Below the pieces are notes generated by a model that made no database searches, was not told the DNA's origin, and was given only the letters and a program-made list of their open reading frames with translations. From Diadema antillarum (Eukaryota), in contig NW_027271029.1 in assembly GCF_040938485.1 (NCBI RefSeq), positions 868,001 through 932,000 of the forward strand: a stretch of DNA of 64,000 nt. Reading direction: 5' to 3'. Of the stretch, positions 1-64,000 are shown piece by piece. The first letter of the stretch is position 1, and each line of letters starts with the position of its first letter. The position numbers and the translations under genes are program-made.

Positions 1-60
1 ATATCTGGCCAAAACGCTTATCAGGACGGGCGCCAGTCCGGACTGTATTGATTTGGTTAG

Positions 61-168
61 GATAGTCATACTTCAAGGCATTGTAGAAAAGCTTTAAAAA
101 GGTACTTGAAACAGCTTGACAGAAGAGAGTTACTTCAAAATCCATTCTTGAGAAGTACTGGTAGTCAG
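61..168 (+). CDS. Possible upstream coding exon of gene 1 (DSHTSRHCRKALKRYLKQLDRRELLQNPFLRSTGSQ)
   Basis: ttag| at 60/61 and CAG|gtgggt at 168/169. 108 nt, open, phase 0/0, compatible with the phase-0 acceptor at 691. The pyrimidine tract is weak. Confidence 0.3.
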
Positions 169-690
169 GTGGGTAATATGAGAGGAGTAAGATCTTGAGA
201 TCATGAAACCAAAAACTTTGACTTCACACAAGAGCGAAGGTAGGGATGTGAAAATAGGTGTATGAGCTTTGCTTCTGTAAGTGCTTTTCAATGTGAAAAT
301 TGTTGATTCTGAACGCAGATTTCATGGTGTGATTTTTTGTTTATATACATGTTACTTCTTTCATCTGCATCTAATGTTCCCTGTCATGCTAAGGCCTTCT
401 TTAATAAAGACTTGCAAGAAAGCAAATATTTATGTAGTCAACTCTGTATGAATTGACTTCATGTTATTTGAATTTCACTAAAGCCTAAGGAAATGATGAA
501 GCTCAATTATGAAAGTCGTGAGTTAATAGCATGATGAAAGTGAATTGTTGCCAAAGTCATGGCATTTTCCCCGTTCCCAATAAAATTTAACCCATGCCGA
601 CTTGTCTGTATTTTTTGCTTTGTTTTCTACATGTCTTCCAAATTGTAAATGACCGCACAACATTTATTACCTCAAACCCCTCAACCTCAG

Positions 691-826
691 ATTGCTGATG
701 CAGTTGTTGGAGCTGCGAATGGGTCACCGGAATTCAAGGGCCTGATGGACACGCCCCCATCCATGTCCATGGACCATGGGAAATCCCCCGTTCCCCTTGC
801 TGTGGAAGATCCCTTGTCCGAACTTG
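691..826 (+). CDS. Gene 1 internal exon (IADAVVGAANGSPEFKGLMDTPPSMSMDHGKSPVPLAVEDPLSEL)
   Basis: ctcag| acceptor at 690 and G|gtatgt donor at 826. The phase-1 end joins in frame to 1291 (G+AT = Asp). Confidence 0.7.
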
Positions 827-1290
827 GTATGTGGTGCTTATCATGAGGCCTTCCGTAGACATTTGATGATTGGTATTAAATGTTGGCATAGGAAGTCATT
901 TCCCTAATCTGTGGGATTTGGCTACAATAGACCTTTTTTGTGTGTTTTTGTTTTGTTTTTCTTTCTCAGTGCTGTTAGAATGTTCTCACTATCATGTTCA
1001 ACAATAAAAGAATAAGATGTGATGGAAGTCTTTGATGGTTGTTCTGTGCCTCTGATATGATTATCAACACTCAAAGGGATGAGGTTTACTTTTGTGGTTT
1101 CAAAATATATACATAAGCATCCTCTTTTACTCCATTTTTTTTTCCACATGAGAGGTTACACAAATTGCAAACTTACACTCTACTTACTGCATTCAAATTT
1201 TAAAGCGGACATTGATTACATTTATTAATTTTGCTGTTAGAAAGAATTTTGTGTGGTGATTTTCTTGTTTCACGATTTTGGTAATTTCAG

Positions 1291-3186
1291 ATCAAAGTGC
1301 CTTCGTCACAAGAGATAAGCTTTGCCATTCGCCAGTCTCAGTTTCGTCACATCACACGACACGTAGGACTCCCATGGTCACAGACTCTACCAAATTGAAT
1401 GGAGAAAGTCCAGTCACATCAAAACAAACCGAACGAGATGCCTTCATTACGAGAGACAAGCTGCGTCATTCCCCAGCCTCAGTTCTAACACAGCACACCA
1501 CACAAGGGACTTCCACTAAAGCAAACTCTGCGTTAGGTGAAGAAAGCATCATTCCCTCAAAACAGACCGAAAGGGATGCATTCATCACGAAAGACAAACT
1601 TCACCATTCCCCCGTCTCTCTCCCATCGGAGCATTTATCACAGAGGAAACCCGGGAGTGCCGGCTCCGGGTCAAGGGTGGGGCAATCAACCGACACTCCT
1701 GTGCATGACAAAATGGGCTCTCCTCTGGACACAGACGAGCAACTTCTGACAGGAATGGAGAGCCTGGTCAATGGGGACAGTGAGTCACCCGTCGGCAGCC
1801 TGATTAATTTGGGCGCGTCATCACTGGCACAAAAAGAGTTTTATGATGGGAAGCAAACTGACACACACGGCGTTGAACTGAGAGATCTCAGCTTCCGGCT
1901 TGCAGGGGGTTTAAGTCTACACCACGGGACGCCACCAGAGGGGAGACACACGCCCAATATCAATAACTCGGCTTCCCTGCTCGACACTGGGTCTCCGTTT
2001 TACTTGGACACTGACAGTTTTAATTCATCTCCACTTGGCAACATGGGTAGTGAACCATCATTTGATGGTTTAGGCAGCAACACTCCGGCAAAAGTCACCA
2101 CCCCTCTGGGGCTCATAGAGATGGACCAGCAGCTGACAGAGATATTTGGCACCAGAACGCCACAGCTCCCTGGAAGGTTGCGAGGCAGAGTTAGCAGTGC
2201 CTCACCAACTTTCATATTAAACAGAGATTCTGCAGGTAACGGTATATCACCGAGTGTTGACAGAGTGAAGGCAAACCTTGATCTTGGCTCCTCACCACTC
2301 TCAGAAGAACTGCCCAACGTTCTGCACGGAGACATGTTCAGTGGTGGCTATGAAAGCAAGGGGTCCGATGAGATCAAAGCAAAACTTCCTGTCAGGGAGA
2401 ATGTACAAAAGTCGGGCATCATGTCCTCTCGCAAGGATTCGGCACCACCCAAGAAGCATGGGAGCAATGGCTCCCAGAAATCGGTGACTTTTTCGGATCA
2501 CGTAGATGAGCACAACATCAGCTCGCGCAGCCTTGCAGATGGCTCTTTCGTTGGCGGAGAGGTCTTTGATGACGACGGGACAGCCACTCCATTGGGGATG
2601 CACTCTGCCAGTGAATCCAGCCATACGTTACCCACATCACTAACCAATGGGTCGACCACTGCACCCTCACCTTCACTGGACGGGAGCAAACTCCCCGACA
2701 CCTATGTCAGCCCCTTGCCCAATGGGAAAGTGGAGGGGAATGTCTTCAGCCTGGATGATCCCTTGGAGGACGACCAGGACTCCCTCTTGGAATCGTCAGT
2801 CAGGATAGAAGACCTCCTTGTTCACGTTTCTCCCGCCATTACACCCTCTGCCACACCCAATCTCCGTGGAAGCCGGATGTCGTCCAGCCGTCTTTCGGCT
2901 GCCTCCCCTGGTTCCGCCTCCAGGTCAGCCTCCAAGCCCACCTATCTCCTCTCCCCACATCTGAACGATAGCTTGGGGCTATCACTCCCTGCGGACACCT
3001 CTGGTCTCTCTCTGGACAACGAGGGCCTCCTTTCCATGCATGATGCATCCATCTTAAAGGACAGATCAAACTCTCAGCTTATCACACCAGACAGGAAAGC
3101 TACACCAAATTTGAAGTCTTCGCAGCTTTTAAAGCCACACAGCATTCAGAACTCGCCTAAATCGGCACTGGATTTCGACATATTAG
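1291..3186 (+). CDS. Gene 1 large 1896-nt exon; Ser/Thr/Pro-rich, probably disordered protein of unidentified family
   Basis: Lies within the 647-aa ORF. tttcag| acceptor at 1290, TTAG|gtgaga donor at 3186, phase 1/1. Many SP/TP sites; no folded domain recognised. Confidence 0.85.
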
Positions 3187-3867
3187 GTGAGATGCTGCAA
3201 TATCTTATTTTCCAGAAGTGACCTCTGTGTGAGAGGTTGTTTTTTTTTTTTTCACACAGTACTAACAAACATGTTGCCACTCACAATAGGCACTGCAGTA
3301 CTTTAATCATATGGAATGAAGAATGCTGACATTGACTTAAAGAAAAAAAAAAGAGAAATTAGGCATTGAAAATATCCCCAAATTGCAGACATCTTGATTT
3401 TTGCTTATAGAGCAAGGATTAAAATGTATCAGCATTCTTGTAGTGAACATATTTGTATGTAAGAGTATTGAACATGGTTGAACATGTTATCAAATGAGGA
3501 GCTTTTTGGTAATATGTATAAACTGAACATCAGAACAATCTATTTAATCCACACCTATTGTAAAGAAAAGACAGTTTTTCCTGTTCAAGGCAATTTAATA
3601 TTCTGTTTTCAAGTCAGTATTCGCATTAAGTGTTTCATAGCAGTCCTTCGGGCACGAGATTGATCTATGAAAAATTCCAAGTACAGTTGCGCTGTATATT
3701 ACTCAAAATTACATTCTTTGTCAATTTAAATCATATCGAGCCCAGGAATTAAATGGAAAATGAGACAGCACAATTTGTGAAGGCACAGTAGCATATCATT
3801 TATTTATCCACTCATTTTTGGTTTGTTTTCCTTTTTCTATCTCTTTTTCCCTCAAACATTGTGACAG

Positions 3868-3965
3868 ATGAAGACGAGTCTGTTCTTCTTCCTTCCTCTC
3901 CCTACGGACAGTCACCGCTGGCTAACCCACCGACAGCAGCATTGGGGCAGCTGATAGACTTCTAG
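3868..3965 (+). CDS. Gene 1 terminal coding exon (DEDESVLLPSSPYGQSPLANPPTAALGQLIDF*)
   Basis: Pyrimidine tract plus gacag| at 3867. In frame with the phase-1 donor at 3186. TAG at 3963-3965. Confidence 0.8.
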
Positions 3966-3983
3966 TTTGTTGCCCCATCACTC

Positions 3984-3984
3984 G

Positions 3985-4015
<31 letters not shown>

Positions 4016-4070
4016 TTGTGTGTGCATATGCCTGTCTTGTTGGTTTTGTGGGTGTCTGTGTGTGTTTTGT
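3984..4070. repeat. (GT)n microsatellite at the start of the gene 1 3' UTR
   Basis: Imperfect GT run starting just after the stop codon. Confidence 0.9.
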
Positions 4071-4822
4071 GCATGTCATAACTTCTCCTTGCGCAATACA
4101 CTAGTAGTCTACAAGTTCTTTGAGCAAATGCTCTCTCATGTATTTTTTTAGATAGTGCTGTGGCTGCTTTCTTTTTCCCTTCTGTATCTAAGAGGGAAAC
4201 AACCCAATGTGGTGTAGAGACAAGATATATATAACATGTATAGTATATGAAATAAGTTTTTTAATGAATGTTACACAAAAATCCATCTATCTAAAGATAG
4301 ACTGTACATACTTTATGCTTTGCTTTGTAATAATGATGAATAAGGTGCCATGTGTTTGTTAATGTTATGTTTTTTAAATCACGATGAATTTTGACTGCCT
4401 TTGTATGTTGGGCCAGCCAGAAGCAAACCATGCAAGGCGTGATTAAAGGTTGTTGTGAAAGTTGTACGGTGGCAACTCTGCCTGAAACTGAAAGTGGTAC
4501 AAAATGATCTGTTCCAGCAATTGATGAGCCAGTGTGAACATGTAGTAAATTGACAGAAAAGTGAAAGTGCCACATGTGCAGAGGAAAACACATAGTATCA
4601 GATTTCTTTTGTGAAAATCAAAGAATGATCAAAGTTTCCCCAACTCTGCTGGAGGCTTCCTAAAACTTTGATATCTCTTCATGTTTTGATAGGAGAACTT
4701 AAATATCTCTCCCATTTAGGAATAATTCCTACTCACTGGGATGCACAGAACATGCGAATTTCTTCTCTTTAGATTTCTCCTGATTTTGATGGGCGAGTGT
4801 TGGCAGCCCTGTGAGCGTGTAA

Positions 4823-5012
4823 TACAGTGGACTGCCGTTATAACAAAGTCCTCGGGACCGGCAGTTTTCTTTCGTCATATCGAAATTTCTTTATAACCAA
4901 ACAGATAAACAATAAAAACATAGGGAGTGGATAATGTTGCGGCCTGAATTTTTACTTCGTTGTAACCGGAATTTCGTTATAACGTTGTTCGTTATGATGG
5001 GAGTGCGCTGTA
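4823..5012. mobile_element. TA-flanked MITE (Tc1/mariner-pogo-like termini CAGTG...CTG)
   Basis: ta|cagtggactgccgttataac at the left and gttatgatgggagtgcgctg|ta at the right; imperfect TIRs. Confidence 0.75.
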
Positions 5013-5090
5013 CATGCATGTTTCTTCAGAAGCAAGAGAGGGGTCTAAACAACATCAAATGTTGACAAGACAGTTGTTTAGAAGAGGCAG

Positions 5091-5280
5091 TACAGTGCAC
5101 TCCTGTTATATCGAACACGGATATAACAAAATGCTCATTACAACGAAGTAAAAATTGTGGTCAAAAGATTATCATCTATGCACATTTACATACTTAACTT
5201 TTGGGCTATAATAAAAATTTGATATAAATAAAGAAAACCGCTGGTCCTGAAGACTTTGTTAGAACGGAAGTGCACTCTAT
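5091..5280. mobile_element. Degenerate MITE of the same CAGTGCACTCC family
   Basis: tacagtgcactcctgtta ... aacggaagtgcactcta. Confidence 0.7.
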
Positions 5281-6500
5281 TATTGATGTTCAGGGGGTTT
5301 TGACTCCTATGTCACTTGTGGAAAGTGTGTCTCGTGCCATTTTTCAGGCACAGGGAATTCTTAAAAGTCGTCAACCATACGGATGAGGTCATCAGCCAGT
5401 GGCTGTGATTTCTGTTACATGTAATACTGAAAATCTGCCATGTCTGAATGATGTCTGCATTAAAAAAAAGAAGAAAAAAAATTGGATTCAAAAAAAATTT
5501 AATGATACATTTTTCCAAACTTAAAGAGGAGCAGTTACGTGGGGGAAAAATATCATGAAAGTTACAGAAAAGTTGTTGCTTTTGCTGAAATCTTGTCTAT
5601 TTGTAAGACCTGAAATTACTTCTCTGTTTATTTCCATCGCTATACAAATTGTAATACACCTATAGTTTTCATCTTTTAATGCCACACCCCCAAGCTAATG
5701 TATGACATTGCTGAACTAAGTCCTTAATTTATGAATTTTCTGAAAAGTTAATGAGCATGTTCTGGAGTATATTTTTATAGTTGTGCAGGAATCTGTCTCA
5801 CACTCAAAGATTTGCCTGTGGTAAAGTTGGATGCTCTCTGAAATACTCAGATGTTGAAAATGTGACAAAACTGCGGTCCATCTATTTAACAGAGAGATAA
5901 GGCCCTTTACCAGTATGTGAGAAGACACAAAGAAAAAGCCTTCAAAGTGCAAGTGCCTCAAATACAGTAGCATGAAGTGCCTTACAGTTATGTGCATTCA
6001 TTAAGAATGACAATACATGTAAAGATGTGAGGGAAAATGCACAGTACTTGCTCTTGCATACTTACACTTACAAAGAAATAGAAGCTTTCTGATATTGTAT
6101 ACATGTATTAAAACATTTGCATCAGTGTTTAATATCTGAAATAAGTGCCTTAATTCAACGACTATGCATACAGTTTGAATTTTTTCCATCTTAGCAGCTG
6201 TAGTTATGCTTTAAACTATGCATAGTGTCATTGATAAGTCCGCCTTTGTGGGGTAGAACAAAAGTTCTGAGTTTTTCAGTGCACTTATTCAAATTTCACT
6301 GAATTCAACTTGCAGAGTGTGCATGCATGCATTAATGGCATACAAATTGTATTTTGTGCTACAGTAGAAATTTAGCGCTCCCATATTTTTTTTTCTTTTC
6401 AAATGATTGTGTCATAGGTTCACTGGAGCTCAAGTATTAACAACCACTGTGTTTTGTCTCATAATTTCTGGGGGGATAAAATGAATCAAGCAATAACATA

Positions 6501-6704
6501 TACTGTAAAAGTGGATATTTTCATGAAAATTTTCGCTCTTAGCCCGATGACATGAATTTTACATTTTTAGATTCCGCAGAATCAAGTTCAATAGTGGTGC
6601 ATATAACAAGCAAAAATATTTGCGTGCATTTAGTTTCCCGCTACTTTCTGTTCACGCGAAATGCGTGAATATTTCCACACCACAAAATCTCCACTTTTGC
6701 AGTA
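6501..6704. mobile_element. MITE with 21-bp TIR
   Basis: tactgtaaaagtggatatttt and aaaatctccacttttgcagta (2 mismatches). Confidence 0.75.
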
Positions 6705-6922
6705 TGTTAAATGAATGACTTGGGAATGCCCCCCAAATTTCACTAACAGAGCTGGTTGATTATGTAATCACCATGACATCATCATCATGAGGGGGTACAT
6801 TATATTTGTTCATGCTTGGTGAGCTCAATGGACTTATAGTCTACTCAGCATTTGCATTGCTGGGAATGGTGTGAATAAAGCGAACATTTTAGCAGCCGCT
6901 TTTTCCTGGGTATCATGTTTGG

Positions 6923-8010
6923 TTTTTGTTGAGCCCACCGGAGGTGCAAGCCAAAAAGGAGACTTAGGGATTGCCTGTGGCGTCTGTCCGTCCGTCTTTT
7001 GTCTGTAACGCTACAAGAACTTGAATAACTCTCTACTGAGGACTTCAATTTCAATCAAACTTGGAGAGAAGAGTGGTTATACAAAGTTACCAAGGTAAAC
7101 ATTTTACCAAACAAGAAGGTCACCTCAAGGTCAAAGGTCACCGGAAGTGGTCAATGAACTTTAGGGCCCAATATGAAGTTTTTACAGCACGTTTCGAATA
7201 TGGCTCATAACTTTTGATGTATACATCCGTTTGTGACCAAACTTGGATGGTAGATGTCCCTTGGAGATTTGAAGGTCACCACAAGGTCAAAGGTCACGGA
7301 CAGGGGTCAACAAACTTTTAGAGCCCAATGTTAAGTTTTTACGGCACGTTTTGATTATGGCTCAAAACTTGATCCATATGTCTGTTTGTGACCAAACTTG
7401 GATGGTAAATTTCCCTTGGGGAGTTGAAGGTCACCATAAGGTCAAAGGTCACAGGCAGGGGTCAACCAATTTTTAGGGCCCAATTTAATTTTTTGCGGCG
7501 CGTTTTGATTATGGCCCAGAACTTTTGATTCATATGTCTGTTTGTGACCAAACTTGGATGGTAAATGTCCCTTGGGGAGTTGAAGGTCACCATAAGGTCA
7601 AAGGTCACAGGCAGGGGTCAACCAATTTTTAGGGCCCAATTTAATTTTTTGCGGCGCGTTTTGATTATGGCCCAGAACTTTTGATTCATATGTCTGTTTG
7701 TGACCAAACTTGGATGGTAAATGTCCCTTGGGGAGTTGAAGGTCACCATAAGGTCAAAGGTCACAGGCAGGGGTCAACCAATTTTTAGGGCCCAATTTAA
7801 TTTTTTGCGGCGCGTTTTGATTATGGCCCAGAACTTTTGATTCATATGTCCCGTTTGTGATTAAACTTGGCTGGTAAATGTCTCTTGGGGAATTGAAGGT
7901 CACCATAAGGCCAAAGGTCACAGACGGGATCATTGAGCTTCTGGGAGTTAGAAAAACAATTTCTTCTACGTGAATGGGCGAGACACATTTTTGCACTTGC
8001 CTTGTTTCTT
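6923..8010 (+). mobile_element. Helentron-associated (HINE/pearl-like) non-autonomous element with internal 156-bp tandem array
   Basis: T-rich start, (gtcc)-type microsatellite near the 5' end, gaaggtcacc units at 7115, 7271, 7426, 7582, 7738 and 7895, and a 3' gcacttgc palindrome before a T-run. Same head and tail as the copy at 62196-63220. Confidence 0.7.
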
Positions 8011-8432
8011 TTTCAGTGGTGGGGCTTAGTGCTGGGAAAGGTAAGCAGTCTTCCTAAAGAGTCAGGGTATGTCGACACCATCTGAAGCAAGTCTTTACAG
8101 AATAACAAAAATATGATTGAACCACAGTGGCAAGGGCTTTCACTCACACATACATGTACACGTATTATGATGCATTGTGGCTGAATTACAAAGAACTTCT
8201 AATTGGACACTTTCTTGCTGCAAGTTCTAATTTTGTGCTGTTTTCGATGAAGTGATTAGATTATATCATGTACAATTAGTCAAGTACCTGGTACCATACC
8301 ACTGGTATTTCTCTTTTATTTTCATTTTTGCTTTTTTTTTTTTGGTAGTCAATACTTAGACAAGTTAAGCATACACTGTTATTGCATGGTGAGTGCACAT
8401 TGATTTGTAGGTTTTTTATCAGAAGCAAGTCA

Positions 8433-8526
8433 ATATCGTTGGTTGAGAATGGTAAGGGCGTTAAGTTGCCACTAAACCCAGTGTTCAAGACAACTTAACG
8501 CCCTTCTCATTCTCAGCAGATGATAT
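8433..8526 (+). ncRNA. Candidate pri-miRNA-like hairpin (alternatively a tiny palindromic TE relic)
   Basis: Arms 8433-8468 and 8491-8526 give a 36-bp stem with 30 Watson-Crick pairs, 4 G-U pairs and 2 mismatches; 22-nt loop. Confidence 0.3.
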
Positions 8527-8533
8527 GCAAGTT

Positions 8534-9063
8534 CAGTGCACTCCCGTTACAACGAACATGGTTATAACGAAATTTCGTTATAACGAAGTAAATCTTCTGC
8601 TCCCAAAATTATCACCATTAAAGTCTATGGTACAAAATTCGCTTATAACGAACACGGTTATAGCGAAATTTCCGTTATAACAAAGTCTTTTCCGAGCACC
8701 ACAGACAAAGAAAAACAAAAGAAATGTGTTCCGTTATAACGAAATGCGAATTGCTTTCGAAAATACATAGCGGCACAAGCATTTATAGTGTCTCTGCATG
8801 GGTGAACGATTCACATCACTCCGTGTGTTTGCTCCTTGTGTCACGCACAGTTTCTGAGGGGACCTTGCGTTTATTATTGTAATACAGTAACTTATTCCAT
8901 CACATTTCACATAGCTTTCCAATGTATGATGAGTATTTAGCAAACAGAATATGTGGTTTCCTTGTTTTCGTTATATATTGTATTTGCTCGGTTATAACGA
9001 AATTTCGTTATAACGAAAGAAAACTGCCGGTCCCAAGCATTTCGTTATAACGGGAGCGCACTG
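8534..9063. mobile_element. 530-bp MITE, CAGTGCACTCCCGTT family
   Basis: cagtgcactcccgttacaacgaa and ttcgttataacgggagcgcactg|ta TIRs; repeated CGTTATAACG palindromes. Confidence 0.85.
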
Positions 9064-12000
9064 TATCCAATATGGAGCTACGTCATGATTTCTGCTAGAT
9101 TTATTGCATTTTTAACAAAGATTATAATTATCTATGACATACAGTACATATTTCTTTCTCTTCCTTTTCTACTAAGAAATTAGAATACAAATTGTAGTTA
9201 CAAAATTTATAAAGATTGAATTACCTGTCATTATAGCAGCTATCCATAAAACCTGGGCTCATACAAAATGTCATGTCTTTTTTTAAATTATTGCACACAC
9301 AGTATTATCAGTTCAGTGTTTTGATCCCTCTTTTTGGTTTTCCCATACAGGTGTTGCTGTAAATCTTGCTATTCTGTCTTATGTAGAGAAATTTGTAAAA
9401 TTGGATATTTGTGTAAGATTAAAGCTTGGACAACTGGACAAGTTCATCTTCAGTCTGTCCAACCTTTATTGCATAAAAATGTATTGGAAAGACTTTGTGG
9501 ACTTGGATAATATACATGTACACGTGTTGATGCATTTAAAGTCTATTTAACCATGAACTGATATGTTGCTCAGATCTTGTGCAAGATTAGATATTGCATG
9601 CCAGATTTTTTTCTTATCTTTTCCTTCGTTTTTTTTTTTCGCCCTTACCATGTGTCCTTAGGACACTTTCATGCCAGTAAATAAAAGAATGCGTGCAAAT
9701 TTATTTTGGTGTGTGTTTTTTTTATGAAAGTGTATAATTTGATGTCCAAGTTATCATACTGAAGAAACACACCACAGTGGGAAAAAAAAGGGGAGTGGGG
9801 AAAGGTATACTAGTGAATTTTATGTTGATGTTGAATTCATTCATGGTGAAAAAGTGATAATCATTTGAATGTTTGTATATCAACTGCGATACTATACTGT
9901 ATGGACACGTAAAATGGCAAACTTGTTTATGTTAGAGTAACAGAAATGCCCTTTTAAAAAAAAAAGACAAAATAGAAAATAGCATATTGCCTTCAACACT
10001 TGGGTGGTGACGTGAAAAAATGCACATGATACTGCAAAGCAAGATATTTTTGCAGAGTGAAATTTTTGCGAATTGCCACTGGCATTCAGTGCATATAGTG
10101 TAGACAGGAACCTTAACATGCATACACTGTATTTTAATTTTGGGAATTTTGGCTCTTGCACAATTAAAATACACACAATCATTTCTTTTAACAGTGCTCA
10201 GCTCAGATGGAGGAAGAAATCTACTCTGTCTTTATGACCATATAAGAACAACACCTTCTCAATACTGTACCTCGTGGCAGGTCATAAACCATTTCTTTCA
10301 AGGAAATTGCAAATACAATAGTATACTGTATATTGTATAACATGAAACCTTTTATGTGCATGTACTTTGCAACTCTGCTATTAAGTAACACAATAGTTAT
10401 CTAGTTCTGTTTAGACATCACACATTGGAAAGCACTAGTGGTAAGATATGTACATTTTGAACACTACCCGCTTGGTTGATTAAAGTAAGTGTGGTTACAA
10501 TGTTGCTTTGGTTCTGGAAAGGACACATAACAGTAATAATATCTATCTATGCAGCGTGTATTTTTGAAATATGGACAAGGCCTGACTGTTTTTCATAGTG
10601 GACAGAGTGCAAATGCAACATGCAACATTCAAAGTGTACTTGAATACAGTACTACAGTGTCTTTCCTTTCCAATGCTATTCTATGATTCTTTTTTCTTCT
10701 TTTTAAGGGCTGTATAAAATTTGAGAGATTGAAGTGCATTTCAATACAAAGGACCTTTTTAGTGAATTGGGCAATCCAAGTAGGTTAATGCATCATACCT
10801 CTCACACATGTAGAACAAGATAGTAAAACATGCAGATGTGATATATGGCACGCACAAACCAGAAAAAGACAAGTTTTGGAGTTGTGGGCAATGGGAACAA
10901 CGTTCTGTCAGTACATGTACTTTGACGACCAATAGTGAAATCTTCCCCCCCCCCCCCCCTTCATAAACAGTAAGTTCACAGATCCGCCATATTCATTAAT
11001 CCTACCTCAAAGACAATACAACAAAACTTTGTAAGGTTGTCTTCATAACTTGCCCATAATGTACATGTATGTGGCATGTAAACATTTGGTATATGAGGAT
11101 ACAAGGGTACATTTCATCTGTGCCAGTCACCTTGTAAAGACAACGAAAGCTACAATATAACAAGAGGGCAGATTACAATACAGAAAGGCTGTCAGTGGAA
11201 TAATGGGCCCTGTGAACTTTCACATCTTATGGAAAAATGTCCATTTGGAAATTGAATCTGGTTGTTTAAACTTGACACTGTGTTACATGGACTAAAAAAA
11301 AAAAGAAATTCTTACTGCTAATCAACCTGAAAGACAGATGTAACTGCAATTCCACTTCCATATTTTCAAGTTAACTTTGATATGTGAAGTCACACAAACT
11401 GAATTGTAAGAGTTTCAATGAAAAGCAGACATACTGATAACATCTAAGTGTTACACAACTTTCAAATTTCATTCTTTTCAAAGAAACCATGAAAGTGTTC
11501 CCAACCACGTATGCAGATTACAGGAGGTCCACTAATCAAGTACACTGAGTGCAAGTTCTAACAAACAGCTCCACCAGCGGACACATTTTCTTACATGTCC
11601 TGCCAAAGCTAGTTTCCATTTACAGACAAAAACAATATTATGTGCCTCATTATAAAGATCACAAAATCTTGGTATTTGAGTCTCCAACCCCAAAGAACAA
11701 TTAGAACAATTATGGTTAGTTGTATTGTAATAAGTTTTGGTGGAAACATGAGCAAAGATAATGGCATTCCATCGGAATAAGGTTTGGTGAACTTTGAACT
11801 AGAGTACCACAATTTGTTATTTACACCGATTACCATGTTTTCCCTCTTTGAAACATGACTATATTTGCAGAAAGATAGTTTATGGTATGATACAACACAT
11901 CAACACTATGTAAAACTTGACCAAAAAATTGGAAGAGGGACAAGGTTTACATTTGTATTAAGAAAACCTTAGTATCAACAAACTGCCAGTCCTTCATGCA

Positions 12001-12786
12001 CACACATACCAAGGAAATATCTGTAGTATATACTATAAATCCACATCTGTCATAAACATAACATTTAGCTTCTTTCTTCTTCTTTTGAGCATGTTCATGG
12101 AAACAAAAGGAATCTGAATGCATTTTGGTGTTCAATATTTCAGTTTTGTACAAATGGATGGAATTTAATCTTACTTGAACTAGCCAAATGGTAAGGTAAC
12201 ATGCCATTGTAATACACAATTACTAGGCTATATCTTTTTCTTTTTCTTTCTAAATTGCAAGTTTAAAAGTATCGTTTCATGCTTCTGACTTAGCCATGAA
12301 AACTAAGCTTCAAGAGTAATTGTAAAGGAAATACCAGGTTTACAATGATTAGTAATTTTTATCATCAACATTTTTACAAACATCACACTCACATTCTTGT
12401 TAAATCATTACGATCCTAAGTCAAGTTAACTATCTTGACCTACATGATGTAAAAAACGGGTAATACAATGTACTTGTAGTTTACTACAAAAGTGCTGGTA
12501 CAAATGGAAATTGATACAAAATTCTGGAATACAATTTTCAGTAACTGTACAGGAACAACATAACTTTAGAAAGCATTTCACCTTTGCTGGATCAGCATAT
12601 CGTAAGTTGAATGGCTATGTCATCACAGTGAGGTATAGTCCAGAAGGATAAAGGCTGTTGATCAGCTGGCTTAGAGTGACTACATCAGCAGCATTACATT
12701 GGAGATCAGTTTGCTGGGAAAGGTATTAGCTGGTGTGTTTACGAGGGCGACCATGTCACAACTGAGCTCCGAAGATGCTTGCGACC

Positions 12787-13002
12787 CTAGAAGAGCTGGT
12801 ATGCCTTTGACATCGACCACATTCCTATTAGCAGGAAGCTGCCGTCCCAGCTCGCAATCGCACTGGCACCATTGCACAGTTCGCTGGTGCAGCAGTACCA
12901 ACAAGTGCCAGTCCCTGCCGCCATGGCACAGCCTGGATCGCATGACTGTGAGCAGTTCCGAGTGACATAAATCTTCTGGTCTATCTTGTAGCTGACTGCT
13001 TT
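12787..13002 (-). CDS. Ly6/uPAR three-finger gene, last coding exon (KAVSYKIDQKIYVTRNCSQSCDPGCAMAAGTGTCWYCCTSELCNGASAIASWDGSFLLIGMWSMSKAYQLF*)
   Basis: aaacag| phase-0 acceptor, CCxxxLCN Ly6 signature, small-residue omega region plus hydrophobic tail, TAG stop. Confidence 0.9.
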   Translation of the reverse strand, partial: KAVSYKIDQKIYVTRNCSQSCDPGCAMAAGTGTCWYCCTSELCNGASAIASWDGSFLLIGMWSMSKAYQLF

Positions 13003-13349
13003 CTGTTTGATATTCACCAAAAGAGAATCTGAATTTAGTCTAAGAATTTGTTGGGACACAAAATTACGATTTGTTTTCATTTGTTTCTTTGTTTTGCTGA
13101 AACAACACATCCATGGAGATACTAGTATTAACAATGGATTAGTTTTGGAAACCTCCTCTGTGATTAAATTTTCCAGTTCCCAGGTCAAGTTAGTGATTCA
13201 TCCATTCATAATTTTGAGAACCTCTACATTATCAATTTGAGTTACAGTATGTGAGTCTTAATTGAAGCACTGCACAAGTCACTAAAATGTCAAGAAATCT
13301 GAAGTTTTAGAAATGGCAATGCTTGGCATATCTGCTTAAGATATGAATA

Positions 13350-13534
13350 TACAATTAACCTTGCTTAAGTCGACCTCGCATAAGTCGAATAATCGCCCAA
13401 GTCAAAGGTCTTGTCAAGTCCTCTTCTCTTTATATTTTATTGGTTTTAATCCCACATACGTCAAATTTTTCTCTAAGTTGAAGCTATTTCTGCTGTGCAT
13501 ATAGATTCAACTTTAATAGGCGAGGTTGACTGTA
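13350..13534. mobile_element. TA-flanked MITE in a Ly6 intron
   Basis: tacaattaaccttgc at the left and gcgaggttgactgta at the right (imperfect TIR). Confidence 0.6.
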
Positions 13535-13872
13535 CACCCATTTCTCATCCTAAATACAGTTCTGATGCTGATGTTAGGAAACTTTAGAGGTGAAAGCATG
13601 TACCTAGTAAGTGTGAGTCTCAAAACATGTTATGTTACTTACCTGACTGAAATGACTGGATAATTTGCTCTGTTATCAAAATACAATATCAAATATGTAC
13701 AAAAATACTCTCATCTTAAAAGTTACAAATTTTTGAAGTTCAAAGAAATTAGCCCAGCAGAGAAACATTGCAAAAATACATAAAACAGTAATATACGACA
13801 TTTTGCACTGTATGACCTTTGATACTGGCTATCAAGTCATCTAAAGTATGGAAGAGATTGTGAGCAATTTAC

Positions 13873-14003
13873 CGTACAAACGTGATTGCATGGGACTGTG
13901 GCAATCTGGACAATGTCTTCCTCCATGGTTAGACTCTCCCCACAGTTAGTCACCTCCCCAACAGTCCCACGACACTCGTAGCAGGAGAAATTGTAGGATG
14001 CAT
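13873..14003 (-). CDS. Ly6 gene middle coding exon (ASYNFSCYECRGTVGEVTNCGESLTMEEDIVQIATVPCNHVCT)
   Basis: ttttcag| acceptor (phase 1) and ACG|gtaaat donor (phase 0). CYxC start of the three-finger fold. Confidence 0.9.
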
Positions 14004-15005
14004 CTGAAAATGAGGCATGGAAGAAACTTGGGAGAAATGCCATTGTCACTTGTACTCTGTCTGCTTGCTGTTACAATGAACAGAGTCAGTAAAGTTATAA
14101 CAATGAGGTGCTAATCTGGTAAATATCCCTCACATAGATAGAAGACCTGTGATCAAAAATATGGTCTGTGTATGAGTCATATTATTCTTAATAATTGCAT
14201 CATGATGCTCATTTTGTTTTGTTTTGTTGGGTTTTTTTTTTGGGGGGGGGGGCATGGTACAAGGTCTCTCAGTCTAACAGTAACACCCTTTTGGTTAGCC
14301 AAATCAATTTAGATTAATGTAGAAATACTTCTATTTCCAAATTTAAACAAATATCAATTTGAGCCTGCAGCTTTTTGATAAGTTATAGTTACCCAAGTGA
14401 AATCACTGCAAGCAATTCTTACTGCCTTCCCTTGACAATGTGTTGGCATCCACATCCAGTCATGAAAATGAAAGACATATATGCAAGCAACTTCAAGGCT
14501 CTATTCACACTTTCCTAGTAATCTGAGATTGCTTATATTTAGTATTTGGTACAGGGACAGTTGCTCCAAAACATAAAGCTACAAAGAATATCAGAATTCT
14601 TGTTTATGGCAGGTCAAAGCCATGCTGGAAGATCTAACGTGGGACTCCCTCCAAAGATGCCGTGCTATTGCCAGGCTAACACTAACTTACTAAGAAACTC
14701 ATATTTTAATCCCATCAAATATAAATCATCTCAAACGAAATGCCAGAACTGGACCAGTAACCAGACTAAACCAACCCTTGAATCACAACATCATTCCAAC
14801 CAATAAGGATTAAAATGAAATGTGCAAATAAAATTGATGTACTTTTAATTCTTGTTTGTCTGAAATACAATTTTAAAGTTCAGTAAGTGTGCAAAGTGTA
14901 CAGCGTCGGTTGGTGTAGTACAAACGAGATGAGACGAGACAAGAACGTGTCAACAAAGCTCAAGCACTGCAGAAAGATTCATTGAGAGCCATTCAAGAGT
15001 CTTAA

Positions 15006-15474
15006 AGGTCCTGTTTACCATGGGAGCAGTGATTTAAAAGATGTTCAAGATATCACATTTGATGCATGTGTAGGTCAGTTGTACCACAAAACATCCAGAA
15101 ATTCTGTAAAGGGGGAGGGGGCGCAACTAATATTTCTGGTGCCACTTCCGGTTTTAAAGGGGGGGGGGTGTGCCTCTAGCGCCCTCCCCCCCCCCCCCCC
15201 CCCCCCCCGCATCCGCTACTGCATCCTAACGTTACCATATAAAAAGTTTGCAATAAAGCCTAGTAGAATATATATCACTGTTTTCTCAATGAACCATAAC
15301 TGTGTAGAGGGTTTAGCCTGGAATCATTTTAATTTCAATTTTGATTATTGTTTACATTTTGTATATACAATGTAAATTTAACAATACTTAACATTGATTA
15401 GGGAGACTTCTAGAGCTATTTTGAAGCACTAATGCTGGGTTTTTCGTCTCATCTGCAAATGGTAAATTATGCCT
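15006..15474. mobile_element. TTAA-associated (Kolobok-like) MITE interrupted by a G/C-run element fragment (~15110-15222)
   Basis: ttaa|aggtcctgtttacc ... ggtaaattatgcct. The internal fragment ends gcatccgctactg, like the element at 22412. Confidence 0.5.
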
Positions 15475-15762
15475 TAAATTAGGTTTTAATAGATCTATCC
15501 TCTTATCCTACTAATATTTTTGCATATTATTGCACTTAGAAACACAAGTATCAAGCACGAGACACAAGTGTTATTTTCATTATTTATCATTATTATCATT
15601 ATTGATATGATGATGATCATCATCATTAACTGAATGTTAGCATTTGGTCTCTAGACTAGGGCAGGGGTCTACTACAGTTCATTGAGTTATGAGTTATATC
15701 TGAATGTGTGCCTAGTATTGTAAATGTGAATAATTTACGAAGTTTCATGCATGTTTTCTTAC

Positions 15763-15874
15763 TGTCACTCCCAGTCTCTAGGTATGCCGTTGCTTCAGAT
15801 CCATCAACTGAATCTGCATTGGCTCTTGAAAGCCGTAGCCACACAATCAGCATGATAAAAAGCGCAGTCATCAT
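15763..15874 (-). CDS. Ly6 gene first coding exon, signal peptide plus acidic linker (MMTALFIMLIVWLRLSRANA-DSVDGSEATAYLETGSD)
   Basis: Hydrophobic core with A-N-A cleavage context. GACA|gtaaga phase-1 donor, in frame with 14003. Acceptor tcttag| gives an exon start at 15915. Confidence 0.85.
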
Positions 15875-16288
15875 GAGCGTGTTCTTTCTGCTAGGCGGCC
15901 ATCTTACTTAGTCATCTAAGACATACAAGAAAAGGCGAGCATCACAAAACAAAAATATGAAAGATTAGATTCCCAGTCTGTTGTCATAATTATAGATAGA
16001 CTAGAGTGTCTACGTATTTAAACAATGTTTTATTGCTCTCTTACTTTCTCTCCCTCTCTCTAACAAACGTGTTTCAGATTCTACATACAAAACTGTACCC
16101 TGGGCCTGAACTCTCTTTATGATGATGAATTTTCTGAAGAGGATTCTACTTCTTGTAAGATGTCGAATATTTCCTAAGCAAGACAAGAAGCACCGTAGTC
16201 CGAGCGGACTAACTTGTAACTTACTTGTTGGTTAAATCTGCTAGATTTAACGTTACACATTGTACGAGAAATGAAGTCTGTACCTTAC

Positions 16289-16400
16289 CTGTGCTAGAGG
16301 CATTCCACACAAATTATATGGTAGCGATGAAAAAGCTGTAAAAGAGCGATGTCTTGTACAGCATCATCAAGGTCTTCATAACATTCTTGTAGCTTTAGGC
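16289..16400 (-). other. Probable 5' leader exon of the Ly6 gene
   Basis: Consensus donor CAG|gtaagg at 16289. All frames are closed when spliced to 15915. The 5' boundary is unknown. Confidence 0.55.
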
Positions 16401-19400
16401 GAGTTTATTACTGCATACATCGACCCGTTTTACACACGTCGCGCAACCTTTCATAGGGCCACAGCACATCGTTCCCATACGCACACGTGCACGTAAAGGC
16501 GCACAGCAGTACTCATATATATGCACCATGCACACACACACACACTGAGAGCTACTGTGCGGTATTTTGCAACCATCGTCGTCATCAGCATGCATTCTAG
16601 ATCGACCTCCGCAGCATGTACCAAACACAATACGCAAGGTGTCTGATGCACGAGAGCGAGAATCGCACATCGACAAGGGGCGCAGAATGGGGGTTTATTT
16701 TAGGCCCGTCTGCAGGCGGGGGGGGGGGGGGCAAACATGTTTATTATTATTTCGTAGAGCATTAGAAAAAACATGTATATTGGAAGCTCATCACCGAACA
16801 CGTAATGAAATGTAGGCGTATCGCAAACTGAATGCATCGGGAAAAACCAGCGCGAGGTTTATTTCGACATGCCGATTCATATCAGATGAAGATATGAACT
16901 TAGTGAAATGAAAAGCTCTAGTTCATTCCCCTTCTTCTCAGTTATATTCAGTGGTCATGCGTTTCCCTTGTATGTACAGGGTGTATGTGTGTAGGCCTAT
17001 GCTTCAGATGTTTTGATTTTTTATTATCAAAAATATTTAATCTATATTAGGGCCTATATATTTGTATTAAAAGTTTGTACAAGCTGTTCGACTTTCTTTC
17101 TTTGAGCAATGCACCATCAATAGAGAATGAAACGGTGACAATTTATGTAGCGACTGACAAAATATCTGAGGACAAATGGGCCATTGATGTCTCCCTGTAA
17201 TCACTCGGGAAGTGTGTTCAGTAATGTAGGCCTCTACCGGTAATAAGATTAGACACTCCCCCCCCCCCCCAAGAAAAAGAGCAACAACAATAACAATGGC
17301 AATCTAGGCCTATTTGCTAGGGCCCATCTTTTTCTTTTGCGTGCTGACATGTAGATTGATTTTGCTTTCTTCTTCTTCTTTTTTTTTGTCACAGCACTGA
17401 TTGAATACTAGGCCTGCTCTTTTCAGTTTAGTGCATCACTGAGATGTAGGCCTGATTAGGGCCTGGTCTTTTTTTCTGAGCCATTCTTCTATAGCCTAAC
17501 CTATATCACAAATTGATAGCAGTCACGTAATTAAGTTCAAATACTGGAATATAGAGCATTACCCCTCCCATGCCCCCCCCCCCTCAAAAAAAAAAGAGTA
17601 CACATCACCAACAGGCCTCACAGGTCGTTGTCTCATGCAGCGCCAGTCCAACGTAAATAGATCAGACTTTTGGCCGAAGGAATATCTATTGTTTTTGTTA
17701 AGAACCTTGTTATTTCATCTCGGTATACAGAACAAAAGGCAATAAAAACAACAGCACTACTTGATTAGCTTTAGGATATGCTTTGTCGCATTCTAACACG
17801 CCGGGCTGGTCTTCGGTTCGATTCTTAATCGAGCACTGTTCTCCAAAGAGTCCATGTATACAATATCTTAACGTCATCATTTTGAGGTGTCATAATCATG
17901 CCTGGGTGACAAGGAGATGTTGTGTATGGGCTTAAATCAACATGAATAGCTAAGTGCGCTTAGCAGGTAATGTTAGGTATATGCCTATGATAATTACGCC
18001 TCACTTCGCATTGATTGCAGCGACGGCAGAAACGCTATAAACCGGTCCTCATCACATCACATCAATTACTTTGCTTCATCATCTGATGAATTCATTACGA
18101 GCAATCGCCGTCTAGTTTTGAGTAATGGATGTCGGTTGGGGCTCTATGTGCGAGTGAGTAACAGCATCAAAATCACCGCCGAAATAACAGCAAGAAGAAA
18201 AGGGGAATTAATCTCATGATTGGTTTAGGACGCCAGGGTGTCCAGAAAATCTTACGTCATACGGGATAAAAAGTGTCCTGTAAAATTGCAGTTATAGAAG
18301 AGTAAGCAGATGAGATGCGGATAAAATAATCAAAAACTCGCTTTATGTATATACATTTAGTATATATTTCGACACGGGCACTTCATCTCTGTTATGCCAA
18401 TGATGGTTTTGTTCACATGGCCGGGTCTCTATTCCAGAGGGGTCTCTATCATGTCGTTTTGTCTTCGACAAGTTAAATTTAAACTTGATTTTCAGCAGTA
18501 TAGGTCAGGAGCCTTTTTATATGATTTACAATAAATGCATGAATTAAATCGGTTGATAATTGGGTTGGGACAGCCGAAAAAGAAAAAAATGATCTCAGAG
18601 CCATATCAGCATTATGGCAAAGGCCTTCGAAATTGTTTTGGATTACGGTACAGGCCACCATTTGCTCATCAATGACGATACTAGGATATAGGGATTGTAC
18701 GTTGATACTTATACGGTATTAGCTATATAATGGTACATTTTTCCCATTAGCGATGTCAAATTTTCATATACCATTACGATACCAACGCACTAGTAATGAA
18801 GTTCCCTATATCCCTGATCAATTTCTCTCTGCTTATTTATAACAATCCGTGCGTTGTCTTAGCTGAATTTGACCATGCAGGCAGGGACATTCAAGTGGAT
18901 ATAACAAGCGCCATCTGCGGATGAAGTTCTTTACTCGACATGCATTTGGCGGATTTATGTTTTGGTGTTTTTTCTATTTAATAATTCGATTGTATTTGAT
19001 TTTCCAGCAGAACAGACAAAAGTCCAATTCTTATACATCAATTGATAATCATACTTAGCACGATAACCTTTGTCAGGAATACAGTGGCATAATGAAAAAA
19101 AAATACTCCAATTCCCTCAATGGAATTGTCATCTTCTGGATTGCATCACTATAACTGCATTTAAAAATTTCTATTACATTGTCTTGTATTTTGCAGTCAT
19201 GATATTCATAATAGAATGATATGTTTCAACGTCTGAACAATATGAAACTGATAATGTCAATGTGTATGTTCACTGACTTTTCACTCTCGATATACCAGGC
19301 TTTAATCAGTTATAATGTATCTGCTTTTTTAATTCAAGAGGCAGCGTTACAATCTTGTCGATAAAAGGTTCGATGATTTTGAATCAGATTACAGAGATTA

Positions 19401-19706
19401 TACTTTGAAGAAAAAATGATATGGAAGAGCTTCGACGCATGCAGTGCTTTCCATCATCAATGAGACGAAAGGGATATCAGGTTTAAAGTTTATGATTGAA
19501 ATGAAAGCGATGAGGCGTTCGTGAGATAATGACCGGTATGATCAAATTACAGTAATGCAGCACATTATTTTCCCCCATGGAGGAGCACTCATAACTCTGT
19601 ATTGATATCATAATTGGTATATGGGAATATGCTTGACAGAACTGATATTCGTATCAGATCAGCAGGGAATACCGCAGTCATTGAACTATAAATTTTATCA
19701 GGATTT

Positions 19707-19870
19707 NNNNNNNNNNNNNNNNNNNNNNNNNNNNNNNNNNNNNNNNNNNNNNNNNNNNNNNNNNNNNNNNNNNNNNNNNNNNNNNNNNNNNNNNNNNNNN
19801 NNNNNNNNNNNNNNNNNNNNNNNNNNNNNNNNNNNNNNNNNNNNNNNNNNNNNNNNNNNNNNNNNNNNNT
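19707..19870. other. Assembly gap (164 N)
   Basis: Run of n. Confidence 1.
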
Positions 19871-22411
19871 CATTTGTGAAGTGTATAACATTAGAGTGAC
19901 ATGAGTAAAAGAGGTTTTCCTCATGACCCTATACTTTTGATTATATACAAGTACATGAATATATAGTTATAAGAAGAAAATTGTATAGTCTGTATGAAAA
20001 CAAATAAACTGTGAACATTGATATACAATTTATATGAATAACATCAGTGTTATATTAACGAAACATTAATGTACACTCAATTACTTACCGATGCCATAAA
20101 TCGTAGTACAAAAGAGAAAACCTTAACTGTTTGAATATTACAGCCGCTTAAGAGATTTGAAAAAAAAAAAGACACGAGGACATTGAAATGTATTGCCACT
20201 TGCTAAGAATTGAACTCAATCACTTTCTCATCAGACAGATAAAATGAATATTATCCTGGAAAAGATTATTTACTTTCTTCTTCTCTCAGAATGGAGCTCT
20301 CAGAAGAAATTCCCTTCCCCTTGAAGTGTTTACACACAGCAATGTCATATATATACTCATAATAATGCTTCATATACATTTACTTATTTTGAACGCTAAA
20401 TGAACTTGCAAACATCCGCGCTTGGACTGGGCAGAGTCGCAGTTTCCGGGATAGGCGAAACTATGATATCATTTAACATTATTTGGCAGATTTCGTTCCA
20501 TACGCAGGAAAACTTTCACTTTGTGATTAAAAAAAGTTCTGGAAAGTTTTATTTCTTTCCATGTCTTTACAATAAATATTGTGTAGGCTATTCGAAGCTT
20601 TCATGAAACTTCATGAAGCTATACATTGATATTGAACGTTTTATACATGTATTTCAATTTGGAACCATTCATACTGACCGACCTTATAACCAACAGGAAA
20701 AGCAAATTATTCGCGGATCACGCGCAACACACTCGCGCATACATATTCGGCAATTAGTAAGGCAGGTCAAAAAAAAATGAATAAATAAATAAAAGACCGT
20801 AATGGGAATGACATTACCTAATGACATTATTCATCATGTACATGATTAATAGTGAAGAAATTTCACTCGTCATGTTTTCGTTTTCTTTGTTTCATCGTAT
20901 AACTCACTTTCGGCTCTGTGTAACTTTTCTATTGTCGGTATTCGTGGGCATCCGTCGCCACCTTTGCAGAGATCACGACAGGAGCGAGTTTAATCCAATA
21001 GTTCAGGTCATAATTATTTAGAAGTCACATGGGAACGTGCTTGATTAATATTTCTGGAGGCTGCAGCGAAAGTACAGGGTTGGATGTCGTGACTCTTGAA
21101 TCCCTTTCCTTGCTTTTCAAGTCACCGAAAAGGCCAACATAAAGTGCTTTATAGACAAGGATGCGAGTAACACATCGGTGGTGGCGTTTCCCGCACTGTC
21201 AGTATGAGGACGCCAAATGGGTATTTTCTGAACTAAAGATGAATTTTCGATGGGCTGAATTTCGTTGCTTTTCATGAGAGGCAAACAAAATAATCGACAA
21301 ACTCTTAATCAATCACTATAGTTCTGTCTACCCCCCCCCCCTCCTCTAATTCAATTCAATTCCAAAATAAAAGTCCGAGGACTAACTGTATATTCATTTG
21401 GTTTGCATCAAATCTGACAACAAAATAATTAATTCAACTTTACAGCGCGGAAACACAAAGAAAAAGAAAATAGACCAAACTCGCACTTTACTCAGTAAAT
21501 ATTGATCCCCCCGAAAAAATATCGCACTATATTGCATTGTCATATCAAATAACACCATTCGAACATGAAAGAAAGTGCATGAACAAAAGGGAAATTGCAT
21601 AATGATTAATATGACACACGTTACTGGCTTCGACAAACGGTCACATTAGCACTTACTTCTTACTCTATTTACTCTATCATTTTGTCCAATGATTGAGCTT
21701 GACATCCTCATTTCACGCTCCGATTAACGATGTCTGCATAATATGTTACGTTGAGGGCGTTTCATTAATGATTTACTCGCCGCAAAACATCTCCTGTAGC
21801 AGTGTACTGGGGCTGATTCAGAAAAGGGTGCACATACGTGCCGTATTAGGTCTTGAATTCGTGGTATATTTGCGTTATCTTCCGGAAGGCATTGGACATG
21901 ACAGTAGAACGTATCACTGAGCTTTGAAGGTCACACTGTGAGAAAACACCTTCTGCTACGGCCACGGCGTTTCCTCGAGAGAGCATGCACCTGAGATCTG
22001 TGTGACCGAAAATCGGTAGGGAAATTTTCATCGGCCAGCAGGGACTATATAAATCAATGTTAAATCTGTAAGTATTTCATTACTTTTATCATTCTTTGCT
22101 CGTTCCGAAACATTTATACAAAAGTACACAAAAATACATTTTGCATAGAGTGCATTCAAACTGACATTATCAAGAATATGTTTCAATCTCGATGAATGTT
22201 TAATAACGTAACTCACAGCACTAAACAGTGCTAAACAGTAATTTGTTATCTACCTATTTCTTTACAAAACTCATTGATTGATTGATTTCTAACAACAGTT
22301 ACTGTCCTGTGAAATTGTGTTCAGAAGATAGAAATACTGGTTACGCAATTTCGTGTAGATCATTTGAGTAACAATCCATTACAATATCAATATAAGAAAC
22401 ATGATGGATTT

Positions 22412-22580
22412 CAGGGACGGATCCAGGAATTCCGTACAGGAGAGGCGCCTTTACAAAATTAAAGGGGGCACACGCGCCACCCCCCCCCCCCCCATTTTAT
22501 TCTTTTTATTTCTTTTGTCTAAACAAAAAAAAAAAATTAAGAGGGGCGCGCGCCCGTTGCGCCCTCTGGATCCGCCACTG
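22412..22580. mobile_element. Short G/C-run MITE (cagggacggatcc...ggatccgccactg)
   Basis: Imperfect TIR with gattt on both flanks. A partial second copy starts near 48958. Confidence 0.75.
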
Positions 22581-22792
22581 GATTTCTCCACAATATGTAG
22601 ACTTAATGATTCATTTGCCAGCCCTTTTATCAGTCGTGATAATACGAAATACCGGAGTATAGCCCATGATTATCATAGACCTTGCGGTTCTTTCCTTTCA
22701 AAGATCTATAGTTTCTGGGAGATGTTCATCACGTTTGGTAACCAAAGATTCATTTACTATCACTATCAAATGGTTACTGCAGACGTCTGTCG

Positions 22793-25445
22793 CAACGGCG
22801 TAGCCAGGATTTCATCTTAGGGGGGGGCGGTTAATCTGCGAGGGAGCGAAGCGACCGAGCCCGAGCGAGCGGAGCGAGCGAGGGGGGGGGGGGGAGGGTT
22901 TGGGAGGGGGGTGTCCCCCCTCCCACGGTAAGAACTTTTTGCATTTGGATGTTGTAAATGGTGCAATTTGATGCATGTTTTTGCGCGTTTTATCGACGTG
23001 AAACAGTCCCACTTGTTTATGGTAGCAGTTTATTTTGATGTAGGTTATTATTGAACAATTTGCCTATAAAATGGTATAATTTAGATACACTTCTTGTATT
23101 AATTCTTTTCACTGAATATCATGAATGCGACTGAACCCGAGCGAGCGGAGTGAGCGAGGGGGGAGGAGAGCGTGTGGGAGGGGGGTGTCCCCCCTCCCAC
23201 AGTAAGAACTTTTTGCATTTTGATGTTGCAAATGGTGCAATTTGATGCATGTTTTTGCGCGTTTTATCGACGTGAAACAGTCCCACTTGTTTATGGTATA
23301 GCAGTTTATTTTGATGTAGATTATCATTGAACAATTTGCCTATAAAATGGTATAATTTAGACACACTTCTTGTATTAATTCTTTTCACTGAATATTATGA
23401 ACGCGACTGAACCCGAGCGAGCGGAGCGAGAGAGGGGGTAGGGGAGGGTGTGGGAGGGGGGTGTCCCCCTCCCACAGTAAGAACTTTTTGCATTTTGATG
23501 TTGCAAATGGTGCAATTTGATGCATGTTTTTGCGCGTTTTATCGACGTGAAACAGTCCCACTTGTTTATGGTAGCAGTTTATTTTGATGTAGATTATTAT
23601 TGAACAATTTGCCTATAAAATGATATAATTTAGATACACTTCTTGTATTAATTCTTTTCACTGAATATTATGAACGCGACTGAACCCGAGCGAGCGGAGC
23701 AAGAGGGGGTAGGGGAGGGTGTGGGAGGGGGGTATCCCCCCTCCCACAGTAAGAACTTTTTGCATTTTGATGATGCAAATAGTGCAGTTTGATGCATGTT
23801 TTTGCGCGTTTTATCGACGTGAAACAGTCCCACTTGTTTATGGTAGCAGTTTATTTTAGTGTAGATTATTATTGAACAATTTGCCTATAAAATGGTATAA
23901 TTTAGATACACTTCTTGTATTAATTCTTTTCACTGAATATTATGAACGCGACTGAACCCGAGCGAGCGGAGCGAGCGAGGGGGTAGGGGAGGGTGTGGGA
24001 GGGGGGTATCCCCCCTCCCACGGTAAGAACTTTTTGCATTTTGATGTTGCAAATAGTGCAATTTGATGCATGTTTTTGCGCGTTTTATCGACGTGAAACA
24101 GTCCCACTTGTTTAAGGTAGCAGTATATTTTAGTACAGATTATTATTGAACAATTTGCCTATAAAATGGTATAATTTAGATACACTTCTTGTATTAATTC
24201 TTTTCACTGAATAATGAACGCGACTGAACCCGAGCGAGCGGAGCGAGCGAGGGGGTAGGGGAGGGTGTGGGAGGGGGGTGTCCCCCCTCCCACGGTGAGA
24301 ACTTTTTGCATTTTGATGTTGCAAATGGTGCAATTTAATGCATGTTTTTGCGTGTTTTAAAGAGTTGAAACAGTCCCACTTGTTTAAGGTTGCAGTATAT
24401 TTTAGTGTAGATTATTATTGAACAATTGCCTATAAAATGGTATGATTTAAATACACTAGTCTTCTTGTATTAATTCTTACACTGAATATCATGAACGCTG
24501 TCTGTTCAGCAATCAAACAGAAAAAGCATGCACACGAGGGTGTAGATAGGGGCATATCCCCTCCCACACGAAGGTGATTTTGCGTTTTCAGACCTGAAAT
24601 TCAGCGATCTGGTGCAAATTTTTGGTGCAATACTTTTTCATCGAAGTGTTAAAATCACGAAATTTAGCTCTTATTCCGAATGTGCACCATCTGTGCGTAT
24701 GTATAAAGTCTAGTGAGGTAGAGCTTAAGGGAAGGGGGATTCCTCCTCCCGCTCGCGGAGCTTTTGCGTTTTTAGAATTGAAATAAAGCGATCTGGGTAT
24801 AGCCACCGTCTACTTCTTTGCATGGCGGGGTGGGGGGGGGGGGGCGAGCAGGGAGAAGGCGTGGGCGAGTGTTATCTCCACCCTTCCCTTCCGATGGAGC
24901 TTTTATCTTTTTAAGGTTGAAATTGAGATATCTCGTATACGCATATTTGATGGACTCAACATTTGGGAAATCACCAAAAAAAAAAAAAAAAAAAAAACTG
25001 ATGGGGGGGGGGGCTGAGGGAGGAAAGGGTCGATTAAAAGGGGAAATTCCCCTTATACATGAGGGAACCTTCAGTTTTCGGAATATAAGTGGTAAGTCTT
25101 GTGCACTCAGAATTATTCAGAATTTTTTGTAAATCTAAAAAGTGTATACTTAGCTAGGGAAAGAGGCACAGAGGGGGAGGGTTTGGGAGGGGGATACCCC
25201 CTCCCAAGCACGAGAGATTTTGCATATTTTGAATTGAAATTCAACGATCTGGTGCACACTTTGAGTGAAATATTCAAAAAAAAATATCTTATTTGATGAA
25301 AGGTTGCAAAGGAGACCCGCTTTATGTGCATGCATACAGTATACACGCATTTTTTTTTCCGCCTCCCAAATCCCCGGTCCAAATCTTAGGGGGGGCGACC
25401 GCCCCCATCGCCCCCCCCCCCCCCCCCCCCCTGGCTACGCCAGTG
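22793..25445. mobile_element. 2.65-kb non-autonomous hAT-like element
   Basis: 8-bp TSD gtctgtcg at 22785-22792 and 25446-25453. TIR caacggcgtagccagg / cctggctacgccagtg. No transposase ORF. Confidence 0.9.
22861..24497. repeat. Tandem array of six ~272-276-bp units inside the hAT-like element
   Basis: ccgagcgagcggag anchors at 22861, 23137, 23413, 23686, 23958 and 24230. Confidence 0.95.
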
Positions 25446-26092
25446 GTCTGTCGATAGGAATTGTAAGCCATAACTGAATTTAAATCCGGCAACAAGAAAT
25501 CAAGCAGAATCAACTGGTTTCTGTTATGCATCTTTGTCCCCTCTAAATCCTTTCAAAAAGTTCTGGAGGCACTCCTTTTCCTGTGATGATATTTTCATTC
25601 CATAATCTTTCATGTGTCTATAGTTTCTCTCTAATCTTTATCTTTAATTCTAACAAATTTACTGTCGTCACCAATTGTCAAATACGACGGAGAAATTCAG
25701 TTACATCTATTATTCTTTCACGGGATAACGCAGACGTTATAATTATGTCAAAAAAGGAGCACTAGATTAAATGTATTTCACTCCATTCTGCTAATGTTTT
25801 GTCTTTGTTGTTAGAATGGGTAGTATCAGTTTTTATGATAATGTAATTAAAGATGTGGCTTTTTTTTTTTTGGGGGGGGGGGGGTTCAATATGAATCAGT
25901 TGTTGTGTAAAGTGTTCGTTTGTTTTATTTTCCTTTGTGTCTCCCTGCTATGTAAAGTTGAATTATTCATTTTGTCATCAAGTTTGATGTAAACCAAATA
26001 CGGTTAGTTTTCGGGCTTTTACTTGGTGTTTTTATGATAAAACCAAAATTGAAAATTGAAATTGATATAACAAGAATGTGTGCTACGATTTG

Positions 26093-26692
26093 TTGCGACT
26101 GTGCATCACAAAACCAACAAAAAGCCACACGTCCTTATTTTCCGTGAGGACTCAAAACAGGTGAAAAGGGCAAACCTAGCCAAATTTTAGTTTTGTACGC
26201 TTTCTGAAAGAGCAAATCTTCTTTAATATATATCGTAAGTTTTGAATCATGAAACAAATGGGAAGTTGCTTTTTGCATTTTTATTCTAGAATACTTTGTT
26301 TCGGTCTGACGTACCTTAAAACACTATTCCCTTTCAACTCTATAACGTTTGAAAGCATGATACTCCTTGCGTTGGAAGTTAACGGTCATGAATAGAATGG
26401 GCTTTTAATGATGTGCAAACTTTCTGTTTAGTCTAAAAATCCCTTCATAGTGGTTATATAGTTTTATATCCTATTCTTTATTCCATTCATTGCAGAGAGC
26501 ACAGCTGGGTGAAATTACACACTTGACCAGACCCCAAACTTTTAAGCCTCTTTTCTCAATAAACACTTTTCCAGAGCGTGTACTTTCTTTCCATTATAGA
26601 TATGTTTGGAAAGTCTATTTTGTTAGTATCCGCTCTTAACTAAAAATGTTTATCTGGTGACTTTTTCAAGGTTGTGTGATACAGGGTCACAT
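26093..26692. mobile_element. Degenerate ~600-bp MITE
   Basis: tgcgactgtgcatcacaaaacc versus ggttgtgtgatacagggtcaca (imperfect TIR). Confidence 0.45.
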
Positions 26693-27011
26693 CGTAATTC
26701 GGTATCAATGCTCCAACCTTGGGGTTGTTCCTGTCGTATACGGTGACGACCTATGCACTGTCCATATCATGATAAAACTGCTACGAAGTGAAATCATTTT
26801 GCGAGGTATTAAGGACGTTGTTTGACAAGTCGGCAAGTGTTTAGGTTGCCATGGTAACCATTTGCTGTAAAGATCCCATGTGATTTAATTTAATTTCATT
26901 TCATTTATTTCTGCACGGCACATAATTCAGCCAACACGGCTGTTCTTCCTCGTGTCACGATATGAAATGACATATTACAAAGCATTTATCCACAATGATG
27001 TATAGACTTAA

Positions 27012-27570
27012 AGGGAAGGTAAGCCCAAAGAGCAATGTGGATTGAGTGAAAGCAGCAACATTAGTAGAACGCATCAGTGAAAGTTTGAGGAAAATTGGAC
27101 AATCGATGCAAAAGTTATGAATTTTTAAAGTTTTGGTGTTGGAACCGCTGGATTAGGAAACTACTAGAGGATATGACGTATGAGTGGACAACAATACAAA
27201 GAAAATATAAAGGAAATTCAACAAAAATTCACTTTTCTAGAATTATGAAAGAGCAATGGACCAACCGCTTTCAGAAAGCAGGGGGAATAATTGCTACCCT
27301 TAACATAATGTCAATATCAAGTTGATGGAATTTGTAATTTTCATGAAAAATGGATTTTTGTAGAATTTTCTTTATATTTTCTTCGTATTGTTGTCTACTC
27401 ATACGTCATAACCTCTAGTAGTCTCCTCGTCCAGCGGTTCCAACACCAAAACTTTAAAAATTCATAACTTTTGCATCGATTGTCCGATTTTCTTCAAACT
27501 TTCACTGATGTGTTCTACTAATGTTGCTGCTTTCACTCAATCTACATTGCTCTTGGGGTTTATCTTTCCT
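27012..27570. mobile_element. Foldback MITE with TTAA TSD and ~225-bp inverted arms (Kolobok-like AGG...CCT ends)
   Basis: ttaa at 27008-27011 and 27571-27574. Arms ~27012-27237 and ~27345-27570. Confidence 0.9.
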
Positions 27571-28489
27571 TTAATAAAGAAGAGACGCTTTTAAACCTGT
27601 CTCACGCGAACTGTTTTAAAGCAACATAGTGACATTTTGTAAAGTACTGATTATTGCCAATGGTAAAAGCGAATTAATGATCTTGCTGTTACTAACATCT
27701 ACTAGTATCCCGAGCCATCGCGCTCTATACACTTAATCATGCATCCTACTCGCGGCGTTTGACTTGACTGTAACAGACGTAATGCTTGCTGATTCTTATT
27801 CAATTTCTACCAACAAGGGAGTGTCGTAAGTGTATTAAGCTGTTGCTGATACTCTACAAATATGTGCTCAGACATGGGAGGTCTGAACAGAGATAACAGA
27901 CTGATGTAACAGAAACCATGTGGGAAATCTGCAAACATTGGATTGGCTCAAGAAAAAAAAAACAAACTTATGGTACTTTTCTCTCACGCACATGGTTCCA
28001 CGCAGGCAGTGACTGATGGCTTTAAACAAGTTAAAGGACCTTGACTTATACAATTTCATCTCAAATATCGTTCGTTGCTGTGTTTGCATTATGTGCGTTT
28101 GTTTGTATTCAGTGTGTTTGTTTGTTCAAAAAGTGTGCGTTTGTGCGTTTGTTTGATATTGCTGTCTTCATTCTACATCAATATGACATCAAGACCTTGG
28201 GAAGTTGCAGCGTAGCTTTCCATTGATTATCGCGCGCTTTTTGCTTTTGGTAGATAAAAATATGCTCTTATAAAATTAACTCAAATCTCATTACGTAAAT
28301 TAGTTTCATTGTTTCGTTTGCTTCCTACACAGAACACCTTCGAGTCAGAAGAAAATGCAGGTACTACAACATAGATTGACAATTGACCATAAGCAGATCT
28401 CTGCAGTTTTCTTATTGTTAACACCCTTTAGAGTGAAAACAAGTGCTTTTATATAGATGGCGACGCGATGCTGCCTGTTGTTTATGCAC

Positions 28490-28885
28490 AGTTACAGTTC
28501 GTTATCCCAAAGGGTCGCTATTCCGAAGATTTTGTTGTTAATCCCAAGGTTCTTAATTTCTAGAATGAAATAAGGCTCGTTATTCCGAAGATTTGCTAAT
28601 CCGAAAAGCAAATAAGGTTTGTTATTCCGAAGATTCGTTAGTGCGCATGCACCTTCTTTTCATTTTCGGATTGACGAACTTTCGAAATAACGAACCCTAT
28701 TTTCATCTTCAGGATTAACGAATTTTTGGAAGAACGACCCTTCGCAATAACGATACACATTATGTTCAGAATAGCGAACCCTTTTTATTTGCGGAATAAT
28801 GATATCTACAGATACGGAATTTCGGGTTTTGGAATGCAATTATAATAGACTATAAGGGACTTTGGGAATAACGAACATCACCTGT
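28490..28885. repeat. Element built from gttattccgaag / cttcggaataac subrepeats in inverted arrangement
   Basis: Several ttattccgaag copies on the left and gaataacgaa copies on the right. Confidence 0.6.
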
Positions 28886-28989
28886 GCACACGTGGTACAA
28901 TAAATTATGTGTCAAGGTGTGTGACTGTGACGAATGTCTTCTTCGCGCATGCTACCCTATATATACCTATCTATACCTGTGTATTGAGT

Positions 28990-29720
28990 AAACGGAGTAA
29001 TATTAGCATAAGATATCAGTGAAAATTTGACGAAAATTGGATAATCCGTTCTGCATTAAAATTTCGGTGCTGATATTGCTATAGATGAGGCAATTATTAC
29101 AGTTCGTGACATGTACGAAAAACGATATAAAGGAAATATAAAATGAATTGTACTAAATTTCCATTTTAAAGTAAAAAGTATACATTCCTTTGACTTGTTA
29201 CTAACATTTGCTAAGAATGATATCATTCCACTGCTTTCTCAAAGAGGTAAGTCCAGAGCTCTTTCATTATGCCTGAGAAGTGAAAATATGTCGAATCTTT
29301 ACATACATTTATTTTTCTTCATCTTTGTCTGTACTTGACGTCACAAAATGTATTCTTCTCATCCAGCGATGGCGGCGCAAAAACTTTGAAAGTTTGTAAA
29401 GTTGATTGCCCTCCTTTTCTCAAACTTTCAGTAATGTTTGTTACCAATGTTGCTGCATTCACTCAATCCACATTTTATTACACAACCTAAGTTTCATCTC
29501 CCTTTTTAACAAGATTAAATTATATCCACTGAAAAGTTTAGTAACACCGTTAGATGGGGTACAGTCGATTGACCGATTTTCATCAAACTTTCAGTAGCTT
29601 AATGTGTGCTACCAAAGTTGCTGCATTTCACTCAATCCACATTTTATTATATATCTAAGTTTCATCTTCCTTTTTATGGAGGTTATATCCACTAAAAAAT
29701 AGTACGACAGTTAGATGTGG
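28990..29720. mobile_element. Decayed copy of the 27012 foldback family with a ~163-bp tandem duplication of its right end plus flank
   Basis: aaactttcagta...gttgctgcat(t)tcactcaatccacattttatt at ~29422 and ~29585. Confidence 0.6.
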
Positions 29721-32700
29721 TTCCTGTGATTTCAATCACACAGAAAGCAGAAAGGAAACTTTCATGAAATTATTTTGTCAGAGCATATAGTACAGTCGCC
29801 ACAAATTTTACTTCTACCACTGACAGCATTACTGGTGTACTAGATAGTATCTCAATTATACGACTATTATCATTAACTCCGACAGTAATATCAGGTTTAC
29901 GAATGGCACAAGGAATCAAAGTCAAAACATTGCATTGGTATACCTGCCGCTGACATGCCTCTGTGTATTCAGGGTGACATTGGTGATAGGCCTTTGTGCA
30001 GTAATGATTGCGTCTGATTGTTTACATTCGGCATTCGTCCCCTCGGGCGCAATTTGTAGTTGAGATTAAACGTTTTGTGCTACAATAGGGGCCATTTATC
30101 TTTCCATTTCACGCTGGTCCGGGCAGTATAAGAAGTAATGAAATCTCCTGTGTTTTTAGCTCACGAGAGCAGGCGGCCAGAAAACGCACTGCATTATTGC
30201 TGAGGTCATTACTGGATCTCCAAAGATACCGGTCACTCATTAACCGCTTCCACTACAATCCCTGCTGGGTTCCACAAAACGCAGAAAGGACCAACGCGAG
30301 AGTGCATTAACCAATAACCCATCACTTGATTTATATTAGGCCTATTCATTCACGGAGTTTTTGCCCCTGCAGTATGCGACAGGCCACAGAATGGTTATTA
30401 CCATATAAAACAACGTTTCTACGCTTTGAAGCCGTCGTCCTCATGGTGTGAATAAACCACCGTTGGAAAGTGTCATAATCGTATTCCGAGGAGAGGGCGA
30501 GAATAAAAGGAGTCTTTTTAGAGTTTCAGTTACCATTTTGTTTTTCTATTTGAATGATGAGAGGGTCTCGAATGTCTATAACTGACTTGAATGACATCGT
30601 GTCTGCCCGGCATATAGGTAAGACGATCTCCTTTTGTGTGCTTTAAAAAAAAGGAAAACATTTAAGATAGCAAGGTAGCAGTGATTACTACAACATGTGT
30701 TTCAGATTGGTATTAGTTTTCGCAATGTCGTGATTACTTGTTTTGTTGTTTTTGTGCTTATTTTCTGCACGAGTGATTGTGAGCGTGTTATTTCCATGAA
30801 TTTATATATTAGCTCGTCTTTCCAGTGGTTTGCGATGAATCAGCTCTATCTGCTCATATCCGTTTATCATGCGGCGAAAACGGCAGTTTTCGTCATTTCA
30901 TCAAAATTAGTCGCTATAAAGCGCACGCGTCACAGGCTGCGGTGATTATTAACGGTGATTAATGGAGCACGTATAGGGCACTGAGGTAATTGGTTGTGCT
31001 AATCAGAGTGTTAGTTAAAAGCGTCGATTAATGTTGATCAAAGCCCTGTGATTTTTCTTTAACTGTATTACAAGAGTGAAAATGTATATACGGCCATAAC
31101 ACGTATTGAGTTGTCTGGATCTGATTCTGTTTGTCTAAAGTTGCTGATGACGCTGAATAAAATGTTTCATATTTCATATAAGCGAAATTATGTAATTACA
31201 CAAGGATAAAATACCATCATACATTGTGCATTATTCATGAAACAAATATTATCAATTATCCTCAAAAACCGCAGTGGGATCTTACTTTGCACAATATCAA
31301 ATTATAGAATAATATCATTTATACGAAATGCCCGACTCTTCGTAGATAAGAGGGGAATGCCATGTACCCACAAGTAATGTTTACTACACAAAATAATGAC
31401 AAACGAAAAAGATTGACTTATCTAATGAGAGTGCCTTTGAGCATAAGAATGTTGTATAACGTGATGTTGCCGCAAATTTCATTCTAAGGCAAAGGAGATG
31501 ATCCCTTATACAAGAGCAAAAAGTAAACTCAAAAATGTGATCTTCACCTGAAAGATTATTAAGTTACAAGGGGCAAAAAACAACAACAATCCAGTATTTG
31601 TGCGTGTTAATGGCATCATAGCAATATACGTTTGCACCATGCATGCATGAGTTCTATAGTACCAAACGTGTAAGACTTTCTGCATTAAAGGATGGGTGTG
31701 TTTTCATGAGTCTTCACACATTACCAAGTGTGGAACACTATACATCTGACATAACAGTGCATGCAGACTATTCCAGGCTGTGGGAAAGCAATGCTAGGAT
31801 ACTTATTACGTTAAAAAAAGGTTTGTTCTTGAAACATTACATCCAATGTGTGTATAAGTGTGTGCGTATGTGTGTGTGTGCGTGTGTGTGTTCGTGTTTG
31901 CGCGTGAACGTGCTTAGTACAGGCCTATACTTTAATGCACACATTGTAGACATTACATATACAACTTATGACTATGCATATTACAATGATATAATGGAAT
32001 AATCATAGAGATTTTTCTCACTATACCCACTCATTATAAGCCATTGATTGATTGATTGACTTTCATCACAGAGAAAAGGCTGCTTTCAGCTGTTAGCTGG
32101 TTTTCAGCAAGGCCGTGAAAATGAATACATTGTGTTTACAAACAGAGTAACAATAAATAAGATATAAACAGAAACATGTAACATAAAAAGGTATATACAA
32201 TGAACGAAAGAAATCAAAAAGAGGAACTGAAGAAAAGTCATACAGATAAAATACAAAGATTTGAAATATGGGCAATCATTGTGTCACAATACAAATGGAT
32301 TAAGAGGTTTCAAAATGGTGGACAAACAAACGGAATGACTGACTAAACATTAGCACTTGAATATAAATCGTTGCAATTATACAGCTATTTTCTGTGTTCC
32401 TTTAATAGATAATTTGATATCATTAGTGATATGTTGTCCTAAGGCTTATTTAAGGGAGATCATTAAAGAGCTTAAGAAGCTAAGTATAATGCACTTTTTC
32501 TTTAAAAAAAATGGTACGTGGTTTTGGGAAAACAACAGTGGTATTATCGAATCGATATTAGCATTCGATTTATGATAAATAATAATAAGCGCATACAGAC
32601 ATACAGATGATATCATTTCCTAGTTTCTGATTTACCATCTCTATGTGGACTCAACACGGGAGATAGATAGGGCGGACTCACTTGTGTGACCTTACATGGA

Positions 32701-33138
32701 CACTCTGAGGATTTAGTTTCAGCAACACAGAATTATCCCGGTACAGAGAAAAAAAAAAAAACTCGCTTATTTTTTTTTTCAATGGGAAATATAGGTCAAA
32801 TTTTGTTGTGATAGTGTGTCCAACGTCGTCATTATCACCGTCATAGCATTACTTTACTTTCATGGAGTATTGTTGTTTTTCTGCAGTAAATGTAGCGTAT
32901 CTTATCTGATCTTAGCTATTCCATCGTTCGGGGTTTTTTTTTCACCTTGCACATGTCGCTATCCTACTTTCGTTATCTACACTGCGATTTAAACATTTAA
33001 AGTAATACATAAAGAAGTGAAATTTCATGACGTAATCCCACGTGACCTAAAGTAAACCAGAACCGTTCGATTCACACTATGGTGTGTAACTTTTGCTTAT
33101 GCGAGATGGGTCCTCGCAAATGTGTCTTTACAGCGGAG

Positions 33139-33144
<6 letters not shown>

Positions 33145-33188
<44 letters not shown>
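33145..33188. repeat. (AC)n microsatellite
   Basis: Perfect AC run. Confidence 0.95.
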
Positions 33189-33190
<2 letters not shown>

Positions 33191-34587
33191 AGATGTAATG
33201 ACCGTGCTATCACATGTAATTAACTGGAACGCACGGTATAGTTTAGCGCTTGCGATTCGACTTTTAAATTTTTGACCCGCCATCAGATTGACCATTAAAC
33301 TTTTCAGTCCACTCACAGTTGATATTGATTACGCGTCTAATGAATTGGTTCGAGAGAAAAATCACTTCTGCATACTGCTCCGGCATCCTAGAGTAGGCTA
33401 TACACCACCGCGTTGTATCCACCTTATCATAAATGATTAAGATGACGTAATATACTTCAATTGATGGTTACTCTCAAAGTGGTTTACTTAGAATGTGGCA
33501 AGTTTGCTCTTGAGCATTGATTAGGCGAGCCTACTCTACGCACTCTAATTGATGTATTGTCTGAAAACTATACATAAAGATACAAAGGCTATTGTTGCGC
33601 CGTTTGGACTCTACTGCTCACGTCTCTTTTGCGCCTGAAGACCAGATTTTTCATGTCCCTCATAATGAGTAATCAGTGCTGGTCAGCAATCAACGTGTGC
33701 GTGTATAAAAAAAAAAAATCGATTTTCTTTAGAATGTGTCCGAGAACCTTCACGAATCACTACAATAACATAGGCCGTAGGATGACGGTAACTGGACCCA
33801 TGCGGCTGGACACCCATTGTAAGCTAGGTTTTCTTGAAAAACCTCTGATTTAAAAGCCTTCATACAAAGACTCTTTGACCTGAATAGGGTTACATTCAAA
33901 ATTATCGGATAATCATAGGCAAAGGGTGAAAGAGCGAGAGATTTGCTATCTTTCTTCTCTCCCTTTCCTATTGCCATGCACCTCCGTCACAAACTACCAG
34001 TACTTAGTCTGAAATAAGCTGCGTGGTGTGGTCTGAGCTACGAATTCTGACAATTAGTGGCGTATACGAATCCTGGCAAGTGACGAGAGAGAAAAGTTGC
34101 ACGTTCAATAGTCAGAAGTTTGACGAAGCTCGACGTACACAAGCATCTGTTTGGATTGTTTCCCAACCGCCCAGTATATCCCGCCACCCAAAGGAGCATT
34201 ATTCTATACATGAACGCACGTCTCGTTGGTAGTTTATTGTGACGCCACCTCTGGGTCATGATATCTTGCCCCACCCCGAACAAAGGACAGCCAATGACTG
34301 TATATAGCTGATGTGACCGCCACTAGTGTCTCCTGCGAACTCCTTGCGACACAGTCGTGATAGACCGTTGTCACGATAGACCGTTGACTCTGCTTATTTT
34401 AAAGCTATTGAAGAGTTTGGTTTGACCGTAACTTTGCAGGTATTTCCTTCTTCTTCGTATATACTGTCCAACACCCCTTAGTAGGGGCCAACCGGACAGG
34501 GGGTGCGCTGGTGTTTCCGCTCCTATGTTTTCCTTTTCCTGACCAGCTCTTCCATCATTATCATACATTATACATACACAAACACGG

Positions 34588-34591
<4 letters not shown>

Positions 34592-34628
<37 letters not shown>

Positions 34629-34642
34629 TACATACATACACA
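34592..34642. repeat. (CA)n/(CATA)n compound microsatellite
   Basis: Direct reading. Confidence 0.9.
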
Positions 34643-35704
34643 CAGTTATAGATACTTTCGATGCATTAGAGTACAGTATACATTCCATTGTAAGCATCCA
34701 TAAACATGATAATGACGTAAACATCGTCAATAATTTAGGCCTACATCTGTGACCCTTCCCCCCCCCCCCTTAAATCATTTGAACCGGCTGACCAAAATGA
34801 TATCATTGTTTACGCCAGTATTGATTTCATTCATCAGCGACCATCGCGGAAACCATACAGCCACTGACATTTAACACTGGTTAGAAATAACTACAGTAGC
34901 AACTACGAGCTATACGGGCAGGAACACTGACATTTTCACACTAGTTATTACTAGGTGCCTACAGAGACGCAATTGCGAGCTAGATCGGATTGGTTTCCGT
35001 TTCCATCGGATTTTCTGGCGAGTGAATGGAAGCGAGACTGCATGCGTTGGATTAACAGTGTCGCTTCTACCGCGGGAGTGCCGATCTCTTGCGATTGTGA
35101 CGACTGAACATGGCATTTTACCCTCCTGTCGCTGATTATGAAGATTAATGTTCGATTACTGTTCTAGACTGGAGTTTATCCGTATGATTGATACCCTGAC
35201 TCCTGACACAACGAGCAAGCTCCCGACTCTGCCGAGGAAAACAGAAATTGAAGATTTAGGGGACACAAAGAAAAAGCAATGAGTTTGTAATGTTGTGGAT
35301 GTCAAAGCAGGACCACCCATTGAGCATTTAAATCGTAGTCGCATCGACCAGTAGTCTTTTCACTTTTCTCATCACCTAGTCAAGTGCGGACGTTCATCAT
35401 GTGATTACAACATCTTCTTTGATCTTACCTTTTTAATGGAGACGCACATTAATGGTGGCCCGATTAATTTCCTTCAATACTCAATCAGTAAATTGACTTG
35501 ATTTTTTTTTTCTCGTCAGAAATGACTTAGATAGTTGGAGCAGCGACACATATGGTTTTAATGGGCGATTGGATGGGTGCTCCAACAGAAATGGGAGTAG
35601 TAGATTGGACCTGCTGATTGCAGCCGGCTTGTTTACTTAGGGAGTTATTAGTCTGTCAAGTCTATATTGGTCGTGCTTTTAATTGTGAGAATCTCTGTCC
35701 CGAA

Positions 35705-35780
35705 ATGCCAGCCATCGTTCCGACCGATTCTGCCGGCGCGGCTTGGTCCGCGGAGTCATCGGGTGTCTCAACCGTCGAGA
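35705..35780 (+). CDS. DEG/ENaC isoform A, first coding exon (MPAIVPTDSAGAAWSAESSGVSTVE)
   Basis: GC-rich, with a consensus AGA|gtaagt donor in phase 1. Joins in frame to 36394 (A+AG = Lys, then MSG). Confidence 0.65.
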
Positions 35781-36393
35781 GTAAGTTAGTGTGGCCGACA
35801 TCGTGGAAGTAGATGCCATTTCCTGCAGAATATCATTCACAAGAATCAGACAAACTAAAACTGTATATTCTTCTGTGAAATTATTGTGTGACTAAAATGA
35901 CTTATCGATTTTCTATCAGAGAACGTTTCTTTCCTGATACATAAAGAATGTACTTGTCACCGTAAAATGTCGGGTTTTTTGTAATTAATACATTGTCTGA
36001 CTGTATGTTCAAGCTAGCAGTCTGCGGCTTTGCTTCAGCTACAGCTACACACCGTAGACATAAGTGTAACCATATATCATTATACTGAATTAGGAAAATG
36101 TGTAACCCAACGTAATGGAAATCTTGAAAGTCTCGGTTCAAATTGTATCCGCGCTCCTCATATGCTATGGAGAAAAACGACGTCCCTTGTTCCTGTATAT
36201 ATTGTGATTTTACTGTGGGAGAAGAAAATGATTTATCTTATTATGTTTCTCATAATTTATATGTTTTATTCCTTTTACAAATGATAGCTTATCAATCCTG
36301 GGATTATAATGTTTATAGCATCATCTGGAAGACATGTAATACAACATGACGGTTGATTTTAATAGTATCTGTTATTTTTTTTTCTTCATGCAG

Positions 36394-36887
36394 AGATGTC
36401 GGGGCTGAAAAAGGACTCGGAAGTGACATACCGTAAGAGCAATGCGACAATGTCTCAGAATCGGAAAAGGGTTCTGAGCACTGCAGCCGCCAACGAAGGC
36501 GTCGACGAAGACGAGCTCAATGCGTATCTCATGATCGGGTCGACACTCGAGAACACGGGCGCTCACGGCATCCCGAACATCATCCGCGCCAAGTCACCCC
36601 ACCGTCGTATTCTTTGGGCTGTGCTCTTCCTGGGCGGCGTCGGTTTCTTCCTCTGGCAAGGTGTGACCATTATCAAAAAGTACTATGACTACGACGTCGT
36701 CGTCAACCTCGACATCCAGTACGAATCGACTATCGACATGCCAGCCATCACCATCTGCAACATGAACCCAATCACGAACTCGAGCTTGAGCACATTTTCC
36801 AGTGAGCTGGAGCGACTGCTGGTCGAGGACCAAACTGTGGCAACGCCACCGATGCCAGCAGGTCCTACTGTAGCAGCGACAAGAATG
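36394..36887 (+). CDS. DEG/ENaC (amiloride-sensitive channel family) isoform A exon: N-terminus, HG motif, TM1, start of ectodomain
   Basis: ENTGAHGIPNI, RRILWAVLFLGGVGFFLWQ (TM1), PAITICNMNP. Acceptor ttcatgcag|, donor ATG|gtgagt in phase 0. Confidence 0.9.
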
Positions 36888-39149
36888 GTGAGTTTTTATC
36901 ACTATTTTTGTTTGTTTGTCTGTCTGTTGTCGAATCGCAACAGACATGTGGCCATTGTTTTGGTGTCTGTAAATATGTGATAGGGACACACACATTCACA
37001 AGTTCATACTTCATACACATGTTCATTCACACACACACAGATATAATCATATTATATACTGTATTATATGTGTATTCTTGTATGTATACGCATATGTATT
37101 TGCGTAACGATATATCTATTATGGCAGGCACCAGGCGAGTCACTTGTAATAACAATATTTTAGTCGCTTTTTAGAACCTTGATCAAAAGTTCATAACTTT
37201 TGTCTTACAAGTGTCTTCTTCAGTGGAGCATCTACTGACGGGTACTCATCATTTACAACAGTCAAACATGTTGTAAGCATTTAATTTTGGGTCTTTAAGT
37301 CCACTTCCCTGCTTGCTGTGACCTTATTATTATATATAATGAAACATTTCGAGATTTCAAGATTTACACTGGAAAGAAAACGACAACAAGCCAATCTAAG
37401 CCCGAAGACCACATTAATTTCTTTGAATACTGAAAGACAAATGACAACTAAATCGAAACATCAACAATTTTCAGTTCACTTTGCAAACATAGACAGGATG
37501 ATAGAGCACGAACCAAAGTCTGAGAATGATTATCTCTTTCAAGTGAATTGTCTGCGAGAGTACCCACGCATTTGTTTTTGTCAGAAACTATCCTGCGAAG
37601 TGGTGTTTCTGCAATTGTTGCCCCCCCTCCCCCCTCCCCGAAAACCCCCACATATGATTATAAGCAATGCTTCTTTAAGCGAGGGAAAACAAAACTGAGT
37701 CGCACGCTATTATTAATAAGCAGATGGAGCTTAAGGTTCATCTCATATTCGAAGGCGGGAAGGTGGTGGAAGATGGACTGGAAGGCATCTGTCGCCATGG
37801 TAACATCCCTTGAGTCTTTTGAAGGGTTTCTTCTGCATCAGCATGACAATGAGGAAGATAGATTTTTTTTTTGAACAGTGTAAAATCCCATACCTTGAAG
37901 ACTTCAACTTTTTCTCGATCGGTTAAACTCGGACCAAAAATATTCTGATTGCCAGACAGGCGTCGTGTATCGTCTTGTCTAGCAATAGTATTCAGGAATT
38001 CGCTGGTTCGAGTCTAACCCGAGTATGAATGCCCACGTTTGTTTGTTTTTTTCCATCATGTATTATGGCTACTTCTGAAACAATGAATTATCAGTGATTA
38101 TTGGCGTCGATAAAGGGCAATTTATCAATCAGTTGCAATTAAAACAAAATACTATTCGACGCCAAAATTCATTGATTTGAATGCTATGCTTACTTTCTTA
38201 AGGTGTCGATCAAATTAGTTTCTGAAAATACAATTTTGATTCTTTGCTGCACGACCGTACGGTCCAAAGTTAAAGAGAAAGAGAAAGCGACAAGTCGACA
38301 TTACATCAAAACGTAATGAAACGGACGAGCAGGCAAATGGGTTGCCAAGTGACGCCAGGACACCCTGAATGATACACTACCTCTGAGTGTGGGCACCCAT
38401 CATTATTTAAGTGAGTGCATGCCTGCCTCTTATATACGAGGTCACTTCCGTTTGTTTGCAATGGGTACATCGCTAGTTGTTTGTTTGTTTGTTTGTTTTA
38501 TAAGGTATCACTTATATAACTATCTCGTGTTTGCAACTTCGATGGCCAGAACCTATATCAATCAAAGTCAAATATCCTACATGCTGTAAATGATTATGAG
38601 TCAGCCTATACGAATGATTCAGACGATTGATATATTGTGGGAACGTTTGTTTCATCTTTACCGGACAGGACTGGTAGAAGCAAAATGGCGTACAATTCCA
38701 GCTACTCGTAACCATGGACTTACGTCGTAGGTCCATGTCGTAACAAACACCCATCAGGAATGACCTTCGACGGGGAGGGGGGGGGGGGTAGGCATTTAAT
38801 GTTAATCACTGCTTATTAGGTAGTCTCAATAGACTGTTTCTTTCGTGGAGCAGAGTTAGCGATTCGTCATTGTTCATTTGAGCATGGAGCTTCGTTGTAG
38901 CTCCATGATTATTTGAGTGATATTACGATCAAAACTGCATCATAATCGTCCGATGAGTCGAAAGCACCGGCAGAAGTTGACTGTATAGTGGAGACTTCAG
39001 TCCGTTTCATAGCAGGGCCCCTTTAATGACATCGCACAATGATTTCGTTAGCATGTTAACTCTCTGCACACCACATTATTTTTTTGACACGTTGACACGG
39101 ACAGGATTAATGAGGGAGAGGCGAATTACCAAATTCATTTATTTCCTTT

Positions 39150-39334
39150 TATGGGGATCGTTTGTTTTACTATGTCTTTGGATATCTCAGCCATTTCAAA
39201 ACCAAATTTCATCAAATAAATTTTGAATTCTTCTTAGAATTGTAGACTTCTTAACATTTCATAAACTGGTTTCTAAATATCTCGCAAAAAGGTAAATGCT
39301 GAATTCTCACCTTAGCCAATACGACACCATCCCT
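39150..39334. mobile_element. Right half of a TTAA (Kolobok-like) MITE, same family as 49165 and 62302
   Basis: ttggatatctcagccatttcaaaacc ... accatccct|ttaa. Confidence 0.7.
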
Positions 39335-42300
39335 TTAAGGTTCGAAGAGTGGGCAGCATTTAAGTAGTCACTATATCACGTATTTAACACTTCATACGTC
39401 TGCTCCCATCTGTTCAAATGTGGTTCACCGCTCTATATACAAAGTTCGCTAAAAAGAGCTTACACATGTAATCTCAGGTTTGATCTTCATGATCTATATG
39501 TATGGCTTCTCTGTTCACCGTTTTTAGGGTAAGGTAGAATTATATCAGTTGATGTTTCTCCGGGGTTTTCGTGGATGGAATGAAGAACTGATTGGCACCG
39601 GTACAAAGAAAGTAAAAATATAAAATAGAAATGTGCCAAGGATTTTGATGTGAGTGTCAACCCAGGAAACGGCACCTTCATGGGGTATACGATAGAGGGA
39701 GACGAATTCATTCTGAAATTCCATTTTCATTCGTGGTCTATAATAATTATGTAAATGTTAAACAGGGCTTGCGGCTGCAAAAGCATAAAAATACATTCAA
39801 ACCTCTGCGTGAAGAAGACGAAAAAAAAAAAGATTGTTTGTAACATAGGCGATTGATACAGCAGAATCTGCACTTGAGTGTATGAAAAATATGATTTCAT
39901 GCTATCAATCATAATCATGCACTAGCAACTGATATAAGCCACATGTTCATTCCTTCAACTATGGTGAAGTATTGGCTACTATCTCCACTGTATGAAAGAC
40001 CACCATCTTACATCTGAGATGAACCAGATCGCAAGTCAAAGGGGAACATATTAACCCAAAGGGATAAGGCGTAAACCACCTAACAAATCAATTTATGATA
40101 TTTCAAAAACAATGCTTCTCTATTGTTAAACAAATTTTCTTTCTCCTGCTATGTGGAAAATGGTTTTATATTAGGCAATACTTTGTGGTTCTGTACATAC
40201 GGTAAAGAAAATTTCACTTAATTTCTTGACCGAATTAAAGGACAGTGTTTCAGTCATCTGACATCTGACGTCATCTGACTCCATTTCATGCTTCAATGTA
40301 ATCACCGTCGTGATGGATCAATGGCGGGTGCCAGTATCCCGTTAGGAATATCAGAGTCAGGCCCGTATGACGACAAACGACAAACAAACGGCATACATGC
40401 CCAAACACCGTGTGCTGTACCGCGGTTAGAGTTCGTGATGTTGCAATGTTGTAAGATTTACAAATATCTGATAACTGTACCGCAGCAATTTAGGTTAATC
40501 TTTCGACAGCAGTCGGCAGCGAGATTGCTTGTGATTGATCACACCCCTGCTCAAATTTATGAAAAAAAAATACTTCGAAATCAGCGGGATGCGGGATATT
40601 GATTTACTTCTTTTTTTCTTTTTCTTTTGGCCTTATATGACATCACTTTCAAATCAATTAAGGTATCATACAATAAAGTTTCCCATTAAAAATTCACCAG
40701 TCTTTTATTTGGGTTCTTCGATTTGGTCAGATGCTTTAGATAGATGAATTTGAATGACAGTCTCGAGAACGAACACAAGCAAGCTAACCAACAAATAAAT
40801 ACATTTACATCTATGAATTCATACAGGCCCTCCGCATTTCAAAGTCCTTCAAAAGTCTAAGAAATAGACAAAACAAGCATTGCTTAACGAACAAAGATTA
40901 CACATTTGTCTTTGTTTACAAAACTTAGTTTAATTAAAGCGTAAATCATGTTTAACTTTTACAGTTACAAATAATTTATCTAAATACTGTCCACAATTTT
41001 TTTTTTAGGTTCTTAACCAGGTCCGTCTGAACCATATCGACTTTGCTTCTTTTCTAACCAATTGTTGAATTCTAAGGGATGATTTTTCTATGTAAATAAA
41101 ACATAATCGTCTGACAGTCTGATATGAGTTTCACATGCAAAGTAAGCTCAGACTGGGGTTTACCGGAGAATTTTCATCGAATTGGATGCACGACTCGAAT
41201 ATCATTTAAATTTTTGTATTCGTCAGTTTTCACATGAAACGCGGCACGCGCAAATATTTGCCCTCGCATTAGCGCGGCAATAAACCGATCTCGCGCACGC
41301 GATGTCAGAGTGGCGACGAATTACTAGATTCGCAGCAAATATGAAAAAATGAGCTTCATGATGGTTTCTTAATTAAGAATCCGTGGTCAAATTGTTCCTG
41401 CGTTTATGTGTAAATGAATGATTGTTTGTGGAAATCATCCGACGGAATTAGTCAATCTCAGTCCGCAGCGTGAGTTGACGCTTGAGTACAATGCCTTGCT
41501 GCAAAATAAAAATGCTAAAGATAATCAGCACTTGACTATTTCAATAAGCGCTATAGCTATAGTTAGAGTGTATCAAGGCAGGTTATAGACGATGTACTTC
41601 ATTGTAATGACGATCTATATGTGCTGCCAACGCTACAATTATTTTTTATCTAACTGACATTTGACTGACGAGGGAAATGTGCCACAGCGATAAAGACACG
41701 TTCGTTAAGGCAGCAGTGGAATGAAAGCGCAAATCTCCTCTATAATTACTAGCAAGCATTAAATAGAATCTAATGCTAATGAATTTGCCGTTATGTAACA
41801 CCACCTACAAAAACAGTGCTTCTGCTAAACTTACAAAAACCTGCTTAGAAGGAAGAAAAGAAAATAATAAAGACAACTTCAAGTTTTTAGTTTCTTTATT
41901 TCACCAAAGCAAGGAACATATTAAAAAAACAATACATACATCAATATTCGGATACGATTACAAACATATCAATAATACAGTGAAAAGGAAAAAATACAAC
42001 AGAAATAGATTGACAATTACACATACATAGGTTTAACAGATACCTGTAAGCTATGGAAGGTAGCAGCCAGAAAGGAGATGTCCCTTATTTATAGCTGACC
42101 TAAAATCATTCGTTCAATTTCAATTATCTATAGTGTGTTCAAATTGAAGTAAAACGTAAGAACAGGACAAGACAAGACAAGACAAAACAAAACACATAAT
42201 GACAATAACAAAATACGGGATGTCTTGAATCATAAAGAATAAAAGATTATACTCTTGACCTCAATGAGTTTGGCTATAATTATAAAAGAGAGGTTTTTTT

Positions 42301-43289
42301 TTGTAACCAGATTTAAATGTATTCAAAACTTATCGTTTTCCCCATCACGATCGAAGGAGAGAACACCTTACACGTGACAAAGGAGTTCGCCTTAGAAAAC
42401 CTTTGTAGAGCCTTCACAAAAGATGTCGTGGGGTCGTGAATTTGGTGGTATACATACTAATTAAATAATCAAACCACACCCGGGCATTATCGTCACACCT
42501 TGAGACTGTATGCGATAGTGTGGACGTTCCTATATAGCACACAGAGATTGATAAAAGGACGACATATCGACCGACGGGGAACATCTCTTTTTCGTCTGTA
42601 GTTGAATTGACACTAAAAGCTTTAACAAGCCTTCATACTAAGGTGAAAGCGGTCAAGGCACTGTGTTTTTTTTTTCATGTTTGTATCATTTCTAGCCTTA
42701 ATATACCACTGTTGAGATTGTATCATTATTCTTATCACCGTTATAGTTACCATTATTTTTATCTATTTATTTATCATTATTTTTATCATTGTCATTATTA
42801 CTATTGTCATTATCAGAAATAGGCATGTTATAGGTTAATCATCACTGGCACTTGTATCGCCAATCCCTTTCATAATTACATCAATCATTTCTTGTGACAA
42901 CGGCTAACAGGCGTGTATAGGCCTAGTAAAATTTTACGTTCAAGCGCTTTTTTTTTTCTCACACTTTTTTTTCCCTCCCTTTTGGCGCAAAGACCGGGAG
43001 TTAATGCATTGTAAATAATGACTTAATGGGACTGTATGGCAAGGGGAAATTAGAAATCAGGTTCGGACGCGCTGTCATGGACACCACAATCCATCAACTA
43101 TAACCCAATCAACGCACTCAAGGGTACGTCATGCAACCTGGCATTAATGTAGTCAGTATAATAACTCCTGTGCGCAATGACATTGGCGCCATAAATTGCC
43201 AGGATTTTGGCGCCAAATTGCCAGGAGTGCACACCGAACGCTATATTCCTATTTCAGTCGCCAATGGGACACCCGTTTCCAATGTTTAC

Positions 43290-43614
43290 ATCTCTCCCTT
43301 CCTCTCTCTCTCTCTCATCCTCATCCTCTCCTCATCCCCACCCTCCCTCCCCCTCTCTCTCCGTCCCTCCATCTCTCCCACTTTCTCTCTCTCTTTATTT
43401 ATCTATCTTATTGTCAATCTATTTATCTCCACCTGTTTATCCTCCACTGTCTTCTTTTCTTCTCCCTCTCGCTTACAATGTATTTCTTTTATATTCTTTC
43501 TCTTCCGCATCTTCCTCTTGCTTTTCTGTCTTTCCTCCCACACTCTCTCTCTCTCTCCCTCTCTCACGTCTCTGTCTCACTCTGTCTCTGTCTGTCTGTT
43601 TGTCTGTCTGTCTG

Positions 43615-43632
<18 letters not shown>
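43290..43632. repeat. CT-rich compound microsatellite
   Basis: (CT)n and (CTGT)n tracts. Confidence 0.9.
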
Positions 43633-43654
<22 letters not shown>

Positions 43655-45334
43655 GCTTTGGTTATCCCACAGAGGGAAATCATATCATGATGAAAATGAT
43701 AGTGATAATGTAACGATAAAGATTCACAATATGATAATGATTATTACAAGACGGTCTATATAATCAGGTCAATCCCTCAGTGCCCGTATAGTGCTATTCA
43801 GAATTCCCACAATTAAATCGTAAGCCCACACCAATGCCATCAGGTAGGCCTACCGCGAGCCGGGTTATGGAGGATTTGATGCCCTGAGTGAGGTCTAAGC
43901 TGTATAGAAAAAAAAATTATCAGGAATTCAAAAGCACTTTCATGAAAGGAAAATGCATTACTGGTAAATTAAGTTTTATAGGAACGCTGGAGGGTATATA
44001 TAGGGTAAGGTCCCTACCGAACAAAAGTCTCTGAATGTTAATGAATGCAGAAAGATAGTGAATCACCCCTGAGAGCGTCATGTGAAAAATACTCTACAAC
44101 ATTCTTATTTTATATCACACCTTTAAGTCACACCCTAATAACGATATGAATAATAGTGAAAATTAAAAAAGTTGCCTGCTATGTTTTAGAATGTTGCGAA
44201 ACTAATTTCGATCTCAAAACGCTACAAGTTTTTCGTGCCAATATGTTAGTTCAGTGACAAAGTAACCGGCAAAGTGAATGAAGAGATGAAATTATAAGTA
44301 GGCCTATACACTATGATAATGGCTTCACTGGTGAAATGTGAAAGCTGGATATTTTGTAGGAATAGAGATTGATCTGTTAAGAACAGAATGCTGGCGATGA
44401 CTGTCAGGTAAGTTCTAGAAACCATAACATTTTGAAGAAAATACCGAAAAATATAACTGTGCCAAGCAATCGAGTATCTTAAAGTAAAACACGCGGTGCG
44501 ATGTAGAATCAAGAATTTATTTTGTATGCTTTCTCTTAGGATTATCTATTGATATTCATATTTGCTTGTTTGATTTGTCATTTCTGTTGTTGATTTCCGT
44601 CTCTTGCAAAAAAAAAATCATAGATCTGCCTTTATCTGTTGAGAGAAACAGGAAAGCCTATATTTAGGCTGAATTGGATATTGATTTGTGTTATTGTTAT
44701 CATTATCATCGTTTGTTATGATAATGATTGTGATAATTGTTAGCATCATTATGATTATGATTATGATTATGATTATCATCATCATTGTCACTACTATACT
44801 ACAGGAATATGCAGCATCAACGTTACATCATAATACATGATTTATAGATAAATTCATAAATAACGCAATCCAGAGATGCCAGGAAATCATTGTGTGCAAA
44901 TCAGGGCGTGCAGGACAAAAGAAAAAGTGAAATGCAAATGGTGGCATTTTTTTCACGGTTTCGTCTTAGTATCGTTGACGCGGAAGAATGATGAGCAGAC
45001 AGACATCGTACGGACATCGTACCTAATTGGAGACCTCATAATAATAGGGCGTTTTATGGGCGTCGTGAAGAGAGAATTGGCGAATTGTAGCGTGTAATGT
45101 GCACTCTGTTTGACACAATCGATGATTCCACGTTACATTATTCACTTCCTGGTCAAAATCAAATAACATCGAGAAGTTGTTTTTTCTTTCTCTCAATAGT
45201 GTATTGGGACTGGGAAAGTAATGTGTCCAATGTCTTATCGAATAACCGCTAATAACTATTTCAGAGTGAAGTTGAAAATGGCATGAGCACACGCACCCTG
45301 CGAACTCAAGACAACGAGCAAAATGTCCCAACAA

Positions 45335-45916
45335 TTCAAAGAAATGAATGGACTAGCTCACTTTCATAGACATGTGGATTGAATGAATGTAGCAATATTG
45401 GTAGAACACATCAGTGAAAGCTTGAGGAAAATCCGCCAATTCGATCAATAGTTATGAATTTCTGCGCAGTCATTCCTGGATGAGAAGACTACTACAGTGC
45501 ATGATGTCACATGCGTGGAACGATATAAGGCAAATATACGGATTTTATTTCATCAAGATTTCTTTTTTTTTGGGGGGGGGGGGAAATACTAATTTCCTTG
45601 ACTTATTACGGACGTATGTTAAGGGTAATACGTAATATCATTCCCCCTTCCTTCTGAAAAGGCAAGTCAAATGCTCTTTTTACTATGCGAGAAAAGGGGT
45701 TAGTGTATGTTGAATTTTCATTATATTTTCTTTATCATCCTTCTACACATGAGGGGTTTTGTGGCATCACAGTAAGTTGTATTAGTCTTCTCAACAAGCG
45801 AATACAGCACTGAAACTTCAAAAATTTAGAACTTGGTCAAACTTTCATTGATGCGGTCTACTAATATAACCGCATTATCTCAATTCACAGGTATATGAAG
45901 ATGAACTTGTCCTTCA
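45335..45916. mobile_element. Degraded copy of the 27012 foldback family
   Basis: atgtggattgaatgaatgtagcaatattggtagaacacatcagtgaaag matches the left arm; aaactttcattgatgcggtctactaat matches the right arm. Confidence 0.6.
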
Positions 45917-47226
45917 AAGGAAATGTCCTGAGTAAGATCATGTCTCACTGCTGATTGCATTCAGTAAAGATACCAGCTGTCTTATTTGGACGAAATTTGA
46001 CGGAAATCTGCAGAAATAGTCCAAATGCTCTTTTATTTTAAAGATGATTGGGAATTGTTGATTATTTCTTTTTCTTCTTCTTCTTTGCTGCTCTACGGCA
46101 CATCCGCTAGGCCACTGGAAAATCGGAGAAATATTCAATCTTTATGGCTGAAAGGCGGAGCGTGTTGATCCAAACTTCTGCTCAAGGTCCACTGCTGGCT
46201 TTTAGTGGAGATGAAGTTTTGTAAACATTGATAACGAGCGTTTGTTACATTAAATACGACATCATCCCGCCATAGCAACAAGAAGAGCAATCGAAAATGC
46301 AGGCGACGTGTCATCTCTCCAAAGTGGTCGCGGGACACTTTAAAACGAAACAAAAAACAAACAAGACATAACACGCCCCGATTCTCAATCAGAGTGCCGA
46401 TGAACGACAATTCAAAGTGATCTCAGCCGTCAAGAGGCTGACGTTCGCAAACAATCGGCTTCGTCCTATGTATATAAAAGGTGGATTATTGGACAAAAAT
46501 GCAAGAAGGCTTGACAAGATTAATTGTTCTCCGAGATGACAGGGTGCGCCGTGGAGGCAAGACCAGCCAGTGATGCGCGCCGACATCGCTAACCAGTACG
46601 GCCATGGCGGAGTGTGCTCAGAAATCATAAAGCTAACAACTTAAATGCGGTGTTTGAGATGCTCTTACCAGCGATCTACGGATATTACACCTGTTACTCT
46701 GATACCGGAGAGAAACCAAATCTGCACTAATTTAGAGGTATGGCAGATGATTATCACGGTCGAATCTCCCAAACCTCAATTCTGAAAAAAAAAACGGAGT
46801 TTGCGCCCAAAACGGAACCCCATTCCTTATTTTTGCTAATTACCCGTCCTCTCAGCACAGGACACACACCATGCCTGGACTGTCATATTACCTTCATTAA
46901 ACCGTAGTCGAGTAGGAAAACCGTCATATGAGCTAGACGCCACTTCGTCTGCAAGAGTAGGCATTAACTGTCATGTTTGATATATACTTTACTGAGTCTC
47001 AGTATCGTAGGCGTTATCCTGCTTTGGGCATTTATATTTGTTCAAGATAAAAATATATTCATGATTTCAAAGTCACTGCCATACTAGAAAAACAAACAAA
47101 CAAACAAACAAACAAAACAGATGGTTTCGGCGTAAACACATGACCGTTCATTGAGTTCAAAGAATATGATTTGTAATATTATCATTATTTGCAAATTCGA
47201 CACTTATATAGATATAAACATATATA

Positions 47227-47230
<4 letters not shown>

Positions 47231-47272
<42 letters not shown>
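47231..47272. repeat. (TA)n microsatellite
   Basis: Perfect TA run. Confidence 0.95.
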
Positions 47273-47275
<3 letters not shown>

Positions 47276-49164
47276 CAGTATCATGTGACCAAGGATTAAA
47301 CCGTATACATATAGGTCCTACATATATACATATATTACAAAATCAGATCATTGTTATTATTGTAATATTCAAATGTTGTTACCGATCGTTTCCTCCATTA
47401 CACGTCTTATGTTCGTCAACATTGTTATCATCATTGTTTGATGTGGACCGTGTTGACACAGTAGCATACGTTGTGCCCGTGGGCATTATTATAAGAAACC
47501 AAAAATATTGTTAGACACCTGTGCGAAAGAGCCCGACTTTTCAAGAGGGGCAACGAATGAGATGAGACAAAATAAAGGTGATAGAAAGCATGTAGGGATG
47601 AGGAGAAAAAGAGAAGGTTGGTTCACATACATCCGAAAATAGAATGGTATAGTGGGCTTGCAAGAAGGTCATTATGACGTTTGACACGTTCATTACGCTC
47701 GTCACTTTATACGCGGCTTGAGACATTAGATAAACTTTGGGAGAAACTGGACTGGATTGATTATAATAATGTTCGCATTAGCCAATTTATCTTCGAGTGG
47801 GCTGATCGACTCGTAGACGAAATTTGAAATATTAGGTCTTGTTTTCGTTACCAACAGTCACTAAGCACTGGTCATTACTCGAGTTTGATTAGAAGCACTC
47901 CCACACAAGGAGGGTTCCTCTTACCACCGATTTGTTTTTGAAGCGATACGGCGGGGGTGCAACGCCGATGAGTAGATTAATTCTGACAGGATCAATCATG
48001 CGATTCTAATAGTCTGATATTCCCTAAAATGTGTCATGATTTCCATGGGACCGTAAAGAGAGATTTTAAATGAAAGCTGAAACTTATGAAGTTTTTTTTT
48101 TCACTTTTCATTTAAAGACAATTATGCCATATTTTATGTTCAACAGCTTGCGGTCATAAAACTCATTACAGAATTTTTCGACGGTAAAAGGAATTCTTGT
48201 AGAGAGATGGAGACAATAATGATGTAGGCCTTCGTATGCATGTCAGTGTGTGCGTTCGTTTTCATATACTGGCGTGTGTTTTTGCTTCAGGGCATCAATG
48301 TTTAAACATTATTCTGCTTTGAGACCTGTTTTTTTATGCATTATTTTGTTCAATGTCTGAAGCTATAATAGTGATAAAGTTTACATTATTCAAGCCACAA
48401 CCAATTGTTCTCACAGCCGTTGAAGTCTCTATACACGGTCTTGAATACAGTAGGACTGAATATACTTCGAGAGTACTATAACCAATTGCTATTGGGGGTG
48501 TAATTAATTAATGACTATGATATATATCTTTATAGTGTTTCAAGAATTTTTAAGAAAAGCGATTCAATTTTAGCAGGTAAGGACGAAAATAAAAGAGTAA
48601 TTGCGGGCGGTAGATAATCACTAGAGTAGTTTACTATTGTGTATCTTTTGGGATAGAAAATAACACGGCTTCCATTATAGTAAGATAGTACAACATATTC
48701 TGTTGCCAACTCGATGGCTAATCCCATCATCCACTTAATTTTGTTCCGAAATGCTATCGTGCGTCACACCCAGATCATCTATTATACCTGTCAACATTGA
48801 TCGATTCATCTTCACGAAGGATTGGGCTTCGCTTTTGATAATGTGGAAAATGGCTTTTGAGGAATGTTTCAATTTCACATGAGCTGACGTGGATGATGAG
48901 ATCACATATTCACGTAGCGGGGGAAAGGGAATGGATGTTGTTATGAGACATGTAAAACAGGGGCGGATCCAGGAATTTCGTGAAGGGGAGGCGCCTTTAC
49001 AAAATTAGATTGGGGCGCACTCGCCTCTCGATTTTCTTTTTCATTTTCTTTCTTTTATTTCTAACAAAAGAGGGAGAGGGGAGACAAGAGACAACGGTCA
49101 GGAGGGATTATAATATACGGATGGAGAGACGAAATGATTCTAGTGGCTCGTCAGTAAGTTTTAA

Positions 49165-49546
49165 AGGAATTGTCTAGTTGTGGTTGAGATGGGGGCTTCA
49201 GATTTCAACTTTATGCGAGATAATTAGAAACTATTTATGAAATATTACAATGCATACAATTCTAAGAGGAATTTCAAATTCACTTGATTAAAAAAAGGGT
49301 TCTAAATGGTTGAGATATTCCAAAGAAAGTAAAACAGAGTGGTCCTGATAAAAGGTGGGTCCCACCTTTTAATAGGACCTCTTTGTTTTTGGATATGTCA
49401 ACCGTTCTAAAGCCGGTTCTCATTAAATAAACGTTGATTTCCTTTTAGAATTGTATGCTCTGTAATATTTCAGAAGAGGTTTCTCATTGTCTCACAAAGA
49501 AGTTGGAAACCCGAAGCCCCATCTCAACCAAAATTACACCATCCCT
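49165..49546. mobile_element. TTAA-flanked (Kolobok-like) MITE
   Basis: ttaa at 49161-49164 and 49547-49550. Central palindrome aaaaggtgggtcccacctttt. Confidence 0.8.
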
Positions 49547-51327
49547 TTAAGGCATCCTACCTTGATACAATGCAATACTTTAATGTCTTATTTCATTACT
49601 CCATAACTACTATTGAATGTTATGATTTATTGCTAAAGTATACATCAAAGAATACAAGTAGTAGTTAATTGTGGCAGGAGATGTGTCATAAGACATATGC
49701 TGTTGTAAATATAAGTAGCTTGTAAACTACAACATCATACTGACATTTTTTTTTTGAAGAAAAGGAAAAACTCATAATTTTGGGAACGCTTCACTCGTGG
49801 TTGACAGTGGTCGCGATTACATAAAAATTTCTGCGCTATATGAGGCGACTGAAACGTAAGACGTATTGAGTGTACCTAAAGGGTGGGGCATACATAGTGA
49901 AAAAAAAAAACCACCGTCATCTATACGGATAACACAAGAACAGCTGTTGTGTCTCATAATAAAAGATGACAATGCTATCCAATAAGAAAATGAGAGAGAT
50001 GGGGGGGGGGGGGTTATAGATTGGAGGAAAGAGCGACAGACGAAGAAGGAATGGAGGAGGTAGAAAATGGCATATACACGCGAGAGGATTTGAGGAAAGT
50101 GAGGAAACAACGGAAATGCTGTCGGGGCCATGCAGTTAGTGATCACCACAGCAACCAGAGTTAAAACCAAAAGCAGAAATGGCGGCGTAATGGTATACTT
50201 ATTGTGTCCATCATTAAAAGCGCATAGACCTATCAATTTGCTGACAGGTAATGCCTAGTGGTGTGGAAGAAAGTGATAGGCCTATCACTCCGTGATCTGG
50301 CGCATGCTCGCTGGCAGCAGGTGACTGTGCGGCAGGTAGAATGTTGTGGCCTCATCAATCAAACCTGTTAACTAAATACTGCATAACTGTCACTTTAAAC
50401 GACATCAGGACGAAGTTGTTTGTAGGTGTTAAACAAAGGTTTCAGTAAATATGAATGCCGCTATGACATTGGTCTTGCCGGATATGAAGTAAACCTAGAC
50501 GGGAAATGACAGCTCCCTGGGAATGCTGTATCGTCGAGTCTTTGGAAGGGTTAATACCGCGCTGTTTGCGACTGTCGACGAGTTAGCGAGTGAATGAGTG
50601 CCTGGCGATTCATTAAACCTGTCAATAGCTGCTCCAAGGACTCGCAAGAATCTCAGTGTGGCCTGATGACACTAATCCTGCCACTATCATCGATGAACAA
50701 TGCACATCCGAACGTCATAAGTATTATACGAAGCCCCAACTACTCCTGGTGATAACAACCGCTTTAGTGATTAGCGATTGCATAAATAACAGTCTCTGTT
50801 CTCGGTGACGATGCAAGCACAGCTGCCTTCACAGATTGGTTCTCTGGCGCCATTCCGGATCATCAACACGAACATTTTTAGGTATTGATTTAGCTCTAAC
50901 GAAAGGACAAAATCAGTCCAATATGACCAACGTCTAAGGATCTCAAGGTGCGCTAACACAACGCCGATTGTGTAATTTTGTTTTCATGCTGACTATAACC
51001 AGACATAACCGAGTTCATGTTTCGACGCTACTTATTTGATGCAAATGGTGGAACTTTTGGAAGATAGAGGTGTAATGATATTTTGTTTAAAAAAATGTAT
51101 TTGAAATCTGCGGTTAATAAATTTCAGACTTTGATGAGAATCATTTTGTGGTGACATGGTGACCACTGGTGAAGGATATTGACCTGATTTCAGGAGTCAT
51201 CAGCTTTGCGCGACGTCTGGCATTGCTGACATGGTTGAAAGACAACATTTTGATATACAGCTATCAGTGTTTTAAAGCCCGCCCATTCAATTGTTTTCAC
51301 ACCAGCTTGCCGAACACTGAGACGGCC

Positions 51328-51939
51328 ATGGCTACAAAGAATAAACAAACGAAGATCAAGAAAGTGGCCTGGTCTGATTCGTCGCGGGGATCTACCAAAC
51401 ATCTCGGAGGATTTCGTGTGCTCGATTACCTGAAGAGCTCGAGAGCGAAAAGCCCCGATACACGCGGAGGCGTTATATCGTCACAGTTTGACGAAGCGAA
51501 AGATCGCCAAACGATCACTAGTGATCGGGGAGACGAACAGGAGATTCTGTTTGTCGTTGGCTCACGAATTGGCGCCATCGGCGCGCACGGTCTTCCCAAC
51601 ATATATCGAGCGACGAATCCTTATCGACGTGGCCTCTGGCTTGCCATCTTTCTAGCCGGCCTTTGCGTGGTTCTCTGGCAATTCACGACGCTACTCATCG
51701 CTTACTTCAAGCACGATGTGAACATCAACACCGACTTTGTCCGACTTCGGCACCTCGACTTCCCCGCCATCACGGTCTGCAACCTGAATCCCATTATGGC
51801 ATCAAAACTCGATGAGCTGACCGAATATGGCCTCAATCGCGACGACATTTGGCCTGCCGAAACAGCCAGTTCAACGCAAGACTTGGAAGGAAGATCGAAT
51901 AATTCATCAACCAGACAATCTTTGTCGATGCGTGCCGAG
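51328..51939 (+). CDS. DEG/ENaC isoform B exon: N-terminus, HG motif, TM1, start of ectodomain
   Basis: gccATGG start after the acceptor ttttcacaccag| (51305). IGAHGLPNI, RRGLWLAIFLAGLCVVLWQ, FPAITVCNLNP. GAG|gtgatt donor in phase 0. Confidence 0.9.
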
Positions 51940-54748
51940 GTGATTAAAGGGAAACATGACTCAAACGTGCAACATCTATGTTATTATCTGTGTTGTATAC
52001 ATATAGTTCTGTTCTGTCATTTTCCCCCTTTTGGGTTCAACTTGGGTTGAAGTTTAGGTTTAGTTAGTCGAAATGTGAAATAGAGACGAGTTTTTCGTCT
52101 GGGAATGCTACTTCAAATAGATCAACTCACCGGAGCCACGTTGTAAAAAAAAATAATGATCAAAGTGCATAGGAATGTATGTCAATTTTGAAGACAGATT
52201 TCAGCTCTGCATGTGTAGTGCATCACCCGTGGTCTAAATGCAACGATAATCAAGTGTTCCATTTCAATGAAAGACGCTTAGAAATCCGAGTTTCGAAATT
52301 AGCAAACATCAAAGACCCATTTCATAAAAGATGTTAGGATAGCAACTCTTGCTGGAATGGCAACTTCCCATAGCAACAGCCAATCAGGAAGCTGAATTCT
52401 TGTAGTTACCATGACAATTTTCATTCCAACAAGAGTTGCTATGATATCACTTTTTTTTAATGAAATGGGGCCCAGAATTGTTAACAGCAATTCCAACATA
52501 TAGGATACCGTACCGGTTGCAATTTCCTTCGGTTCCACGGACTGGGATTAAGTTTGAATTGAAACGTAAACACAAACGTGACGATGAAAAATGGCAAACT
52601 GACATGCCACAATTCCACTGACAACCTTCGAAAGAAAACCTCTAAATTAACTGTCTGATTTTACTATTTAAAGATATTTCAAATCATTTGAGCGAAACTT
52701 CACCCCTAAAAAATTAACAAACTGCGTGCTAAACGCAACTGACGTAGCTTCGGATAGTGATAGGAATATTACAGAGTACGATTGGACACTTGGTCATGTT
52801 TGTGAAATGTAGACTTGTTAGAGTTGGATCGTATGTTGGTCACAAAATGCTTTCTTGTCTAAATATAGCATGTATACTTATCATTTGTTGTACATTTGTG
52901 TGTTTATGTATGAATACACATCTACTTCCATGTGAAACATTTGGCGACTTTTTTTTTTTGATGCACTGTTGTAGAGGATTATTTTAATCTTGTTGATGGT
53001 AACATTGTCGACACACCGCGACCATTTCACCTAGTTGAGTGTAGCCATGCTTGACAAACAGTGGGGAGCAATAAAAACACACTTCACTTCATTATGCCCA
53101 GGATTAAGTGTTCAAAATTTATGAGCCAACCAAATTAATGTATCAAAAATGCAAATTTGTATTGTCAGCTTTAGCTGACGTCATTGGACGTTGCTACTAT
53201 GTAACCCTGAGTACATCCAGATTGCCATGGCCTATTTACTGAAATCAATATCCATTAGCATTACGTTTGAACCGATTTTCTTCATGGCTATACACCAGTT
53301 TGAGTTTGATGACGTTAATAAAAGAATTCGAAAGTTCTTAAAAGACAAATGGCGCCATGTTATAGCTGATGTTCATCATAATTACCATCAAACGAAACAA
53401 ATGAAAAAAAATGACAAGGCTTTACGTCTCGCGGTGTAAAGTCAAGTTCCGTGTCGCCATCTTTAATTATGAGTTAATAATACCGGAGCATGGAACGCCT
53501 TGGTACGTATTGGTTCTCTCCATTCCAAACCACGTCACCAACAAAATCACATAACACTCTCATCTCTCAAGTGGTGGAGTGAAGAATCATGTAGTGCGCT
53601 CTTTGTGTGTATTCAGTCGAGGTCCGATCTATTTCGGGATCATTTGAATATATTTTTCATTTTCATTTTTTTTCTGGGTGTCGCACTACAGTGTTTCGCA
53701 TAATAAGCAGAAAAGTCTTTCTCTTCCCCTTTTCAACTATTTATATTGCTTTCACTTGGAAAGCAAAGCAATAAGAAAGAATGAAATGAGACTTTGTGAT
53801 AGACAGATGAACTGAACAACGTCTGGCAAGTTAACCGATGACACAAAGGATGAAAAGAGAACTTGACGCCTGTCAACAATACTCGGTCAAATATCCACAC
53901 CTCGTGGTGCTGGGCACGATCAGGGAGGTGGTTTCGCCAGACACCGATCCCTGGCTCGATGCAGTCTTTGATGTAAACACGAGCCTTCGCATGTGTCTCT
54001 GTTAGTAGATAGTCAACAGGCCGAGAGTAACATGATAATGTCGCTATGAGAGCATTGTGTCCATGGCGCTATACACAACACACTATCTCCGTGATAACGA
54101 TCTTGCCAATGTTCGGTGTTTTGGTTGTAAACTATTATGCAATTTTCATTCCCTTTTGTCATATGACCGTTCCGTCCTGATTCGGTAGATTTTCTGCATT
54201 CCTATTAACCGGCAATACTTCTAATCACTCACGCCACTGTTACATGAGTTATGTTTCCGCATGATCGGCAATATTTCCTCTGACAGGACTTGATGAATTT
54301 ATTGTGGCAGAGATATGCGTCTGCTTCTTTACTTTATTGCTTGTTTGTTGGTGATTTTTTGAGATGGTTGATACGTGGTGGTGGGAAAATTAATTAAGGC
54401 AGCACAAATAAATTTTGGACTGAAATGTGTCGTCAATTTGATATTCTACAACGAAAAATGGGACCTTAATTTGTATGTGTGTCTTATAATACCATGGGAA
54501 TAATACAACTACTTGCCACGACGACGTATACATTGCAACACGCACAAAGGAAAAGATAACTGCTCCTTTGGGTTATCAGGGAAAACCTGCTCTTTGTTAT
54601 GCAATGTAGCCTACTTACTCTTTGCAACGTATGTTTATCCAAACCATGCACCTGATTAATAACGAGTCACCAGGTAATTATCGTTGTAAGCAATATAACG
54701 CCCCCTAATGCTGAGATATCCTTTCCATTTTGATTGTTGCCTTTTCAG

Positions 54749-54924
54749 AAATATCAAGATTGGGAGAACGTGGATCTGACCGATCAGGACGACAGAGTCG
54801 ATAAGTTAGAGGAAGCGATCGATATTATCGGCAGCGCGCCCTATGACCAACGAAACGAGACCGGCCACAAACTGGATGATATGCTCCTCAGCTGCTACTT
54901 CCAGAATTTCCCCTGCTTTCCAGA
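54749..54924 (+). CDS. DEG/ENaC ectodomain exon (KYQDW...GHKLDDMLLSCYFQNFPCFPE)
   Basis: cttttcag| phase 0; GA|gtaaga phase 2. Family GHxLxDMLLxC motif. Confidence 0.9.
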
Positions 54925-55567
54925 GTAAGAAATTGAATCCATTTGAACATACATCGATATACGATTTATCGATCATCGACATGTGATTAACATCGTGAAT
55001 ATATAATGACAGTGTATAAAAGAGAACTTTGCGCATGGGAAACACGCATGAGAGCATGGACGGCTATAGAGAGTCTGTAAGCCGAGGCATGACAAAGGGT
55101 GAAGTATCTGCGATACTCTGGAGCCAAAATTTCTATGTGGGCGGTCGAGAAGCATTTTTAATGCATTCGCCAAGAGAAGAAATCTAGACCCAAAGGCGAT
55201 AAGTAAAACAATTCACAGCAATTATTATGTATACAACCACTCCATAATATCTAAATACAATTATTGAAACCAATATGACAGTGAACATTATAGGTAGTGT
55301 AGGCTCATCACAAGTACTTCAGAGTTTTTCTTTTTTTTAACCATATTATGGTTCATCGTGCTTTTGTCTTTCTTTGATTTGTATTCACGATTCTTTGTGG
55401 TTCTCCTTGTCTTTTGCAGTACTCGCTCTTCGGACTTGAAGAAATCATAAAATTACTGCCCCATATCAAACAAGATCTTTAAAAAAAAAATCACCCATCG
55501 AGTATTCGTTGCGCCCTCAAAACCCTACTTATTGTGTATTTCTTAACCGATGTTCTTAAACCTGCAG

Positions 55568-55671
55568 AAATTTCACGCACTTTTACAACTACATGTACGG
55601 AAACTGTTTCACTTTCAACTCGGGTTCCAAGGGAAGAGTGTTAAATGTTTCCAAAATTGGACCGTTGTATG
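55568..55671 (+). CDS. DEG/ENaC ectodomain exon (NFTHFYNYMYGNCFTFNSGSKGRVLNVSKIGPLY)
   Basis: ctgcag| phase 2; G|gtgagt phase 1. YGNCFTFN signature. Not in the ORF track. Confidence 0.95.
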
Positions 55672-56103
55672 GTGAGTACACGTCAGTCGCCTCGATACGT
55701 TATTCTTTCCCCACTATAGTTCCGTTGTATCTGTGATGATGATAAATGAGAACTTATAAAGTGTTATCTCCACATCTGAAGACGTTCAGATGAAATCATT
55801 TAAATTCATTTTGGGAGTTCATCCCCAAAGTAAGGTCCTGCTCGGGCAAAAATCCTAACCCCATGAAAATTTTTGATCTTTGTAATTCAAACAAACCAGT
55901 GGATGAGGATTAAAGACATTTTGATGTGTTCACATTCTTATTTACATATTATTTTGCTATCACAGAGTAGTCTTTGAAATTTTGATATTCATTTCTTTAC
56001 ATATCAAGTATGAGTATAATCTTGGTATTGATTGTATTCAAAATTGAACGTGGTTTTAGTTAAAAGGTCAGTGTCCTATATGGGAAGGTTCAAATTGCCT
56101 TAA

Positions 56104-56465
56104 AGGGGATGGCTAGTAACTGATCAGTGGGATTCAGTGGGAATGCTGGGGGATGATTGTTCCAATTCTTGTGGGATTCATTTAAGAGTACATGATATAT
56201 CTATTGTTGTGTGAAAATTATTTGCTTCAGAATGGTCTCATATTCAAGTAATGTGCAGTTTAATGTTTCTAAGTTAGCGTGCCTGGTCAGTGACGGGGCA
56301 TTAATTTGCACATTACTTGAATATGAGACCATTCTGAAGCAAATAAATTTCACACAACAGTAGATATATAATGTATACTCTCAAATGAATCCCACAAGGA
56401 TTGGAATAATTATTATCCCTCAGCATTCCCAGTGATTCCCACTGATCGGTTACTAGCCATTCCCT
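56104..56465. mobile_element. Foldback MITE with TTAA TSD and ~160-bp inverted arms, in a channel intron
   Basis: ttaa at 56100-56103 and 56466-56469; aggggatggctagtaac / gttactagccattccct. Confidence 0.9.
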
Positions 56466-57096
56466 TTAAGCACCATGGCAAAAAAAACCAAAATAATAAT
56501 AAATAGACACATAGATTGATTTTACATTCGGATAGATTCCTCTTTCCAGTCATGACTTTGTGGTCTTGTTCAAAGTGAAGGTGAATTAATTACTTTTCAT
56601 GTAAATAAAAACAAAGGAAGTTCACAAATCATCCACATTGAATTGTACTTTAAAAGTTGGTAATATTTAGCATGAGGAGACAGAAGCTTGCTGATTCATT
56701 ATTGACCGATGAAATGCTTCTACATTATTCTGTATGCAATTAGTATTTATAATCAACACAAAATTATGATATGCATTCCGCTCTATGATTGTGGCTGATA
56801 TCACTGCAATCTGGAAGTCACCCATATTGTCAGTTTGTAGAACTGTTTGATATGTTTGCTATTTTGTGTTTCATTTGAATTAAATCTTGTCATCGTCATG
56901 TTTGTTTGTTTGTTTCAGGGAGGGTGGATTTGGTTAACGTTAACTCGAATAATGATGTGTCAGTTCCCTTTGCAAGAGGTTGCATATACCAGTATAGATA
57001 GATAGCATGTAACCTTTTTGGCTACTGTGAGCTTGTTATCAAAGACAAGCCAGCGTTCACTATATGTCGCCACCTGTCGGTGTATTTCTTTACTAG

Positions 57097-57260
57097 GCCT
57101 GTCTTTGGAGCTGTACATCGACCAGTCAGAGTACATCTCCACCATCCAACCCTCGGCGGGCATCCGGCTCTTGATCCACAACCAGCATGAGATGCCCTTC
57201 CCCGAGGACCAGGGCATCAATTTGGCGCCAGGGGCCCACACTTCGGTGGGACTATCGCTG
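57097..57260 (+). CDS. DEG/ENaC ectodomain exon (GLSLELYIDQSEY...AGIRLLIHNQHEMPFPEDQGINLAPGAHTSVGLSL)
   Basis: ttctttactag| phase 1; CTG|gtaggt phase 0. Conserved family motifs. Confidence 0.95.
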
Positions 57261-57529
57261 GTAGGTTGAAAACATACTTCCCATAGCATGTTCCTCTCCT
57301 TTTGATATGGGCGTGGTAGGGTGGGGTGGGGTGGGGTGTAGCGTTGGCGTAACCATCATACAAGTTTTGAAATGCTCTTAGAAAGTGTGTGTGTTGCGCT
57401 GATTATTATCGTTTTACGTGGTCATAAAATGCTTAGCTGTGGGATTGTTGCGCCCCGAGTTGCCATGTGCACTGAAGAACTATAGACAATGAAAACAAAG
57501 TTTGTGGACACCTATACGGACACTGACAG

Positions 57530-57590
57530 CTGCTGCTCCCGAGGGATTCGATACGGGAACCTCGAATTTGAGAGTCTTACTAGGTTTCAT
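57530..57590 (-). mobile_element. tRNA-derived SINE head remnant
   Basis: The reverse complement reads gactctcaaattcgaggttcccgtatcgaatccc, a B-box-like sequence. No full cloverleaf. Confidence 0.4.
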
Positions 57591-58140
57591 TCACTGACCT
57601 CCATATACAAATGATACACATCAGTGAGGGCGGTAGTAAGAATTACAAACACAATGTACTTTTGGAACAGTCTATTGGCTAGCCCAAAATCCATAAATGG
57701 ATATGCCGCATTTTAAGACATACATGTATATTTTTCAATGATATATTGTCGTTAGCACTATACATACCATGTAGGTGCCCGCATATGTATTTTTATTCTT
57801 AGTCAGTTTTAACTCTCTTTCTTTACTTTTTTCTGTTTGTTTGTTTGTGCAGACAACACGATATTGCCAGAAAATGGAAATTGTTTTGCTCCAGCCTCCA
57901 GTTGTACTCTTATCTCTCTCACACAGATATATTGAGTAAACACAGATTGATAGCAGTGTATAAGATGTTGAATTGGGTGGACCTATATAGAGTAGGAAAT
58001 GCATAATAGGGAAGTAGCGTTACATGATATCATACAGTGTGAAATGAATTTCAACTGATGTATAAAACGTGATACTCTGTCATATAGCGTGAAATGACAT
58101 TTATAAAGTGATGTATAAAATGTGACACTCTATTGTGCAG

Positions 58141-58245
58141 GTGGACATCGAGAGATTAGGACATCCTTACACGAACTGCTCCTTAGACTTCGCAGAAGGC
58201 AATATTTTTAGGGACAAGTTTTCCCATCTCGACTATTCAAGATCG
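58141..58245 (+). CDS. DEG/ENaC exon (VDIERLGHPYTNCSLDFAEGNIFRDKFSHLDYSRS)
   Basis: gtgcag| and TCG|gtaaga, phase 0/0. RLGxPYxxC motif. Confidence 0.95.
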
Positions 58246-58529
58246 GTAAGAGAGCCATCGATATACTGATCAAGAAATATTGGTCAGTCAGTTGTCACGG
58301 TTGTGTTTTCGTGTAAGCCAGGTGTATTTTGGAAAGAGAGTAAATAATATGAAGTTGAAGGTCGCCGGACAGAATGCATTTTTTGATTCTGCATCACTGT
58401 CCTCATTTTGCTGTTGTTGTTGTTTTGTTGTTGTTTGTGGTGGTGGTGGTGGTTGCGGTGTTGTCATTAATTGTTGCTGTTGTTGTTTTTTCTCTTTACA
58501 CGAGTAATGTCTATATCCCCTATACTGTC

Positions 58530-59021
58530 TTTATTGCCCCCGCCATGAAGTGTTGACGGACATGACGGAGGCATTATGTTTTCGGGATGTCCGTCCATCC
58601 GCCGTCCTTCTGTCTGTCCGTTCGTCCTTCCGTCAAAGGTCAAAGGTAGAGTGAAAATGCTAAAAATCTACTATTTAACGCTGAAATCGCTTCTTTTCTC
58701 CATACCTTTGAGGTCACTCAATGCATAAACTTAATAAACTTAATAAAACTAACGAAAATGTTCAAATCCCTAAATATCTGCACTCATAAACAATTTGCCA
58801 TCCACTCCGATGAGACCTAGCTCAAGGAAAGTAAAAATTCAAAACGTTTTTGACATACATGTCAATATTGGAAAAATGCCTGTTTACAAAAAAAAAATGC
58901 CAATTTTTGTCACTTATGAGAAACTGTCGTCCCACAATTTCAAGATATATTCTAAACCTACTCGGAGAACCATGCATCATGGCGGAGGCATACCCGTCTC
59001 CATAGCAACATTCATAGTTTT
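58530..59021 (+). mobile_element. HINE/Helentron-like non-autonomous element in an intron
   Basis: Subterminal inverted repeat tgcccccgccatga / tcatggcggaggca, (gtcc)n microsatellite, aaaggtcaaagg motif, T-run at the 3' end. Confidence 0.65.
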
Positions 59022-59046
59022 CTTCTATCTCTCTCTTTGTTTCTAG

Positions 59047-59161
59047 ACTTGTGAGAAGAATTGCTTCTTCAAAGGAGTGCTGGAAAACTGTAAATGCGCC
59101 GATCCTCGCTACCGATACGATAACTCGATCCCTGTGTGCAACACTTCGATTCCCAGAATAG
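59047..59161 (+). CDS. DEG/ENaC Cys-rich thumb exon (TCEKNCFFKGVLENCKCADPRYRYDNSIPVCNTSIPRI)
   Basis: ttctag| phase 0; G|gtaaca phase 1. CxxxC...CxC pattern. Confidence 0.9.
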
Positions 59162-59356
59162 GTAACAGACATCGTGTGAATACATAGTTGCTATAAGTAA
59201 TAACAAAGGATTACCCACTTCTGCGATGATAACGATTTACTTTACGTTTTTTCATATTCGATTTGCAGGTAAATCAAAATAGTCATCCGATGCCATGGTG
59301 TACATGTACTTGGTATATCTTACCAACTTTTCAGTATAATCGGATGCAGCAAACCC

Positions 59357-59545
59357 NNNNNNNNNNNNNNNNNNNNNNNNNNNNNNNNNNNNNNNNNNNN
59401 NNNNNNNNNNNNNNNNNNNNNNNNNNNNNNNNNNNNNNNNNNNNNNNNNNNNNNNNNNNNNNNNNNNNNNNNNNNNNNNNNNNNNNNNNNNNNNNNNNNN
59501 NNNNNNNNNNNNNNNNNNNNNNNNNNNNNNNNNNNNNNNNNNNNN
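59357..59545. other. Assembly gap (189 N), intronic
   Basis: Run of n. The flanking exons 59161 and 59908 join in frame without it. Confidence 1.
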
Positions 59546-59907
59546 ATCGGAAGAGAGATTCTTGTCAACATGAATCATACGATTTTGGCGGGCATGCAAA
59601 ACATCTGATTTGTGGCCATGGTGTTATTCCTACTTTTTGAGACGACCATGATTTCATCTTCAAACATATAAAGTCAAAAGAAGCTGCGTATCTCGATCAT
59701 TGAAGAAAGAAATTCACCGTGGATATCAATGCATAGCACCATTTGTCTTTCATCATTCCTTGTAAATAAGTCTGCAAATTAGCACTTATGTTTTAGATGT
59801 CATGCATCCTGATTGCAAAATTGATTGGGATGTCTTGTCGAGTTCGTTGCTTGATTTTTAGATCCTCTATAATAAAGTAGTAATATTTGCCTCTTTTTGC
59901 CTTGCAG

Positions 59908-59980
59908 ACGAGTGTGTTGATCAGATTGAGGAAAATTATACCCTGGGTTTAATTCCGTGCAACTGTACAATGCCTTGCCG
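59908..59980 (+). CDS. DEG/ENaC thumb exon (DECVDQIEENYTLGLIPCNCTMPCR)
   Basis: cttgcag| phase 1; CG|gtaagt phase 2. CxCxxPC motif. Confidence 0.95.
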
Positions 59981-60768
59981 GTAAGTATGTCTACCCATCG
60001 CCCTTATTTTACGCAGACACGCATAGACGCTAATCAAATGCAGTCAAAAATATTATATACTGAGTATACAATTACCAAGTCACACACATTTCAATCAAGT
60101 GACTAAGATTGCCACCACTATAGCTGAAGCCCTATGTCCTTATTTTACACGCGTATATAGTATACTGGCGTGTAAAGGTGTAGGTTCTGGGATCGAATCC
60201 TGCCCGAAGCATGCACCCCCAGGACCAGATATCTCAGCTTTATTCGTAAACTAACATGGTACATGCTATTATGGCGCAATCAATATACAATCACAAAGTC
60301 GGTACATAAAATGAAAGAGCGTTAAAAGGAATCAGCATTAAAAATTGAAATAAAGGTTTTATGATTATAGAAGTATTGCTATACAAATAAACCTAAATCT
60401 TAGAGAGAAAAAAAAAACAATGAATCAGGGCAACTGTCGAATCCTGTAATAAGAATAGAGGCAAGTCTCGCTTACAGAACGTCCCATTCGCTGTGCATAT
60501 TATGAAGAGTGTAGATAATATACAAGGACACGCATTTGCCGGTCAATTACGATTATTATTATCACCATTTTGTTCTATAATTCTTATTATTATCTATAAT
60601 TCGTTATATACAATGATGTGCTCGAGCTTTTTTAAGTGTTGTTATACATAATTTGTAAGACTTTCCAACATACATCCGATTTCGAATCAATCCCTGCGAT
60701 GTGGATACTGCAGATTTGCATATTGAAACATGTTTGTGTTCTCTTCCGCCTCTGTCTAATTCATGCAG

Positions 60769-60826
60769 TCAACAAAACTATCATTACACGATATCCGAAG
60801 CTCACTGGCCCAACGATGGATATATG
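60769..60826 (+). CDS. DEG/ENaC exon (QQNYHYTISEAHWPNDGYM)
   Basis: catgcag| phase 2; ATG|gtaaga phase 0. YxxxIS...WP motif. Confidence 0.9.
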
Positions 60827-61493
60827 GTAAGATTTAATACATTTTTAGTTATTTGAAAAACCTGCAGACGGATGTTGTCATATATGAATTTAAAGTTGAC
60901 GTAGTTTGTATGCATAATGTAAGAATGTAGGCCTACTTCTGTTGATGTGCCCATACATGGATGTTACTTTACAGTACAATATAATAGGCAATTGCGTGAT
61001 CAAACGTGAAACAGATGTCAGGAGATAATCCATGTGTGCTGTCGAAACGTATTCCATTATAAAAGTTGTGTTGGTTTTAATGTGTTGGTAAATTCTGCTT
61101 TCCCCTCAGTTTATGTGGCGTGATGTTGAAATCTTGTTTACTGCTTTCGATTAAGTTTTGTTGCATTTTTTTTTTAGTTTGTTTGTTGAAGCTAGTGTCG
61201 CATCTTTTGATTTGAAATGTGCTCTGTAAATTAGATTTGCTTTCAAATCAAGATTGGTTGTGAAAAAAAAAAATCATCTTGACTGATTCCTAATGAACTT
61301 GATGCTGTAAACCAACTTTACCTCTCTCGACATAATTTTGCCTTTGACACGAGGCTTACTTACTGCTTTTCTCGATCAAAAAAAAAAATGTCATTAAGAA
61401 GTCTGCTTAACTCTTCATTAACGTTATATTTTGTAGGAAAGGGTCTTATACCGTCTGTCGTATTTCATTTTTTAAATGTTTTCTCACTTCCAG

Positions 61494-61570
61494 GACGAAG
61501 TCAAGGAGGGAATCGCAGAAATATCAGACTCACTTAGAAGACAGCTTACTCAGGATCCTAATTTTATTGA
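61494..61570 (+). CDS. DEG/ENaC exon (DEVKEGIAEISDSLRRQLTQDPNFIE)
   Basis: ttctcacttccag| phase 0; GA|gtgagt phase 2. Phases fit both neighbours. Confidence 0.85.
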
Positions 61571-62195
61571 GTGAGTAGAGCTGGCCCATGAGGTACACGC
61601 CCATGCGAGAAAGCTTTGAAAGTGTAATGATGGTTGTCGTACTATGGCGACATCGAATATCGATGAGAGCATAATCATTATGTACTGATACGGTCTTACA
61701 GGCCTACAATAATTATGCTCTCTGCGTTTGGAGTTTCTGGTTTAAAACTATTGGCAGAGGTGACTCAAAATAGTGGAGGCACCGCGAGGCTCATGGTTTC
61801 ACACAGAACTCGAAATTAGGCAGAATAATAATATATTTGTTGACATTCTCAGTAATAAGAAAATAATCTAGTATACACGGAGGAAGGGGAAAATGAGACA
61901 AGAAGTGGTGAATGCGATGTTCGTGTAGTAGATGAATCCTACTGTGTTCGTCGAAGCAGTGCCTGATATCACAATATTGTTTTTATGACATCGTTTCACA
62001 AACTATGAACTCTTTGGGAAATGTTGTCATAAAAAGTGGCGTCATTTTCTAAACAGCATAATATGGAGTGCAAACATTTTCAACACTCTGAAATAGTTGA
62101 AAATATAATCACGCGAAACTCCCTTAAAAAACTACTATACAACGCTATTTTCGAGACCCTGTAATATTGCTCAGGTGGGGATTTCTTATCAAGTA

Positions 62196-63220
62196 TTTTG
62201 TCGAGTCCACCGGAGGTGAGGGGAGACTGAAGATCGCATGCGGCGTCTGTCCGTCCGTCGTCCGTCCGCCCGTAAAACAAACTTTTAGGGCTCATTGTTA
62301 AAGGGATAGTACAGTATTGGTGGAGATGAGAGTTGGGCTTTTAACTTTTTGCGAGATACCAAGAAAACACTTGTGAAATACATGTAGTACAGAGAATACC
62401 ATTCCAAGAGGAATTCAAAGTTTATTTGATGACAATCGGGTTTGGAAAAACAAAGTAAAACAAAGTGATCGTAAAAAAGTGTGGGTCCCACACTTTATCA
62501 GAATCGCTCTGTTTTGGATATCTCAGCCATTTCAAAACCAATTTTCATCAAATAAACGTTGAATTCCTCATGGAATTACACGCCCTTTCATATTTCATAA
62601 AGGTGTCTTATTATCTCACACACACACACACACACAAATGTTAGAAACCTGAAATTACGTCTCAACCAAAACTATACGATCCTTTTAAGTTTTTCCGGTG
62701 TGTTTCGATTGTTGATATGGCTCATAATTTTTTATGTATAATGCGATGTCCGTTTGTGACCAAACTTGGTTGGTAGATGTTTCTTGGGGAGTTGAAGGTC
62801 ACCACAAGGTCAAAGGTCACAAACAGGGGGTCAATTAGCTTTTAGGGCTTAATGTTAAGTTTTTACGGCGCGTTTTGATTATGGCTCATAACTTTTGATC
62901 CCTATTTGCGTTTGTGACCAAACTTGGATGGTAGACGTCCCTTGGGAAGTTGAAGTTCATACAAGGTCAAAGGTCACAGACAGGGGTCAATTAGCTTTTA
63001 GGGCTTAATGTTAAGTTTTTTCGGCGCGGTTTGATTATGGCTCATAACTTTTGATCCATATGTCCGTTTGTGACCAAACATGGCAGGTAAATGTCTCTTG
63101 GGGAGTTGAAGGTCACCACAAGGTCAATGGTCATGGGCGACGTCAATGAACTTCCGAGAGTTAGAAAAACAATACTTCTTCTACGCGAATGGGCGGGACA
63201 CATTTTGGCACTTGCCCTGT
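62196..63220 (+). mobile_element. Second HINE-like element with 156-158-bp units (family of 6923-8010), interrupted by a TTAA MITE
   Basis: Same ccaccggaggtg head and gaatgggcg(g/a)gacacatttt tail. Units at 62794, 62952 and 63108. Confidence 0.75.
62302..62684. mobile_element. Nested TTAA (Kolobok-like) MITE
   Basis: ttaa at 62298-62301 and 62685-62688; agggatagtaca / tatacgatcctt. Homologous to 49165-49546. Confidence 0.85.
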
Positions 63221-63367
63221 TTTTTTGTTTTTGTTGGGTTTTTTCCCCGTAATTTTCATCATCATCAGTAGTATATAATATAAGATATATCTATTCAACT
63301 TTCTACTTTCATCAGCACCATCATAATCATCGTCTGTGTGTTTTTCTACACTATTATATTCCCGCAG

Positions 63368-63443
63368 AGATAATGTGGTTAAAGTCGGCGTTTTCTACGA
63401 CAATCTGCAGTTCCAGTATATATACCAGACGCCAGCTTACGAC
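63368..63443 (+). CDS. DEG/ENaC pre-TM2 exon (DNVVKVGVFYDNLQFQYIYQTPAYD)
   Basis: ccgcag| phase 2; GAC|gtaagt phase 0. Matches the family NxxKxxxFY...PAY segment. The TM2 exon is outside the window; the window ends in a pyrimidine tract (...tttctctgta), probably its acceptor. Confidence 0.9.
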
Positions 63444-64000
63444 GTAAGTATAATGCTCGAGCCTTTTCTGTATTACGGTTGGTGATTTCGCGCGCTGCAA
63501 CTTGCGAAATCATTAATGAGAAGACCTAGCGGTAAATAACGTGTAATATGACTGATATTCGGCAAACTCAAAGTGATATGAGGGCTTTTTGGCTCTCTCC
63601 TTGTGAAATGTGAGCCCTCATAAAGAGTGAAATGAGTCGGACTTCAGAAGTTGTAAGCGTTGAAGAAGGATATTCATTTCACTATTTGTAGTTAGCTACT
63701 GCAGTGATCTGACGCTACTTCAATCCAGCGAAGACGCCAGGGAGAGGCACAATGATTTACTCTTAGGATATCATAGTCGGGTCTTAGAGAAAAAAACAAG
63801 ATATCATCAAAGATATATCAATTGAAACTGTAAAATGATTGGTGTACCAGATATCATTTGATGTTTTCTTTGTTACCTTCATCCGCAAAGAATTCATCTC
63901 TCAAAGTAAGCACTACATAGGGCACATAACGAAAGCCTTCTTTCTTCATGACTTAATAATCTCTTCTTTCAATCATTTTCATCTTCTCTCTTTCTCTGTA

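What the first reader, a model, noticed from the sequence alone, without database searches (positions are those of the whole stretch)
35705..63443. One DEG/ENaC ectodomain, two alternative N-terminus/TM1 exons (ASIC1a/1b-like architecture)
Seen: two intact exons (36394-36887, 51328-51939) each encode N-terminus, HG, TM1 and PAITxCNxNP. My hand alignment gives 38/79 identical residues over the core. Both end in phase 0 and fit the phase-0 acceptor at 54749. Reading the 14.4 kb between them, I found no GNCxTFN, FPEDxG, thumb or TM2 exons, and the strong GT donors I checked had no open exon. Established: vertebrate ASIC1 and ASIC2 use alternative first exons covering this region to make a/b isoforms with different gating and permeation. 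Inference: an old partial tandem duplication gave this invertebrate ENaC-like gene two promoters and two pore-proximal modules sharing ectodomain and TM2, possibly a convergent origin of that design. Both ORFs being intact despite ~50% divergence argues that both are under selection.
Basis: partly seen in the sequence, partly recalled or inferred. Interest (0 to 1): 0.82.

Follow-up and report, generated by a model that had tools for sequence, protein, structure and literature searches.

The report
Sea-urchin sodium-channel gene, two N-termini
A sea-urchin (Diadema antillarum) DEG/ENaC channel gene has two old, intact alternative exons for its N-terminus and first membrane helix ahead of one shared ectodomain, the layout known from vertebrate ASIC1a/1b but evolved separately, and genome annotators already list both isoforms in other urchins.

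Summary
Exon A (36394-36887) and exon B (ATG 51328 to 51939) each encode the cytoplasmic N-terminus, HG motif, TM1 and FPAITxCNxNP of a DEG/ENaC subunit. They share 42/93 identical residues. Both end in phase 0 and fit the acceptor at 54749.

tBLASTn with 48 relatives and a profile search of all six-frame ORFs find one ectodomain exon set (54749-63443). Neither finds any in the 14.4 kb between A and B. The N gap lies inside an intron.

The window is Diadema antillarum. NCBI models there join A to 54749 (on the second haplotype copy) and B to 54749. In Lytechinus variegatus and Strongylocentrotus purpuratus, annotated isoforms are identical after this point and differ only in an A-type or B-type N-terminus.

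In a tree of N-terminal exons, A and B form separate clades, each holding Diadema and camarodont urchins. The duplication therefore predates that split.

The gene lies outside the ASIC clade, and its swap boundary falls one exon earlier than in ASIC1a/1b. The resemblance is convergent.

Not shown: two promoters. Both exons start at acceptors. TM2 lies just beyond the window. Exon B evolves fast in Diadema. No transcript data were available.

Verdict: a real new member of a known kind, of moderate interest.

The parts
35705..35780 (+). Upstream exon spliced to exon A in the NCBI models. It carries an ATG, but the peptide it adds is not conserved among urchins, so it is probably mostly 5' UTR.
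   Evidence: Threading of XP_071488657.1. The N-terminal extensions differ completely in Diadema, L. variegatus and L. pictus.
36394..36887 (+). Exon A: alternative N-terminus / HG motif / TM1 / FPAITxCNxNP module (ATG at 36396, ends in phase 0).
   Evidence: One synonymous difference in 494 nt against the second haplotype copy. Core dN/dS 0.02 against D. setosum. An acceptor 2 nt before the ATG is conserved in three urchins.
49071..49096 (+). 26-nt mini-exon that the NCBI 805-aa model uses to link exon A to exon B. It may be part of a 5' UTR exon of the B transcript. Its status is doubtful.
   Evidence: In D. setosum an indel of about 155 nt sits at its 5' edge, while its donor is conserved.
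51306..51939 (+). Exon B: second alternative N-terminus / HG / TM1 / FPAITxCNxNP module. The acceptor AG ends at 51305, the ATG is at 51328, and the exon ends in phase 0.
   Evidence: 0 of 612 nt differ from the second haplotype copy. Intact and free of indels in D. setosum.
54749..54924 (+). First shared exon (KYQDWENV...CFPE), the phase-0 acceptor used after either A or B.
55568..55671 (+). Shared ectodomain exon (GNCFTFN motif).
57097..57260 (+). Shared ectodomain exon (FPEDQG motif).
58141..58245 (+). Shared ectodomain exon.
59047..59161 (+). Shared ectodomain exon (Cys-rich thumb region), the last exon before the gap.
59357..59545 (.). Assembly gap lying inside an intron. No coding residues are missing across it.
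59908..59980 (+). Shared ectodomain exon, the first after the gap.
60769..60826 (+). Shared ectodomain exon.
61494..61570 (+). Shared ectodomain exon.
63368..63443 (+). Penultimate exon (palm strand before TM2). The final TM2/C-terminus exon lies beyond the window end, at 64093-64332 in window numbering.

Best explanation
This is one DEG/ENaC channel gene of the sea urchin Diadema antillarum. It makes two subunit isoforms by using either exon A or exon B before the common exon at 54749. The two isoforms share the whole ectodomain from the finger onward, TM2 and the C-terminus. They differ in the cytoplasmic N-terminus, the pre-TM1 HG motif region, TM1 and the first 40-70 extracellular residues. 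The exon pair came from a tandem duplication of this one exon before diadematoid and camarodont urchins separated, and both copies have been kept since. By analogy with ASIC1a/1b (inference, not tested), the swap should change gating kinetics, permeation or trafficking rather than ligand recognition, and A and B subunits could assemble into mixed trimers. Shown here: the anatomy, the splice-phase fit, the single ectodomain set, conservation across urchins, and isoforms in public annotations. Inferred: mutually exclusive use in Diadema itself, and any functional difference. Open: whether there is one promoter or two.
For: Both exons are intact ASC N-terminal modules with canonical splice sites and matching phases. 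Only one ectodomain exon set exists in the window. The A-isoform (P0161) and the B-isoform (P0160 residues 207-805) each give one complete Pfam ASC match, 2-455 and 7-455 of 455 positions at 318 and 312 bits, and each has two hydrophobic segments. NCBI models use A to 54749 and B to 54749 in Diadema. In L. variegatus, isoforms X1/X3 and X2 are identical over the last 389 residues but have A-type or B-type N-termini. S. purpuratus X2 and X4 are identical over their last 276 residues in the same way. The L. variegatus locus has the order 5' exon, A (17881-18396), B (27083-27604), shared exons from 33357. In L. pictus, A lies about 10 kb upstream of B on the same strand. In the N-terminal exon tree the A clade has support 95/94 and the B clade 100/98, each holding Diadema plus camarodonts. 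Orthologous identity (0.50-0.55) exceeds A-versus-B identity within a species (0.42-0.43). Against the second haplotype copy, exon A differs at 1 of 494 nt and exon B at 0 of 612, while introns differ by 1.84% (Poisson P 1e-3 and 1e-5). dN/dS for A is 0.18 (Diadema pair) and 0.16 (Lytechinus pair). The B core gives 0.22 in Lytechinus.
Against: I could consult no RNA-seq, cDNA or CAGE data; all transcript evidence is second-hand, through Gnomon models. On this very contig NCBI predicts an 805-aa protein that contains A and B in series through a 26-nt mini-exon. In the newest S. purpuratus and L. pictus annotations, exon A stands alone as a protein of about 205 aa that reads through its donor. 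Exon B evolves fast in Diadema: its terminal branch is 0.59 against 0.06-0.09 for A. Its dN/dS against D. setosum is 0.59 overall and 0.43 in the core, on few changes.
Confidence: 0.85

Rival explanations
1. Exon A is a stand-alone remnant. It is transcribed with the upstream exon but ends just after its donor, giving at most a truncated N-terminus/TM1 protein of about 200 aa. Only exon B makes a full channel subunit.
For: The current S. purpuratus (XP_030832318.1, 206 aa) and L. pictus (XP_063955476.1, 204 aa) annotations model exon A in exactly this way, reading five codons into the intron.
Against: Exon A's phase-0 donor and its core sequence are conserved in four urchin genera, with core dN/dS 0.02 in Diadema. 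Four other annotation sets join A to the shared exons: L. variegatus X1/X3, S. purpuratus X1-X3 and X5, the second D. antillarum haplotype copy, and D. setosum. The joined product is a complete ASC domain.
Confidence: 0.06
2. A and B are constitutive exons of one long transcript, the 805-aa NCBI model XP_071488657.1. The protein then carries two N-terminus/TM1 modules in series.
For: The reading frame stays open through A, the 26-nt mini-exon and the 22 nt before B's ATG. NCBI predicts this on the window's own contig.
Against: The product would have three hydrophobic segments, which puts the ectodomain on the wrong side of the membrane. The open linker is only 16 codons, and about 46% of such stretches would be open by chance. 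A direct A-to-51306 splice hits a stop after four codons (sequence). The mini-exon's 5' edge is disrupted in D. setosum. No other urchin model has this form.
Confidence: 0.04
3. Exon B is losing function in the Diadema lineage (relaxed constraint). In this genome the gene is then effectively an exon-A gene with a decaying spare exon.
For: Exon B has a long terminal branch (0.59). Its dN/dS against D. setosum is 0.59 overall and 0.43 in the core. NCBI models on the second haplotype copy and in D. setosum skip it.
Against: It is a 612-nt ORF without a stop or indel in both Diadema species, while the flanking introns differ by 10.6% with many gaps. It shows no difference between haplotypes where about 11 are expected. 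The HG motif, TM1, FPAIT.CNLNP, the donor and the upstream acceptor are all kept. The model on this contig splices B to 54749.
Confidence: 0.05

Closest known systems
Vertebrate ASIC1a/ASIC1b (ACCN2) and ASIC2a/ASIC2b (ACCN1) splice variants
   Same: One gene yields two alternative 5' coding modules that replace the N-terminus, TM1 and the proximal ectodomain, while the rest of the protein is identical (PMC2151504, PMC4967927). The urchin gene has the same logic and the same family fold.
   Different: It is not an orthologue. The urchin gene sits in an echinoderm/hemichordate clade outside the ASIC clade and outside vertebrate ENaC. The variable part is shorter. ASIC1a-specific sequence runs to residue 185 (PMC2151504), which aligns with the urchin intron 54924|55568. 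The urchin swap ends one exon earlier, at roughly ASIC1 residue 124. Both urchin exons are internal, each preceded by an acceptor site. No functional data exist for the urchin gene.
Human ENaC beta/gamma/alpha subunits (best solved-structure matches, 6wth/9blr)
   Same: These are the highest sequence similarity to any solved chain (E 2e-60 for ENaC beta against 3e-48 for ASIC1). They share the HG motif, TM1, FPAxTxCN, the Cys-rich ectodomain and a G-x-S stretch in TM2.
   Different: Vertebrate ENaC diversity comes from separate alpha, beta, gamma and delta genes, not from swapped TM1 exons in one gene. The urchin gene is not inside the ENaC clade.
Tandem-duplicated, mutually exclusive exons in other ion-channel genes (for example SCN-alpha exon 5a/5b; PMC12772994, PMC9741552)
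   Same: An old tandem exon duplication gives homologous, interchangeable protein segments that are conserved across long times.
   Different: Here the duplicated unit is the start-codon exon, which covers a third of the protein including a whole transmembrane helix. Alternative promoters cannot be ruled out as the selection mechanism.
Brittle star Amphiura filiformis orthologue-group gene (XP_072050209.1 locus)
   Same: Three tandem N-terminus/TM1 exons lie before a single ectodomain exon set. Two are intact and one is frameshifted.
   Different: The three copies form their own clade (100/99) and are 61-79% identical to each other, so this is a separate and younger multiplication. No isoforms using the upstream copies were seen.

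Membership tests
DEG/ENaC (Pfam ASC, PF00858) | Full-length match to the ASC profile above the gathering score | tested here: met
   The A-isoform matches positions 2-455 of 455 at 318 bits. The B-isoform matches 7-455 of 455 at 312 bits. The cut-off is 23.6 bits.
DEG/ENaC (Pfam ASC, PF00858) | Two transmembrane segments flanking a large ectodomain | tested here: met
   Kyte-Doolittle windows give 98-120 and 518-540 in the A-isoform, and 101-127 and 532-554 in the B-isoform.
DEG/ENaC (Pfam ASC, PF00858) | Pre-TM1 His-Gly motif and post-TM1 FPAxTxCN motif | tested here: met
   Exon A has GAHGIPN and MPAITICNMNP. Exon B has GAHGLPN and FPAITVCNLNP.
DEG/ENaC (Pfam ASC, PF00858) | G/S-x-S selectivity-filter stretch in TM2 | tested here: met
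   WIGVSVLTIFE is in the last exon, read from the NCBI proteins and locus L002. That exon lies outside the window.
DEG/ENaC (Pfam ASC, PF00858) | Amiloride-sensitive cation conduction as a trimer | not testable with these tools
   This needs heterologous expression and electrophysiology.
ASIC clade (proton-gated channels) | Phylogenetic placement within the bilaterian ASIC clade | tested here: not met
   In the ectodomain tree the ASIC sequences (mammalian ASIC3, nemertean and crinoid ASIC-like) form a 99-supported clade that excludes this gene. The gene sits in a 98-supported echinoderm group (quick tree).
ASIC1a/1b-type alternative N-terminus/TM1 architecture | Two homologous alternative exons for N-terminus plus TM1 plus proximal ectodomain, with shared downstream exons | tested here: met
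ASIC1a/1b-type alternative N-terminus/TM1 architecture | Transcripts use one or the other exon | tested here: inconclusive
   Annotated isoforms in L. variegatus and S. purpuratus do so. In Diadema one model uses A alone and one uses A plus B. No transcript reads were available.
ASIC1a/1b-type alternative N-terminus/TM1 architecture | Same exon boundary as in ASIC1 (residue 185) | tested here: not met
   The urchin boundary lies one exon (59 residues) earlier (PMC2151504).
ASIC1a/1b-type alternative N-terminus/TM1 architecture | Separate promoters / true first exons | not testable with these tools
   Both exons start at acceptor sites 2 nt (A) and 22 nt (B) before their ATGs. Transcription start sites are unknown.

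The most novel reading that the evidence does not exclude
The N-terminus/TM1 cassette of DEG/ENaC channels may be a recurrently duplicated, swappable module. It would have been duplicated independently in vertebrate ASIC1 and ASIC2, in the urchin stem lineage (A/B, kept since before the Diadema-camarodont split) and again as a triplet in a brittle star. One gene could then supply several pore-proximal variants, and mixed trimers, on a single sensor domain. The rapid change of exon B in Diadema would then reflect adaptive retuning rather than decay.
Probability: 0.45. Interest if true: 0.6.

Novelty: new member of a known kind. Interest (0 to 1): 0.45.

Why it matters
Swapping the N-terminus/TM1 module is how vertebrates get ASIC1a/1b and ASIC2a/2b, whose gating and toxin responses differ. 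An independent, anciently conserved case in a non-ASIC echinoderm channel, with a second case in a brittle star, suggests this third of the subunit is a natural tuning cassette across the family. It offers a ready-made natural chimera pair (identical ectodomain and TM2, different TM1 side) for structure-function work in an uncharacterised clade. It also flags annotation errors: the 805-aa double-N-terminus model in Diadema, and the stand-alone 'mec-4-like' fragments in S. purpuratus and L. pictus.

Tried and rejected
1. A hidden second ectodomain set between A and B was rejected. tBLASTn at E up to 50 gave only hits under 20 bits, and the profile search gave a best E of 0.21, in low-complexity sequence near a (TA)n run.
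2. Another DEG/ENaC gene elsewhere in the window, on either strand: none found.
3. A missing exon in the N gap was rejected on protein colinearity and splice phases.
4. Origin of A and B from different paralogous genes was not resolved. A groups weakly with an urchin paralogue and two sea-star genes (83-92 support), but a tree that holds A and B together is not rejected (p-AU 0.17).
5. The sea star Asterias amurensis orthologue-group locus has no duplicated N-terminal exon inside the gene. There the region is split into two exons, and a further copy downstream belongs to the next gene.
6. Rfam found no RNA family in the window.
7. Pfam found nothing in the five other long ORFs I submitted.
8. 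Four literature searches, and reading PMC9949801, found no description of alternative N-terminal exons in echinoderm DEG/ENaC genes.
9. The first paper search failed on a slash in the term.
10. The look-up of encoding contigs has no record for the shorter isoforms P0001, P0157 and P0166.
11. The scan's earlier notes held nothing on this locus.


Full report
**What is in the sequence**

Window 36396-36887 translates without a stop into 164 residues. Window 51328-51939 translates into 204 residues. Each holds a basic cytoplasmic tail, a GAHG(I/L)PN His-Gly motif, a hydrophobic TM1 and (M/F)PAITxCNxNP. Pfam places them on positions 2-91 and 7-107 of the 455-position ASC profile, at E 5e-21 and 4e-18. 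BLASTP aligns them at 42/93 identities, E 4e-30.

Exon A starts at an acceptor two bases before its ATG (tttttcttcatgcag|AG ATG) and ends ATG|gtgagt. Exon B ends GAG|gtgatt. The exon at 54749 starts ttttcag|AAA TAT.

**Source and gene model**

A HMMER search of 1.8 billion representatives with exon A returned sea-urchin proteins. A word-indexed search with the best full-length hit returned two Diadema antillarum models that match the window at 96-100%. The locus fetched for one of them (L002, GCA_040938485.1 contig JBFRCO010000141.1) is the window itself, at an offset of 25704.

Threading that model on the DNA gives these exons, all GT-AG:
- 35705-35780
- 36394-36887 (exon A)
- 49071-49096
- 51306-51939 (exon B, ATG at 51328)
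- 54749-54924
- 55568-55671
- 57097-57260
- 58141-58245
- 59047-59161
- 59908-59980
- 60769-60826
- 61494-61570
- 63368-63443
- a last exon at 64093-64332, which carries TM2 and lies beyond the window

A and B end in phase 0, and 54749 is entered in phase 0.

**The gap**

The gap at 59357-59545 lies between exon 59047-59161 (leaves in phase 1) and exon 59908-59980 (enters in phase 1). Residues 411 and 412 of the annotated protein sit on either side of it. The Lytechinus protein shows no extra residues there. The gap is therefore intronic. I read no gap letters from other copies.

**One ectodomain only**

tBLASTn with 48 full-length relatives hit A, B and one series of exons from 54749 on, and nothing else on either strand. 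At E up to 50, the interval 36888-51305 gave only noise below 20 bits. A profile HMM of the shared part was run with all filters off against 3866 six-frame ORFs. It found every real exon at E 3e-27 to 8e-3. The best interval hit had E 0.21 and lay next to a (TA)n run.

**Both junctions are in public models, and the design is conserved**

- *Within Diadema.* XP_071483146.1 (585 aa), on a second contig, joins A to 54749. That contig is 97-98% identical to the window and is evidently the other haplotype. XP_071488657.1 (805 aa), on this contig, runs A, the mini-exon and B, then 54749. The D. setosum orthologue is A-type.
- *L. variegatus.* XP_041464720/22 (isoforms X1 and X3) carry an A-type N-terminus and XP_041464721 (X2) a B-type one. 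The three have consecutive accessions and are identical over the last 389 residues.
- *S. purpuratus.* Isoforms X2 and X4 of one gene are identical over their last 276 residues and differ in the same way.
- *Loci.* The L. variegatus locus has a 5' exon at 10001, A at 17881-18396, B at 27083-27604 and shared exons from 33357. In L. pictus, A lies about 10 kb upstream of B on the same strand.

**Age of the duplication**

A tree of the 98-column core of the N-terminal exon puts the four A-type sequences in one clade (support 95/94) and the four B-type sequences in another (100/98). Each clade holds Diadema plus the camarodonts. Orthologous identities are 0.50-0.55, within-species A-versus-B identities are 0.42-0.43, and cross-species A-versus-B identities are 0.37-0.40.

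The duplication therefore predates the split of Diadematoida from Echinacea. From memory of published urchin time trees, that split is of the order of 200 million years or more. A tree holding A and B as sisters is not rejected (p-AU 0.17), so a single exon duplication in the urchin stem remains the simplest account.

**Constraint**

- *Between the two D. antillarum haplotypes.* Introns differ by 1.84%. Exon A differs at 1 of 494 nt (a synonymous GAC/GAT change) and exon B at 0 of 612. The Poisson P values are 1e-3 and 1e-5.
- *Exon A against D. setosum.* dN/dS is 0.18, and 0.02 in the core, with 13 synonymous changes and 1 replacement.
- *Exon B against D. setosum.* There is no stop or indel, but dN/dS is 0.59 overall and 0.43 in the core, on 9 changes. 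Introns differ by 10.6%.
- *L. variegatus against L. pictus.* A gives 0.16. B gives 0.70 overall but 0.22 in the core; the changes cluster in the tails.

Exon B also has a long terminal branch in Diadema (0.59 against 0.06-0.09 for A). Long-term conservation of B is secure. Its recent constraint in Diadema is weaker than that of A.

**How the exons are chosen**

Neither exon is a true first exon. The acceptor two bases before A's ATG is conserved in three urchins. B has an acceptor 22 nt (Diadema) or about 19 nt (Lytechinus) before its ATG. The peptide added by the upstream exon is not conserved, so that exon is probably 5' UTR.

The 26-nt mini-exon has a good acceptor and donor. In D. setosum, however, an indel of about 155 nt sits at its 5' edge.

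Joining A, the mini-exon and B keeps the frame open, but only over 16 codons. The resulting 805-aa protein has three hydrophobic segments, which does not fit the family topology. I read it as a merged annotation. Whether B transcripts start at their own promoter or at the exon-1 promoter cannot be told from sequence.

**Place in the family**

The A-isoform and the B-isoform (P0160 residues 207-805) each give one complete ASC match. The best solved relatives are human ENaC beta, gamma and alpha (E 2e-60 to 4e-53), then ASIC1 (3e-48).

An ectodomain tree puts the gene in an echinoderm group within an echinoderm/hemichordate radiation. It lies outside the clade of ASIC sequences and apart from vertebrate ENaC (quick tree).

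ASIC1a and ASIC1b differ in their first third, up to residue 185 of ASIC1a (PMC2151504). Chicken ASIC1 residues 160-231 align with residues 226-297 of the urchin protein. The ASIC1 boundary therefore matches the urchin intron 54924|55568. The urchin swap ends 59 residues earlier. Together with the tree, this makes the likeness convergent.

**A second case**

In the brittle star Amphiura filiformis, the locus of a gene from the same echinoderm group has three tandem N-terminus/TM1 exons before one ectodomain set. One is an intact ORF at 1427-1912, one is frameshifted at 4448-4913, and the third is the annotated exon at 9983-10459. The three form their own clade with 100/99 support, so this is a separate multiplication. 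The sea star Asterias amurensis shows none within the gene.

**Likely working (inference)**

The pre-TM1 His-Gly region forms a re-entrant loop implicated in gating and ion selectivity in ASIC1 (title of PMC7308080). In ASIC1a/1b the alternative first third changes how the channel responds to psalmotoxin (PMC2151504). In ASIC2a/2b the variants differ in surface trafficking (PMC4967927).

The urchin isoforms keep the same ectodomain from the finger onward. They should therefore sense the same stimulus but differ in kinetics, permeation or trafficking, and they may co-assemble.

**Novelty**

Four literature searches found no paper on this. The isoforms are already present in NCBI's automatic annotations. 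This is a new member of a known kind.

Noticed in passing
window 35705-64000 (model XP_071488657.1): NCBI's 805-aa 'acid-sensing ion channel 1C-like' model on this contig strings exon A, a 26-nt mini-exon and exon B together. The product has two HG/TM1 modules and three hydrophobic segments. It is probably a merged annotation of two isoforms.
   Followed up: yes
window 49071-49096 and 49097-49160: The 26-nt mini-exon has a strong polypyrimidine acceptor. A second, stronger donor-like site (TCA|GTAAGT) lies near 49153 and is conserved in D. setosum, while the mini-exon's 5' edge carries an indel of about 155 nt there. The true 5' UTR exon of B transcripts may differ from the annotated one.
   Followed up: partly
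L005:1427-1912, 4448-4913, 9983-10459 (Amphiura filiformis CM076869.1): Three tandem N-terminus/TM1 exons lie upstream of one ectodomain exon set in a brittle-star DEG/ENaC gene. Copy 2 has a frameshift near 4741. Only the third copy is in the annotated protein.
   Followed up: partly
L003 (D. antillarum contig JBFRCO010000050.1) against window 32744-64000: The same assembly holds a second copy of the whole locus at 94-98% identity. This looks like an uncollapsed haplotype, and it was given a different gene model and product name.
   Followed up: yes
L007 (L. pictus) and S. purpuratus XP_030832318.1: In these annotations exon A stands alone as a 'degenerin mec-4-like' protein of about 205 aa that reads five codons past its donor (…STER|VRCLH*).
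   Followed up: partly
window 62746-63133 and 7198-7777: A 156-nt unit repeated 2.5 times sits in the intron before the penultimate exon. Related sequence (about 87% identical) lies at 7.2-7.8 kb of the window. It is probably a dispersed repeat or minisatellite element.
   Followed up: no
window 1278-3221 (+): A 647-codon open frame has no Pfam match and only weak atlas look-alikes (scores 0.72 or less, all disordered-type proteins). It may be a large exon of an unrelated upstream gene.
   Followed up: partly
window 43104-43760: This CT-rich low-complexity stretch (CTCT microsatellite, 16-nt repeats) gives long spurious ORFs in three frames of the A-B intron.
   Followed up: no
window 19707-19869: A second assembly gap (163 N) lies outside the finding.
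   Followed up: no
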